Shown: one piece after another, positions 1 through 41,504 of the stretch
How the letters are laid out: each line of letters opens with the position of its first letter
How positions within the stretch are numbered: the first letter of the stretch is position 1
Source: Chthoniobacteraceae bacterium
GTDB lineage: Bacteria; Verrucomicrobiota; Verrucomicrobiia; Chthoniobacterales; Chthoniobacteraceae
DNA: 41,504 nucleotides
Assembly: GCA_031409655.1 (NCBI GenBank)
Contig: JANNXQ010000019.1
Coordinates: 1 to 41,504, forward strand
Direction of reading: 5' to 3'
Notes under the pieces: model-generated
What the model was told of the DNA's origin: nothing
The model's input: the letters and a program-made list of their open reading frames with translations, nothing else
Database searches by the model: none
Position numbers and translations under genes: made by a program

Positions 1-1212
1 GCGCAGGAAGGCGAGCGCGTCGGTGAAGGTGCGGCAGCTCCCGCGGCCGAGTTGACCGGCCACCCAGCGCAGAAGCAGCGGCTTGCCGGCGGTCTGGGTG
101 TAGAGGGCGATGCGCTCGGCTTCGCTGGTGCGGGCGAGCAGCGGATGGCGCCGGGCGAGTTCGGCAAGGGTGGCGAGCGCGGCGTTCTGGTCGAGCTTTT
201 CGAGGATGAGTTCCTCGGAGCCGGAGCCGATGCGGCGGCGGCTGGTGAGGATGGCCTTGCAGCCCGGCGGCAGGCGTTTGACGAAGGTGAAAAGCTGGTC
301 GCGGTCGGTCTTGGGGAGGGATTCGAGATTATCGAGGATAAGCAGCGCCTGCGCGGGGCGGAGCGCGTCGAGCAGGAGCCGGATGCGCTGGTCCTCGGGG
401 GACTTCGCGATGTCAGGCTGGCCCAGCTCGCGGGCGAGTTCATTGAGCATCTCCAGGAAGCCCGGCACGAGGAGGTTGCCGAGCGGGCGCTCGCCGTCGT
501 CGTCCAGCTCGCGGTCCTTCACGGAGACGAAGACGATGCGCTGGAAGAGGCCGGGCGGGCAGTCGTAGGCGGCGCGGACGGCGAGGGAGGTCTTGCCCAT
601 GCCGCCCGGGCCATCGATGAGCGCGCCCCAGGTGCGCGAGGCGGGATCGAGGGCTTCGCGGATGGTGGCGAGTTCGGCGGCGCGGCCGAAGAAGGGCTGG
701 AGGCGGGGGAGGTTGTTGGGGGTGGAGGTGGAAGGATGAAGGATGAAGGATGAGGGCTGAAGTGGCAGCGAGTGCTCCTTGGGGTGGCCTTCGTTGAGGG
801 CAAGGCGTTCGAGGATGAGGGTGGCGGCTTGTTCGGGGGTTTTGTGGTCGAGTTCGATGAAGCCGGCGGCGGGCGAAAGGCCGTCGGCATTTGCCTGCTC
901 GAACCGGCAGGGCATGATGCGATGTCCATCGCCCTTGGTCAGGAGGCCGCAGATGTGGAGCCATTCCCAGCCCGTCCATCGTTTTTGGTCGTAGTCGCGG
1001 CAGAGCACCGGGACGATGAGGTCTGACTGCTCACCGTAGAGCTTGGGCAGATAGATGCCGAGATCGTACCGGGCGAATTCCGCTTCGTGGAACTTATCGT
1101 AGAGAATCGCTGATTCGCCGAACTGCTTCGCGAGGATCGCGGCAACTTGCGCGACGAAGTCCCGCTTTTCCCCTGCGAAGGAGAACGCGATGCGGAAGCG
1201 TTTGGCGCTCAT
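1..1212 (-). CDS. TIR domain + NB-ARC (STAND) NTPase protein, 3' end runs off the window
   Basis: Manual translation from ATG at 1212 (absent from the ORF track because there is no stop in the window). MSAKRFRIAFSFAGEKRDFVAQVA...WTGWEW is TIR-like. It is followed by FFGRAAEL, Walker A GPGGMGKT, Walker B LLILDNLES, ILTSRR and GKPLLL. Confidence 0.85.
   Translation of the reverse strand, partial: MSAKRFRIAFSFAGEKRDFVAQVAAILAKQFGESAILYDKFHEAEFARYDLGIYLPKLYGEQSDLIVPVLCRDYDQKRWTGWEWLHICGLLTKGDGHRIMPCRFEQANADGLSPAAGFIELDHKTPEQAATLILERLALNEGHPKEHSLPLQPSSFILHPSTSTPNNLPRLQPFFGRAAELATIREALDPASRTWGALIDGPGGMGKTSLAVRAAYDCPPGLFQRIVFVSVKDRELDDDGERPLGNLLVPGFLEMLNELARELGQPDIAKSPEDQRIRLLLDALRPAQALLILDNLESLPKTDRDQLFTFVKRLPPGCKAILTSRRRIGSGSEELILEKLDQNAALATLAELARRHPLLARTSEAERIALYTQTAGKPLLLRWVAGQLGRGSCRTFTDALAFLR
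731..762 (+). repeat. Heptamer tandem repeat (GAAGGAT)x3 plus a degenerate unit, in the TIR/NB-ARC linker
   Basis: gaaggat gaaggat gaaggat gagggct gaag; encodes LQPSSFILHPS on the minus strand. Confidence 0.8.
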
Positions 1213-1548
1213 AGAGGGGGAAGTGCCGAGTGTTCGTGTCGCAGCCATGAGGTCGCCGAAAGTTTTGTGGATCGTGTCAATCCCTCTGCCCTCCGCCCAG
1301 CGAAAACGCGCGCACGACGAGAGCGGCGCGTGCGAGTCCGAAGAGGTGGGCGAAACGGAGACGACTGCTCAAACGGGACAACGAGCGCTGGATCCAACTT
1401 CACATTTACGACGCGCCTCCGGGGTGCGAGACGTTTTTCGCATTGATCCGGGGGTTTCGCTCGTTCCTCGCTTCACCTGCAATTAGTCTCCAATGTCTCT
1501 TCGGGACGTTCTCCCGTGGACCATTCGTCGCAAACCAGCTTTCACAAA

Positions 1549-2949
1549 ATGTCGCTCCCGTCCGCTCTCCTGCGCTGCATCTCCCCGGTCGATGGTTCGG
1601 TCTATGCAGAACGGCCGTTTCACACGGACACTGAAGTCGATGCGGCGCTCGATCGGGCGGCTCGCGCGCAGCGGCTTTGGAAAAGAGCGTCCATCAGGGA
1701 GCGGGCGGAGTTCTGCACCGCGGCAGTCGATGCGATGCTCGCCATGGGCGACGACATCGTGCCGGAACTCGCGTGGCAGATGGGGCGTCCGGTGAAGTAT
1801 GGGCGCGGCGAACTGCGCGGCTTTGAGGAGCGGGCAAGGCACATGATCGCCATCGCGGAGGAAGCGCTGCGCGATCTCCAGCCGGGGAACAGCGACGATA
1901 TCGAGCGCTTCATCCGTCGCGAACCGCTGGGCACGGTCTTCCTGATCGCGCCTTGGAACTACCCCTATCTGACCGCGGTCAATTCTGTGATCCCGGCACT
2001 GATGGCTGGGAACGCCGTCATCCTCAAGCACTCCGCGCAGACCCTGCTCGTGGGGGAGCGATTTCAGATGGCCTTCGATCGCGCGGGGCTGCCTGCGGGA
2101 TTGTTTCAAAACCTCCGGCTCGATCACGAGCAGGCGAAGCGCGTCATCCAGAGCGGCAGGATTCAGCAGGTGAACTTCACCGGGTCCGTGGAAGGCGGGC
2201 GGATGATGGAGCGCGCCGCTGCCGGATTTTTCCTCGGCATGGGACTGGAGTTGGGTGGAAAAGATCCGGCCTACGTCCGCGCGGATTGTGATTTGCAGTC
2301 AGCCATCGAGAACCTTTCCGATGGCGCGTTCTTCAATTCCGGCCAGTCCTGCTGCGGCATTGAGCGGATCTATGTGGCGGAGCCGTTGTTCGATACCTTC
2401 GTTGCGGGCGTCGTCGCCTTCGCGAAGCAATATGTGCTCGGCAATCCGCTCGATCCGGCGACGACGCTTGGTCCGATGATCGGGGCGCAGAGTGCGGACT
2501 TTGTGCGCGGGCAGATCGAAGCGGCGGTGCGGGCCGGAGCCAAGGCCCACATTGATCAAGGTGCGTATGCGCTGGATGCCAAAGGTTCCGCTTATCTCTC
2601 GCCGCAGGTGCTCACGGCGGTGAATCACACGATGTCGGTCATGACTGAGGAAAGTTTCGGCCCCGTGGTCGGCATTATGCCGGTGAAGGACGATGCCGAA
2701 GCCATCGCGCTGATGAATGACTCGCGCTTCGGCCTGACCGCTGGCATCTGGACACGCGATGCCGGTGCGGCGCGTGACATCGGTTCGCAACTGGAGACGG
2801 GCACGGTGTTCATGAATCGCTGCGACTACCTCGATCCCGCGCTCGCCTGGACTGGCGTGAAGGAAACTGGACGCGGCGTGAGCCTTTCGCGGGTCGGTTA
2901 CGAAACTCTGACCCGGCCCAAGTCCTTTCATCTTCGTTACTCCAAGTAA
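1549..2949 (+). CDS. NAD(P)-dependent aldehyde dehydrogenase
   Basis: PWNYP, FTGS, LELGGKDP, NSGQSCC and EESFGPV motifs; ATG at 1549 preferred over GTG at 1516. Confidence 0.93.
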   Translation: MSLPSALLRCISPVDGSVYAERPFHTDTEVDAALDRAARAQRLWKRASIRERAEFCTAAVDAMLAMGDDIVPELAWQMGRPVKYGRGELRGFEERARHMIAIAEEALRDLQPGNSDDIERFIRREPLGTVFLIAPWNYPYLTAVNSVIPALMAGNAVILKHSAQTLLVGERFQMAFDRAGLPAGLFQNLRLDHEQAKRVIQSGRIQQVNFTGSVEGGRMMERAAAGFFLGMGLELGGKDPAYVRADCDLQSAIENLSDGAFFNSGQSCCGIERIYVAEPLFDTFVAGVVAFAKQYVLGNPLDPATTLGPMIGAQSADFVRGQIEAAVRAGAKAHIDQGAYALDAKGSAYLSPQVLTAVNHTMSVMTEESFGPVVGIMPVKDDAEAIALMNDSRFGLTAGIWTRDAGAARDIGSQLETGTVFMNRCDYLDPALAWTGVKETGRGVSLSRVGYETLTRPKSFHLRYSK

Positions 2950-2958
2950 TCCCTTCCC

Positions 2959-4128
2959 ATGACTCAGACCGCCAACTGGAACTACCCGACCAAAGTGCGC
3001 TTCGGCGCGGGTCGCATTCGGGAACTCGCCGACGCCTGCCACAGTCTGGGCATCGAGCGTCCGCTGCTCGTCACCGATCCCGGACTCGCGCGCCTGCCGA
3101 TGATCGCCAGCGCCGTCGAGCAATGCCGGGCCGCCGGTCTTGGCGTCGCCGTTTTTTCCGAGGTCAAAGGGAACCCGACCGAACACAATGTCGCGGACGG
3201 ACTCGCCGCGCTCCGAGCAGGCCAGCACGATGGCGTTATCGCCTTCGGCGGGGGCTCCGCGCTCGATGTGGGAAAGGTCGTCGCCTTCATGGCCGGACAA
3301 ACCCGGCCGATGTGGGACTTCGAGGACATCGGCGACTGGTGGACCCGCGCCGATCCGGCGGGCATCCTGCCCATCGTTGCCGTACCCACCACCGCCGGCA
3401 CCGGTTCCGAAGTAGGCCGCGCGGGTGTGATCAGTCAGCATGGCACCCATTGCAAAAAGGTGATTTTTCATCCGCTCATGCTGCCCGGCTTGGTCATCAG
3501 CGATCCCGAACTTTGTGTAGGTCTGCCTTCCAATTTGACGGCATGGACGGGAATGGACGCGCTGGCCCATTGTTTTGAAGCTTATTGCGCGAAGGGCTTT
3601 CATCCGATGGCCGACGGTATCGCGCTGGAAGGCATCGCGCTCGTTGGTCGCTACCTTCAGAGCGTCGTCGAGAATGGCTCCGATTTGGAAGCCCGCGGGG
3701 GAATGCTCGCCGCCGCCTCCATGGGTGCCGCCGCGTTTCAAAAAGGGCTCGGGGCCATCCACGCGCTCTCTCATCCGGTCGGTGCGCTTTACGACAGCCA
3801 CCACGGCCTCACGAACGCGATCTTCATTCCGTATGTGATGGCCTTCAACCGTCGCGCCATCGAGACCAAGTGTGAACTTATCGCTCGTTACCTGGGCCTG
3901 CCCGAGCCATCGTTCGACGCGCTGCTGCATTGGGTCATCGCCCTCCGCGTCGCGCTGAACATTCCACACACGCTGAAAGGTATCGTTGCAGATGACACCC
4001 GCTTCGAGGAACTGGCGCGCATGGCCGTCGTCGATCCCACCGCCGGCGGCAACCCGATCGAACTTACCGAGGCCCATTGCCTTGAGCTCTATCGTCAATC
4101 ATTCGAAGGCATCGTGCCGACATCGTGA
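2959..4128 (+). CDS. Iron-containing alcohol dehydrogenase
   Basis: GGGSALD, PTTAGTGSE, DALAHCFE, HALSH and HHG metal-binding motifs. Confidence 0.93.
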   Translation: MTQTANWNYPTKVRFGAGRIRELADACHSLGIERPLLVTDPGLARLPMIASAVEQCRAAGLGVAVFSEVKGNPTEHNVADGLAALRAGQHDGVIAFGGGSALDVGKVVAFMAGQTRPMWDFEDIGDWWTRADPAGILPIVAVPTTAGTGSEVGRAGVISQHGTHCKKVIFHPLMLPGLVISDPELCVGLPSNLTAWTGMDALAHCFEAYCAKGFHPMADGIALEGIALVGRYLQSVVENGSDLEARGGMLAAASMGAAAFQKGLGAIHALSHPVGALYDSHHGLTNAIFIPYVMAFNRRAIETKCELIARYLGLPEPSFDALLHWVIALRVALNIPHTLKGIVADDTRFEELARMAVVDPTAGGNPIELTEAHCLELYRQSFEGIVPTS

Positions 4129-4256
4129 GCCACCTGCCCGCTCCGCGAGCCGCTAAGTGAACGACCAGCGACGATCCCAGTTTTTCTCCGTATCTCCATG
4201 ACGAAGCAGGGAGGACCCTCACAGCCTTTTAGTACTGAGCGGTGGTCGCCGCCTGG

Positions 4257-7200
4257 TTATTGCTCCCTGGCGCGAGCCAGAGCCGTGTCGTATTGGCGGG
4301 TGAGAAAATCGTAGAGGACCATTTCGTGGGCGCGCTGACCGGAGCGCAGCAGGCGGTTCGCGTGCATGTGGAGATAGCTCGGCGCGAGTTCCGCGATCGG
4401 GATGGCCAGCCGGCCGGCGGCCTCGCACGCTTTCAACTCCGCGATGATCGGGGCCAGCTTGGTTGAGCGGTGGCGGAGGATTTCAAAACCGGGCGCAAGG
4501 GCGTGGTCGGCATCGGAAGCTGATGAGAGCAGGGCTTCCAAGCTCTGGCGCTCCTTGCGGTAGCGCTCGCTGAGCTGGGCTTTGAGCTTGGTGTCCGCGC
4601 GGAACTCGCGGGCGAAAGCCGCGCGCACGCTGTCGAGCACGGCGAACTTCCCCGGCAAATCGAGCCCGAGGTCCGTGAGCAGGGCATCCATGCCGCGCAG
4701 CGCGAGGCGCCAGCGTTCGTCGAGTCCGGCATCGCCTGACTCCACCAGATCGAGGATTTCGAGGACGGCTTCGCTGTCGATCTGGAAGAGCTGCTCCGCG
4801 AGTAACGTGCCTTCGTCGCCGCCGTAACGCTCGACTTCCCGCTCGTAGGTATCGAACTGCACGCGCCAGAGCTGGCCACGGTGCAGGAGCGGATGCACGG
4901 CGCGTTCGACGGCGGGCAGCACTTCTCCGCGCAACCGCTCCGGGTCGCCGTGAAAGCGCACCCGCAGATGGTGTTCGGGATCGGCGTAGCGGATGAAAAA
5001 CCAACGATTCGCCGCGCCCGCGCCGAGCACCTCGGCGACCAGCGGATGGATCACCTCGCGCAGCACTTCGTCCGCAGTCGCGGTGCCGGTATAGAGCTTG
5101 GCGTAGAGCCATTCCGAGCCGGGCGGGAAAGTGCGCGGCGCCGGCGAGCGCGCGCTCCCGCGGCGGGCCGTGCCGGGAACGTGCGGATGGATCGCGTTGC
5201 CGGGCTCGGCGCTGGCGGGTGCGGTGCGAATGAATGGCACGACGAACTCATGGACGTAGCGGCCTTCGGGTCCGCAGGCAATGAGCAGATCCGGCGCGGG
5301 AAATACTTCGACCAGCGTGGCCTCGTCGCGTCCCTTCACGCGATCCACGAAGGTCTCGACGCAGAGGACGTTGTCGAGATCGAGCGGGAGATGATTGTCG
5401 AAATCGGTCAGCGCGACGTAACGCGGCAGCCGCCGCGCGGTGCGCCACACCTGCAAGGCGCGGAATCGTTCCGCGCCATGCTTCACGCCCAGCGAGTGGA
5501 GCTCATCTTTGGTCGCGTTCCATTGGGCGCGGGCGAGCACCACTTTCCCCGCCGAGACGCGGGGCAGAAACGGCGCACGCTGGAGGATGCCCCAGTCCCA
5601 GCCGAGCGAGGCGGTTCCTTGCATCTGCAGCGCGCACAGGAATCTGTAGGTCGGCAGACTATTCCACGCGTAATTGTGCGCGCTGGTCAGCCGCGGAATG
5701 ACTTCGCGGTCGAGACGCGCGGAGAAGAGCGCGAGACGTCCATCGCGCACGGCGAGGCGCAGATCGGTGATGGGAAGCTGCTGCTCCGGGGTGGCGCCGG
5801 AGTGGCCGAGGTAGGGAATTTCATGCGCGCGCAGCACCGGTCGCGCGAGGATATTGCCGAGCCGGCCTTCCGGCAGGTGGACGATCTCCGCAAACACCGC
5901 CTCGGGATGCAGCGCTTCCTCCGCGCGCAAGTAGCGCTCGACCTGGCGGTGCAGCTCCGGATCGGCGTGGCAGAAGCGACCGAGCAGCGCCGCGCCGGAG
6001 GGTCCGCGCACCTCGCCCAGGAGCACGCGAAAATCGCCGGTCACGAGCGCCGCCTCGGAAGCCGCGGCCACCGTCGCCATGACCGCAAAGGAATCCGGCA
6101 GCGCGGGCGATTCCTTTGCCGCCATCTCGTCCAGGTCCTTGCTGCCGAGCAGGATTTCCGAGCTGCTGTTTGCGAGCGCCTCGGCCAGTTTGCGCAGCAG
6201 CAGATTTTCGCGCGCGTCCCAGCGCGCAGTGCCGTCTTTGTCGCGGGGAAACGTCAGACCCTTGAGCAGCGGCGAGGTTTCACCGCCGCGCGCGACGGGA
6301 AAGCCGAGGCCCGTTTCGCCATCCAGCGCCTCGACCAGCGGGACGAGCCGGCCCTCATACCGCGTCGCGAAAGCCTCGCGAAAACGCGCGAGTTCATCGC
6401 TGGCCGGCGGGAGCGGACGGGCGAGCCGGTGCAGGAGTTCGACGCCGCGGTTGAGTTCGGCGAGGACCTGGCCGCCGAGGGTCAGCGTGGCGGCGGGCTT
6501 GACCATCTCCACCTGCACGAGCCGGGAGATTTCGACCTTCGCCGGCAAGTCCGCGAGCACCGCGGCCACCGCGCGGTAGCGCTCGGGCGGATGGCCCAGG
6601 CCCGCCGCATCCAGCGACTCAAGCGTGGCGTGGATCTGCTCCAGCGCGCGAGTCGCGGTGGCCAGCGCGGGATGCGGGGAAAACTGCGCGGTGAGCGCGT
6701 GGATCGGCTCCGGTCCCGTGACCGCGAGCGCGATGTCGGGCATCAGGATCTGGCTCTCGATCAGCCCGGCGACGTATTCCTCCGCTTCCGCCGAGGTGAT
6801 CTCTTTATCCACCAGCGCGGCCGCCAAATCGGCACAGGTGGCGCCGTCGCGGGCTCGCGTCAGCGTGGCTTCCAGAAGGTCGGACACCTCGACCGCGACG
6901 AGGTGATAGGAACGCTCTTTGCCTTCCATCTTCGACTCGGCGTAACGCATGCGGCCCGCGGCGCGATAGAGGCTGGAATTCGGCCGGTAGGTGAAGATCG
7001 GGCGCAGCCCCGGATCGGCAGCGAGCAGGCCGGTGAGCGCGGCGAGGTAGTCCATGTCCAGCCGCGTGTGACGCCGCCACTCGGCGCGGCTGGCGAGCGT
7101 GATTTTCGTCGCGGCACCGATCGTCCCGACCGAGCAGCCCGCACAGAGCCCGAAGGGCGTGGCCCGGCCGGCCATGCGTAGAAAGTAACGCACCAGCGCC

Positions 7201-7514
7201 TGCTCGATGCCGCGTCCGCGTTCACTTTCCGGCTCGCGTTCCCACAGCCCGAAGCTCGCCTCCAGATCGGGCGAGGCCACAAACAAGGCTTCGCGCACTT
7301 CCGCCCGCACCATGGCCGCATGCAGACGCGACCGGAGTCGGGAGCGATCCGCGGCGAGCGCTGGATCGAGCCGCTCGGCATCGTGCAACGCCGCGGGAGC
7401 TTCCAGTCCATCGCTCCACGCGAGCAGTTCATCGAAGGGCAACAGCGGGGTGCGCAGGGCGAAGAAATCCGCGGAAATGAATGCCGGGAGTTTCCGGCTT
7501 TTGGACGCGGCCAT
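4257..7514 (-). CDS. lanB: Class I lanthipeptide dehydratase LanB (glutamylation + elimination domains)
   Basis: LRTPLLP, RYFLRMAGRATPFG, GRFCH, PRLTSAHNY, PFLPRV; C-terminal FPPGSEWLYAKLY...WFFIRYADPEHHLRVRF...YEREVERYGG...SYLHMHANRL. ATG at 7514 lies just after the lanC stop (1085 aa). Confidence 0.95.
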   Translation of the reverse strand: MAASKSRKLPAFISADFFALRTPLLPFDELLAWSDGLEAPAALHDAERLDPALAADRSRLRSRLHAAMVRAEVREALFVASPDLEASFGLWEREPESERGRGIEQALVRYFLRMAGRATPFGLCAGCSVGTIGAATKITLASRAEWRRHTRLDMDYLAALTGLLAADPGLRPIFTYRPNSSLYRAAGRMRYAESKMEGKERSYHLVAVEVSDLLEATLTRARDGATCADLAAALVDKEITSAEAEEYVAGLIESQILMPDIALAVTGPEPIHALTAQFSPHPALATATRALEQIHATLESLDAAGLGHPPERYRAVAAVLADLPAKVEISRLVQVEMVKPAATLTLGGQVLAELNRGVELLHRLARPLPPASDELARFREAFATRYEGRLVPLVEALDGETGLGFPVARGGETSPLLKGLTFPRDKDGTARWDARENLLLRKLAEALANSSSEILLGSKDLDEMAAKESPALPDSFAVMATVAAASEAALVTGDFRVLLGEVRGPSGAALLGRFCHADPELHRQVERYLRAEEALHPEAVFAEIVHLPEGRLGNILARPVLRAHEIPYLGHSGATPEQQLPITDLRLAVRDGRLALFSARLDREVIPRLTSAHNYAWNSLPTYRFLCALQMQGTASLGWDWGILQRAPFLPRVSAGKVVLARAQWNATKDELHSLGVKHGAERFRALQVWRTARRLPRYVALTDFDNHLPLDLDNVLCVETFVDRVKGRDEATLVEVFPAPDLLIACGPEGRYVHEFVVPFIRTAPASAEPGNAIHPHVPGTARRGSARSPAPRTFPPGSEWLYAKLYTGTATADEVLREVIHPLVAEVLGAGAANRWFFIRYADPEHHLRVRFHGDPERLRGEVLPAVERAVHPLLHRGQLWRVQFDTYEREVERYGGDEGTLLAEQLFQIDSEAVLEILDLVESGDAGLDERWRLALRGMDALLTDLGLDLPGKFAVLDSVRAAFAREFRADTKLKAQLSERYRKERQSLEALLSSASDADHALAPGFEILRHRSTKLAPIIAELKACEAAGRLAIPIAELAPSYLHMHANRLLRSGQRAHEMVLYDFLTRQYDTALARAREQ

Positions 7515-7516
7515 GA

Positions 7517-8854
7517 TCACGCGATCTTCTCCGCGGGGATAGACGCGAGCAACATCCGATCCCACTCCGGCTCGCGTTCCGTGGTCGCCGCGAGGAGCGC
7601 GAGCGCCACGCCCGCCGCGCCTTCGAGGAGGCCCCGCTCCGCCACCCAGCGCACTTCGCGGGGCCGCTCGGGATCGGGCATCATCGCGGAGAAGCCGGCG
7701 ATGCTCTGGTCCGGTTGCCGCATCGCCAGAGCGCGCGCCAACCAGCCGCGCGCGGCAACCCCGAGCGTCTCGTCACCCGTGGCCTGGAAGAGGCGGTTGA
7801 AGAGATGGCCCACCCCGGCCGCGCCGTGGCAGAGGCCGCAGTCCACCACCCCGGATTGTTCCGCAGGACGAGCGGCGGCGCGGTGCGCGATGCGCAAGGC
7901 TTCGCGTTCCCAAGCCGGCTCCCGCGCACCACGGGCGGCCTGGAGCAGCGCCACCGCGACCCCGAGATCGCCGTAGCACCACGCCAGCCGCGCGGGCGTT
8001 GGCGAAATGCCCGGTCCGACCCAATAGGGAAAACTTTGCGCGCGATCATCGGGCTCCTGGGCGAGCAACCACGCCACCGCGCCGTCGAGAAGCGCGCGGG
8101 CTTTTTGGCGGGGACCGTCCAGTCCCTCATCGCCGCGCGCACCCACCTGACCGAGCAGCGCAATCACGCCCGGCACGCCGTGCGCCAATCCGACGTCGTA
8201 ATAACCCTCGGGATACTCTTCGCACTGCTCGGACGGGAGCCGCTCGGGCGCGGTGCGCCAGGTGATTCCCCCAGCGGTGCGTTCCGCCAATCCATCCAGA
8301 CCATCCACCACCAACGCGAGGCCCGTGACGCCCGCTGGCTGCGGCAGGCGTTCCAGCGCATAGCATCCGAAGCCCACCAGGCCACTGACGAGGTCATAGT
8401 CCCCACGCCAGGGCGATTGGAGGAGGAGTTCGCGCAGCGCGGCGTCCACGGCCGCGTTGGGATCGTCTTCGCCGGCCTCGAAAAGCCGCCCCTCCAGATG
8501 CGCCACGGCCCAGGCCGTGCCAGTGAAGCCGCCAAAAAGCCCGGGCGTGCTCCGCGCAGCGCCGACCGCCTCGACCGCCTCATTCAGAAAATCCACGGCG
8601 CTTTCCTCCGCCGCGTCCACCAGCCCGGATTCGGCGAGGCTGGCGTAAAACACGGCGAGCCCCGCGCATCCACCTGCGAGCGAGCCAGCGGCCCTTTCCT
8701 CCGGAAGCAAGACCGCCCGCGGCTGCCGCAGCGCCTGGGCGATCGCCAGGATCACCTCGCGGGCCTGCGCTCCCACCTCGCCATCGAGGATCGGCACCCA
8801 CGATCCGCCCGGATTTTTCGGAGCGCTTGAAGGCGTGGGCTGAATGTCTCTCAT
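7517..8854 (-). CDS. lanC: Lanthionine cyclase LanC
   Basis: YDLVSG, GLAHGVPG, AWCYGDLG and GLCHGAAG; the Zn-ligand Cys/Cys/His residues are present. Confidence 0.95.
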   Translation of the reverse strand: MRDIQPTPSSAPKNPGGSWVPILDGEVGAQAREVILAIAQALRQPRAVLLPEERAAGSLAGGCAGLAVFYASLAESGLVDAAEESAVDFLNEAVEAVGAARSTPGLFGGFTGTAWAVAHLEGRLFEAGEDDPNAAVDAALRELLLQSPWRGDYDLVSGLVGFGCYALERLPQPAGVTGLALVVDGLDGLAERTAGGITWRTAPERLPSEQCEEYPEGYYDVGLAHGVPGVIALLGQVGARGDEGLDGPRQKARALLDGAVAWLLAQEPDDRAQSFPYWVGPGISPTPARLAWCYGDLGVAVALLQAARGAREPAWEREALRIAHRAAARPAEQSGVVDCGLCHGAAGVGHLFNRLFQATGDETLGVAARGWLARALAMRQPDQSIAGFSAMMPDPERPREVRWVAERGLLEGAAGVALALLAATTEREPEWDRMLLASIPAEKIA

Positions 8855-8893
8855 TGCCGGGGAATCAGCGGCAGCATCGGTTTCCTCCTCGCC

Positions 8894-9754
8894 CTACGCC
8901 AGCAGCTCGGCCCGGCCCTCGTTCAGCCGCGCCAGGTCGATGAGATACTGCTCCTCCTCCGCGTCGAGCGGCCCTTCCTCCAGAGCGGCGGCCAGGCCTG
9001 CGACCTCCTCCGGCGTCGTGGGTGAGCAGAGCAGCCCGTCGAGTTCGGGCCGCGTGAGGGCAAAGCGGTGATAGTCCGTCACCCGCGGTTGCCAGTGATC
9101 GTCGTTCAGGCCCAGCTTCGCAAAGCGCTCCGGCGCCACGAAGCCGTGGGTGTTGGTGAAGTTGTAGAGCAAGGTTGCGCGCCGTTTTTCGAGGTGGGGG
9201 AAGACATCGTGCCGCGCGCCGGGGTGCGCCGGGTTGTAGCGGAGAAAGGCGAGATCGACCAGGCCGTGATTGACCGCGAGCAGCGCCGCCTCACGGTCGT
9301 GAAAAGACGCGCCAATGGCCCGGACTCCGGCGAAACCGCGCCGACGATGCTCCTGATACACCGGCAGCCGGGTCAGAAACTCGTGCGCATACGCCCCGCC
9401 GGCCACCGCCACGTCCACCGTTTCCAGCCCCGGCACCGCCTCCAAGACTTCCTCCAATCCCATCCAGCAAAACTCGGGCTGCGTCGGATAAATCGAGACC
9501 GCCACCACGATCTGCCTCCGAACCTCGGGGTCACGCGCCAGCAACAGCTCCAAGCCGCGGCGCGACGCTTCATAGTTCGGCCAGTGCAGATCAGCACTGA
9601 GGAAGAAAAAGTTGATCCCGGCATCAAACGCCGCCGCAATGGCCTCCGGAGACCGGACATATCCAAGGCAGAACGGACTAACGCTCAGCCTGGCTCTCCC
9701 CAGGCTGAGACGATCCCTGAATCTGGGCAGTGCGGGGCGCGAGGGTATCGTCAG
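8894..9754 (-). CDS. Aldo/keto-reductase-like oxidoreductase in the RiPP operon (start uncertain)
   Basis: LGRARLSVSPFCLG, AAFDAGINFF and GVRAIGASFH...LRYN resemble AKR TIM-barrel motifs. There is no ATG between the last precursor stop and these motifs, so CTG at 9754 is assumed. Confidence 0.65.
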   Translation of the reverse strand: MTIPSRPALPRFRDRLSLGRARLSVSPFCLGYVRSPEAIAAAFDAGINFFFLSADLHWPNYEASRRGLELLLARDPEVRRQIVVAVSIYPTQPEFCWMGLEEVLEAVPGLETVDVAVAGGAYAHEFLTRLPVYQEHRRRGFAGVRAIGASFHDREAALLAVNHGLVDLAFLRYNPAHPGARHDVFPHLEKRRATLLYNFTNTHGFVAPERFAKLGLNDDHWQPRVTDYHRFALTRPELDGLLCSPTTPEEVAGLAAALEEGPLDAEEEQYLIDLARLNEGRAELLA

Positions 9755-9771
9755 AAAACGGTTGGGGGATG

Positions 9772-9969
9772 TTAGGTGACGATGCTGCTGGCTACGTTGC
9801 TGCCTTTTGACACCACCGCGCCCCCAGAACTCCGCCCGCCTCGAATCGCCCCGGCATCCCGATCCGACAGGTTCTCGACCGTTTCCTTGGTGAGCTTCAG
9901 GCTCTTGATCTTCACTTTGCCTTTGCTCGACGGTGCGGCAGCTTCTTCGTGGATCTTTTTCGTTTTCAT
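9772..9969 (-). CDS. lanA: RiPP precursor A8; core RSSGGAVVSKGSNVASSIVT (Cys-free)
   Basis: 45-aa leader with LKLTKETVENL...IRGG. Confidence 0.85.
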   Translation of the reverse strand: MKTKKIHEEAAAPSSKGKVKIKSLKLTKETVENLSDRDAGAIRGGRSSGGAVVSKGSNVASSIVT

Positions 9970-10166
9970 GTTGGGCCACTCTGACCTGATATGCTACCAC
10001 TGATAGACTTAGTTTTCACCGATCCTGACACCCCGCCCCTTACGGCACCGGCGGCCGTATCCGACAGGTTCTCGATGGTTTCCTTGGTGAGCTTCAGGCT
10101 CTTAATCTTCACTTTGCCTTTCGGCGTTGGTGCGGCGGCTTCTTCGTGGGTCTTTTTGGATCTCAT
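9966..10166 (-). CDS. lanA: RiPP precursor A7; core VSGSVKTKSISGSISGQSGPT (Cys-free)
   Basis: Same 45-aa leader ending VRGG; ATGA overlap with A8. Confidence 0.85.
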   Translation of the reverse strand: MRSKKTHEEAAAPTPKGKVKIKSLKLTKETIENLSDTAAGAVRGGVSGSVKTKSISGSISGQSGPT

Positions 10167-10230
10167 GATGGGTTCTTTTTTTGAGTTGCGTGTTGGTTTT
10201 TCAGAGCGGGCGGCAGCCGATGCATTCCTT

Positions 10231-10407
10231 TCAGGTGTTTCCAGTTCTTCGTGAACCTAACGAGCCAGACCCTCCGCCCCGGACCGACCCCGCATCCTGA
10301 TCCGACAGGTTCCCGACGGTTTCCTTGCTGAGCTTCAGGCTCTTGATCTTCACCTTGCCTTGAGGAGACGGCTTGGTGGCTTCTTGTTTGGTCGTTTTCG
10401 TTTTCAT
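10231..10407 (-). CDS. lanA: RiPP precursor A6 (58 aa, missing from the ORF track); core GSGSLGSRRTGNT (Cys-free)
   Basis: Manual translation: MKTKTTKQEATKPSPQGKVKIKSLKLSKETVGNLSDQDAGSVRGG-GSGSLGSRRTGNT*. Confidence 0.85.
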   Translation of the reverse strand: MKTKTTKQEATKPSPQGKVKIKSLKLSKETVGNLSDQDAGSVRGGGSGSLGSRRTGNT

Positions 10408-10422
10408 GATGGGTTCTTTGCT

Positions 10423-10599
10423 TCAGCGGGTGGCAGTGCGGGCGGAGCATGTCCACGTGTAACCCCCGCCCTTCACCGTCCCGGCGTTGGCATCAGACAG
10501 GTTCCCGACGGTTTCCTTGGTGAGCTTCAGGCTCTTGATCTTCACCTTGCCTTTCGGCGACGGTGCAGCGGCTTCTTCGTGGGTCTTTTTGTTTTTCAT
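10423..10599 (-). CDS. lanA: Lanthipeptide precursor A5; core GYTWTCSARTATR
   Basis: ATG at 10599; leader MKNKKTHEEAAAPSPKGKVKIKSLKLTKETVGNLSDANAGTVKGG. Confidence 0.88.
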   Translation of the reverse strand: MKNKKTHEEAAAPSPKGKVKIKSLKLTKETVGNLSDANAGTVKGGGYTWTCSARTATR

Positions 10600-10747
10600 G
10601 ATGGGTTCGTTTCTTAGTTTTAGTTCTTTGGTTGGACTGGCGATGCGTGCGGTAGGCCGTGCGTAATCCAGCGACCTTTCGACGCTGCGGAAAAACAGAG
10701 GGCTCTGGGCACACGAGCCTCGGCTCAGGGCTGGCGGCATCAACCTT

Positions 10748-10942
10748 TTAGATTGATCTTGGCGGACAACTACACCCCGAGCCCGCAGCCCTACCCGTCG
10801 CTGCCGCCCCACCCCTGACAGCGTCGGCAGCGGTATCCGACAGGTTCTCGATGGTTTCCTTATGAAGTTTCAGGCTCTTGATCTTCACCTTGCCTTTCGG
10901 CGTCGGCGTGGCGGCTTCTTCGTGGGTCTTTTTGGATCTCAT
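10748..10942 (-). CDS. lanA: Lanthipeptide precursor A4; core AAATGRAAGSGCSCPPRSI
   Basis: Same leader ending VRGG; core has 2 Cys plus Ser/Thr. Confidence 0.88.
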   Translation of the reverse strand: MRSKKTHEEAATPTPKGKVKIKSLKLHKETIENLSDTAADAVRGGAAATGRAAGSGCSCPPRSI

Positions 10943-11006
10943 GATGGGTTCTTTTTCTGAGTTACGTGTTGGTTGGTCTGAGCGGGCGGCACCCGATGGG
11001 TTCCTT

Positions 11007-11192
11007 TCAGGTGTTTCCGGTTTTGATACTGCCGCCTCCGCATCTGTCCGAGTAGCCTCCGCCCTTCACAGCCTTGGCGTCGGCATCAGAGAGATTCCCG
11101 ACGGTCTCCTTGGTGAGCTTCAGGCTCTTGATCTGCACCTTGCCCTTCGGCGTCGGCGTGGCGGCTTCTTCGTGGGTCTTTTTCGTTTTCAT
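11007..11192 (-). CDS. lanA: Lanthipeptide precursor A3; core GYSDRCGGGSIKTGNT
   Basis: ATG at 11192; same leader ending VKGG. Confidence 0.88.
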   Translation of the reverse strand: MKTKKTHEEAATPTPKGKVQIKSLKLTKETVGNLSDADAKAVKGGGYSDRCGGGSIKTGNT

Positions 11193-11211
11193 AGTGGGGT
11201 TCTTGCGGGGG

Positions 11212-11640
11212 TTAGTGGGCGGACAACGGACCAAGGCGGGCGGCGGATTGTTTCCGCTCGATCCGCGAATCCATCCAGAACCGGATCACGGCCTTCAGCC
11301 CGGTGTGGGGCGCGAGCCAGAGTGCGAATCGCTCGCCGTGCCGCAGATACAGCGCATGGAACCAAGCCGGAGAATCTTCCGTCAGCCAGTCGCGGAAGAG
11401 CATCCAACGTGGGTTCTCTTCCCCGTAAACGGCGCGAGCGATCCAGCATGCCACTATGACGGTGCCACCCGCCGCTGAATTGTCCCTCGGACATTTGGTA
11501 GTAATTCCACCTTTCACGAGCCCCGCATCGTGGTCAGAGAGATCCGCGATCGTTTCCTTTTGGAGCTTCAGATTCTTGATCTTCACCTTGCCTTTCGGCG
11601 TCGGCGTGGCGGCTTCTTCGTGGGTCTTTTTGGTTTTCAT
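11212..11640 (-). CDS. lanA: Precursor A2: leader + 19-aa core ITTKCPRDNSAAGGTVIVA + 78-aa CWIARAVYG domain
   Basis: ATG at 11640, 142 aa; the C-terminal domain is 73/78 identical to that of A1. Confidence 0.85.
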   Translation of the reverse strand: MKTKKTHEEAATPTPKGKVKIKNLKLQKETIADLSDHDAGLVKGGITTKCPRDNSAAGGTVIVACWIARAVYGEENPRWMLFRDWLTEDSPAWFHALYLRHGERFALWLAPHTGLKAVIRFWMDSRIERKQSAARLGPLSAH

Positions 11641-11659
11641 GGTGTGATTTGTTTCTTGG

Positions 11660-12088
11660 TCAATGAGCGGACAACGGAGCAAGGCGGGCGGTGGATTGTT
11701 TCCGCTCGATCCGCGAATCCATCCAGAACCGGATCGCGGCCTTCAGCCCGGTGTGCGGCGCGAGCCAGAGCGCGAACCGCTCGCCATGCCGCAGATACAG
11801 CGCATGGAACCAAGCCGGAGAATCTTCCATCAGCCAGTCGCGGAAGAGCATCCACCGCGGGTTCTCTTCCCCGTAAACGGCGCGCGCGACCCAGCATTGC
11901 GCGACAGCGGTTCCTCCTCCTCCGGCATTTCCACCATTATTCCTAGAACCAGCTCCCCCTTTTACACCCCCGGCATCCGAGTCCGACAGGTTCTCGATGG
12001 TTTCCTTGCTGAGTTTCAGATTCTTGATCTTCACCTTGCCCTTCGGCGTCGGCGTGGCGGCTTCTTCGTGGGTTTTTTTGGTCTTCAT
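11660..12088 (-). CDS. lanA: Precursor A1: leader + 19-aa core AGSRNNGGNAGGGGTAVAQ + 78-aa CWVARAVYG domain
   Basis: 142 aa; LKLSKETIENL...VKGG leader followed by core and an aromatic-rich C-terminal domain. Confidence 0.85.
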   Translation of the reverse strand: MKTKKTHEEAATPTPKGKVKIKNLKLSKETIENLSDSDAGGVKGGAGSRNNGGNAGGGGTAVAQCWVARAVYGEENPRWMLFRDWLMEDSPAWFHALYLRHGERFALWLAPHTGLKAAIRFWMDSRIERKQSTARLAPLSAH

Positions 12089-12297
12089 GGGGTGCTGGTT
12101 TCTTCAGTTCCGGGTTTTTTTGGTTTGGTCTGTTTTTTCCCTGTCCGGCCTCCGGTGCTGCCAAACAGGGTGCGGCCTCCGCCGGTGACATCCCGCGTGG
12201 GAATCAGGTCGTCGAGACGAATGACCCGCGTCTTTACGGCCCGCTTCTTCGGCGGATCGGGTTCGTTTTTTGGCGGCTCTTTTTCTCCGGGGCTCAC
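12085..12297 (-). CDS. Small basic protein with an internal double-glycine motif (IRLDDLIPTRDVTGG); possible second precursor type
   Basis: GTG at 12297, 70 aa; its TGA overlaps the ATG of A1 (ATGA coupling). Confidence 0.5.
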   Translation of the reverse strand: MSPGEKEPPKNEPDPPKKRAVKTRVIRLDDLIPTRDVTGGGRTLFGSTGGRTGKKQTKPKKPGTEETSTP

Positions 12298-12310
12298 GAA
12301 CCGATACCTT

Positions 12311-12326
12311 ATCAGGACGCGTGCCG
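12311..12326 (-). promoter_or_regulatory. Candidate sigma54 (-24/-12) promoter for the precursor-AKR-lanC-lanB operon
   Basis: CGGCACG-CGTC-CTGAT versus consensus TGGCACG-N4-TTGCW; the -12 box is imperfect (GA); an activator gene is adjacent. Confidence 0.4.
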
Positions 12327-12364
12327 ACCCGCCGGGATCGCTGCCTCCAGCCCGAGGACACGCC

Positions 12365-12380
12365 GGGACAGAAAATTGCA
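12365..12380 (+). promoter_or_regulatory. Candidate sigma54 promoter for the activator/export arm
   Basis: GGGACAG-AAAA-TTGCA gives GG-N10-GC spacing with a perfect -12 box and an imperfect -24 box. Confidence 0.35.
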
Positions 12381-12610
12381 ACCCGCTGGTGACGAGACGA
12401 TTACGCACGTGGGGAAAGGCCGGAAAAAAGTGCGGACGAGGCAGTGGTGGACTTTCCGCGGGGAAATGGGTGGCTCCGGCGTGGAGCCAGATGGCCCTGT
12501 ATCGATCCGGCCGCGGCCCCATGGTGAGCCCGCGCCGAGGTGGAAACGCTCGCCCTCGCCGGAAGATCGGCCTACAAACGCGTTTCACTCGGAAGTCGGC
12601 TGCCACGCCC

Positions 12611-13612
12611 ATGATTTCGCCCGCGCTTTTCCAACTCAAAGTCGAGGAACTGACCTCGGCCAATGTCGCCATGCAGCGCTGCCTGAAGCTGGCCGCGCTG
12701 GCCGCGCAGAGCGACATCCCGGTGCTCATCCTCGGCCCCACTGGCACGGGCAAGACCCTGCTCGCCCAAGCCATCCATAATTCCTCCGCGCGCGCCGCCG
12801 GGCCGTTCGTCTCCTTCAACGCCTCTGCGATGAGCGACACGCTGCTCGAGAGCGAACTCTTCGGCCACGAGCGCGGGGCCTTCACCGGGGCGCGGCAGAT
12901 GCACAAGGGCCGCTTCGAGATGGCGCACGCCGGCACCCTCTTCCTCGACGAAATCGCGGACATGAGCCCGCTCGCCCAGGCGAAGATCCTCCGGGCTGTG
13001 GAATACGGCGAATTTGAGCGGGTGGGGGGCGAAGGGATGCATCGCTCGGATGCGCGCATCATCTCCGCGACGAATTGCTCGCTGCGCGAACGCATCCGCG
13101 CGCGGAGATTCCGCGAAGACCTCTACCACCGGCTCGATGGCCTGGTGCTGCTCATCCCGCCGCTGCGGGAGCGGGTGGAGGATCTGCCGTCGCTCATCGC
13201 GCTGGAACTCAAGGCCGCCGCCGTGGAAGCCGGGAAACGGATCACTTCCATCCATCCTGCCGCGATGGATCGGCTGCTCGGCTACGAATGGCCCGGCAAT
13301 CTCCGCGAGCTGCATCACACGATGCGGAGCGTGGCGCTTTTCTGCGAAGGCAAGGTGGTCCAGCCTGAGCACGTTGGCTTTCAGCGAGACCTCGCGCCCG
13401 AATCCCCTCCCCGCGCAGAGCCGCTAACGGATGCACCCAGCGCGGACCGTGCGGGAACCGCCGCCGAGGATCAGACGCTGGCCCGCGCCACGAGAGAACA
13501 TGTACAGCGAGTCCACGAATCCACCGGCCGGAATCAGCGCCGGACCGCCCGACTCCTCGGCATTTCCCGAGGGAAGCTCGTCCGCCATCTCGCGCAGATG
13601 GAGGGAAAATAG
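12611..13612 (+). CDS. Sigma54-dependent transcriptional activator (AAA+ and Fis-type HTH, no sensory domain)
   Basis: GPTGTGKT, ESELFGHERGAFTGA, LFLDEI, FREDLYHRL, WPGNLREL, TARLLGISR; ATG at 12611. Confidence 0.92.
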   Translation: MISPALFQLKVEELTSANVAMQRCLKLAALAAQSDIPVLILGPTGTGKTLLAQAIHNSSARAAGPFVSFNASAMSDTLLESELFGHERGAFTGARQMHKGRFEMAHAGTLFLDEIADMSPLAQAKILRAVEYGEFERVGGEGMHRSDARIISATNCSLRERIRARRFREDLYHRLDGLVLLIPPLRERVEDLPSLIALELKAAAVEAGKRITSIHPAAMDRLLGYEWPGNLRELHHTMRSVALFCEGKVVQPEHVGFQRDLAPESPPRAEPLTDAPSADRAGTAAEDQTLARATREHVQRVHESTGRNQRRTARLLGISRGKLVRHLAQMEGK

Positions 13613-13740
13613 GGGCGTGCTGATCGCGGGCGATGCCTCGGGCGGGCTGCTTTCAGACCTTTGCGCAGCAGGGTTTTGTGACGCGGATGATTCCCCGAGA
13701 TGGGGATTCCAAATTTTGGAATTGCGGGTAATCTCAAGAG

Positions 13741-14802
13741 GTGATCCCGCCCCCGGAGCGAAACCGAACTGTCTTCATTGCTGCGGGTCGTGAGATTACG
13801 GTCTGGGATGTCGTCGATGCCGCCGGCTTCCGGGGTGAGTTGGCTGGGGCGTGGAATCAACTGGCGATCCTCCTGGGAGCCGGGGAGCGGGCGGCTGGAC
13901 TGGAAGTGGATGAAGAAGTGGCGCAAGCCACGTCGGAAAAGTTCCGCTCCGAGCGCGGCTTGATCACGGCAGAGGAAACGGAAAGCTGGCTCGATCAGCG
14001 CGGGCTGACCACGGATGATTTCAGCGACTACTTCGTCCGGCACTACTGGGACGAACTCTTCCGCGGGCAGATCACGGCAAGCGGCGGCGACTATCTCTCG
14101 GCTGCGGAGGAACTCCGCGATTTGCTCCGGGTCGAGCTGTGGTTTTCAGGGGAATTTGCGCGGCTGGCGGGGCGGCTGAGCTGGCGCTACGCCGCCCTGG
14201 ATGGCGCCCCCAGCGGGATCACGCCCGAACTGATCGAGGCCGAAGGGGAACGATTCCGGGCGCGTGCCGGCCTCGAGGCGGGAGCGGTCGCGGCCTGGCT
14301 CTACCAGATGGGTCGTGACCAGCGCTGGCTCGAGGAGATGCTCGCGCTCGAGGCCGCGTATCACCGCGAATGCGCAGCGGCGACGAACCTGAAAGAGCAG
14401 GAAAGGATGCTGCGGGAACATCGGATCTCCTGGACGCGGGTGGAGCTGGAGACGGTCGATCTGGATTCCCCGGCGGCCGCTCGCGAGGCGCTGCTCTGCG
14501 CGCGGGAAGACGAGACCTCCTTGCTGGAAATCGCGACCGAGGGGCGCTACCCGCATCGCCGCGCCACTTTGCTGATCGAGGAATTTGCGCCAGAGCGCCA
14601 GCCAGCGCTGCTCTGCGGGGCGCCGGGCGAAGTCCTCGAGCCGTGGGCGCGCGCCGAGGGCTTTCAGCTCTGCCGGATCCTGCGCAAGATCGAGCCGGCG
14701 CTGGCCGATCCCGTGATCCACGAGCGCGTCGAACGGCTGATCCTCGAACGCCATTTTTCCGAGCTGACGACGCAGCACATTCGCTGGTCGTTCGGCCTGT
14801 GA
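13741..14802 (+). CDS. PpiC/SurA-like foldase-type accessory protein of the peptide export system
   Basis: Acidic helical protein (FRSERGLITAEETESWL..., C-terminal GEVLEPWARAEGFQLCRILRKIEP). It lies just upstream of the C39 ABC exporter, a position where PpiC-like proteins are commonly found. Confidence 0.55.
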   Translation: MIPPPERNRTVFIAAGREITVWDVVDAAGFRGELAGAWNQLAILLGAGERAAGLEVDEEVAQATSEKFRSERGLITAEETESWLDQRGLTTDDFSDYFVRHYWDELFRGQITASGGDYLSAAEELRDLLRVELWFSGEFARLAGRLSWRYAALDGAPSGITPELIEAEGERFRARAGLEAGAVAAWLYQMGRDQRWLEEMLALEAAYHRECAAATNLKEQERMLREHRISWTRVELETVDLDSPAAAREALLCAREDETSLLEIATEGRYPHRRATLLIEEFAPERQPALLCGAPGEVLEPWARAEGFQLCRILRKIEPALADPVIHERVERLILERHFSELTTQHIRWSFGL

Positions 14803-14808
14803 CCGCCC

Positions 14809-17800
14809 ATGCCCGAGTCGCTCGATGAACTCCTGCAACGCTCGGCGCTCTTCCGCTCGCTGCCGGTCGAGCACGCGGAAAAGTTGCGCCCGCTGCTCCG
14901 CGAGGAGCACTTCGAGTTTGGCGACGTGATCGTGAAGCAAGGCGACGCGGCGGATGCGCTCTACCTGCTCACCTCGGGCCGGGCGCGCGTGGTGAAGGTG
15001 ACGGAGAGCGGGGAGGAAATCGCCCTGACGACGCTGCGTCCCGGCGACGAGTTTGGCGAGCTGGCGCTGATCTCCGGCGGGACCCGGAATGCCACGGTGC
15101 GCTGCAGCACCGCAGTGGACGCACTCCGGCTCGACGTGAAGGATTTTCTGCCCCTGCTCGCGCTCCATCCCGAACTCCGGCGCTCGATCGAAACGACGGC
15201 GCGGACCCGGACCTTGCACGGGTTCCTCTACGAGTTCAGCAATTTCGGCCGATTGTCCGCACGCGTCCTGCATGCCCTCGTCGAAAAGCTTTCGCCGGTC
15301 GATTTCAAAAAGGGAGACCTCATCCTCCGCGAGGGCGATCCGCCCGGGGCGATGTTCATCGTGCAGACCGGTCGGGTCCGGGTCTTTGCCAGTCCCAATG
15401 GGCGCGCGCTCAACCTCGCCTTCTATCGTGGAGGCGATTTTTTCGGCGAGCTTTCGCTCCTGAATGACACGCCGCGCGCGGCGTCCGCCGAAGCCATGAC
15501 GGACAGCCACTTGCTCGCCTTGCAGCCGGGCGATGTGCGGGAGCTGGAGGAGCGCTTTCCGGAGTTCCGCAGCTTCCTCGAAGAGCGCCGGACGCAATAC
15601 CGGGCGGGCACCGAGGCGCGGGTGCCGCTGGACTTTGCGGAGGAAGCGCTGCCCGCGGAAGCGCGCCCGAACGACAAGGTCGCCATCGACGGCGAGAATG
15701 GCGCGATGCCCGAAAGCGACGAGCCTTTTGCCGATGAACGCGGGCTCTTTCGCAAGCGCCGTGGCCGCATCCGGAAGATCCCGCACATCCGGCAGATCGA
15801 CGAGATGGATTGCGGGGCGGCGGCGCTCGGGATGATCTGCCGGCACTTCGGGCGTGCGGTGAGCCTCGCGCACATCCGGCAGCTCTGTCACACGGCGCGC
15901 GATGGCACGAGCCTCAAGGGCATCTGCCGCGCCGCCAGCGAACTCGGTCTGGCGGCGCGCGCGCTGAAAGTTTCCCCGCGCAATCTGCCGCAGATGCCGC
16001 TCCCGGCAATCATCCACTGGGATGGCAACCACTGGATGGTGCTCTACGATGTCGGCAAAACGGAGGTGCGCGTGAGCGATCCGGCATTTGGCGCGCGGCG
16101 CATCCCGCGGGCCGAATTTGCCGAGAAGTGGACCGGCTACGCGGCGCTCTTCGACTTCACGGAGGAATTCAAAAACGCCCCGGAAGGAGGCTCGACCTTT
16201 AGTTGGCTGGGGCCATTTCTACGCCGGCACGCCGCCACTCTGCGCCAGGCGCTGCTCCTCGCGGGAGTCGTGACTTTCCTCCAACTGCTCTTCCCCATCT
16301 TCACGCAACTGGTGGTGGATAAAGTGGTGATCGGCGATGACCTCGGGCTGCTCACCACGATCCTGATCGCGATGGGGGTCGCGCTCGTCTTCATGCAGGT
16401 GGCCAACCTCGCGCAGCAATATCTGCTGAGCTTTGCCGCGGTGCGCATCGACGCGGCGATCCTCGACTTCCTGACGCGGAAGATGCTGGCGCTGCCGATG
16501 TCCTACTTCAGCACCCGGCGCACGGGCGACATCCAGCGCCGGCTCGATGGCGCGCGGCAGATCCGGCTCTTCGCGGTCCAGCATGGGATCGGCGGCGGGC
16601 TCGCGCTGGTGACGCTCGTCGGCGCAGTGGTCTTGATGGCATTCTACAATCTCGCGCTCGCGGGCACCTTCCTGGCCACCGCGCCGCTCTACGTGGGCAT
16701 GATGTTTTTTTCGGTCAAAGTGCTCCGGCCACTCTTCGCCGACATCGAGGAAAGCCAGGGCAAATACGCTTCACACCAGATCGACGCGATCAAGGGCATC
16801 GAAGCGGTCAAGGCGGCGTCCGCGGAGCTGAATTTTCGCGACGCGATGCTCCACGAATTCCTCGGTGTCTCGCGAAAAATGTTCCGCGCGAATTTCATCA
16901 TCATGTCCTACGACAGCGTGCTCCAGTCCATCGGGTTGCTCTCGACCGCACTCTTCCTGTGGGTCGGGGCCAACAAGGTGATCACCGGGCAGATCACGGT
17001 GGGCGCATTCGTCGCCTTCAGTTCGCTCACTGCCCTGGCCTACGCCGCGATCCTGCGGACGCTCGGCATCTGGGACGAATGGCAGCAGGTGTCCGTCCTG
17101 CTGAACCGGCTCAACGACGTCTTTGAGGCAGAGCCCGAGCAGGGCCGTGACCGCTCGCGCCTCACGCCGGTGCCCTTGCTCGAGGGGCGGATCGAATTGC
17201 GCAAGGTCGGCTTCAAATACGGCGGCCCGGAAGCGCCGGATATTTTGCGCGGGCTCGACCTCGCCTTCGGGCCCGGCCAGACCGTCGCCATCGTGGGTCG
17301 CAGCGGCAGCGGCAAGACCACGCTGATCAAGCTCCTGGCCGGCCTCATCGAACCAACCGCCGGCACCATCCTCGTCGATCATACCGATCTCAAGACGCTC
17401 AACTATCGGGAGGTGCGGCGGCAGATCGGGATGGTCTTGCAGGACAACCACATGTTCAACGAGACCATCCTGCGCAACATCGCCTTTGGAGATCCGGAGC
17501 CGGATTTCGACCGCATCCTCTGGTGCGCCCAAACCGCGAACGCCCACGACTTCATCATGCGCCTGCCGCTGGGTTACGAGTCGCGGATCGGTGAATCGGG
17601 GCTCGGTTTGTCCGGCGGACAAAAGCAACGCATCGCGATCGCCCGCGCCCTTTATCTCGACCCGCCCATCCTGATTTTCGACGAAGCGACCAGCGCCCTC
17701 GACACCGAGTCGGAACGCGCCATCCAGGGAAATCTGGGCCGCATGACCGCAGGCCGGACCTGCATCGTCATCGCCCACCGCCTGAGCACCATTCGCGACG

Positions 17801-17916
17801 CGGACAAGATCGTCGTTTTGGAAAAAGGCGAAATCGCCGAAGTCGGGACGCACGACGAACTCATGGCCCGGCGCGGACTCTACTTCCATCTCTCCAGCCA
17901 GCAGCTCGGCATCTGA
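14809..17916 (+). CDS. lanT: Peptidase-containing ABC transporter: 2x cNMP-binding + C39 peptidase + TMD + NBD
   Basis: FGELALI...RNATV and FGELSLL...RAASA (cNMP); QIDEMDCGAAAL and HWMVLY...DP (C39 Cys/His/Asp); GRSGSGKT, LSGGQKQR, DEATSALD. Confidence 0.93.
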   Translation: MPESLDELLQRSALFRSLPVEHAEKLRPLLREEHFEFGDVIVKQGDAADALYLLTSGRARVVKVTESGEEIALTTLRPGDEFGELALISGGTRNATVRCSTAVDALRLDVKDFLPLLALHPELRRSIETTARTRTLHGFLYEFSNFGRLSARVLHALVEKLSPVDFKKGDLILREGDPPGAMFIVQTGRVRVFASPNGRALNLAFYRGGDFFGELSLLNDTPRAASAEAMTDSHLLALQPGDVRELEERFPEFRSFLEERRTQYRAGTEARVPLDFAEEALPAEARPNDKVAIDGENGAMPESDEPFADERGLFRKRRGRIRKIPHIRQIDEMDCGAAALGMICRHFGRAVSLAHIRQLCHTARDGTSLKGICRAASELGLAARALKVSPRNLPQMPLPAIIHWDGNHWMVLYDVGKTEVRVSDPAFGARRIPRAEFAEKWTGYAALFDFTEEFKNAPEGGSTFSWLGPFLRRHAATLRQALLLAGVVTFLQLLFPIFTQLVVDKVVIGDDLGLLTTILIAMGVALVFMQVANLAQQYLLSFAAVRIDAAILDFLTRKMLALPMSYFSTRRTGDIQRRLDGARQIRLFAVQHGIGGGLALVTLVGAVVLMAFYNLALAGTFLATAPLYVGMMFFSVKVLRPLFADIEESQGKYASHQIDAIKGIEAVKAASAELNFRDAMLHEFLGVSRKMFRANFIIMSYDSVLQSIGLLSTALFLWVGANKVITGQITVGAFVAFSSLTALAYAAILRTLGIWDEWQQVSVLLNRLNDVFEAEPEQGRDRSRLTPVPLLEGRIELRKVGFKYGGPEAPDILRGLDLAFGPGQTVAIVGRSGSGKTTLIKLLAGLIEPTAGTILVDHTDLKTLNYREVRRQIGMVLQDNHMFNETILRNIAFGDPEPDFDRILWCAQTANAHDFIMRLPLGYESRIGESGLGLSGGQKQRIAIARALYLDPPILIFDEATSALDTESERAIQGNLGRMTAGRTCIVIAHRLSTIRDADKIVVLEKGEIAEVGTHDELMARRGLYFHLSSQQLGI

Positions 17917-17925
17917 TCGCGAGCC

Positions 17926-19116
17926 ATGAATCCCACCCCGCAGCCCAAGCCCAGAGGCTCGCTCGACCGCGAATCGGAGATGCTCCCGCAGGATCCGCCG
18001 CACTCCGTCGTCCGCTGGATCGGATGGCTGATCCTCGCGCTTTTCTCTGCCGTGCTGGCCGCGTCGATCGTCGTGCGTCTGCCGGAGACGGTGCAGTGTC
18101 CCTTTGTGCTCGTGCCCAAAGACGGCGCCGACCCTATCAAGACGCCTCTGATGGTCGTGATCAGCGAAGTGCGCGTGACCGAGGCGCAGGAGGTCGCCGC
18201 GGGCGACGAGCTTTTCGTGCTGCGCTCGGATGAGATTCGCAACCGGCACACGCAGCTCCGGACCGTGACCGAAGACCTGCGCGCCAAGACCGAAAGCATC
18301 GCGAAGATGGAGGTCTCGCACGCCGCTCAGCTCAACATCAAGCACTCGGAGATTTCCCAGATCGAACGCGAGTTGCTCTTCCGGAAGAAGCACGCCGACA
18401 CCAGCCGCGACCTGGTCGCGCGCCTGAGCAGGCTCGCCGCCGGGGGCGGGATTTCCCAGATCGAACTCGCGCGCCTCGAACTCGACCTCGCCGGGTCGGA
18501 GAAAGACCTGAGCATTACCGAGAAGAACCTCGAAGCGGCGCATCTCGAACGCGAGCGGCTCGAAACCGAGCGGGCGCGCCAGCGCAGCGACGAGCAGGCC
18601 ACCGCGCAGAATCTCAAGTCGCGGATCGACGCGCTCCAACGCGATCTCGAAAACTCCCGGCAGGACTTCCTCTCGATCCGCGCGCCCTACGCTGCAGTCG
18701 TCCTCTCCGTCGCCCGGCGCACTCCGGGCGACGTCGTGCAGGCCGGCGGAGAGCTTTGCCAGCTCGCTCGCATCGACGCCATCCCACACGCCCGCCTGAC
18801 CCTCGGCGAGCGCGGCTTGTCGCGGCTCACGGAAGGCCAGCGCGTGCGCCTTTTTTTCGACGCCTTCCCCTACCAGCGCTACGGGAGCATCACCGGCAAC
18901 CTTGATTGGATCAGCCCCGCGGCTGTTTCGGCGTCCGGGGGACCGCAGTTCGTCGCGCGGACTTCGCTCGGGCAGAATTTCATCCGCGTCAAAGGCGAAC
19001 CCCGGCCCTTGCGAGTCGGGATGAAGGGCGAAGCGCGCATCGTCGTGGGCAGCCGCGCGCTCATCGAATACGCCTTCGAGCCTGCCCGCCAACTGCGCGA
19101 AAACCTGCGCCCATGA
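17926..19116 (+). CDS. HlyD-family type I secretion membrane fusion protein
   Basis: N-terminal TM helix, long coiled coil, FDAFPYQRYGSITG, LRVGMKGEARI. Confidence 0.9.
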   Translation: MNPTPQPKPRGSLDRESEMLPQDPPHSVVRWIGWLILALFSAVLAASIVVRLPETVQCPFVLVPKDGADPIKTPLMVVISEVRVTEAQEVAAGDELFVLRSDEIRNRHTQLRTVTEDLRAKTESIAKMEVSHAAQLNIKHSEISQIERELLFRKKHADTSRDLVARLSRLAAGGGISQIELARLELDLAGSEKDLSITEKNLEAAHLERERLETERARQRSDEQATAQNLKSRIDALQRDLENSRQDFLSIRAPYAAVVLSVARRTPGDVVQAGGELCQLARIDAIPHARLTLGERGLSRLTEGQRVRLFFDAFPYQRYGSITGNLDWISPAAVSASGGPQFVARTSLGQNFIRVKGEPRPLRVGMKGEARIVVGSRALIEYAFEPARQLRENLRP

Positions 19117-19146
19117 TCCCGTCCGCCCTTCCAGAGCCGGAGAGCG

Positions 19147-20685
19147 TCACGCCCACAAGTTCCGATCCAGAGTCCGATACTGGATGGCTTCGCCAATGTG
19201 ATTCGCAGCGATGTGCTCTGCCCCATCGAGGTCGGCAATGGTGCGGGCCACCTTGAGGATGCGGTCGTAAGCGCGGGCGCTCAAATTGAGTTCGGTCATG
19301 GCCATTTTCAACATGCCCTCGGCTTCCTCGCCGAGCGCGCTGTGCGCCTTGATTTGTTTGGCGCTCATCCGGGAGTTCGTGCGCACTTTGCCCTTCTCTC
19401 CGAAGCGCACACGCTGCACCTCACGTGCTCTTTCGACGCGCTCGCGGATGGCCGACGACGCCTCCGCAGGCTCGTTGCTCGCCATTTCCCGATACTGCAC
19501 GGCGGGCACCTCGACGTGGATGTCGATGCGATCGAGGAGCGGGCCGGAGATGCGGTCGCGGTAGCGCTCCACCTGGAGCGGCGAGCAGCGGCACTCACGT
19601 TTCGGGTCACCGAAGTAGCCGCAGGGACATGGGTTCATCGCCGCGACGAGGATGAACTCGGCAGGGAAGGTCATCGAACCTGCGGCCCGGGAGATGGTGA
19701 CGCGTCCGTCTTCCAATGGCTGGCGCAGGACTTCGAGGGTCTGGCGGCGGAATTCGGGGAGTTCGTCGAGAAAGAGGACGCCGTTGTGCGCGATGCTGAT
19801 CTCGCCGGGGGTTGGGTTCGCGGAGCCGCCGAGCAGGCCCGCATCCGAAATGGTGTGGTGCGGGGCGCGGAAGGGACGTGTGGCGACAAAGGAATGCCCG
19901 GGATCGAGCAGGAGGCCGGCGATGCTGTGAATCTTGGTGGACTCGATCGCTTCCTCCAAAGTCATCGGCGGCATGATCGTCGGGACGCGCTTGGAGATCA
20001 TGGATTTCCCAGCGCCGGGCGGGCCGAGCATCAGCAGATTGTGCCCACCGGCGACAGCGACCTCGATGGCGCGTTTCACATGGTGCTGGCCGCGGACTTC
20101 GGAGAAATCCACCTCGTAGTTCTGGTGGCGGGCGAAGAACTGGGTCACGTCCTCCCGGACGGGCTGCAAGGTCGTCTCGCCAGTGAGAAACTCGTAGGTC
20201 TCGCGGAGATTCCGCACGCCGAAGACGTCGATCCCGCTGACCATCGCCGCCTCGCGGGCGTTCTCGGCGGGCACGACCGCGGCCCTCCGCCCCCGGTTCC
20301 GGGCTTCGATGACAACGGGGAGCACGCCTCTCACGGGTCGCACCTGTCCAGTGAGGGCGAGTTCGCCGACGATGCAGTAGTGCTCGGCGTTCGGGATCTC
20401 GACTTCCTGGGAGGCGGAGATCATCCCGAGGGCGATGGGCAGGTCAAAGGAGGGGCCTTCCTTCTTCACGTCCGCGGGGGCGAGGTTGATCGTCGTGCGA
20501 CCCGGAGGCCAGCGGTAACCGCTGTTGGCGACGGCCGTTGTGACGCGATCCCGACTTTCCTTCACCGCGGTGTCCGGGAGGCCCACGACCACGATGACCG
20601 GCTTTCCCTTGGCCGCGTTCACTTCGATTTCGACCTCGAAAGCATCCACCCCGAAGACCGCAGCCGAGTAAATTTTCGCCAGCAC
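19147..20685 (-). CDS. yifB: YifB/ComM-family Mg-chelatase-like AAA ATPase
   Basis: [56 protein letters not shown] at 20685 preferred. Confidence 0.93.
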
Positions 20686-20955
20686 AAACGGACGGTGGCA
20701 GAAGGCCACGGGGAAGTAAAAAGCTTTGAACGTCGCCTAAGAAAGCCTGTCTGAGACCGTAATTACTTAATGAAGTTGACTACTGACACCGAGTGATAAA
20801 AATTTCTTGCCTTCTGCCGCAACCACCCTTTACCCTCGCTAAATCTCAGAAAGCCCCACCCGAACTGAAATAATTCCGTCTGCTGCTCGTCCAAGAAACG
20901 TAAACACTTCCGCACAAGAGTTGCTCCAAAAACGAAAGCTCAGGCACCCAACCCT

Positions 20956-21843
20956 ATGAATTACAAATCTGGCGAAGATTCCGACACTGGAATCAAAATC
21001 TATCTCCGCGAGATCGGTCAGATCCCGCTCCTCACGCCCGCTCAAGAGATCGAGCTCGCGGCAAAAATCAAGAAAGGCGACAAAGAAGCGCGCTCGCTGA
21101 TGATTCGCTCGAATCTGCGGCTCGTCGTCAAGATCGCCCACGACTACGCCAACCTCGGCTTGCCTCTGCTCGATCTGATTTCCGAGGGAAACATTGGCCT
21201 TATGAAGGCTGTGGAGCGCTTCGACCCTGCCAAGGGCGGCAAGCTCTCGACCTACGCAGCGTGGTGGATCAAGCAGTCGATCAAACGCGCGCTGGCCAAT
21301 CAGTCGAAGACCATCCGCCTCCCGGTCCACCTTGTGGACAAGATCTCGAAGATGCGCCGCGTGGCCATGCAGATGAGCGAAGAACTCGGTCGCGAACCCA
21401 CCGACGACGAACTAGCGGAAGAGGTCGGCCTCGCCGCGGGGAAAATCTCGCAGCTCAAGACCGTCTCGATCCGCCCGGCTTCACTTGATGCTCCGATCAG
21501 CGATGACGACTCGACCGAGTTTGGCGAAATCGTCGGTGATCTCGAAGCGTTGACGCCTTTCGAACAGCTCCGCGATGAGAATCTCCGCAGCGAAGTGGGA
21601 GATCTGCTCAAGGTGCTCGATGACCGCGAGAAAAAGATCATCTTCTCCCGCTTTGGGCTCGATGGCGGCAAAGCCAAGACGCTCGAAGAAGTCGGCAAGA
21701 AATTTGGCGTCACCCGCGAACGGATCCGCCAACTCCAGAATATCGCGTTGATGAAGCTCCGTCGGGCGCTCCAGAAGAAGGAGAAGCCGATCGAGCACCT
21801 GCTCCCCGCACACGCGGGATCAGAGCGGGACTTCAACAACTAA
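20956..21843 (+). CDS. RpoD/RpoS-family sigma70 factor (short, no region 1.1)
   Basis: NLRLVVKIA, DLISEGNIGLMKAVERFD, STYAAWWIKQ, TLEEVGKKFGVTRERIRQ. Confidence 0.95.
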   Translation: MNYKSGEDSDTGIKIYLREIGQIPLLTPAQEIELAAKIKKGDKEARSLMIRSNLRLVVKIAHDYANLGLPLLDLISEGNIGLMKAVERFDPAKGGKLSTYAAWWIKQSIKRALANQSKTIRLPVHLVDKISKMRRVAMQMSEELGREPTDDELAEEVGLAAGKISQLKTVSIRPASLDAPISDDDSTEFGEIVGDLEALTPFEQLRDENLRSEVGDLLKVLDDREKKIIFSRFGLDGGKAKTLEEVGKKFGVTRERIRQLQNIALMKLRRALQKKEKPIEHLLPAHAGSERDFNN

Positions 21844-21861
21844 TTCCGCAAACCCTTCACC

Positions 21862-21898
21862 AAGGGCGCGTCTCACGAGGGACGCGCCCTTTGTTTTT
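21862..21898 (+). terminator. Rho-independent terminator after the sigma gene
   Basis: Stem aagggcgcgtc/gacgcgccctt followed by tgttttt. Confidence 0.85.
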
Positions 21899-21939
21899 CG
21901 ACGGGAACGCCGAATTCGCCGCTCCCCTCCCGGAGCCGA

Positions 21940-23343
21940 CTACGGCACGATCCGAAGCTGGATGGAATGAACGCGCTCCTCGCCGGCGAGGATGTCGCTG
22001 ACGATGACGAGATGGTCGCCGGATTGGGCGAGTCCGTGCTCGATCAGGTACTTGATCGCGGAACCGACGGTGCGGGCCGGGTTCGTATCAAAGGGCAGGC
22101 AGTGGGAATAGGTGCCCCAATTCATAGCGAGGCGCCGACAGACATCGTAGCTCGGTGCGAAAGCGTAGATGGGGCGGTCCGGCGGGCGCTGATTGGAGAC
22201 GAAATTCGCCATCTGTCCGCGACGGGTGAAGATCACGAGCTTCGCGTCAGGAAAGGCATTCGCGAGGATCACTGCGGAGTGAACTGCTTTCTCCCGGTCT
22301 TCAGCGAGCAGCGCCTCCTTGGCAAATCCGGCGGCACCGCTCAGCTCGATGCGCCGGGCGACTTTGTCGAGCACGCGCACGCATTCCACGGGATACTTTC
22401 CGACGGTGGTCTCGCCGCTCAGCATCACCGCGTCGGCCTGCTCATAGACGGCATTGGCCACATCGGTGATCTCGGCGCGGGTCGGCACGGGATTCGAGAT
22501 CATGGACTCGAGCATATGCGTCGCTACGATCACGGGGCGGCCTTTGAAGAGGCACCGTTTGATGATCTTCCGCTGGATGATCGGCAGCTCTTCGGCGGGG
22601 CATTCGATGCCGAGATCGCCGCGCGCCACCATGATGATGTCCGTCTTGTCGATGATCGCGTCGATGTTCTTCACCGCGAGCTGATCCTCGATCTTCGCGA
22701 CGATCCGCGCCTTGCTGTCGTGCTCGTGCAAAACCTTCCGCAGGGCGTCCACATCGCCAGGCTCCCGGCAAAAGCTCAGCGCGACGAAATCGACGCCCAT
22801 CTCCGCGCCGACGGCCACATCCGCGAGATCTTTTACGGTGAGCGGCGGCAGGTTCACCTTTACGCCGGGTAAATTGATGTGCCGGCGCGAGCCCATCACG
22901 CCCTCGGTCAGGACGCGGCAACGGATGCGGTGGCCCTCCTTGGCGAGCACCTTCATGTGGATCACGCCATTATCCACGAGCACGGTGTCGCCGATCGAGA
23001 TGTCGTCGATCAGCCCGTCGTAGTTCACGTCCACCGAGTGCAGTTCCTCGCTCTGTTCCCCACGCACGGTGAATTCAAACTCGTCGCCCGGCTTGAGATT
23101 CAGCTTGGTCGGCAGATCGCCGGTGCGGATGGCCGGCCCTTGGGTGTCCATGAGGATGCCCACGATCTTGTCGAGGCTCGTCGCCACCGCCCGGATGCGG
23201 GGCACGATTTGCCGCACCCAATCGTGGGTCCCGTGGCTCATATTCAGCCGGAAGACATTGCAGCCCGCTTCGATGAGGGCGTGGAGCATTTCCGCCGACT
23301 CCGAAGCCGGTCCGAGTGTACAGATGATTTTTGTTTTTCGCAT
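21940..23343 (-). CDS. pyk: Pyruvate kinase
   Basis: MRKTKIICTLGPAS, RLNMSHG, IVAKIE, MVARGDLGIE, PTRAEITDVANA, MLSGET. Confidence 0.96.
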   Translation of the reverse strand: MRKTKIICTLGPASESAEMLHALIEAGCNVFRLNMSHGTHDWVRQIVPRIRAVATSLDKIVGILMDTQGPAIRTGDLPTKLNLKPGDEFEFTVRGEQSEELHSVDVNYDGLIDDISIGDTVLVDNGVIHMKVLAKEGHRIRCRVLTEGVMGSRRHINLPGVKVNLPPLTVKDLADVAVGAEMGVDFVALSFCREPGDVDALRKVLHEHDSKARIVAKIEDQLAVKNIDAIIDKTDIIMVARGDLGIECPAEELPIIQRKIIKRCLFKGRPVIVATHMLESMISNPVPTRAEITDVANAVYEQADAVMLSGETTVGKYPVECVRVLDKVARRIELSGAAGFAKEALLAEDREKAVHSAVILANAFPDAKLVIFTRRGQMANFVSNQRPPDRPIYAFAPSYDVCRRLAMNWGTYSHCLPFDTNPARTVGSAIKYLIEHGLAQSGDHLVIVSDILAGEERVHSIQLRIVP

Positions 23344-23374
23344 AAACCCTGGTGATCCCTTTTTGTAGAGCGCC

Positions 23375-23776
23375 CTACTTTTTGCGGAGCACGCGCAACG
23401 CTTTCTCTGCGCCATCCACCCGGATGATGAGCAGGCCGGTTTTCGCTCCCGGGCTCGTCGCCAGATAGGCATATTCGATATTCATCTTCGCCTTGGCCAA
23501 TCGGTCCGCAATGCGCGCCAACGAACCCGGTTTGTTACTGTTCTCGATCATCAGCACCTTGTTCTGGATCGCGAGCACGCCGCGCTCTTCAAAGATCGTG
23601 AGCGCTTTTGCCGCATCGCTCGGGACCATGCGGACCACCGAGTGGTCCGCGGTATCCGAGATGGTGAGGGCGTAGATGTTGATATTCGCCTTGGCGAGTT
23701 CATCGCAGACGAGAGCCAGGGTGCCTGGCTTGTTCGCGAGAAAGACGGAGAGTTGATAAGCAATCTCGATAGACAT
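23375..23776 (-). CDS. Tandem ACT-domain (amino acid-binding) protein
   Basis: QLSVFLANKPGTLA...NINIYAL and NKPGSLARI...NIEYAY; ATG at 23776. Confidence 0.88.
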   Translation of the reverse strand: MSIEIAYQLSVFLANKPGTLALVCDELAKANINIYALTISDTADHSVVRMVPSDAAKALTIFEERGVLAIQNKVLMIENSNKPGSLARIADRLAKAKMNIEYAYLATSPGAKTGLLIIRVDGAEKALRVLRKK

Positions 23777-23878
23777 TTGGGTGAGTGTGAGGAGCCCCGG
23801 CGGCTTGCTCAACCTCGAAGTCAGATCCGGAGGAAAAATGGCTGACACCGTGGCCCGCACGGCTTCTCTTGCTGCCCG

Positions 23879-24934
23879 ATGTCTCCTGACCCCGCGTCCG
23901 ACCGCCACCACTTTGCCAGCGACAACTGGGCGGGCATCTGCCCCGAAGCGCTCGCCGCCCTGACGGAAGCGAATGCCGCCCACGCGCCGAGCTACGGCGC
24001 GGATCGCTGGACGGCGGAGGCTTCGCGGCTTTTCTGCGAGGTCTTTGAGCGGGAATGTGACGTCTTCTTTGTCTTCAATGGCACCGCGGCGAATTCGCTC
24101 TCCCTCGCCAGCCTCTGCGAGCCCTACGAATGCGTGCTCTGCCACGAGCACGCGCACATCGCCACCGACGAATGCGGTGCGCCCGGCTTTTTTGCCCACG
24201 GCACCACCCTCCTGCCGCTCGCTGGTGCGCACGGAAAAATCGGCCCCGCCGCCATCGAGCACGCGGCGACTCGGCGCACGGATGTGCATTCGCCCATGCC
24301 ACGGGCCGTGAGCCTCACCCAGTCCACCGAACTCGGCACCGTGTACACCCCACTCGAAATCACCGCCATCGCAGAGACCTCACGCCGTCTCGGGCTGCGC
24401 CTGCACGTGGACGGCGCGCGCTTCGCCAATGCCGTCGCCTCACTCAACGTCCCACCGAGCCGGATCGCATGCGAGGCCGGCGTGGACGTCCTCTCTTTCG
24501 GAGGAAATAAAAACGGCATGGCCTTTGGCGAAGCCGTCGTCTTCTTCAATCGCGACCTCGCCCGCCGCTTCGAGTTCCGCCGCAAACAGTCGGGCCAGCT
24601 CGCTTCGAAAATGCGCTTCGTCGCCGCGCAATGGATCGGCCTCCTGCGCGATGGTGCCTGGCTGCGGCACGCCACCCACGCGAATTCCATGGCCGCGCGC
24701 CTCGACTTCGGCCTGCGCGCGCTACCCGGCGTCGAGGTCCTCTACCGGCGCCAGGCCAATGCCGTCTTCGCCGCGCTCCCGACCGCGCTGGCCGCTGGCC
24801 TGCGCGCGCGGGGCTGGGCCTTCTATGAGGACGTCGGCCCCGACGGTGCCGCCCGCCTGATGTGCTCGTGGGACACGACCACCGAGGACATCGACGCCCT
24901 CCTCCACGACGCCGCAGAATTGGCGAAGCGCTGA
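23879..24934 (+). CDS. ltaE: Low-specificity L-threonine aldolase (PLP)
   Basis: FASDN, NGTAAN, TELGTVY, HVDGARFANA, SFGGNKNG, QLASKMRF. Confidence 0.88.
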   Translation: MSPDPASDRHHFASDNWAGICPEALAALTEANAAHAPSYGADRWTAEASRLFCEVFERECDVFFVFNGTAANSLSLASLCEPYECVLCHEHAHIATDECGAPGFFAHGTTLLPLAGAHGKIGPAAIEHAATRRTDVHSPMPRAVSLTQSTELGTVYTPLEITAIAETSRRLGLRLHVDGARFANAVASLNVPPSRIACEAGVDVLSFGGNKNGMAFGEAVVFFNRDLARRFEFRRKQSGQLASKMRFVAAQWIGLLRDGAWLRHATHANSMAARLDFGLRALPGVEVLYRRQANAVFAALPTALAAGLRARGWAFYEDVGPDGAARLMCSWDTTTEDIDALLHDAAELAKR

Positions 24935-24994
24935 GCTCGCTGGCCCACGTTTGGCTTACGCAAGGTGCGGGCGTAAGTTCGCTCCGGAGGCCAC

Positions 24995-27055
24995 ATGTCT
25001 GCGCCGCAGAAAATCACCCGCATCCTCTTCGACGAATTCCACAGCGAGAGCTGGTCGGTCTCGGCGGAGCGCGCTCGCGAGATGCAGCCGGAGGATCCGG
25101 CGAATGCGTCCTATCAGTTCGCCGCGAACGCCCTCGCGGCGCGCGACTTCATCGTGGAGCGCAATGTCGCCGCGCCCATCGGTGGCAAGACCCTCGCCGG
25201 GGTCGGAGTGCTCGCGCTCCTGCATCCCTGCGATCCGCGCTGGGAGCGCACGACTTCCACCGAATCTCCCGCGCTTTCTCCGGAAGAAATCGAAGCCGTC
25301 CTCGCTTTCGTCAAAGCCGGCGGCGGGCTGCTCGTGGTCACGGAATACGAGCACGCGAAGTACGGCGACAACCTGAACGCGCTGCTCGCGCCCACCGGCA
25401 TCCGCATCGAGAACGGCAAGATCTTCGACCGCACCGCGAGCGTGCATGACAACGCGGAGTGGGTGCTCACCGCGCCCGCGCCGGGATCGCCCCTCGGGCA
25501 CTTGGCGGAAGGTGCGTGCTTTTATCGCGCCGGCTGGCTGCACGTCGAAGGCGACGCCACCGCCGCGTGGCAGGCTTCGCCAAATGCGCATCCACACGAT
25601 GCCACTGTGATCGCGCTCGCGCAGCACGGCGCGGGTCGCGTCGCCGTCGTCACGGACTCCGTGCTCTTCGGCGATGAACGCATCGGCGCGCACGATCATC
25701 TCCAGCTCTGGCTGAACCTCACGCACTGGCTCGCCGCGGCCAGGGCCACCCCGGACCAGAGTCCGCCCACGCGCGCGCCAAACCTCGGCCAACACGCCGC
25801 GTGGCCCAGTCTCCGCGACGCCATCGCCGAACTCCGGCTACGGCAAATGAAGGATGGCAGCGTCGAGCCCGCGCAGCACGCGGAAGCCGCGCGACTCGTT
25901 GGGGAAATCCTGCCCGCACTCGACGCGCTCAGCGCGGAGTTCCCGCACCAAGCAGACTACTTCGCCGCCCTCCCGCAGGACTTTCGCGCGTGGATCGCGA
26001 GTGGCTTTGCGAGGCCGGATTTTGCCGCATCACTCGCCGCTTTCCGGCCAGAGCGGAATCGCCGCGACGGCATCGAGCACCTCGTGCTCTTCCCGATGTA
26101 CACGCCGAACGCGTCCAGCGACACCCGCTTCGAGGCGCTGCTCATGCGCACGCCGTGGCCGGACTGGCTGGCTGCGCTGGAACGCACCCGCTACCGGAAT
26201 CCGAAATTCGTCCCCGGCCACCTCGCCGACTTCACGCGTGGCTACGACAGCGAATGCGCCGTTCTTTTCCCCGAGACCGTGTCCGTCGCGGCGCGCCCGA
26301 CAAATCACTTCGGCGTCATCTTCTGCGATCGCGAAGCACGCCGATTGCAGTCCTGCGCCACCCGCGCCGCCGATGCCGTCGGACTCCAGCTTTTCCCCGA
26401 ACTCGAATGCTGGCTCGGTTCGCTGCCGCTGATCCTCGACACGATGGCGCTCTGGGATCTCATCCACGACGCCTCGCACAGCCTCGGCGAGTTGCCGTTC
26501 GATCCCTTCATGATCCGCCAGCGCGCGCCCTTCTGGATGTATGGGCTCGAAGAGTTGCGCGTCGATCTGCGCACCTTCGGCGAAGCCGCACGGCTCGCGG
26601 AGTCCGGCTTCCCCTTCGCGCGCTACGTTTGCTGGGCCATCCTGCTCGACCGCATCTTCCGGTTCCCCATCACCGGCCCACGCGTGCGGAACTACGACGC
26701 GCTCGGCGGGCAGTTGCTCTTTGCGTATCTGCATCAAAAGGACGTGCTCATCTGGAGCGACAACCGGCTCACGATCCGCTGGACCGCCGTCGCCGATGCC
26801 GTCGCGAGTCTGCGCGACGACGTGCGTGCCCTCTATAAGCTCGGCGCCGATTGCTCAAAGCTCACCTTCTGGCTCGCAGCGCACGATCTCGTCTCCCGCT
26901 CGGTGCGGCCAAATGTGGCCTCCCGCTGGCGGGCTGATGCGCGCGCGATCACTGATGAGGAGGATCCGAAAAAGTGGATCGCGCTGGTCCACGACGACGA
27001 GTTTCCCCTCGGCACCTTTCACCTGAATCTGCAGCGCCGGCTCTCGGAGAAGTAA
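24995..27055 (+). CDS. Fusion of an N-terminal GATase-like/DUF4350-like domain and a C-terminal DUF6421-like putative metallohydrolase
   Basis: LFDEFHSE...GGGLLV...GRVAVVTDS in the N-terminal part; FPMYTPN, GYDSECAVLFPETV, LIHDASHSLG and EELRVD in the C-terminal part. Confidence 0.6.
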   Translation: MSAPQKITRILFDEFHSESWSVSAERAREMQPEDPANASYQFAANALAARDFIVERNVAAPIGGKTLAGVGVLALLHPCDPRWERTTSTESPALSPEEIEAVLAFVKAGGGLLVVTEYEHAKYGDNLNALLAPTGIRIENGKIFDRTASVHDNAEWVLTAPAPGSPLGHLAEGACFYRAGWLHVEGDATAAWQASPNAHPHDATVIALAQHGAGRVAVVTDSVLFGDERIGAHDHLQLWLNLTHWLAAARATPDQSPPTRAPNLGQHAAWPSLRDAIAELRLRQMKDGSVEPAQHAEAARLVGEILPALDALSAEFPHQADYFAALPQDFRAWIASGFARPDFAASLAAFRPERNRRDGIEHLVLFPMYTPNASSDTRFEALLMRTPWPDWLAALERTRYRNPKFVPGHLADFTRGYDSECAVLFPETVSVAARPTNHFGVIFCDREARRLQSCATRAADAVGLQLFPELECWLGSLPLILDTMALWDLIHDASHSLGELPFDPFMIRQRAPFWMYGLEELRVDLRTFGEAARLAESGFPFARYVCWAILLDRIFRFPITGPRVRNYDALGGQLLFAYLHQKDVLIWSDNRLTIRWTAVADAVASLRDDVRALYKLGADCSKLTFWLAAHDLVSRSVRPNVASRWRADARAITDEEDPKKWIALVHDDEFPLGTFHLNLQRRLSEK

Positions 27056-27113
27056 GTCCCGCACGAGCGATCAAGGCATCGCTATCGGCGGCGCGCGCGT
27101 TTAACCTCCCGCA

Positions 27114-27464
27114 ATGCACGTCGAAAAATTCAAGTATCTGATCTGGGCGCAGGACATGGAGCGGGCGGTGCGCTTTTACCGTGAGGTCTTCGACGCGACG
27201 GTGGTGCGGCAATCTGAAATCATGGCCGAGTTGACGATCGCTGGCGGCACGCTCGGGATCCACAGCGGCGGCGAAGGCAAGCGCACCTGGACGGGGCTGG
27301 CCTTTCAGGTCGCCGATCTTTTTGCCGCCTGCGATCTCCTCAAAGCCATGGGCGGTGCAGTGCTCCGCGCGCCGGAGGATACGCCGGAGGAACCCGCGCA
27401 TCTCGCGATGTGCGCCGATCCAGAGGGCAATGAAATCATGCTGACCAAGGCGCGGCACCGGTGA
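27114..27464 (+). CDS. VOC/glyoxalase family protein
   Basis: DMERAVRFYREVF...LAFQVADL...DPEGNEIML. Confidence 0.88.
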   Translation: MHVEKFKYLIWAQDMERAVRFYREVFDATVVRQSEIMAELTIAGGTLGIHSGGEGKRTWTGLAFQVADLFAACDLLKAMGGAVLRAPEDTPEEPAHLAMCADPEGNEIMLTKARHR

Positions 27465-27483
27465 GGTCCCGGAGCGTACCGGG

Positions 27484-29382
27484 TTAAAATTTCACCCCGA
27501 ACTTTCGCACCCAAACGCCGAAGGTGATGACGCGCCAGAAGAGGTTGTTGTAGCGCTTCCGACCCGCGAGGAAGTCCTCGAATTCCGCCTGCACCGCGGG
27601 GCCGGAAAAGACCTTCGGGTTTTCGTGCGCGGTCTCGATGAGCAGTTTGCGAAAGCCGCCGCTGGGATCTTCGCGCAGCCAGCGTTCTTCCGGCGTCGCG
27701 AAACCTTTCTTGTCGGTGCGCTCGATCACCTTCGCCGGCATCGACGGACGCAGCGCGGCTTTGAGGATGCGCTTCGTCACACCGTCCTTGGTCTTGAATT
27801 CATCCGGCAGACTGAGCGTGAACTCGACGAGTTCGTGATCGAGAAAAGGCACCCGCGCTTCGATGCCGTGCGCCATGGAATTGCGATCCTCCCAGTGGAG
27901 CAGCATAGGCATCGTGGTCACCGTGAGCATCATCCGGGAGAGCCACTCGGTGGTCACCGGCGGGCGCTCGGCGGCCGCCCGCCCCCAGGGCGGACGCAGT
28001 GCGACGCCGCGTGTTTCCATTTCGTCCCAAGCGAGCCACGCCGGATCACGACGCTTCGTTTTGCGCTCGGTGCGCCAGCGCTCCACCGCCGTCGGCCCAA
28101 ACCAGAAGAGCAGACTTTTCGCCGTGTCGCCGAGGGTCCAGCCGTGCAGCGCGCGCATCCGCCGGGCCTCATGCAGCGCGCCGAAGACCTGTCCTTGGGT
28201 CAGCATCCCGAGCAGATGCGGGCCGAAGAATTGCGGGTAACTCGCGAGCTGCTCGTCGCCCCCCTGGCCGTCGAGCATCACCTTCACGCCCGCCGCCTGC
28301 ACCGCTTCGAAGAGCGTGTGCTGCGAGAAGACGCTCGCATTGTGGACCGGCTCATCCTGATGCCAGATCATCCGCTCCAGCCGCTCCAGCGCATCTTCGC
28401 CGCGCGGGAAAATGTGGTGCGGGGTGACGCCCGTGAAATCCTCGACCGCCTTCATGAAAGGCCGCTCGTCGCAGCCCGGATCTTCAAAGCAACACGAGAA
28501 GGTGTTTTGGATTTCACTGCGCCCCTTTTCGTGGAGCAGCGCATTCACCGCACAGACGATCGCGCTCGAATCCATCCCGCCGGAAAGACACGAGCCAATC
28601 GGCACATCGGCCCGCAGATGCAGTCGGATCGTCTCGTCGAAAACCTCACGATAGCGCGCCACCGCCTCCTCGAAGCTGCCCTCAAACGGAGCCGTCGGAC
28701 GCAATTCATACCACCGCCGCACCGGCAGCGGATGCGTCGGATGAAACGCCTTCGCGTCGAGCGTCACACACTCGCCGCCGCGGAGCTGCTGCACCGGCCA
28801 GAACATCGTGTCCGAGGTATGGTCCTGCGCGCCGTAGGCCAGGAAATCGATGGCCCGGGCGTAGTTCGCATTGGGCTGGAAGGCCGCGAGCCCGTTGAAT
28901 TGCTTGATCTCCGAGGCGAAGGCCACGCCGCGTTCGGAAGCAAAATAGTAGAGCGGCTTGATCCCGAAACGATCGCGCGCCGCGAAGAGCACCTGCGTTT
29001 TCGAATCCCACAGACAGAAGGCAAACATCCCGCGCAAACGCCGGAGACAATCTTCGCCCCAGTGCTGATACGCGGCGAGGAGCACCTCGGTGTCGCTGTC
29101 GGACTCGAAGGTCGCACCGAGCTTGGCCAGCTCCACGCGCAGCTCGCGGTAGTTGTAGATCTCGCCATTGAAGACGATGTGGTAGCGCCCGTTGCCGGAG
29201 GACATGGGCTGCCGGCCGCGGGGCGAAAGATCGAGAATGCTGAGCCGCCAATGCGCCATCTCGACCTCTCGCTCGCCGAGCGCGAAGACCTCGCGGGAAA
29301 AGTCATCCGGCCCGCGATGCGGAATCGAGATGAGCCGATCGCCTGGGTCACGCTTGCCGAAGAAGCACCAAAGTCCGCACAT
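27484..29382 (-). CDS. asnB: Asparagine synthase (glutamine-hydrolysing) family amidotransferase
   Basis: MCG N-terminus, HRGPD, RLSILDLS, NGEIYN, RDRFGIKPLY, LSGGMDSS, GQGGDE, EARVPFLD. Confidence 0.93.
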   Translation of the reverse strand: MCGLWCFFGKRDPGDRLISIPHRGPDDFSREVFALGEREVEMAHWRLSILDLSPRGRQPMSSGNGRYHIVFNGEIYNYRELRVELAKLGATFESDSDTEVLLAAYQHWGEDCLRRLRGMFAFCLWDSKTQVLFAARDRFGIKPLYYFASERGVAFASEIKQFNGLAAFQPNANYARAIDFLAYGAQDHTSDTMFWPVQQLRGGECVTLDAKAFHPTHPLPVRRWYELRPTAPFEGSFEEAVARYREVFDETIRLHLRADVPIGSCLSGGMDSSAIVCAVNALLHEKGRSEIQNTFSCCFEDPGCDERPFMKAVEDFTGVTPHHIFPRGEDALERLERMIWHQDEPVHNASVFSQHTLFEAVQAAGVKVMLDGQGGDEQLASYPQFFGPHLLGMLTQGQVFGALHEARRMRALHGWTLGDTAKSLLFWFGPTAVERWRTERKTKRRDPAWLAWDEMETRGVALRPPWGRAAAERPPVTTEWLSRMMLTVTTMPMLLHWEDRNSMAHGIEARVPFLDHELVEFTLSLPDEFKTKDGVTKRILKAALRPSMPAKVIERTDKKGFATPEERWLREDPSGGFRKLLIETAHENPKVFSGPAVQAEFEDFLAGRKRYNNLFWRVITFGVWVRKFGVKF

Positions 29383-29385
29383 CGC

Positions 29386-30543
29386 TCAGGCCGCGCCTCC
29401 AGCGAGTTTTTCCAGCATCGCGTGATGCTTCGCGCCGAGACCGCTCGTCTGCCACCACTCGTGAATCTGTCGCGTGGAAGCACCCCAGCCGTTCTGCTGA
29501 TGGATGTACTCGAGCAATCGCGCGTAAAGCTCCCACCACACGGGCAGCGCGGCTTTGTCCGGATGCCAGAGCAAGGTGATGACACCGCGCATTTCGGCCA
29601 CGCGATCAATGAGCTGGCGACAGACGCGGAAGGCGCTCTCCCCGTCGAGATCGAGATTATCCGGACGCAAGATCGCGCCGTCGTGGATGACGAGCGGGAT
29701 CTCCACGAGCCCGAGCCAACGCTGCGTCTGCCAATCCCACATCCGCGACGGATACGACGTGCCAGTGCGGAAGCCGATGTCGCGATTTGAGCCGAGCGTG
29801 GAGTCCACCTGGAGCCCGGCGCGCTCGAGGATCGCGGGCGTCTTCATCACGTCGAAATGCAGATTGTGCTGGCGGCTGCTGACGATCGCCGCACCGAGCG
29901 CCTGCTCTACGTCATCCTTTTGCTCCGCGAGCAGATCGCCATCGAGCGGCGAGAGGTAGCTCCCGTGCAGGCCGATCTCCCAACCGCGCTGCTGCAAATC
30001 GCGCACGATCTCGCGCACCGACGCCATCTCGCCGCGATACGTGGTGCGATCGTCCCAGCGGTACACATTGTCGATGATGTGCCGCCGCCGGACGCGCGTC
30101 GGGAAGACGAAGAAGGTGGAGCGAAAGCCATACTTCGCTTCGATCTCAACCCACGGCGTGAAGACATCGAACTTTTGCGGCCCACGCCGCAAGCCGACGA
30201 GGCCACCGAGCGGACGCAGCTTCTTCGCGAGTCCCGAGGCATTGCGCGCGAGCAGCGCCACGGTGCGCGCGAGTTCGTAGCGGCTGTCGAGTTGCACGCT
30301 GTCCACGTCGTGGCTGAGGCACGCGGCAAAGCGTTTCCCCTCCGGCCACACGATCTCCTCGCGCCATTTCGGAAAAGCGCGGACGAGCATTTCATCCGCG
30401 ACGGGCCGATAGAGCGAAGCATCCCAGCGCCGTGGCGAGTGCTGCGCCTCGTAGTTGTCGATGCTGTCGCGCGGCGCGCCACATTCCTCCGCACGCCGGA
30501 CGAGATTCAGAATCGATTCAGGCTCGGGAGCAGGAGGTTGCAC
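29386..30543 (-). CDS. Polysaccharide deacetylase (CE4-like) protein
   Basis: CLSHDVD, STFF, EIGLHGSY, RQHNL, DST, LLWHP. Confidence 0.8.
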   Translation of the reverse strand: MQPPAPEPESILNLVRRAEECGAPRDSIDNYEAQHSPRRWDASLYRPVADEMLVRAFPKWREEIVWPEGKRFAACLSHDVDSVQLDSRYELARTVALLARNASGLAKKLRPLGGLVGLRRGPQKFDVFTPWVEIEAKYGFRSTFFVFPTRVRRRHIIDNVYRWDDRTTYRGEMASVREIVRDLQQRGWEIGLHGSYLSPLDGDLLAEQKDDVEQALGAAIVSSRQHNLHFDVMKTPAILERAGLQVDSTLGSNRDIGFRTGTSYPSRMWDWQTQRWLGLVEIPLVIHDGAILRPDNLDLDGESAFRVCRQLIDRVAEMRGVITLLWHPDKAALPVWWELYARLLEYIHQQNGWGASTRQIHEWWQTSGLGAKHHAMLEKLAGGAA

Positions 30544-30654
30544 GCGTGGGCAGGCCCTACACCGGGCTGCGGGGATTTACCAAGTGAAAACAGGGCGACA
30601 GCAGTTGAGTGCCACCGAATGCGACAGAGGATGGCTGCGACCCGGAACGAGGGA

Positions 30655-30757
30655 AAACGCCAAACTTCAAACTTCAAACGCTAAACTTCAAACGACGCGC
30701 CACTGACCGGCGAGGGACCGTTTGGTGTTTGGCGTTTAGCGTTTGAAGTTTGGCGTT
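30655..30757. repeat. Inverted pair of heptamer arrays (AAAC[GT][CT][CT]) able to form a hairpin
   Basis: aaacgcc aaacttc aaacttc aaacgct aaacttc aaacg, then a ~24 nt spacer, then cgtttggtgtttggcgtttagcgtttgaagtttggcgtt. Confidence 0.85.
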
Positions 30758-30860
30758 CTTTCCGCGCGCCAGACGCCACGGCCTGGCCGCGAGATGGACG
30801 AGTGCTTGAAATGCAGGCACCCTCCCGATCCTTTCCGAAAACACCCCGCCCACCACCTTC

Positions 30861-31919
30861 ATGTCTTACATCACCGATCCGCTCGTCCGCGAAAAACTCG
30901 CCTCCGTCAAATACCCCGGCTTCAGCCGCGACATCGTGTCGTTTGGCATCGTGAAAGACATCCGCATCGACGGCGCGGACGTCACCGTGCAGCTCACCCT
31001 CACGACGAACGACGCGCGCGTGCCGCAGGAGATCAAGGCCAGCACCGAGGCCGCTCTCGCGGGGATCCCTGGCATCGGAAAGGCGACCGTGAAGATCGAC
31101 ATCCACGCACCCGCCCAGCAACCCGGCGCGACCACCGGCGGCGCGGCGACGGCGACCACGCAGATCGACGGCGTGAAGCACGTCATCGCCGTGGCCAGCG
31201 GCAAGGGCGGCGTGGGAAAATCCACCGTGGCGGCGAATCTCGCGCTGGCCTTGCAAAAAACCGGCGCGGCCGTGGGCCTCTGCGATTGCGATCTCTACGG
31301 GCCGTCCATCGGCCTGATGTTCGGCGCAAATGAGCGCCCGCTCGCGAATGACGACAACCGCATCCTCCCCGTGGAGCGTTACGGCCTGAGCCTCATGTCC
31401 ATGGGCTTCCTGCTCGACGATGCCGCGCCCGCCATCCTCCGCGGCCCCATGGTCACGCGCTACACCCAGCAATTTCTCCGACAGGTGGAATGGGGCACGC
31501 TCGACTTTCTCATCCTCGATCTGCCGCCGGGCACGGGCGACATCCAGCTCACCATCGTGCAGACCGTGGCGCTCGCCGGCGTGATCATCGTCACCACGCC
31601 GCAGGAGGTGGCGCTCATTGATGCGCGCAAGGCGGCGACGATGTTCTCGAAAGTGAACGTGCCCGTGCTCGGCCTCATCGAAAACATGAGCTACTTCCTC
31701 TGCCCCAGCGACGGGAAGCGCTACGACATCTTTGGCAACGGCGGCGGCGAAAAGGAAGCCGCGCGGCTGAAGGTCCCGCTGCTCGGCCAGATCCCCATCG
31801 ACATCCCGACGCGCGAAGCCGGCGATCGCGGCACGCCCATCGTCGAAGCCGCGCCCGATGGTCCCGTCGCCGTCTCCTTTCTCTCGATCGCCCGGCAGCT
31901 CCGGGAGACCGTGGGGTGA
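30861..31919 (+). CDS. mrp: Mrp/NBP35 (ApbC) Fe-S cluster carrier ATPase
   Basis: ASGKGGVGKSTV, DLYGPS, DLPPGTGD, VTTPQ, ENMSYFLCP. Confidence 0.94.
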   Translation: MSYITDPLVREKLASVKYPGFSRDIVSFGIVKDIRIDGADVTVQLTLTTNDARVPQEIKASTEAALAGIPGIGKATVKIDIHAPAQQPGATTGGAATATTQIDGVKHVIAVASGKGGVGKSTVAANLALALQKTGAAVGLCDCDLYGPSIGLMFGANERPLANDDNRILPVERYGLSLMSMGFLLDDAAPAILRGPMVTRYTQQFLRQVEWGTLDFLILDLPPGTGDIQLTIVQTVALAGVIIVTTPQEVALIDARKAATMFSKVNVPVLGLIENMSYFLCPSDGKRYDIFGNGGGEKEAARLKVPLLGQIPIDIPTREAGDRGTPIVEAAPDGPVAVSFLSIARQLRETVG

Positions 31920-31991
31920 GGGTGCAAAAAGGCACGCCCAAGCGCTCAAGTATTGACGCTGCCTCCGTCCAGTGATTATAGCTTTCGCACC

Positions 31992-32204
31992 ATGACCCCC
32001 GCTGCTGACGAACCTACCGATCTCGTCAAGGAGTCCCTCCTCTACAAGGATTTCCTCGCCGAGCGTGAAGAGATCCTCCGACACAAATGGATCGAAAGTG
32101 AAAAGGCTGGCTGCGATGTCGGCTTTGAAAAGGCGCTCCTCGACTGGATCGTCAGACATCGCTCCTCCTGGCGCGCCCAACGCCAGCGCGAGCTGCCCCG
32201 ATAG
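31992..32204 (+). CDS. Small DUF4032-like protein
   Basis: EREEILRHKWIESEKAGCDVGFEKALLDW. Confidence 0.75.
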   Translation: MTPAADEPTDLVKESLLYKDFLAEREEILRHKWIESEKAGCDVGFEKALLDWIVRHRSSWRAQRQRELPR

Positions 32205-32231
32205 ACGCCACGAATCCCCACCGTGGCCTTT

Positions 32232-32262
32232 CCTTTAAGGTGATCCCGCGAGGTCACCAAGG
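32232..32262 (+). promoter_or_regulatory. PyrR-binding RNA element
   Basis: CCUUUAA-GGUG-AUCCCGCGAGGU-CACC-AAGG resembles the CUUUAA / ARUCCNGNGAGGYU consensus; it ends 2 nt before the pyrR ATG. Confidence 0.85.
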
Positions 32263-32264
32263 AT

Positions 32265-32840
32265 ATGAACCCTGCACCCACTCCACCCGCCCCCGGTGCC
32301 TCGATCGTCCTCGATCGAGCCGCCATCGAACGCGCTCTCAAGCGCATCGCGCACGAGATCATCGAGCGCAATCCCGACCTCGCCAAGGTCGCGCTCATCG
32401 GTATCCCTTCGCGCGGGATCGAGATCGCGAAAAGGCTCGCCGGTTTCATCGAGCAGTTCGCTGGCGTTCGGCCGTTTGCCGGCGTGATCGATGTGGCGAT
32501 GCATCGCGACGATTTGCACCGCCACCGGATCCCGCCGCGTGTCGCGCGCAGCGAGTTGCCGCTCCAACTCGACGACCTCACCATCGTCCTTACCGACGAT
32601 GTCCTCTTCTCCGGACGCACCTGCCGCGCCGCGATGGACTCGCTGTCTTCCTACGGCCGGCCCGCGTGCATCCAATACGCCGCGCTCGTCGATCGCGGGC
32701 ACCGCGAGCTGCCGATCCGCGCGGATTACGTCGGGAAAAACATCCCCACCGCGCATGGCCAGCGCGTGCATGTCCGCTTTGAAGCTGCGGATGGGATCGA
32801 AGATTCCGTCTGGATGAGCGTCGCCCCGCCCACCGTATGA
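32265..32840 (+). CDS. pyrR: Bifunctional pyr regulator/uracil phosphoribosyltransferase
   Basis: RIAHEIIERN, DDVLFSGRT, LVDRGHRELPIRADYVGKN. Confidence 0.96.
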   Translation: MNPAPTPPAPGASIVLDRAAIERALKRIAHEIIERNPDLAKVALIGIPSRGIEIAKRLAGFIEQFAGVRPFAGVIDVAMHRDDLHRHRIPPRVARSELPLQLDDLTIVLTDDVLFSGRTCRAAMDSLSSYGRPACIQYAALVDRGHRELPIRADYVGKNIPTAHGQRVHVRFEAADGIEDSVWMSVAPPTV

Positions 32841-33790
32841 GCGCCTCGATCGTCGAAGCACCGCACGCCTGGACCCGGAAGGATCTGCTCGCCATCCAGG
32901 GCCTGAGCGCGGCGGAGATCACCCTGCTGCTCGATACCGCCGCCGCCTTCAAGCAAGTCGGCACGCGCGAAATCAAAAAAGTGCCCGCGTTGCGCGGGAA
33001 GACGCTGGTCAATTTCTTCGTCGAGCCGAGCACCCGCACCAGGGTGAGCTTTGAACTCGCCGCCCATCGCCTGAGCGCCGACGTGATCAACGTCTCCGCC
33101 AACCAATCCAGCCTCACCAAAGGCGAAACGCTCAAAGACACCGCCAAGATCTTCGAGGCGAATCTCGCGGACATCATCGTCCTGCGCCACAGCTCCGCGG
33201 GAGCCTCGCAATTTCTCGCTGACCGCCTCAACGCCAGCGTCATCAATGCCGGCGACGGCGCGCACGAGCATCCCACGCAGGCGCTGCTCGACACCTTCAC
33301 CATCCGGGAAAAGATGGGCCGCGTCGCCGGGCTGCACGTCGTCATCCTCGGCGACATCCTCTTCAGCCGCGTCGCCCGCTCAAATATCTGGGCGCTCCTC
33401 GCCCTCGGCGCGCGGGTCACACTCTGCGGCCCGCGCACCCTGGTGCCGCGGGACTTCGAGCAGATGGGGGTGGCCGTCACCCACGATCTCGATGCCGTGC
33501 TCCCCGAGGCCGATGTCGTGAACCTTCTCCGCATCCAGCACGAGCGGCAGCGGAAGGAATACTTCCCCAGCCTCGGCGAATACACCTCGCTCTTCGGCCT
33601 CACCAAAGCCCGCGCCGAACGCCTGAAACCCGGCGCACTCATCATGCACCCCGGCCCGATCAATCGCGGCGTGGAGATCGACAGCGACCTCGCCGACAGC
33701 GCCCGCAGCGTGATCCTCGATCAAGTGACCAACGGCCTCGCCGTGCGCATGGCCGTCCTCTACCTGTGCGGCGCGGCGCGGCCTTCCTGA
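32837..33790 (+). CDS. pyrB: Aspartate carbamoyltransferase catalytic subunit
   Basis: EPSTRTRVSFE, HEHPTQALLD, LRIQHER, MHPGPINRG. Confidence 0.96.
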   Translation: MSASIVEAPHAWTRKDLLAIQGLSAAEITLLLDTAAAFKQVGTREIKKVPALRGKTLVNFFVEPSTRTRVSFELAAHRLSADVINVSANQSSLTKGETLKDTAKIFEANLADIIVLRHSSAGASQFLADRLNASVINAGDGAHEHPTQALLDTFTIREKMGRVAGLHVVILGDILFSRVARSNIWALLALGARVTLCGPRTLVPRDFEQMGVAVTHDLDAVLPEADVVNLLRIQHERQRKEYFPSLGEYTSLFGLTKARAERLKPGALIMHPGPINRGVEIDSDLADSARSVILDQVTNGLAVRMAVLYLCGAARPS

Positions 33791-33795
33791 ATCCG

Positions 33796-35076
33796 ATGAA
33801 GACCACTCTCCTCCGCAACGGCCGCATCATCGATCCCGCGAACCAGCGCGACGAAGTCGGTGACCTCCTCATCGTGGACGGCCGCATCGCGGATCCCGCT
33901 GCCATTGGGCATCTGCCATCTGCCATCACCATCGACTGCACCGGCCTCATCATCGCGCCGGGACTCATCGACATCCACGTCCACCTGCGCGAGCCGGGAC
34001 AGTCCGCGAAGGAGACCATCGCCAGCGGAACGCGCTGCGCGGCGGCGGGGGGATTTACGAGCGTGGTCTGCATGCCGAACACGTCGCCAGCGATCGACAG
34101 CGCCAGCGTCGTCACATGGCTTCAGGAAAAAGCCGCGCGCGAATCGTGCGTGAACCTTTTCATCACCGGCGCGATCACCAAAGGGCTCGCGGGCGAAGAG
34201 CTGGCGCCCATCGGTTCACTGAAAAAAGCGGGCGTCGTGGCGCTCACCGACGACGGCCATTGCGTGCAAAACCACGAGATCATGCGGCGCGCGCTGGAGT
34301 ATGCCGGCATGTTCGGTCTCGTCGTCATGGACCATTGCCAGGACTACAATCTCGTCGGCAAAGGCGTGATGCACGAAGGCTACTGGAGCACCGTGCTCGG
34401 CCTGCCCGGCTGGCCCGCGCTCGGCGAAGAAATCATCGTCTCGCGCAATGCCCAGCTCGCCGAACTCACCGGCACCCACATTCACTGCCAGCACCTCAGC
34501 GCCACCGGCAGCGTCCGCATTCTGCGCGAAGCGCGCTCGCGCGGCGTGCCGATCAGCGGCGAACTCTGCCCGCATCACATCGCGCTCACCGATGAGTCCC
34601 TGCGCGGCTACGACACCGATTTCAAAATGAACCCGCCGCTGCGCAGCGAAGCGCACGTCGAGGCGCTCATCGCGGGCGTGGCGGACGGCACGATCACCAT
34701 CCTCGGCAGCGATCACGCGCCGCACTCCCCGCACGAAAAGGAGGTCGAGTTCGACCAGGCCCCCTTCGGCATCCTCGGCCTCGAGACCGAACTCGGCCTC
34801 TTCCTCGACATCCTCGTGCATAAAAAGAAAGCCATCGGCCTGCCGCGCCTCATCGAACTTTTCACTGCCAATCCCGCCAAGCTCCTCGGCCTCGACCGCG
34901 GCACGCTCAGCATCGGCGCCGTCGCGGATGTGACGCTCATCAATCCCGATCTCGAGTGGACCGTGGACAAACAAGCCAGCGCCAGCCTCAGCCGCAACAC
35001 CCCCTTCCACGGCTGGGAACTCAAAGGCCGCGCCGTGCGGACGATCGTCGCCGGCGAGACGGTGTGGGATCTGTGA
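33796..35076 (+). CDS. pyrC: Dihydroorotase
   Basis: DIHVHLREPG, MPNT, KMNPPLR, SDHAPH; ATG at 33796. Confidence 0.95.
   Translation: MKTTLLRNGRIIDPANQRDEVGDLLIVDGRIADPAAIGHLPSAITIDCTGLIIAPGLIDIHVHLREPGQSAKETIASGTRCAAAGGFTSVVCMPNTSPAIDSASVVTWLQEKAARESCVNLFITGAITKGLAGEELAPIGSLKKAGVVALTDDGHCVQNHEIMRRALEYAGMFGLVVMDHCQDYNLVGKGVMHEGYWSTVLGLPGWPALGEEIIVSRNAQLAELTGTHIHCQHLSATGSVRILREARSRGVPISGELCPHHIALTDESLRGYDTDFKMNPPLRSEAHVEALIAGVADGTITILGSDHAPHSPHEKEVEFDQAPFGILGLETELGLFLDILVHKKKAIGLPRLIELFTANPAKLLGLDRGTLSIGAVADVTLINPDLEWTVDKQASASLSRNTPFHGWELKGRAVRTIVAGETVWDL
33899..33926 (+). repeat. Heptamer array (CTGCCAT) inside pyrC
   Basis: ctgccat tgggcat ctgccat ctgccat, encoding AIGHLPSAI. Confidence 0.65.
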
Positions 35077-35154
35077 AGCGGCCTGGCTCTCCTAAGCCAA
35101 GCAGTCCCCCGTGAACGCACTTGAATCCCGCAGGTATGTAATTACCGTGCGCAC

Positions 35155-35403
35155 ATGAAGACGCTGGAACTCACCGTCACCCGAATCGGCAACTCTCGCG
35201 GCATCCGTCTCCCGGCGGAATTGCTCCGACGGTATCGCATCGGCCAATCCGTTTTGCTCGAGGAGCGTCCCGACGAACTCGTGCTGCGGGCGAAGAAGCA
35301 GGCGAAGCTTTCGTGGCAGGAAACTTTCGCGGCGATGGCGGCGGAAAAGGAAGACTGGTCCGCATGGGATGGAGTCGCGGCTGACGGCATCCATGACACC
35401 TAA
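35155..35403 (+). CDS. mazE: AbrB/MazE-family antitoxin
   Basis: VTRIGNSRGIRLPAELL; acidic C-terminus; overlaps the toxin start. Confidence 0.88.
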   Translation: MKTLELTVTRIGNSRGIRLPAELLRRYRIGQSVLLEERPDELVLRAKKQAKLSWQETFAAMAAEKEDWSAWDGVAADGIHDT

Positions 35404-35722
35404 ACGGTTCGATGTCGTGCTGGTCGGCCTCGATCCGGTGATCGGGAGCGAGATGGCCAAGACACGGCCAGCCGTAGTTGTGAGTGCCGAGGAAATGAAC
35501 GCTGCGCTCGATACGGTTGTGGTGTGTCCATTGACCTCAAAACTCCATCCGCGCTGGAGGAGCCGGGTCCAGGTCTCCCTGCGAGGCAAGCGCGCCGAGA
35601 TCGCCGTCGATCAAATTCGCACCGTGAGCAAACAGCGCCTCATCCGCCGCCTCGACAAGCTCACGCCAAAGGCCGCCGCGGAACTTCGCCGCGTAATTTC
35701 CGAGATGTACGGCGAGGGTTGA
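35393..35722 (+). CDS. mazF: PemK/MazF-family endoribonuclease toxin
   Basis: LDPVIGSEMAKTRPAVVVS, VCPLTS, DQIRTVSKQRL; ATG at 35393. Confidence 0.92.
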   Translation: MTPKRFDVVLVGLDPVIGSEMAKTRPAVVVSAEEMNAALDTVVVCPLTSKLHPRWRSRVQVSLRGKRAEIAVDQIRTVSKQRLIRRLDKLTPKAAAELRRVISEMYGEG

Positions 35723-35754
35723 CCAGGAAAGGCCGAGCCACCCGCTGCGATCCT

Positions 35755-35952
35755 CTACCCGGCCACCGCGAACTGCATCTCGTTCGCATTCCACACCTGC
35801 TTCGAGGCATCGAGAATTTCAAAGCGGACAACGCCCCCATCGTAGCCAAAGTCTGCGATGACCCCTGGGCGCACCTCGTCGCTCTCCCGGATTTTCTCGT
35901 CGCGCAGCACGATGGTCAGCGTATCGGTCTCGCGGTCGTAGGTGGCTTTGAT
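35755..35952 (-). pseudogene. DUF2283-like putative antitoxin whose start codon reads ATC
   Basis: Manual translation: (I)KATYDRETDTLTIVLRDEKIRESDEVRPGVIADFGYDGGVVRFEILDAS...VAG*. Confidence 0.7.
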
Positions 35953-36100
35953 TCGTATTTGTTGAACTTCGACGTCTTATACAACGTAATCACGACTCGC
36001 TCCACTGCCGTTTCTTCCACCACGATCCGCAGCAGCATCTCCACGTCGTGAAACGCATCCTGGTAACGTCGTTGATAAATCAACGTCGAGCCAGCGGGCC
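35949..36100 (-). pseudogene. 5'-truncated DUF4258-like toxin remnant
   Basis: Manual translation: IYQRRYQDAFHDVEMLLRIVVEETAVERVVITLYKTSKFNKYE; no N-terminal half found. Confidence 0.55.
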
Positions 36101-36163
36101 GTGTCTGAAATTTTGTGAATGTGCGGCTTAAGTCGCCGTCGAAAGACCGAAACCATTCACCTC

Positions 36164-36466
36164 ATGAAAAATGCACTCCTCACCTCACTCGCACTTATCA
36201 CCCTCGCCGCTTTCGCTCCCCGCGCAGAGGCGGGCAGTTACGTCCGGGTCTTCAACGGCTACGACCGTTGCGGCCATCCGGTCTATGCGTGGGTCCCGCA
36301 GTCGTCGGGCCACTGTTCGTCGAGTTACCGCTCGTATGACGAGCCCCGGCGCGAGACTTACTACTCCCGGGAATACCGGCGGCCCACTTACTCGCGCGAC
36401 GATTGTGAGACCTCGAACCGTGGCTACCGCTCGACGCCCCGCTTCACGTTCCACTTCGGATTCTAA
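36164..36466 (+). CDS. Hypothetical secreted Tyr/Arg/Ser-rich small protein
   Basis: Signal peptide MKNALLTSLALITLAAFAPRAEA; C-terminal FTFHFGF. Confidence 0.7.
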   Translation: MKNALLTSLALITLAAFAPRAEAGSYVRVFNGYDRCGHPVYAWVPQSSGHCSSSYRSYDEPRRETYYSREYRRPTYSRDDCETSNRGYRSTPRFTFHFGF

Positions 36467-36563
36467 GCGCCGCGCCACTCGTCCGCGGCGCGCCCGCCGG
36501 CACCCGGCGGTCCAGCCTCGGCGGCCGCGCGCGCTTTTCTCTCCGGAGTAACTCGGAGAAACC

Positions 36564-37553
<990 letters not shown>

Positions 37554-37555
37554 GC

Positions 37556-37678
37556 GAGAGTTGAGAGTTGCGGGTTGAGAGTCGCCTTTCGGCTACCGCC
37601 AGGCCTGCTGCCCACGGGGCGGTGTTGGTAGGGTTTTAAGGATGGGGACTCTCAACACTCAACCCTCAACTCTCAACT
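37556..37678. repeat. Inverted pair of heptamer arrays (GAGAGTT / AACTCTC)
   Basis: gagagtt gagagtt gcgggtt gagagt ... actctca acactca accctca actctca act. Confidence 0.85.
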
Positions 37679-39284
37679 ATTCCTTCGGCCGGATGGACTC
37701 GAAGTAGCGCTTGATGAAGAAGCGCGAGCCGAGCGGGATATTCTCCTGCAGCACCGCGTCCTCCGCAACGGGTGCCATTGCCTGGTAGAGTTCTTTGTAG
37801 CGGAGGTTCGAACGCGAGGCATCGCCGGCACTGGGGAGAAATTGCTGGAGCGTTTCACCTTCGCCGAGCCGGCCGGCGAGCTGTTGCGCGTTCGCCTTTT
37901 TGCTGGCTGCGCTGGCGTCTCCAAAGGGCGTCTCGGTCGTTCCCTGGTCCTTCTCGCTGCCCGGTTTGCCGGAAGGCTTGAGTGGGTCGCCCTGCCGGCC
38001 GGGCTTGTCGCCATTGGGCGGGCCAAAGGATTCCATCGTGGTGAGCCCCTGTCCTTGGTTGCCTTTGCCCTGGGGGGCCTCCTGGCCTTCGCCCGCTTTC
38101 ATGTTTTGCAAGGCCGCGAGCAGGGCTTTCATCTCCTGCTCCGTGAGCGGTCGGCCGCCTGGGCTCGGCGGGATATTCTGCGCTTTGCCGCCACCCATCT
38201 TGCGCAGCGCCTCGGCGAGCTTCTGCATCGTCTTCCCGCCGTCGGCGCCCTGTTTCATCTGTTGCGAGAGTTGCTGCATCTGGTCGGAGAGTTTCTGCCG
38301 CTCGGCGAGGTGCTTCAGAGCGTCCTCGAGCGCCTGCTTCACGGCTTCGGGGGTGCGGTCGTCCTTGTTGGCCGCAAGTTCGCGCAGCGATTTCTCGAGC
38401 GCTTCCGCGGCCTTCGCGAGATCGCCGCGCTGCATCGCTTCGGCTGCCGCGCGGGTTTTCTCATTCTGTTGCAGCGCCTTTGCGAGTTCCTGCATTTCCC
38501 GGGACGCTGCCGGCTGCTTTTGCATTTCGCGCACGAGTTTTTCGAGTTCCGAAATCTCCCGCAAGGCCGCCTTCTCCGCGTCGGCAGGATCCTTCGCCTC
38601 GGCGCGCAACCGCTCCGCTCGCTGGAGCATTTCCTCCGCCAGCTTGCGCAGTTCCTCGGACTTCCCGTCTGCGTTCGTCTGCTCAGTCTTCCGCGCGAGT
38701 TCCTCCAGCTTCCGCGCCGCATCCTCCACCGCTTCCCGCGCCTCCGCCGTCCGCAGCCTCCTTTGCGCAAAAGTCATCCGTGCTTCCCACTGCAGCAGCG
38801 CGAGCGCGATCACCGGGACGACGAGCCAACCCACCCTCGCTGGCCGCCGCAGCCGCGCATGGGTGCTGAAATCCGTGCGCTCGATAAAACTCGTGCACTC
38901 ACTGACCGCCAGGGTGCGCAGCCCAGGCGCACTTTCTCCCTGAGAAAAATCCAACGCCGTGAGAAAGCGATCGCGGGTGCCGCCCGCGCGATCCAGCCAG
39001 CGAGCCACCCGATCGAGTGCAGGCACCCGAATCATCGTCCAGAGGAGAGTCGCCCCGCACGCCGCGAGCCCGGCGATCACGGCGAGTCTCGCGTCCCACG
39101 GCTCGACCGCGAGTTGCCAGCGCCGCCACGCCCCGACCAAAACCAGCGCGCCCCCGGCCGCCAGCAGCCAGACCACCAGCCCGTCGAGGAACGTCTGCGC
39201 CACGAGCCGACGCCGGACCGCCCGCAGGCAGCGTAAGACAGATTCGATCGGCGGGGTTTTCAAAATGGCGGCGCAAACTAGCAC
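37677..39284 (-). CDS. Membrane-anchored coiled-coil protein associated with MoxR
   Basis: N-terminal TM segments, long Gln/Glu/Lys coiled coil, C-terminal ENIPLGSRFFIKRYFESI; start uncertain. Confidence 0.7.
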   Translation of the reverse strand: MLVCAAILKTPPIESVLRCLRAVRRRLVAQTFLDGLVVWLLAAGGALVLVGAWRRWQLAVEPWDARLAVIAGLAACGATLLWTMIRVPALDRVARWLDRAGGTRDRFLTALDFSQGESAPGLRTLAVSECTSFIERTDFSTHARLRRPARVGWLVVPVIALALLQWEARMTFAQRRLRTAEAREAVEDAARKLEELARKTEQTNADGKSEELRKLAEEMLQRAERLRAEAKDPADAEKAALREISELEKLVREMQKQPAASREMQELAKALQQNEKTRAAAEAMQRGDLAKAAEALEKSLRELAANKDDRTPEAVKQALEDALKHLAERQKLSDQMQQLSQQMKQGADGGKTMQKLAEALRKMGGGKAQNIPPSPGGRPLTEQEMKALLAALQNMKAGEGQEAPQGKGNQGQGLTTMESFGPPNGDKPGRQGDPLKPSGKPGSEKDQGTTETPFGDASAASKKANAQQLAGRLGEGETLQQFLPSAGDASRSNLRYKELYQAMAPVAEDAVLQENIPLGSRFFIKRYFESIRPKE

Positions 39285-39378
39285 CCCGATTCAGACGGCG
39301 CACGCCCGCTCTTCTGCGCTCGAAGTTTCCGTTTGTATCGTCCCGGAGCGCACACTAACCTCCCGCCCTCTTAGGAAA

Positions 39379-39454
<76 letters not shown>

Positions 39455-39597
39455 AGGGCTTCGGTCTCCCTCGAGGCTGGCACCGAGGAGATCCGGTTCG
39501 TTTCGGGAGGAAAATTTTGCCCGGTGCTGGCCCGCACGTTGCTCTGTCGGAGGAGAGTCGTTGCAAAAAACCACCCGACTGATAGCAAACCCGTCCC

Positions 39598-39954
39598 ATG
39601 CCTAAAGAAACACCCACAACCCCACCCCAACCAACTCAGCCTGAAGCCCAAAACATCCCGCTGCAGATCAAGTACGACGATCTGTCCGCGAAGTACGCGA
39701 ACCACGCCCTGCTCAACAGCGGCCAGGAAGAACTCTACATCGAGTTTTCTTCCGGCGTCGTCATGGACCGGGCCAGTGGCACGGCGGTCCTGCCGATCCA
39801 CACGCGCATCGCGATGACGCCCTCCGGCGTTGTCCGTCTCTGGCAACTCCTCGGCCAGGCCGTGCAGAATTTCCAGGTCATCCAGCCGGCCCCACAGCCG
39901 CCGCAAGCGCCCACGCCGATCGAGGCTCCGGCCGCTGGCGACAAGAAGAGCTAA
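39598..39954 (+). CDS. DUF3467-like protein
   Basis: YANHALL...EELYIEF...IHTRIAMTP. Confidence 0.7.
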   Translation: MPKETPTTPPQPTQPEAQNIPLQIKYDDLSAKYANHALLNSGQEELYIEFSSGVVMDRASGTAVLPIHTRIAMTPSGVVRLWQLLGQAVQNFQVIQPAPQPPQAPTPIEAPAAGDKKS

Positions 39955-39984
39955 CGCTCCTCTTTCCCGGCCGCTCACCTCACG

Positions 39985-41504
39985 ATGAGTCTCACGGTCA
40001 CCCCGGCTCCCCACGCCTCCAAAAGCGCGGCGGAGTCCGGGGGTGAGGCCGTGCTCCCGCAGGCGCAGCGCCTCCAGGCGCAGCTTGCCGGGGTCGTGGA
40101 AAGTGATGCCGTCGCGGATGATCTCCGTCCGCTGCTGGAACTCATCCGCTCGCTGCTCAGTGCGCGCGCGGTCGCGGTGCTGCCCTTCGCGGATCAGCCG
40201 ACGCTCGTCGCGTGCATCGTGGCCACGCGGGGCGTGTTCGCGAGCCATCTGACGACGCTGGCTTCGCGGCTGGATTCCCGGGAGGCGGCGGTCCAGCCTG
40301 CGCCGGAACTCGGCGAAGATGCTTACACCATCGCCGTCCCGGTGGCTCGTGAAGGGGTGCCGCTGTGCTGGCTGCTCGCGCAACTCGTGGTGCCGAATCC
40401 GCGCGACCTCCGCGCCTACGTGGTGCTGGTCCAGTCGCTCAGCGGATTTCTGCTTTATCGCCAGCAGCGGCTCGCGACCCGCGAGTCGCACTGGGCGCTG
40501 GAGCGTACCGCCGGGCTCGTCGAGATCGTCCGCCGCGCGGGTGCGGAGTTGGATGGAGAAAAAGCCTGCCGCATCGCGGTCGATGCGTTGCGCGAATACT
40601 TTGGTTGCGAGCGCGTGTCGGCCGGCTTGAAGCGGCGCAAGGCGTTGCGCGTGCGCGCCATCTCCGGCATGGCGCGCATCGATGTGAAAAGCGCGGCGCA
40701 TCAGTCCGTCGAGGCCGCGATCACGGAAGCGGTCTCTGTGGACCGGCGCATTGATTTTGAAGCGAGCAGCGCGCGGACGACCGAAACCGTAGCCCACGCG
40801 CTCCTCCTCCAGCAGACCGGAGCCGCGCGGCTCGCCACCATCCCACTGCCAGATCGCCGTGGGGGCATCGTGCTTCAGTGGAATGCGGACGCCTTGCCCG
40901 ACGCGGCAACGCTCACGCTGCTCGACGCCGCCACGCCAGTCCTGCCGGTGGTCTTCGATCTTCTCGAACGCGCCCGCCCGCCGCGCGCCCTCTTTCTCGC
41001 CGCGCGGGTCTGGAGCCGGCTCACGCGTCATCGCCGCCGCACTGTCCTTGCCGGGGCGGTGCTCTTCGCCGCGCTGCTCGCGTGTCCTTTTCACTACTCG
41101 ATCCGCGCCGATTGCCGTCTCGCGCCGACGGTGAAGCGCGTCATCGCCGCGCCTTTTCAGGGCCAGCTCCGGACGAGCTTCGTCCGGCCCGGTGATCGTG
41201 TCACCGAAGGCCAGCCGCTCGCGGAACTCGACAACCGCGAGCTTCAACTCAAGGAAGCCGAGCTGAACGCCGCCCGCGAACGCGCGCTGAAGCAGCGCGA
41301 CAAAGCGATGAGCAACGATGGCGAAGGGGCCGACTTTGCCGCCGCCCAGCTCGCCGCTTTTGAAGCGCAGAGCGTCGGCCAGGAACTCGAACTCACCCGC
41401 CGCCGTCTCGCCATGCTCGCGCTCAAGGCCCCGCTCGCCGGCATCGTCGTCTCCGGTGATCTGCGTCGCGCGGAAGGTCAGCCGGTGCAGCAGGGGCAGG
41501 TGCT
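39985..41504 (+). CDS. GAF-like domains + HlyD/RND membrane fusion protein, 3' end runs off the window
   Basis: Manual translation from ATG at 39985. GAF-like segments (GCERVSAG...AISGMARID), a TM helix, and lipoyl-like halves VIAAPFQGQL...VRPGDRVTEGQPLAELD and LKAPLAGIVVSGD. Confidence 0.8.
   Translation, partial: MSLTVTPAPHASKSAAESGGEAVLPQAQRLQAQLAGVVESDAVADDLRPLLELIRSLLSARAVAVLPFADQPTLVACIVATRGVFASHLTTLASRLDSREAAVQPAPELGEDAYTIAVPVAREGVPLCWLLAQLVVPNPRDLRAYVVLVQSLSGFLLYRQQRLATRESHWALERTAGLVEIVRRAGAELDGEKACRIAVDALREYFGCERVSAGLKRRKALRVRAISGMARIDVKSAAHQSVEAAITEAVSVDRRIDFEASSARTTETVAHALLLQQTGAARLATIPLPDRRGGIVLQWNADALPDAATLTLLDAATPVLPVVFDLLERARPPRALFLAARVWSRLTRHRRRTVLAGAVLFAALLACPFHYSIRADCRLAPTVKRVIAAPFQGQLRTSFVRPGDRVTEGQPLAELDNRELQLKEAELNAARERALKQRDKAMSNDGEGADFAAAQLAAFEAQSVGQELELTRRRLAMLALKAPLAGIVVSGDLRRAEGQPVQQGQV

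Follow-up and report, generated by a model that had tools for sequence, protein, structure and literature searches.

A verrucomicrobial class I lanthipeptide-type locus, probably composed of a LanB-LanC-AKR-fold modification set and a GG-leader peptide export module

Gene content and host of the locus

The window (the whole stretch of 41,504 nucleotides analysed) carries on its minus strand the genes of a LanB dehydratase, a LanC cyclase and a protein with the fold of aldo-keto reductases (AKR), as well as eight tandem precursor genes. The genes of a sigma-54 activator and a PpiC-like protein form a divergent arm together with those of a PCAT that bears cNMP-binding domains and of an HlyD protein. 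All the elements named in the original prediction were found where it had placed them, and its assignment to a class I system (LanB plus LanC) with many precursors of the same leader is supported by domain and leader matches. Judged by its gene content, the locus is a genuine biosynthetic cluster for modified peptides that contain rings.

The host is a soil Verrucomicrobium. Its genome comprises 6.85 Mb, in a bin with a contamination of 5.26%, and the contig's membership of this bin is supported solely by the shared export arm. The verrucomicrobial origin that had been proposed agrees with the occurrence of this arm at 44-76% identity in genomes from the host's own family and order, and with the ESM Atlas, where the nearest clusters of the PpiC-like protein belong to Verrucomicrobiota. 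The G+C content amounts to 0.68-0.71 in LanB/LanC, 0.56-0.60 in the precursors and 0.60-0.65 in the flanks.

Modification enzymes

LanB (4257-7565, minus strand) is a full-length class I dehydratase of 1102 aa with matches to PF04738 (residues 87-738, E 5e-165) and PF14028 (residues 819-1091, E 2.5e-74), and represents the only LanB match genome-wide. The LanC cyclase (7517-8854, minus strand, 445 aa; PF05147, E 7.1e-33) displays the motifs WCYG and LCHG, which, by NisC, we take to be zinc ligands. These three domain matches bear out the single LanB/LanC pair that was predicted.

The neighboring gene (8894-9754, minus strand) encodes the AKR-fold protein, of ~286 aa, from an unnamed family with 704 homologues. 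No ATG, GTG or TTG is present at its conserved N-terminus (LPRFTDRLxLG, 37 aligned members), where a near-cognate start occurs only once, as the CTG at 9754-9752. The AF2 model (pLDDT 92, pTM 0.91) shows the TIM-barrel fold of aldo-keto reductases, with Foldseek matches to AKRtyl (8JWL), AKR11A (1PYF) and other AKRs (E 9e-13, TM 0.65-0.7, 18% identity). Unlike these enzymes, it falls below the AKR Pfam threshold (10.9 bits vs 24) and does not conserve the canonical catalytic Asp/Tyr/Lys, which correspond to Phe/Leu/Val in a profile alignment; of the "AKR-like enzyme" that had been announced, the fold stands and the catalytic residues do not.

The LanB-LanC-AKR-fold set is a type common in soil metagenomes. 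Among 80 metagenome loci fetched via the AKR-fold family, LanB occurs in 25, a PCAT in 14 and LanC in 10, most contigs being short, so that the absence of LanB or LanC there means little. Where 5 kb or more are available on one side (13 loci), eight contain LanB, and where both sides of the AKR-fold gene extend for 3 kb or more (nine loci), three (L074, L106 and L109) lack it, although the latter counts are not independent because L070 and L073 are near-duplicates; the link to LanB is thus strong, not obligate. The leader model described below matched 40 times, in 15 of the 80 loci.

Precursor peptides

Eight minus-strand genes within 9772-12088 encode precursors that each bear a 45-aa leader with GG at its end, as the translations show. 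LKLTKETIENL, the motif of this leader, conforms to LxLxKx5L, and the LxLxKx5L/GG leader is, as anticipated, of the class I type described for Bacteroidetes in the available part of Walker et al. (2020; PMC7268733). Seven of the eight match the leader family NF038153 (lant_leader_L1a) at E <= 0.0032, with one, precursor 5, passing the cutoff of 22 bits; genome-wide (6.85 Mb), leader matches number eight, all inside this array.

Precursors 1 (9772-9969, 65 aa, NF038153 17.6 bits), 2 (9966-10166, 66 aa, 21.0 bits) and 3 (10231-10407, 58 aa, 21.0 bits) have the cores RSSGGAVVSKGSNVASSIVT, VSGSVKTKSISGSISGQSGPT and GSGSLGSRRTGNT, which contain no Cys; by sequence, these three of the eight cores cannot form lanthionine. 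The core carries one Cys in precursor 4 (GYTWTCSARTATR; 10423-10599, ATG at 10599, 58 aa), two in precursor 5 (AAATGRAAGSGCSCPPRSI; 10748-10942, 64 aa, 23.8 bits) and one in precursor 6 (GYSDRCGGGSIKTGNT; 11007-11192, ATG at 11192, 61 aa, 18.7 bits); precursor 4, queried as a 129-aa ORF, gave no match to NF038153. Precursors 7 (11212-11640) and 8 (11660-12088), both of 142 aa and 82% identical, consist of the 45-aa leader, a 19-aa Ser/Thr/Cys segment and a 78-aa CFI-box-CTERM-like domain (NF041770, 18.0 bits over profile positions 1-66 of 69 and 15.9 bits, respectively).

The description of the cores as largely unrelated holds except for this last pair, for cores 4 and 6, which both begin GY(T/S) with Cys three residues on, and for cores 3 and 6, which both end in TGNT. 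Core 4 also resembles the [FY]TQVxCSxATGGS cores of the metagenome locus L054. Given a class I system in which many precursors share one leader, the natural reading would be that one enzyme set acts on several different cores. To speak of a library of lanthipeptides is an overstatement, since three of the eight cores lack Cys and two "cores" are domain proteins of 97 aa.

The domain starts at Cys65 in both proteins (11215-11448 in precursor 7 and 11663-11896 in precursor 8), and the AF2 model of precursor 8 shows it as four helices (pLDDT 81.6). It is like CFI-box-CTERM (NF041770) in being a C-terminal domain of ~70 aa with Cys first, and six of eight tested sequences align to positions 1-66/67 of the 69 of that profile. 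It differs from it in riding here on a lanthipeptide-type precursor and in its scores (15-27 bits vs a cutoff of 40), so that it would at best be a divergent sister family. The family name had no mention in the literature searched. Fifteen of 24 precursor 8 homologues, the two of the window included, are built as leader, ~20 aa, Cys and domain. Elsewhere, the CFI-box-CTERM-like domain ends secreted proteins.

Export arm and a candidate ninth peptide

The sigma-54 enhancer-binding protein (12608-13612, plus strand, 334 aa) comprises AAA+ and lid only, with no sensor domain (PF00158, E 3e-61 to 1e-60; PF25601); a start at 11663 was rejected in favor of the one at 12608. No sigma-54 promoter with three or fewer mismatches to the consensus occurs anywhere in the cluster, the best candidate (12365-12380, plus strand) having four, and none was found that ties the activator to the precursors. 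The PpiC/SurA-like "peptide maturation" protein (13741-14802, plus strand, 353 aa) matches TIGR04500 with 49.5 bits (cutoff 180) and no Pfam family, and its nearest relatives in the ESM Atlas are verrucomicrobial hypothetical proteins, rotamases being more distant. The PCAT (14809-17916, plus strand; TIGR03796, 542.7 bits, cutoff 853) contains two N-terminal cNMP-binding domains, a C39 domain with visible Cys and His motifs, an ABC membrane domain and an ATPase, and is followed by the HlyD-family periplasmic adaptor (17926-19116, plus strand; PF13437, E 1.4e-12; TIGR01843, E 1e-34). The genes of the sigma54/foldase/PCAT/HlyD arm are therefore present as predicted, but the term foldase rests on a weak TIGR04500 match and distant rotamases.

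A candidate ninth peptide (12085-12297, minus strand, 70 aa, GTG start), absent from the earlier gene set, has a short leader (...TRVIRLDDLIPTRDVTGGG) and a Cys-free core, and its stop codon (TGA) and the start codon of precursor 8 (ATG) overlap. It shares 43% identity (54 aa aligned, E 6e-10) with a peptide encoded beside the export module of the related genome G041, and is conserved in L034, where it shows a 3-nt indel that keeps the frame and changes mostly at third positions. It is a candidate member of the export-module type.

A probable composite of two modules

The export arm was detected in three of 60 related genomes (G049, G041 and G012; PpiC-like protein 44-47%, PCAT 68-76%, HlyD 55-61% and activator 64% identity). 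The PpiC-like protein occurs in all three; the four genes are adjacent in G049 and G041, whose modules hold the activator homologues, and partly so in G012. No LanB, LanC or AKR-fold gene accompanies the arm in these relatives, and Cys-free GG-leader peptides lie alongside, six after the module in G041 and one in G049, with leaders of the IKVRDLKPKKDAKGG type that do not contain LxLxKx5L. LanB was found in none of the 60 relatives and none of 400 sampled genomes of the phylum, and the AKR-fold family in none of the 60. Rather than one complete dedicated system, as originally proposed, the locus is better read as two joined modules, since the export arm stands alone in relatives.

We consider it probable that the locus is such a composite. 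Module A would be a native export system of this lineage of Verrucomicrobiota for GG-leader peptides, formed by the sensor-less activator, the PpiC-like protein, the cNMP-domain C39-ABC exporter, HlyD and a peptide of its own (ORF 12085-12297), and module B would be the LanB-LanC-AKR-fold modification set with its eight precursors, whose leader has the additional LxLxKx5L element. From the content, domains, relatedness and distribution of the genes we infer a regulation by the activator, the choice of the peptides to be modified and the following chemistry. LanB, with Glu-tRNA, would glutamylate Ser/Thr of the L1a-leader precursors and eliminate to dehydro residues; LanC would close thioether rings in the five Cys-bearing precursors, and the three Cys-free cores would remain linear and dehydrated, as likely substrates of the AKR-fold protein. 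The PCAT would then cleave after Gly-Gly and export the products with HlyD, precursors 7 and 8 yielding proteins of ~97 aa in which a short modified tail is attached to a CFI-box-CTERM-like domain of four helices. The Cys-free peptides of the window might also go unmodified, since relatives that lack LanB export GG peptides of this Cys-free kind.

A single dedicated class I cluster, in which a substrate-tolerant LanB/LanC would produce a prochlorosin-like library, the AKR-fold protein would be an ordinary NAD(P)H reductase (e.g., LanJ-like, making D-amino acids) and the divergent arm would be the cluster's own regulator and exporter, appears unlikely. One leader on eight differing cores beside one LanB/LanC pair, the confirmed AKR fold and the cNMP-domain PCATs that directly adjoin the AKR-fold gene in L036, L044, L046 and L052 are consistent with it. 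However, the PCAT of the window is far closer to those of LanB-less relatives (68-76%) than to those of AKR-linked loci (35-43%), and the three Cys-free cores, the two 97-aa domain proteins and the replaced catalytic residues also speak against it, as does the literature searched on lanthipeptides and LanJ, in which the term aldo-keto reductase was not found. We give similarly little credence to a division of labor in which LanB and LanC would act only on precursors 4, 5 and 6, the Cys-free and domain-bearing ones using the leader merely as a ticket for export by the PCAT. The relatives, which pair the same export module with presumably unmodified Cys-free GG peptides, would suit it, as would 22 genome loci that carry the domain with no LanB/LanC within 10 kb, so that the domain needs no lanthipeptide chemistry. 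Yet these precursors retain the full LxLxKx5L that the relatives' leaders lack, and Cys-free cores are the majority in AKR/LanB-linked metagenome loci (26 of 31 unique); moreover, of the 13 leader-bearing domain proteins that keep the invariant Cys in an alignment, ten have Ser/Thr 4-7 residues (mostly 5-6) before it.

Less probable still is a reading in which the actual payload would be precursors 7 and 8, with the domain as a portable effector or anchoring module of polymorphic-toxin-like distribution and the short peptides as accessories. The domain forms the C-terminal end of longer homologues, 21 of 36 of which have FliD Pfam domains, of FecR-domain and giant VWA proteins, of a protein directly after a VgrG-like gene and of proteins within phage structural modules, and a low-complexity linker always precedes it, with the invariant Cys at its start. 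Against this stand its very strong conservation, with 40-67% identity across phyla, unlike that of fast-evolving toxins, the failure to identify an immunity-like partner, and the lack of a structural match (none by Foldseek at E <= 0.001; best VIA Z 4.4, within the noise range).

Comparison with known systems

The composite of two modules, our preferred reading, shares features with several known systems. The AKR-fold gene adjoins LanB and Ser/Thr-rich Cys-free cores, the place where a LanJ-like reductase would act. The known LanJ types, however, belong to other families, one of them being F420-dependent. The zinc dehydrogenase and flavin types are treated by Walker et al. (PMC7268733). The export arm is like NHLP/Nif11-type systems with TIGR04500, in which PCAT, HlyD and a PpiC-related protein lie beside GG-leader peptide arrays, but its scores are lower than the cutoffs (TIGR03796, 542.7 vs 853; TIGR03794, 38.6 vs 156; TIGR04500, 49.5 vs 180) and its leaders are neither NHLP nor Nif11. 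LanB plus LanC, the LxLxKx5L/GG leader and the C39-ABC exporter are shared with the Bacteroidetes-type class I clusters (pinensin family), as far as these are covered by the available part of Walker et al. (2020; PMC7268733); in contrast to the type presented there, the host is verrucomicrobial, LanB is full-length and not split, three of the eight precursors lack Cys and two carry a 78-aa domain, and an AKR-fold partner and an export arm common to LanB-less relatives are present. As in the prochlorosins (ProcM, class II), many precursor genes with a conserved leader and differing cores occur with a single modifying enzyme set; unlike them, the genes at this locus predict a class I chemistry by two enzymes in place of LanM, the leader is L1a instead of Nif11, and the precursors are clustered, not scattered.

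Organization of the Cluster

The genome bin containing the window (contig C19) comprises 6.85 Mb in 306 contigs, with 94.9% completeness and 5.26% contamination. An operon-like run on the minus strand holds eight precursor genes in its upstream part (9772-12088), followed by a 286-aa AKR-fold protein (8894 to about 9754), LanC (7517-8854) and LanB (4257-7565). This run and a plus-strand export arm diverge from one common 520-bp gap. The left flank consists of aldehyde and alcohol dehydrogenases and the right flank of a ComM/Mg-chelatase-like ATPase, a sigma-70 factor, pyruvate kinase and asparagine synthase; with housekeeping genes on each side, the limits 4257-19116 assigned by the original prediction are therefore correct. 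LanB and LanC have a G+C content of 0.68-0.71, the precursors one of 0.56-0.60 and the flanks one of 0.60-0.65, a contrast that agrees weakly with a separate origin. Elsewhere in the window, the left edge cuts off a protein that combines TIR, AAA_16 and NACHT domains (1-1248, minus strand), a STAND-type architecture frequent in anti-phage defence, and a 686-aa protein carries DUF4350 and DUF6421 (E 8e-152; 24995-27055, plus strand).

LanB unites a glutamylation domain (PF04738, E 5e-165) and an elimination domain (PF14028, E 2.5e-74) in a single protein of 1102 aa. The cyclase LanC is encoded by a separate gene (PF05147, E 7e-33) and displays WCYG and LCHG motifs which, by analogy with NisC, we take to be the zinc ligands. 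Together these features uphold the claim of one LanB/LanC pair of class I.

Leaders and Cores of the Precursors

The eight precursors have one leader of 45 aa in common, M(K/R)(T/S/N)K(K/T)...KGKV(K/Q)IK(S/N)LKLxKETxxxLSDxxAxxV(K/R)GG, in which the LxLxKx5L motif and the terminal GG are visible in every case. Seven of them match NF038153 (lant_leader_L1a) with E values up to 0.0032; the 22-bit cutoff is exceeded by one alone, at 23.8 bits, and no match was obtained for precursor 4, queried as a longer 129-aa ORF. Over the whole genome, leader matches were confined to this array, all eight of them. Cores 1-3 are 20, 21 and 13 aa long, rich in Gly/Ser/Thr and free of Cys, while Ser/Thr occurs together with Cys in the cores of the other five precursors (4-8), with one Cys in cores 4 and 6 and two in core 5. 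Their variety is greater than the original prediction noted. The cores had also been described as largely unrelated, which does not hold for precursors 7 and 8, both of 142 aa and 82% identical to one another.

AKR-Fold Proteins and Their Association With LanB

The AKR-fold protein remains below threshold for PF00248 (E 0.23, 10.9 bits vs a gathering score of 24), and phmmer found no match to it in the PDB. Its AlphaFold2 model, obtained from a 37-sequence alignment (pLDDT 92, pTM 0.91), retrieved with Foldseek the aldo-keto reductase AKRtyl (8JWL), L-galactose dehydrogenase and AKR11A, with E about 1e-12 (9e-13), TM 0.65-0.71 and about 18% identity, and 28 of its 30 ESM Atlas neighbours were PF00248 clusters. 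The modelled protein clearly has the AKR TIM-barrel fold, and 'AKR-like' is right in this respect, but its active site looks different. In a profile alignment, FFD, VYGW and ATK of AKRtyl are matched by fff, Dlh(W) and avv in the family; on that alignment, which is of low identity and may be shifted by one or two positions, the Asp, Tyr and Lys of the AKR catalytic tetrad (Asp-Tyr-Lys-His) appear not to be conserved. Invariant residues peculiar to the family include D54, H56, W57, Y60 and R64. The window lacks ATG, GTG and TTG at the conserved family N-terminus, LPRFTDRLxLG; CTG at 9754-9752 is the sole near-cognate start at this place, and the recorded gene (protein P0067, 204 aa) begins internally.

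A word-indexed search with a cutoff of E <= 1e-5 gathered 704 homologous proteins, which have a length of about 290 aa and, among the best 120, identities of 55-88%. Their few taxon labels name Acidobacteriota and Planctomycetes, most being unnamed, and the family was found in none of 60 related genomes. A metagenome scan with the AKR-fold alignment matched 260 relatives, of which the best 80 loci, on contigs mostly of 1-5 kb, were kept and their neighbour genes sought by tblastn with the window proteins. Among these best 80 of 260, LanB was present in 25, PCAT in 14, LanC in 10 and the sigma-54 activator in 5, and any of LanB, LanC, PCAT or a precursor in 38. Where one side extended for 5 kb or more (13 loci), LanB occurred in 8; where both sides extended for 3 kb or more (9 loci), it occurred in 6 (L070 and L073 being near-duplicates) and was not found in L074, L106 and L109.

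A leader model made from the window's eight leaders gave 40 matches, spread over 15 of the 80 loci and standing in arrays of at most seven. The linked unique cores lack Cys in 26 of 31 cases; their usual length is 11-16 aa and their usual pattern GGxSGxV(L/V)(Q/R)(S/G)(R/T). At metagenome locus L054, the space between the AKR-fold gene and LanB is occupied by four precursors of another leader type, each having a single Cys, and no LanC match was found within 19 kb. Gene counts and L054 therefore make LanC optional and the AKR-fold protein the more constant companion, and the AKR-fold family is, as judged from gene neighbourhoods, a LanB partner.

Pfam analysis of ten longer loci (83 ORFs) revealed a split LanB (L093), Ser/Thr kinases with WD40/PD40/TPR repeats, FHA-domain sigma-54 activators and radical SAM enzymes. 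Such kinases adjoin the AKR-fold gene in 7 of 7 loci (L054, L074, L082, L094, L105, L106, L107), and FHA-domain proteins or FHA-sigma-54 activators lie by it in L074, L082, L094 and L107, with a sigma-54 activator without FHA match in L106. This arrangement suggests control of the AKR-fold-linked peptide family by a kinase acting on an FHA activator; the window's own sigma-54 activator is without FHA. At another locus (L046:7916-11286), a JmjC/cupin-like protein and a 671-aa radical SAM protein (DUF5825), which could be further tailoring enzymes, stand between a Cys-free precursor array and LanB.

A C-Terminal Domain Behind a Lanthipeptide Leader

In precursors 7 and 8 the leader is followed by 19 residues and an invariant Cys, then CW(V/I)ARAVYGEENPRW... 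A homologue search returned 24 proteins, 15 of which, including the window's two, are built of leader, short segment, Cys and domain; among these 15 are two paralogues on one 113-kb NCBI contig (P0009, P0011). Ser/Thr lies 4-7 residues, most often 5-6, ahead of the Cys in 10 of the 13 homologues that retain it, which is compatible with, and no proof of, a conserved ring.

From the Cys onward, 6 of 8 sequences tested match NF041770 (CFI-box-CTERM) over profile positions 1-66 of 69, with scores of 15-27 bits vs a cutoff of 40 (15.9 and 18.0 for the window domains, 26.9 for the best relative). The domain is thus like CFI-box-CTERM in being C-terminal, about 70 aa long, opened by Cys and alignable end to end, and unlike it in that the window's copies score below the NF041770 cutoff. 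Pfam gave no match. AlphaFold2 predicts four helices (pLDDT 81.6). No meaningful structural neighbour of this model emerged from Foldseek against the PDB, where nothing reached E <= 0.001, or from VIA wide, whose highest Z (4.4) is at the noise level of helical models.

The wider distribution was drawn from word-indexed searches, a pattern scan and 400 phylum genomes, in the last of which the domain proved rare (3 of 400 besides the window's own genome, G000). It is C-terminal in every copy seen except an internal second copy in L024, and none of 22 genome loci has LanB/LanC within 10 kb of it. Elsewhere it forms the extreme C-terminus of unrelated extracytoplasmic proteins, behind a low-complexity linker: FliD Pfam domains are found in 21 of 36 longer homologues, seven Opitutaceae loci bearing one and the same FliD-like sequence, and other carriers are FecR-domain proteins of Alphaproteobacteria, 1600-aa VWA proteins of Planctomycetota adjoining trypsin/PDZ proteases, and proteins within SU10-like and other phage structural modules. 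This occurrence on many unrelated secreted proteins therefore marks the domain as a portable secreted-protein module, here placed behind a lanthipeptide leader.

Several of these carriers deserve mention in their own right. In FliD proteins (Opitutaceae MAG loci L011, L013, L014, L016-L019; also P0026-P0057), the Cys-initiated helical domain of about 70 aa comes after an Asn/Ser-rich linker, an odd appendage on a flagellar cap protein exported via the flagellar channel. Sigma-54 activators near the domain in Opitutaceae loci (6 of 22) lie about 3 kb after FliD and are taken as presumed flagellar regulators unrelated to the window cluster. In L028 (1539-4299), a VgrG-like protein (Phage_GPD, Phage_base_V, gp5_C) is directly followed by a 336-aa protein ending in the domain, at the position occupied by the cargo protein of tail-like injection systems. 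A Pseudomonadota MAG has four tandem genes (L022:9292-10636) and, elsewhere in the bin, a fifth (L026:184-405) for 120-140-aa proteins with a short N-terminus, '...KILSITKP' and then the domain. Their N-terminus has a YxxPxL-like motif that we take to be lasso-leader-like; a lasso-like leader for the small Pseudomonadota proteins (L020, L022, L026, P0023, P0024) was dropped, no RiPP enzyme having been seen nearby.

The Export Arm and a Probable Ninth Peptide

The divergent arm had been described as a sigma-54 activator, a foldase, PCAT and HlyD, and all but the foldase are secure. The activator, with its true start at 12608 (plus strand), has 334 aa and consists of AAA+ and lid only. The 1035-aa PCAT has two cNMP-binding domains, a C39 peptidase (PF03412) with the catalytic Cys/His motifs DCGAAAL and HW, an ABC membrane domain (PF00664) and an ATPase (PF00005), and the HlyD adaptor is likewise encoded on the plus strand. 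The putative foldase is a 353-aa PpiC-like protein matching TIGR04500 'PpiC-related peptide maturation' weakly, with 49.5 bits in two stretches, below the cutoff of 180; a sequence search with it gave a chance match only (E 0.64).

No LanB was found in 60 genomes related at the level of genus, family or order, nor in 400 sampled phylum genomes, for each of which few candidates were scored. The PpiC-like protein occurs in 3 of the 60 related genomes. Two of them (G049 and G041) carry side by side the PpiC-like protein (44-47% identity), PCAT (68-76%), HlyD (55-61%) and the activator (64%), and the third (G012) has at least the PpiC-like protein and PCAT. In G041 six small genes with short ...IKVRDLKPKKDAKGG-type GG leaders and Cys-free cores follow the module, and in G049 one small gene of GG leader and Cys-free core lies by it. 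The lineage's peptide export therefore works without lanthipeptide enzymes, export module and GG peptides being present in LanB-less relatives, and sequence comparison indicates that the window's export arm is a separate module native to the lineage. The leaders of the window have, in addition to what the short GG leaders of these relatives contain, the TKETIENLSD-type segment that completes LxLxKx5L. The six-peptide array of G041, a genome of the same order with no LanB found, is situated at L120:7362-8863, directly after the PpiC-like/PCAT/HlyD/sigma-54-activator module; two of its peptides have the identical core PISWPGRN, and the array looks like a peptide secretion system in Verrucomicrobiota.

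A ninth peptide would be encoded on the minus strand at 12085-12297, from a GTG start to a TGA overlapping the ATG of precursor 8. Its product consists of ...KKRAVKTRVIRLDDLIPTRDVTGGG and a Lys/Thr-rich tail devoid of Cys; over 54 aa it shares 43% identity (E 6e-10) with the peptide adjoining the export module of a LanB-less relative, being the homologue of one of the six G041 peptides. The ORF is kept in the closest metagenome contig (L034) with an in-frame 3-nt indel and changes mostly at third positions, and we regard it with moderate confidence as a real gene. The conserved stretch upstream of precursor 8 was also considered as a -24 element; this was rejected, the GG-to-GC spacing being one base too long, and the stretch is better explained as coding sequence of the ninth peptide. 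Across the cluster no sigma-54 -24/-12 promoter was found with <=3 mismatches to the consensus used, the best candidate, at 12365-12380 (plus strand), having 4.

Proposed Processing and Its Significance

LanB enzymes perform Glu-tRNA-dependent dehydration, LanC enzymes zinc-dependent cyclisation, and PCATs together with HlyD cleave after GG and then export. By what is established for these families, LanB of the window would dehydrate its precursors using Glu-tRNA, LanC would cyclise them in a zinc-dependent manner, and PCAT would cut after GG and export the products together with HlyD. All eight L1a precursors would be LanB substrates, Cys65 of precursors 7 and 8 may be alkylated, the LanB/precursor context points to dehydro residues as what the AKR-fold protein might act on, and the activator, although no sigma-54 promoter was found in the cluster, may drive the precursor operon.

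A joint reading, which we consider rather unlikely, is that LanB/LanC cap a small folded domain and that the AKR-fold protein is a new LanB partner enzyme. The invariant Cys opening the domain of precursors 7 and 8 and of 13 leader-bearing homologues would then be stapled to the conserved Ser/Thr about five residues upstream, and an AKR-fold protein devoid of AKR catalytic residues would process dehydro residues in the Cys-free cores. If true, the former would yield an exported lanthionine-capped domain from a family otherwise ending FliD, FecR-domain, VWA, VgrG-adjacent and phage proteins, and the latter a widespread LanB-dependent, largely lanthionine-free peptide family in soil bacteria.

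In soil metagenomes, an unnamed AKR-fold family of about 700 members adjoins LanB together with multi-copy precursors that mostly lack Cys, and many 'class I lanthipeptide' calls may therefore mark a different, unexplored product class. The locus is also a natural experiment in how RiPPs evolve: an exporter, adaptor, PpiC-like protein and activator that handle plain GG-leader peptides in relatives serve, in the window, peptides with a leader enlarged by the LanB-associated LxLxKx5L element. The CFI-box-CTERM-like domain behind a lanthipeptide leader provides a first handle on this uncharacterised domain, set here in a defined operon that can be expressed and has a predictable processing site.

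Comparison With Known Systems

Among openly licensed PMC and bioRxiv papers, no report was found of a class I counterpart of prochlorosins, of the AKR-fold family as LanB partner, of an aldo-keto reductase in a lanthipeptide/LanJ context, of lanthipeptide-type precursors ending in a CFI-box-like domain, of the modular origin of such a locus, or of LanB, Acidobacteria, Planctomycetes and Cys-lacking multi-precursors in combination; the CFI-box-CTERM name and a signature motif were likewise not found there. Genome mining has already revealed class I lanthipeptide clusters that combine PCAT with an LxLxK/GG leader. The AKR-fold protein is not expected in the tables of co-occurring Pfam families of Walker et al. 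(PMC7268733), because it has no Pfam match. In the same work, Bacteroidetes class I precursors are described as having the LxLxKx5L motif and a GG end, and the leader segment LKLTKETIENL of the window agrees with that motif.

Follow-up and report, generated by a model that had tools for sequence, protein, structure and literature searches.

The window, by which we mean the whole stretch of 41,504 nucleotides analyzed here, carries a minus-strand operon in which an aldo-keto reductase (AKR)-like gene lies between eight precursor genes and the genes lanC and lanB. A regulator and export genes are located on the plus strand. The features are as follows.

4257..7565, minus strand: lanB, a full-length dehydratase of 1102 aa as listed (PF04738, 5e-165; PF14028, 2.5e-74)
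7517..8854, minus strand: lanC, 445 aa (PF05147, E 7.1e-33)
8894..9754, minus strand: the AKR-fold gene, 286 codons plus a TAG stop, in a frame open from 9754 to 8894
9772..9969, minus strand: precursor A8, with the Cys-free post-GG core RSSGGAVVSKGSNVASSIVT
9966..10166, minus strand: precursor A7, with a Ser-rich core lacking Cys
10231..10407, minus strand: precursor A6, with a core lacking Cys
10423..10599, minus strand: precursor A5, with one Cys in the core
10748..10942, minus strand: precursor A4, with two Cys in the core
11007..11192, minus strand: precursor A3, with one Cys in the core
11212..11640, minus strand: precursor A2, consisting of leader, short core and a C-terminal domain of ~75 aa
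11660..12088, minus strand: precursor A1, consisting of leader, short core and a C-terminal domain of ~75 aa
12500..13612 (start not fixed), plus strand: sigma-54 activator, divergent from the operon (PF00158, 3.8e-61)
14809..17916, plus strand: ABC exporter with cNMP-binding and C39-peptidase domains (PF00027, PF03412, PF00664, PF00005)
17926..19116, plus strand: HlyD-type membrane fusion protein (PF13437, 1.4e-12)

The initial annotation described an AKR-like ORF co-oriented in the operon beside Cys-free, Ser-rich precursors, and the layout bears this out: the gene belongs to the minus-strand row and A6–A8 are free of Cys. The stop codon of A8 at 9772 is 17 nt upstream of the AKR-fold gene, the start of lanC (8854) is 39 nt downstream, and lanB comes next, so that these four genes are tightly packed on the minus strand. 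The post-GG cores of A6–A8, the precursors nearest the AKR-fold gene, are Ser/Gly-rich; Cys is found in those of A1–A5. A8 matches the NCBIfam model NF038153 (lant_leader_L1a) with an E of 0.0032, under the model's cut-off. For lanB, an alternative start is the ATG at 7514. The ABC exporter is likely the one that cleaves the GG leaders. Near the precursors there are zero exact matches to the sigma-54 promoter consensus; loose matches occur as often as by chance and none is close to the operon. A scan of 4000–12600 found no sigma-70 promoter-like site, and no terminator-like site is present between A8 and the AKR-fold gene.

The ORF at 8894–9754 is a real gene, far beyond chance expectation. 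Its start codon at 9754 is CTG, located at the position of the conserved N-terminus, and no in-frame ATG, GTG or TTG is found between the A8 stop and this N-terminus; the gene caller therefore shortened the protein to 204 aa (P0006). At the corresponding codon, L001, the nearest relative, reads TTG. The CTG-started copy may be poorly translated.

The AF2 model of the AKR-fold protein (pLDDT 85.4, pTM 0.85) was compared with known structures. In Foldseek the best matches are AKRs, with E about 1e-12. Using VIA-align, 27 of the top 29 representatives are titled AKR or AKR-family sugar/aldose reductase or dehydrogenase, with Z of 15–19.4; the best match is 9w6y (Z 19.4, rmsd 3.5 over 250 aa), and 6gtm (SmbA) and 8xvo (titled SDR16) complete the 29. 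Beyond the AKRs, a radial-spoke chain (7jtk_I) scores Z 13.8, followed by other TIM barrels at 12.5 or below. Profile comparison with hhalign aligned 47 family members to 27 canonical AKRs over 256 columns (probability 99.5%, E 1.5e-21); with just three canonical AKRs, the alignment is weak and covers only 62 columns (probability 58%). Sequence searches of the PDB yield marginal AKR matches (E 2e-4 to 1e-3), and in the ESM Atlas two Myxococcota clusters come first and AKR clusters after, a result that bears on ancestry only. The protein is homologous to AKRs and forms the (beta/alpha)8 AKR barrel, which places it in the superfamily by structure and descent. It lies outside the curated PF00248 family, scoring 12.2 bits (E 0.097) against a gathering cut-off of 24 bits. 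Thus the label ‘AKR-like’ given in the initial annotation holds for fold and ancestry but not at the Pfam level. An NCBIfam search with the protein returned no match.

To be catalytically competent in carbonyl reduction, an AKR requires the Asp, Lys and His of the canonical tetrad Asp-Tyr-Lys-His, whose roles are known from the AKR literature. We located the tetrad and cofactor columns in the 27 canonical AKRs, taken from the window's own genome and related genomes, and compared them with the 47 family members in the hhalign register. The complete tetrad, D, Y, K and H, is found in every one of the 27 AKRs. The initial annotation had named the catalytic tetrad as a check on its proposal, and the outcome speaks against a conventional AKR: none of the 47 members has Asp, Lys or His at the respective columns. 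The Asp column reads F39/L5/A2/Y1, the five commonest residues of the Lys column are V29/A7/T4/I3/C2, and the His column reads G46/A1. Tyr is found at its column in 44 of 47 members in this register, whereas aligning to 8jwk with HMMER, without gaps, places a Leu rather than Tyr61 there; the tetrad Tyr may therefore be retained. Among the cofactor columns, the Asn column holds F in 44/47 and the Gln column F30/Y10/L4/M2/A1, with Gln in 0/47; Ser or Thr is kept in 40/47 at the Ser column of the nicotinamide ligands. No column in residues 243–253, which we take to be the phosphate-binding beta8 loop of AKRs, is as high as 75% conserved. Judged by these residues, the protein is not a catalytically canonical AKR, three of the four tetrad residues and two key nicotinamide ligands being lost, and the comparison lends no support to NAD(P)H binding.

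The family has instead a conserved polar set of its own, D55, H57, Y61, Y89, H152, R172/N174, D227 and R230 in the 286-aa numbering. These residues are predicted to lie on the catalytic face of the barrel, suggesting that the catalytic site has been rebuilt. About ten polar residues of this face are 85–100% conserved in members that are 33–64% identical to the AKR-fold protein. Cys29 occurs in 42 of 47 members and is thus not invariant.

Among the scored candidates, 715 proteins match the AKR-fold protein at E≤0.001. The best 120 of these 715 are 55–88% identical to it, with E down to 1e-155 (the window's own 204-aa call P0006 aside), and carry no precomputed Pfam domain. Family cluster representatives number 650 at E≤0.001; tightening the threshold to ≤1e-10 leaves 328, and to ≤1e-30 leaves 147, so that the family comprises no fewer than 147 clusters at 50% identity. 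It is covered by neither a Pfam nor an NCBIfam model and is therefore without annotation from either library. The host genome has a single copy, along with five PF00248 matches, three of them at E≤1e-40.

We analyzed 75 genome loci that hold relatives of the AKR-fold gene. LanB is encoded in 30, in 21 of them as the immediate neighbor (≤120 bp). Another 23 contain a HopA1-lyase and APH-kinase pair of class-V type (in L045, PF17914 at 7.6e-31 and PF01636 at 6.8e-17), and in two further loci LanC is the sole lanthipeptide gene. Lanthipeptide machinery is therefore present in 55 of 75 loci; the initial annotation had named a failure of homologues to co-occur with RiPP loci as a possible refutation, and the opposite was found. 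Of the remaining 20, which lack a lanthipeptide gene, 13 (plus the fragment L074) are short-flanked. Six have no match despite at least 5 kb on both sides; among them, L057 has an adjoining APH gene and L030 and L073 have C39 ABC exporters. The linked loci span Myxococcota, Acidobacteriota, Planctomycetota and others. A quick version of the tree, from which L074 and L075 were left out as their translated match is short or broken, places HopA1-linked members in at least two separate clades among the LanB-linked ones. LanC co-occurs in 20 of the 75 loci, within 150 bp in 12 of these, the window included, suggesting that the function of the AKR-fold protein adds to cyclization.

Two fusions were found. 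P0122 joins a HopA1 and an AKR-like domain; at the junction there is a Met where the stand-alone genes begin, so the fusion could be a read-through call. P0152 joins a JmjC and an AKR-like domain, and JmjC hydroxylases are recurrent partners (15/75 loci; L002). Sigma-54 activators recur in 14/75. The neighbor clusters of the related loci contain no other recurrent oxidoreductase family.

A leader HMM built from the window alone identified precursors in 7 loci, and in 18 of 75 after three rounds of rebuilding. Cys is present in 36 of the 47 leader-like precursors recovered and absent from 11. We considered whether the family is tied to Cys-free cores and rejected the idea on this count. Cys-free cores with Ser/Thr occur in A6–A8, L002 (6/6), L036 and L010; an example from L002, GGASGGVLRGT, has no Lys, Cys or His. 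Loci from Myxococcaceae have PLKS-repeat ORFs without Cys.

A model of the leader in complex with the AKR-fold protein scores 0.62 (median of three runs) versus 0.01 for the best control, a level that 116 of 157 solved complexes attain, as do 2 of 215 mismatched pairs. Contacts agree between the runs to at least 35%, with a partner pLDDT of 41–44. Leader residues 18 and 20–29 contact enzyme residues 219–222 and 266–285, such that the conserved leader motif KIKSLKLTKE is predicted to dock on the C-terminal helix and the W221 loop. When a RiPP tailoring enzyme is defined operationally by conserved co-location and precursor recognition, the family displays the former, and the docking model points to the latter.

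Having lost the AKR active site yet standing beside peptide-dehydrating enzymes in many bacteria, the protein is probably an undescribed peptide-tailoring enzyme. We suggest that the family is probably an undescribed branch of the AKR superfamily and a dedicated accessory of Ser/Thr-dehydrating RiPP pathways. In its general form, as a leader-guided tailoring enzyme acting on dehydrated peptides, this reading is one in which we have good confidence. Counted against it were the 20 of 75 loci without a lanthipeptide gene, the indirect nature of evidence from gene neighborhood and fusion, the read-through doubt over P0122 and the CTG start. With the leader held at the C-terminal helix, the core would hang over the mouth of the barrel, and the enzyme would act on Dha/Dhb after dehydration, alongside LanC and not in its place. 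That this AKR-derived barrel family has abandoned nicotinamide-type carbonyl chemistry and is now a leader-guided Dha/Dhb enzyme is a somewhat doubtful, though serious, possibility.

As a whole, the best explanation is a rebuilt AKR that tailors dehydro residues, with reduction of Dha/Dhb its likeliest reaction; we put this forward tentatively, at a little less than even likelihood. Taken alone, the single likeliest reaction, in which surplus Dha/Dhb are saturated to D-Ala/D-Abu, is possible and rather unlikely. In such a scheme the retained Tyr61 would protonate C-alpha, the His/Asn/Arg set would polarize the amide carbonyl, and a hydride donor would be bound in a non-canonical manner. NAD(P)H-dependent Dha reduction is only one possibility. 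In favor of reduction we counted the oxidoreductase ancestry, the Tyr in 44/47 members (hhalign register), the Cys-free, Ser/Thr-bearing cores of A6–A8, L002, L036 and L010, the PLKS-repeat ORF, and the lack of another recurrent oxidoreductase. The loss of the tetrad, the replaced Asn/Gln columns, the unconserved beta8 loop and the Leu of the HMMER register were counted against it.

The same polar residues raise the question whether the enzyme is a redox enzyme at all. Through D55-x-H57, Y61, Y89, H152, R172, N174, D227 and R230 it could catalyze, cofactor-free, a non-redox acid/base step on Dha/Dhb: stereocontrolled addition of a nucleophile (water, an amine or a side chain), enamide-imine tautomerization, or backbone cleavage at Dha. 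The loss of the Asp, Lys and His together with the Asn/Gln ligands in 47/47, against a new polar set conserved at 85–100%, is consistent with such chemistry, as are the linkage to two unrelated types of dehydratase and the fusion to a lyase. SmbA, a ppGpp complex by its title (6gtm, Z 16.7), is an AKR fold used without reductase chemistry, and the JmjC pairing and fusion (15/75 loci, L002, P0152) hint at multi-step side-chain chemistry. However, this is a bundle of mechanisms, any one of which is less likely than reduction; Cys-free cores such as GGASGGVLRGT of L002 have no common second nucleophile, and the literature searched holds no precedent in the AKR fold. We regard the bundle as possible but on the unlikely side. 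The conserved face also weighs against a non-catalytic, leader-binding adaptor, that is, a pseudo-enzyme presenting the precursor to the dehydratase or a chaperone. The leader-docking model, the lost catalytic residues and the HopA1 fusion would all fit an adaptor, but about ten polar residues at 85–100% conservation are typical of an active or ligand-binding site, and LanB has a leader-binding domain of its own; we consider this improbable. In a classical AKR, NADPH would reduce an N-terminal 2-oxoacyl group, formed from Dha1/Dhb1 once the leader is removed, to lactyl or 2-hydroxybutyryl, in the manner of ElxO but with an AKR fold. The initial annotation had entertained N-terminal 2-oxo reduction, and fold and ancestry, as well as the Ser near the N-terminus of the A7 (VSGS...) and A8 (RSSG...) cores, are compatible with it. 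Since the tetrad Asp, Lys and His are missing in 47/47 and the Asn/Gln columns are Phe or hydrophobic, this reduction by ordinary AKR chemistry is unlikely. Moreover, the modeled enzyme binds the leader, whereas the 2-oxo group arises after leader cleavage, and leader cleavage by the C39 exporter would take place in the course of export, out of reach of an enzyme in the cytoplasm. We give this alternative very little weight.

Could the protein replace LanC as a thioether cyclase? LanC is absent, within the locus DNA, from 18 of 30 LanB loci and 17 of 23 HopA1/APH loci, and whole-genome scans found none in three of five such genomes (G013, G016, G017). Cores with Cys occur in L047, L048 and L018, whose loci lack LanC, and the lyase and AKR-like fusion P0122 recalls class III/IV synthetases, in which a cyclase domain is fused to the lyase. 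On the other hand, LanC co-occurs in 20 loci, at ≤150 bp in 12 including the window; the cores in G016 (L036) and G017 (L002) are Cys-free, as are the PLKS-repeat ORFs; a YcaO gene among the precursors of G013 (L009) can explain the conserved Cys there; and Cys29 occurs in 42/47 only. LanC replacement was accordingly downgraded, LanC being adjacent in 12 loci, as here, and the best LanC-free case, L009, having YcaO. We judge an alternative cyclase to be quite improbable. Identity with a LanC-like cyclase was rejected, as the AKR-fold protein has no PF05147 match and the true LanC is next door at 7517–8854. Finally, AKR-type genes are common, the host genome having five PF00248 matches, and an unrelated housekeeping oxidoreductase might have entered the operon by accident. 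We estimate that a random gene falls within 10 kb of LanB ~1% of the time; in contrast, 55 of 75 relatives are in lanthipeptide-type loci across several phyla, the tree too contradicts an accident, and the host has one copy of the family. This explanation is hardly credible.

Enzymes acting on Dha/Dhb set the fate of a lanthipeptide, namely its rings, D-amino acids and cross-links, and to our knowledge those described belong to Gram-positive or actinobacterial systems. Here, one uncharacterized family accompanies two dehydration systems that are unrelated to each other, in Gram-negative phyla that have been little studied, often as their sole conserved partner. If the reading of the AKR-fold family as a Dha/Dhb enzyme is true, it would represent either a new structural type of Dha/Dhb reductase, the fourth class, or an as yet unknown transformation of dehydro residues. 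It would also mark widespread lanthipeptide-like products of Myxococcota, Acidobacteriota and Planctomycetota, made with LanB or LanK/LanY and often without any LanC. Knowing the reaction would provide a tool for peptide engineering, a handle on a large unexplored set of clusters, and a clear example of how an ancient redox fold can be remodeled to work on peptides. Full-text literature searches returned no paper in which lanthipeptide or RiPP tailoring is connected with an aldo-keto reductase.

Comparing the AKR-fold protein with its nearest structures, L-galactose dehydrogenase (9w6y), AKR 7bbz, AKR11C1 (1ynp) and AKRtyl (8jwk), shows a common (beta/alpha)8 barrel with an N-terminal hairpin (Z 17–19.4 over 240–260 residues) and common motifs, GINFF, xRYN and the C-terminal ‘L-x-x-E-E’ helix. 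Unlike AKRs, the family has exchanged the tetrad Asp/Lys/His and the Asn/Gln ligands mostly for Phe, Val and Gly, is ~285 aa long with shorter loops, resides in RiPP operons and is modeled to bind a leader. SmbA of Caulobacter (6gtm, with ppGpp by its title) is another AKR-type barrel (Z 16.7, rmsd 4.5 over 246 aa), one that presumably serves a non-classical function; it has no sequence match to the AKR-fold protein and, as far as we know, is not found in RiPP loci. ElxO, reportedly the SDR responsible for reducing the N-terminal pyruvyl group in epilancin, is likewise a tailoring enzyme of oxidoreductase type encoded in a class I cluster; its fold is the SDR Rossmann fold, in contrast to the barrel here, and the family is without the carbonyl-reducing residues.

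The known Dha reductases are LanJA, a Zn-dehydrogenase, LanJB, of the FMN-reductase family, and LanJC, a luciferase-like enzyme using F420H2, according to PMC7268733 and PMC9486802. All three are of other families, and an AKR-fold Dha reductase would therefore be a new class. As with LanJ, the tailoring gene stands beside a dehydratase in clusters where Ser/Thr outnumber Cys in the cores; the AKR-fold protein differs in its unrelated fold and seems to have no recognizable cofactor site. Membership in LanJA, LanJB or LanJC was rejected, as there is no Pfam match to those families and the fold is that of AKRs, which leaves LanJ-like function as a separate matter. In the class V systems of cacaoidin and lexapeptide (LanK/LanY/LanX), an APH kinase and a HopA1 lyase together dehydrate CaoA (PMC9486802), and 23 of the 75 relatives are beside a comparable APH and HopA1 pair. 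LanX (CaoX) is there a second APH-family protein (PMC9486802), so the AKR-fold barrel, by that description, is not LanX. The class V LanA groups typed in PMC9486802 come from actinobacteria and cyanobacteria, unlike the HopA1/APH loci described here, which belong to Myxococcota, Acidobacteriota and Gemmatimonadota.

The AKR-fold gene lies in a tightly packed row on the minus strand:

12088 down to 9772 (-), eight precursor genes, A1-A8, with a common Lys-rich leader ending in GG
9754-8894 (-), the AKR-fold ORF, directly after the precursor block
8854-7517 (-), lanC, after the AKR-fold ORF
7565-4257 (-), lanB, after lanC

The gap from the A8 stop to 9754 is 17 nt and that from the AKR-fold stop to the lanC start is 39 nt; lanB and lanC overlap or abut. 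A promoter/terminator scan of window 4000-12600 detected no promoter-like sites, and nothing resembling a terminator between A8 and the AKR-fold ORF. Downstream of the GG, the cores of A6, A7 and A8 are Cys-free and Ser/Gly-rich, and Cys is present in A1-A5. The initial annotation, which placed the gene co-oriented inside the operon beside Cys-free, Ser-rich precursors, therefore described its setting correctly. A2 (11212-11640, -) and A1 (11660-12088, -) carry a conserved extra domain of ~75 residues after the GG and a short core, which is unusual for a lanthipeptide precursor. The domain contains CW[IV]ARAVYGEENPRWMLFRDWL... and, in A1, gives a weak, sub-threshold match to NF041770 CFI-box-CTERM (E 0.04, 13.7 bits; cut-off 40).

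The plus strand encodes a sigma-54 activator, an ORF without Pfam domains, an ABC exporter carrying cNMP-binding and C39-peptidase domains, and an HlyD protein. The exporter (14809-17916, +) has two N-terminal cyclic-nucleotide-binding domains (PF00027, two stretches, 1.5e-46), suggesting that export may be gated by a cyclic nucleotide. The 353-residue ORF between activator and exporter (13741-14802, +) has high third-position GC and no Pfam match at E<=0.001, and may be part of the cluster. A TIR plus NACHT/AAA_16 protein that runs past the window's start (1-1248, -) is likely a defence-type NTPase with no relation to the AKR-fold finding. An asparagine-synthase-type amidotransferase is encoded ~18 kb from the operon (27484-29382, -), and a second lies ~5 kb from the AKR-fold gene of a related locus in which no dehydratase was detected (L008:2445-4631, -); this may be coincidence.

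No in-frame ATG, GTG or TTG occurs between the A8 stop and the conserved N-terminus of the AKR-fold protein. The codon at 9754 is CTG, aligned with TTG in the closest relative, L001 (protein 84-85% identical), and other relatives start within a few residues of the equivalent position. The database call for the window's copy (P0006) is a 204-residue truncation with an internal GTG start, which would leave out strands 1-2 together with the best-conserved motif. Apart from its start the gene is intact; the CTG may be used, or the copy may be weakly translated.

The AlphaFold2 model of the protein is confident (pLDDT 85.4, pTM 0.85), and its best Foldseek matches in the PDB are AKRs (AKRtyl, L-galactose dehydrogenases; E ~1e-12, TM 0.58-0.65). 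In an exhaustive VIA-align comparison, ranks 1-29 are all AKR-type barrels (Z 15.1 to 19.4), led by 9w6y (rmsd 3.5 Å over 250 residues). The titles of 27 name an AKR or AKR-family reductase/dehydrogenase; the other two are 6gtm SmbA and 8xvo (titled SDR16). Next come a radial-spoke chain (7jtk_I, Z 13.8) and other TIM barrels (<=12.5). Profile-profile alignment of 47 family members with 27 canonical AKRs (drawn from the window's genome and those of 12 relatives) gives a probability of 99.5% (E 1.5e-21, 256 columns). The curated models disagree: the PF00248 score is 12.2 bits, below the cut-off of 24, NCBIfam returns no match, and none of the best 120 relatives has a precomputed Pfam domain. 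Thus the description "AKR-like" holds for fold and descent but not for curated family membership. The window's genome has five PF00248 matches, three at E<=1e-40, and one copy of the AKR-fold family. Two distant proteins, P0246 and P0247, exceed the PF00248 cut-off, contain the family motifs and keep His-Trp after strand 4; by sequence they look like intermediates.

In AKRs, an Asp-Tyr-Lys-His tetrad carries out catalysis, Ser, Asn and Gln serve cofactor binding, and the loop after strand 8 holds the cofactor phosphates. All four tetrad residues are kept in 27/27 canonical AKRs.

AKR active-site columns and their residues in the 47 family members (286-residue numbering)
Asp, family position 51: Phe 39, Leu 5, Ala 2, Tyr 1
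Tyr, position 61, via a five-residue insertion: Tyr 44, Phe 2
Lys, position 87: Val 29, Ala 7, Thr 4, Ile 3, Cys 2 (five commonest); Lys 0
His, position 119: Gly 46, Ala 1
Ser (cofactor), position 150: Ser or Thr 40
Asn (cofactor), position 151: Phe 44
Gln (cofactor), position 170: Phe 30, Tyr 10, Leu 4, Met 2, Ala 1

The catalytic tetrad that the initial annotation proposed to look for is therefore changed at Asp, Lys and His, and only Tyr is possibly kept. Even this is not certain, since an ungapped HMMER alignment to 8jwk puts Leu in the Tyr column. No column of the loop after strand 8 reaches 75% conservation across the family. At the strand ends the family has a polar set of its own (of 47: D55 47, H57 45, Y61 44, Y89 43, H152 41, R172 41, N174 39, D227 46, R230 44, C29 42). 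Judged from these alignments, the active site appears rebuilt relative to canonical AKRs.

An exhaustive family search across 1.84 billion representatives recovered 650 proteins at E<=0.001; of these, 328 reach <=1e-10 and 147 reach <=1e-30. Two are fusions. In P0152 (655 residues) a JmjC/cupin domain runs directly, with no Met, into the family N-terminal motif. P0122 (591 residues) has a HopA1 domain ahead of the barrel and could be a read-through call, because a Met stands at the junction where stand-alone genes start.

Scanning one genome per species located relatives at 75 loci, in MAGs bearing the labels Myxococcota, Acidobacteriota, Planctomycetota, Gemmatimonadota and Methylomirabilota, plus a few more; neighbours were called with HMMs trained on the gene clusters of these loci themselves. 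Thirty loci encode LanB, 21 of them within 120 bp of the AKR-fold gene. A HopA1-family protein with an APH phosphotransferase occurs in 23 further loci, and the two systems never occur together (0/75). Dehydration of the class V precursor CaoA has been demonstrated for a pair of this kind (PMC9486802). Two more loci have LanC without either system. On the linkage check that the initial annotation proposed, homologues co-occur with lanthipeptide machinery (LanB, HopA1/APH or LanC) in 55/75 loci. The 20 loci without such genes comprise 13 with <5 kb on one side, one fragment (L074) and six with full flanks, among which an APH gene adjoins in L057 and C39 ABC exporters occur in L030 and L073. LanC is found in 20 loci (12/30 with LanB, 6/23 with HopA1/APH, two alone), and in 12 of these it lies no more than 150 bp from the AKR-fold gene. 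A JmjC/cupin hydroxylase occurs in 15 loci (Myxococcota MAGs), as immediate neighbour in 13, and also in the LanB locus L002. On a quick maximum-likelihood tree of 74 rows, which omits L074 and L075, context labels cluster strongly and the HopA1-linked members fall into two or more separate groups amid the LanB-linked ones. In a Kofleriaceae locus, the AKR-fold gene and LanB are immediately preceded by genes for a second AKR-type protein (passing PF00248, 1.7e-11) and a radical SAM protein (L047:6921-8261, +, and 8292-9335, +).

An iterated leader model searched over the 75 loci found 47 leader-like ORFs in 18. Cores contain Cys in 36 and lack it in 11, namely all six of L002, three of those in L009, a single one in L010 and the long, Ser-rich one of L036. 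Hence the family is not restricted to Cys-free cores, yet it is present where a thioether cannot form. L009 holds eleven tandem precursor genes of two leader families beside LanB and the AKR-fold gene (5359-9431); in seven the core follows the pattern xxSxRQRCx, a YcaO gene stands in the midst of the precursor genes (6922-8385, +), and no LanC was found anywhere in the 6.7-Mb assembly. In Myxococcaceae loci, a Cys-free ORF of PLKS repeats lies just downstream of the APH gene. This Pro/Lys-rich ORF of 130-175 residues (L045:13565-14011, -; also L040, L051, L052 and L037, Myxococcaceae/Archangiaceae) follows the APH kinase and HopA1 lyase genes, adjoins the AKR-fold gene and two JmjC/cupin genes, and could be the repeat substrate of a modification system not yet described. 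In its place, a Bryobacteraceae MAG has a 404-residue Cys/Thr/Pro-rich ORF directly after APH, HopA1, LanC and the AKR-fold gene (L060:14379-15593, -), possibly a very long or multi-core precursor.

Modeling the complex from the family and precursor alignments gave a median docking score of 0.62, against 0.01 for the best control. This mark was reached by 116/157 solved complexes and 2/215 mismatched pairs, counts that apply here only approximately because the alignments were self-supplied. At least 35% of contacts agree between runs, and partner pLDDT is 41-44. The contacts predicted with confidence run between the conserved KIKSLKLTKE motif of the leader (residues 18 and 20-29) and two enzyme segments that border the modeled barrel mouth, the W221 loop (219-222) and the C-terminal helix (266-285). 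To our knowledge, no AKR has been solved with a bound peptide on which the prediction might have drawn. The model supports binding of the precursor leader by the AKR-fold protein.

We consider it highly probable that the protein is a dedicated, probably leader-guided tailoring enzyme acting after Ser/Thr dehydration by whichever machinery, beside LanC. What it catalyzes is a more tentative matter. Reduction of Dha/Dhb to D-residues is alone among transformations in not depending on a second group within the core, and it is consistent with AKR ancestry and with a genomic niche filled elsewhere by LanJ enzymes; nearly every AKR residue that binds and uses NAD(P)H is gone, however, and we hold this reaction to be possible rather than probable. 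The same tentative standing goes, collectively, to acid/base mechanisms that act on dehydro residues and use no cofactor. Reduction of an N-terminal 2-oxo group in the classical manner, the initial annotation's other proposal, is very improbable.

A substitute for LanC would fit the 18/30 LanB loci with no LanC in the locus DNA; in three of five such genomes a whole-genome scan found none either. But two of these three (L002, L036) have Cys-free cores, the third (L009) has the YcaO gene among its precursors, and LanC adjoins the AKR-fold gene in many loci, the window included, so we rate a cyclase as quite unlikely, somewhat below a non-catalytic adaptor, itself an unlikely reading. That the gene is a bystander seems the least credible of all.

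Searches of openly available full texts turned up no paper linking an aldo-keto reductase to lanthipeptide or RiPP tailoring, and a term search of a 2023 review of dehydroamino acids in natural products returned neither "aldo" nor "LanJ". Known LanJ classes are Zn-dehydrogenases, FMN-reductase-family and luciferase-like enzymes (PMC7268733). The AKR-fold proteins would be a new enzyme family in a known role, lanthipeptide tailoring.

Follow-up and report, generated by a model that had tools for sequence, protein, structure and literature searches.

The two genes at the head of a precursor array in the window (the whole analysed stretch of 41,504 nucleotides, contig JANNXQ010000019.1 of a Chthoniobacteraceae bacterium) encode real fusion precursors, A1 and A2, in which a leader and a variable core continue into a Cys-initiated C-terminal domain of 78 residues that is predicted to fold. 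The usual picture of a lanthipeptide precursor is a leader plus a core. Both the type of the cluster and the superfamily of the domain are catalogued, and a folded module of the CFI superfamily placed after a lanthipeptide core, a design that recurs with several leader types, appears to be a new combination. The original prediction knew of no described lanthipeptide precursor with such a domain, and none was found in a search of article full texts. The array consists of eight small precursor genes in tandem on the minus strand (12088-9772), all with one common leader, and genes for LanB, LanC, PCAT and HlyD adjoin it. The features of the locus are listed below.

12088-11660, minus strand: A1 precursor, 142 aa, leader(45)-core(19)-domain(78); leader 12088-11954, core 11953-11897 (AGSRNNGGNAGGGGTAVAQ), CW/CFI-type domain 11896-11663, stop 11662-11660
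11640-11212, minus strand: A2 precursor, 142 aa, leader(45)-core(19)-domain(78); leader 11640-11506, core 11505-11449 (ITTKCPRDNSAAGGTVIVA), domain 11448-11215, stop 11214-11212
11007-11192, minus strand: A3 precursor, 61 aa, same leader, core YSDRCGGGSIKTGNT, without the domain
10748-10942, minus strand: A4 precursor, 64 aa, without the domain; NF038153 score 23.8 bits
10423-10599, minus strand: A5 precursor, 58 aa, without the domain
10231-10407, minus strand: A6 precursor, 58 aa, Cys-free core
9966-10166, minus strand: A7 precursor, 66 aa, Cys-free core
9772-9969, minus strand: A8 precursor, 65 aa, Cys-free core; 4-nt overlap of its start with the A7 stop
8894-9700, minus strand: divergent aldo/keto-reductase-like oxidoreductase between A8 and LanC; start codon uncertain
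7517-8854, minus strand: LanC cyclase, 445 aa; PF05147 at 7.1e-33
4257-7565, minus strand: full-length LanB dehydratase, 1102 aa; PF04738 5e-165, PF14028 2.5e-74, TIGR03891 3.5e-69
12611-13612, plus strand: sigma-54-dependent activator, divergent from the precursor operon; PF00158 at 1.2e-60
13741-14802, plus strand: 353-aa protein, weakly like the TIGR04500 PpiC-related peptide-maturation family
14809-17916, plus strand: PCAT exporter with two cNMP-binding domains, C39 peptidase and ABC transporter
17926-19116, plus strand: HlyD-family periplasmic adaptor; PF13437, TIGR01843 9.8e-35

Re-examination of the sequence returned the same leader-core-domain layout and coordinates of A1 and A2 as originally assigned, with the leader at residues 1-45, the core at 46-64 and the domain at 65-142. 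The two leaders differ at 5 of 45 residues, the cores at 15 of 19 (4 shared), and the domains at 5 of 78 (V67I, M87T, A118V, T133A, and A137G); the recomputed counts for core and domain, as well as the GGT-x4-C at the junction of both precursors, matched the earlier values. Codons changed in the domain were synonymous-only in 9 cases and non-synonymous in 5, and the corresponding numbers for the core were 2 and 15. Such a distribution is in keeping with a domain under purifying selection and with a core that has been replaced or diversified. The sole Cys of A1 is Cys65, the first residue of the domain, and the absence of any Cys outside the domain of this precursor, claimed previously, is therefore true. 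The A1 core is Gly/Asn-rich with 2 Ser/Thr and 0 Cys, and resembles the low-complexity linkers found before the module in other proteins; the A2 core contains 4 Ser/Thr and 1 Cys. Four runs of a single study (a freshwater sediment metagenome, possibly the source sample) provided Logan contigs that spanned leader, core and domain of A1 and A2 with 0 differences, covering positions 11351-11603 in A2 and 11799-12061 and 11706-12071 in A1. Both junctions were bridged without a stop or an indel, so that a stop after the core, which had been considered as a sign against the fusion, is not present in these data.

The common leader has the consensus MK(T/S)KKTHEEAA.P.PKGKVKIK.LKL.KET...LSD....(V/I)(K/R)GG, and in A1 its motif reads L23-K-L25-S-K27-ETIEN-L33 ... 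K43-G-G45, i.e., LxLxKx5L ending with Gly-Gly. The profile NF038153 (lant_leader_L1a) matched all eight precursors (E≤0.0067), with scores of 19.2 bits for A1 and 20.8 bits for A2; only A4 cleared the cut-off of 22 bits. The other six precursors, A3-A8, are 58-66 aa long and end after a short core. According to Walker et al. (2020, PMC7268733), class I LanAs of Bacteroidetes have an LxLxKx5L leader, a GG site, and a C39 protease; A1 and A2 resemble these pinensin-related precursors (NF038153) in the leader motif, the GG site, the full-length LanB, LanC, and the C39 PCAT. Judged by these profile matches, A1 and A2 head a predicted eight-precursor class I lanthipeptide operon of a known kind. 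However, the known Bacteroidetes class I precursors end after the core, whereas A1 and A2 continue into the predicted folded domain of 78 aa, and the only Cys of A1 sits in the domain instead of the core.

The fusion recurs in other data sets and is not unique to this genome. A word-indexed protein search with A1 returned 24 proteins, among which P0003-P0015 had the same LxLxKx5L...GG leader type followed by a variable segment of 10-21 aa and then by the CW domain, and an exhaustive search added P0026 with the identical layout; overall, the fusion was found in at least 14 proteins besides A1 and A2. Three of these (P0010, P0012, and P0013) were incomplete at the C-terminus, and P0005 is a natural fusion with Arg at the Cys position. 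P0003 and P0005 both came from 984-bp contigs, and P0009 and P0011 both had a longest contig of 113,026 bp; these shared contig sizes suggest that each is a tandem pair like A1 and A2. The fused cores resemble the unfused cores of A3-A8 in their Ser/Thr/Gly/Cys content, with a Cys within the core in 7 of the 15 L1a-type fusions. In 9 of these 15 fusions, Ser/Thr occurred at position -5 from the Cys as compared to 0.21 overall in these cores, a count to be read with the facts that the 15 sequences are mutually related and that 10 positions were inspected. The proposed role of the domain Cys in a Thr-x4-Cys ring thereby gained some indirect support. A metagenome contig scan with A1 gave 3 loci, none of them with the leader, and the L1a leader was absent from all 22 domain loci detected in the contigs of 185,579 species-representative genomes. 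In a FastTree reconstruction from 249 unique 66-aa domains the L1a fusions were not monophyletic; the alignment was too short to resolve their branching.

The domain itself is far more widespread than the fusion. A phmmer search with its 78 residues against 1.84 billion representatives (clusters at 50% identity) yielded 1055 protein clusters at E≤0.001 and 600 at E≤1e-10. Among the 150 matches listed (93-1000 aa), the motif started 63-99 residues before the C-terminus; P0025 contained a second copy near the N-terminus. At least 595 stretches of IMG/VR encode the domain (595 of the 600 pattern matches listed), as compared with only the 22 loci in the species-representative genomes. The distance from the Cys to the stop had a median of 66 residues in 80 viral loci, and the residue before the Cys was variable (L 19, F 17, K 11, A 6, G 6, and others, of 81). 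When 72 distinct viral carrier ORFs were compared with PHROGs, five matched phrog_4287, one phrog_598 (both 'DNA ejection') and one phrog_6121 (virion structural protein), and 65 had no match. In three viral loci the domain gene followed the tail-fibre genes and preceded two large virion proteins, which we take to be the position of a podovirus internal-virion or ejection protein. The sole example from a cultured phage was gp25 of Puniceispirillum phage HMO-2011. Judged by these annotations, the domain is mainly found at the C-terminus of phage proteins, namely those for DNA ejection and those of the virion.

Cellular carriers were diverse. In Opitutaceae, the module followed an Asn/Ser linker behind a complete FliD (FliD_N, FliD_C); in Alphaproteobacteria it was found on FecR-domain proteins, and in Planctomycetota on VWA/TPR proteins of about 1600 aa, one of which had an internal and a terminal copy. 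Small carriers consisted of a TAT or Sec signal, a linker, and the module, and P0046, P0028, and P0084 were stand-alone forms with only signal, linker, and domain. Further small proteins included six members, all of one cluster, with a Nif11 leader and an eight-residue Cys/Trp-rich segment (CxWCxWx) before the module, tandem 'YxKPxL...ILSITKP' peptides in a Pseudomonadota metagenome-assembled genome, and tandem 'MKTNELPV..ETVPP' peptides in the window's own order (Chthoniobacterales). The small module peptides carry three kinds of leader. In P0037, a GG leader was followed by a pure Pro/Lys linker with no modifiable residue. No consistent shared partner enzyme was seen near the alphaproteobacterial small proteins L010, L012, and L016, where ORF calling was crude and most ORFs had no Pfam match. 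The carriers are always proteins that leave the cytoplasm, be it via Sec, TAT or PCAT, through the flagellar channel, or upon ejection from a phage. The leading Cys was present in 169 of the 170 family proteins covering the position, whatever the context. The idea of a dedicated lanthipeptide follower domain, implicit in the original prediction, is not supported for a generic and mostly phage-borne module with this degree of Cys conservation.

An extra Cys within 12 residues upstream of the domain was found in 13 of 57 small family proteins vs. 2 of 118 large ones; six of the 13 belong to the single Nif11 cluster. Together with Ser/Thr at position -5, these residues suggest, as a possibility read from residue positions, that the small forms are cross-linked to their leading Cys. 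Ser/Thr at -5 could also be a helix N-cap, since a short helix was predicted at residues 61-64.

The resemblance to the CFI-box-CTERM domain, noticed earlier from the motif, proved correct at the superfamily level, as the profile comparison covered both families over their full length: hhalign of 36 diverse CW domains against 12 canonical CFI-box-CTERM sequences gave 97.2% probability (E 4e-11) over 63 columns. The canonical members were obtained by a family search of 300 phylum genomes, in which 9 of 301 genomes exceeded the cut-off and 12 members were aligned. The homology is nevertheless distant. The profile NF041770 matched A1 with 13.7 bits (E 0.04) and A2 with 15.9 bits (E 0.0083), spanning profile positions 1-66 of 69, as well as 43 of 65 family members at E≤0.1 (best E 8.6e-5). 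By the curated threshold of 40 bits, A1 and A2 are not CFI-box-CTERM members. On the profile evidence, we assign the domain to the CFI-box-CTERM superfamily, within which it belongs to a divergent branch, 'CWVAR'.

Both groups are Cys-initiated, about 65-70 aa in length and helical, and occupy the C-terminus of exported proteins, behind linkers that are Gly-rich or otherwise of low complexity. They share the motif C-[FW]-[IV]-A-x-A-x-Y-G ... FR(D) ... Y ... P, and in A1 and A2 the version CW[VI]ARAVYG begins at residue 65 and the domain runs to the C-terminus. The CW branch differs in its own near-invariant motif, CWVAR[AE]VYG..NPRW..FR.W..P.W..LY..G, in being mostly phage-borne, and in having no hydrophobic anchor, which was present in one of the five canonical CFI-box-CTERM tails inspected (L119). 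A full-text search of the literature found no publication on the CFI-box-CTERM domain; the family is catalogued in NCBIfam as NF041770.

AlphaFold2 modeling with a 65-row alignment predicted a disordered leader and core (pLDDT <50) and four helices within residues 65-142 (66-72, 78-88, 92-109, and 113-140; pLDDT 88-91), preceded by the short helix mentioned above. Cys65 is placed immediately before the first residue of helix 1. A thiol just ahead of a helix start has a lowered pKa, and Cys65 is therefore likely a reactive thiol in the predicted model. The modeled fold has no convincing resemblance in the PDB: Foldseek gave no match at E≤0.001, the best Z of VIA-align over 48,161 chains was 4.2, and a search of the A2 profile against PDB sequences returned nothing at E≤1. 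A BFVD search retrieved two family members only, the best score in the ESM Atlas was 0.85, an uninformative match to unnamed clusters, and searches of Pfam and PHROGs with A1 and A2 gave no match. Homo-dimer prediction with two copies of residues 61-142 scored 0.00 against a mark of 0.42 ('no answer'), which speaks neither for nor against a dimer.

The CW family has a median pI of 10.2, a net charge of +6, about 8% Trp, and 18% aromatic residues. There is no transmembrane stretch in the family, and within the A1 domain the Kyte-Doolittle mean over 19 residues peaks at 0.76; anchoring through a transmembrane segment, one form of the membrane attachment suggested for the domain, is thus unsupported. 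A sorting signal of the PEP-CTERM/MYXO-CTERM type was rejected on the same absence of a transmembrane helix from the A1 domain. We consider the module autonomous, basic, Trp-rich, and, because its carriers always leave the cytoplasm, extracytoplasmic; it probably binds an anionic envelope surface. The existence of stand-alone exported forms consisting of signal, linker, and domain indicates that the module has a function of its own, beyond that of a processing tag.

Several known systems share parts of this arrangement. The bottromycin follower and the C-terminal recognition sequence of cyanobactins are short, unstructured, pathway-specific elements C-terminal to the core. Like these, the domain of A1 and A2 is a conserved sequence behind a variable core, but it is an autonomous domain, predicted to fold, that occurs in over 1000 protein clusters with no relation to each other. 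Hint or intein-like domains are all-beta, start with a Cys after a variable passenger, and are optional on secreted and phage proteins. In common with them, the module is an optional add-on and begins with a Cys where the variable N-terminal passenger ends; it differs in its four predicted helices. A Hint domain was rejected because the predicted fold is all-helical. For microcins smaller than 10 kDa, export through PCAT-type type I secretion systems is established (PMC10231218), and A1 and A2 are similar to class II microcins such as MccV, as presented there, in their N-terminal GG signal, in their predicted export by a PCAT with HlyD, and in a predicted product size near 10 kDa. Class II microcins are unmodified and unrelated in sequence, whereas the present locus encodes a LanB/LanC pair and six ordinary precursors with the common leader.

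The best joint explanation, which we favor tentatively and rate somewhat below an even chance, is that the PCAT exports core plus module as one product, a LanBC-tailored tail on an envelope-binding module, with Cys65 as a staple. LanB, LanC, and PCAT would recognize A1 and A2 via the leader common to A3-A8, LanB would dehydrate Ser/Thr of the core, and the C39 domain of the PCAT would cut after Gly45. The product exported by PCAT-HlyD would have about 97 residues; the computed values are 10.9 and 11.2 kDa with a pI of 9.6-10. The module would stay in the product as a carrier on the anionic envelope surface, presenting a short modified N-terminal peptide. Cys65 may be kept for the module's own purpose and could, with Dhb60, form a probable Thr-x4-Cys methyllanthionine stapling the core to the module. 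Two natural sequences do not conform to a stapled core, P0037 with its linker devoid of modifiable residues and P0005 with Arg in place of the Cys.

The fusion could also be viewed as hitch-hiking cargo, secreted CW-domain proteins that borrowed a GG leader for PCAT export, with the core as a linker and no meaningful action of LanB and LanC. Such cargo is possible, though we lean clearly against it. It would agree with the position of the module behind Gly/Asn/Pro low-complexity linkers in unrelated proteins, the A1 core being of that kind, with the fusion of other GG leaders to the module (Nif11; P0037 with its Pro-rich linker), and with the established PCAT-type export of small proteins as microcins (PMC10231218). 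However, the fused cores are similar to those of A3-A8 in Ser/Thr/Gly/Cys content, 7 of 15 have a Cys, Ser/Thr is enriched at -5, and the leader is the same one that the cluster's LanB must recognize on A3-A8. An assembly chimera, or a decaying gene across core and domain, is highly improbable, and no positive support was found for it. The source genome was assembled from metagenome data, comprises 306 contigs and has a contamination of 5.26%. An artefact is opposed by the Logan contigs of four runs bridging both junctions with 0 differences, the purifying-selection signature of two paralogues, and the homologous fusions (at least 14) in other data sets.

We regard it as unlikely that the module is a transient pro-domain cut at X/Cys65 by itself or by a protease, releasing a lanthipeptide of about 19 residues, and that on phage, FliD, and other proteins it is an optional cap likewise removed. 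The all-helical predicted fold argues against it, as to our knowledge every Cys-led autoprocessing fold is different; proteins made up of signal, linker, and module would leave no product upon cleavage, the planctomycete protein with an internal copy has more than 600 residues after it, and P0005 keeps the domain without the Cys. On the other hand, removal would be consistent with the Cys being invariant (169 of 170 proteins) at the exact domain boundary while the residue before it is free to vary, as at autoprocessing junctions. One of the BFVD family members is named as having an intramolecular chaperone auto-processing domain. The C-terminus of FliD is normally part of the cap, and the module is appended to a complete FliD with both FliD_N and FliD_C.

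If the preferred reading, a retained module with a tailored tail, is right, the fusion would mean that LanB/LanC chemistry reaches beyond peptides to a small protein, and it would provide a natural scaffold for variable cross-linked loops. A more specific and rather doubtful proposal is that A1 and A2 are 'lanthiproteins', PCAT-secreted effectors of protein size in which a hypervariable peptide is tailored and, via the reactive Cys of the module, stapled onto an envelope-binding domain that phage DNA-ejection proteins also have. They might then serve as targeted bacteriocins, or as decoys occupying the envelope site of incoming phage ejection proteins, and an unrecognized class would be made up of the small module proteins, whether their leader is L1a, Nif11, or another, in which a conserved C-terminal scaffold displays a variable cross-linked N-terminal loop. 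The 142-residue A1 and A2, encoded next to defined enzymes, offer an experimental handle on the widespread CFI-box/CWVAR superfamily, and their expression should be easy. Knowledge of the module's role would also bear on podovirus-type ejection proteins and on the module-bearing FliD proteins.

The lanthipeptide cluster looks accessory. The precursor motif had no second occurrence elsewhere in the 6.85-Mb source genome, and there was no leader match outside this genome in a sample of 400 genomes of the order (71 of the same family, one, G702, of the same genus) or in a sample of 400 genomes of the phylum; the domain was found in just one other genome of the phylum sample. No sigma-54 promoter (TGGCAC-N5-TTGCW, ≤2 mismatches) was detected near A1, the window-wide number of matches being 10 against 16 expected by chance, and a scan for sigma-70 promoters and terminators gave nothing useful. 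The sigma-54-dependent activator probably starts at ATG 12611, which gives a protein of about 333 aa without a receiver domain, but this start is uncertain. The 353-aa protein scored 49.5 bits with TIGR04500 (cut-off 180) and had no Pfam match.

The PCAT exporter was identified by PF00027 (two stretches), PF03412 (1.5e-37), PF00664, PF00005, and TIGR03796 (1.2e-162). LanC contains the motifs GLAHG, WCYG, and CHG, which by analogy with NisC we take to comprise the zinc and acid-base residues. The oxidoreductase encoded at 8894-9700 had no match in Pfam and NCBIfam profile searches; it is conserved, with 529 homologues at E≤1e-5. Some of these homologues carry the JGI names aryl-alcohol dehydrogenase-like or aldo/keto reductase-like, and PF00248 is present in one of them.

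The CW module, the Cys-led C-terminal domain of the lanthipeptide precursors A1 and A2, was found on both large cellular proteins and small precursor-like proteins at loci (L-numbers) in other genomes and contigs.

L001, 8291-10240, and likewise L003, L004 and L006-L009 (Opitutaceae): FliD with a C-terminal CW module
L014, 1821-6536 (Planctomycete): VWA/TPR protein of 1572 aa with two CW modules
L012, 9200-10640: four small CW-module proteins in tandem
L135, 1400-1874: two small CW-module proteins in tandem

The flagellar cap proteins at the Opitutaceae loci, about 650-685 aa in total length, were complete (FliD_N and FliD_C), with the module at the C-terminus behind an Asn/Ser linker. In the VWA/TPR protein, one module was internal, with a linker rich in Gly and Met before it and over 600 residues after it, and the second was terminal. 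A phage protein of 492 aa in the BFVD structure database (A0A6J5QZ65) matched the module over 70 columns with 40% identity and an rmsd of 1.9; its record name states that it contains an intramolecular chaperone auto-processing domain.

Members of the L012 and L135 arrays had a variable short leader-like N-terminus followed by the conserved module, and their tandem layout resembled that of RiPP precursor arrays. No recognisable maturase was seen near either array. In six further proteins (P0035 and P0173-P0177), a Nif11 leader ending in GG was followed by an eight-residue segment rich in Cys and Trp (CxWCxWx) and then by the CW module. The cysteines of this segment, together with the module's own Cys, formed a C-x2-C-x3-C cluster.

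The following features were distinguished in the window itself.

9772-10407, minus strand: precursors A6, A7 and A8, cores Ser/Thr/Gly-rich, with zero cysteine
8894-9700, minus strand: aldo/keto-reductase-like gene separating A8, the final precursor gene, from lanC; start codon uncertain
14809-15800, plus strand: N-terminal part of the PCAT exporter, two cyclic-nucleotide-binding domains before the C39 peptidase
1-1248, minus strand: ORF with TIR_2 then AAA_16/NACHT domain matches, running past the window end

Three of the eight precursors in the operon thus had cysteine-free cores, in which ring formation by LanC is impossible. The gene at 8894-9700 had no match in Pfam or NCBIfam; 529 homologues were found, some labelled aldo/keto-reductase-like, and its product could be a tailoring reductase of the cluster.

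The two N-terminal domains of the PCAT suggest cNMP gating of export. At 12089-12660, the precursor operon faces away from a sigma-54 activator gene, the product of which appears to have no receiver domain; the region upstream of A1 showed no -24/-12 consensus. The TIR_2 and AAA_16/NACHT ORF, 3 kb from lanB, has an NLR/STAND-like architecture, which is typical for anti-phage defence genes.
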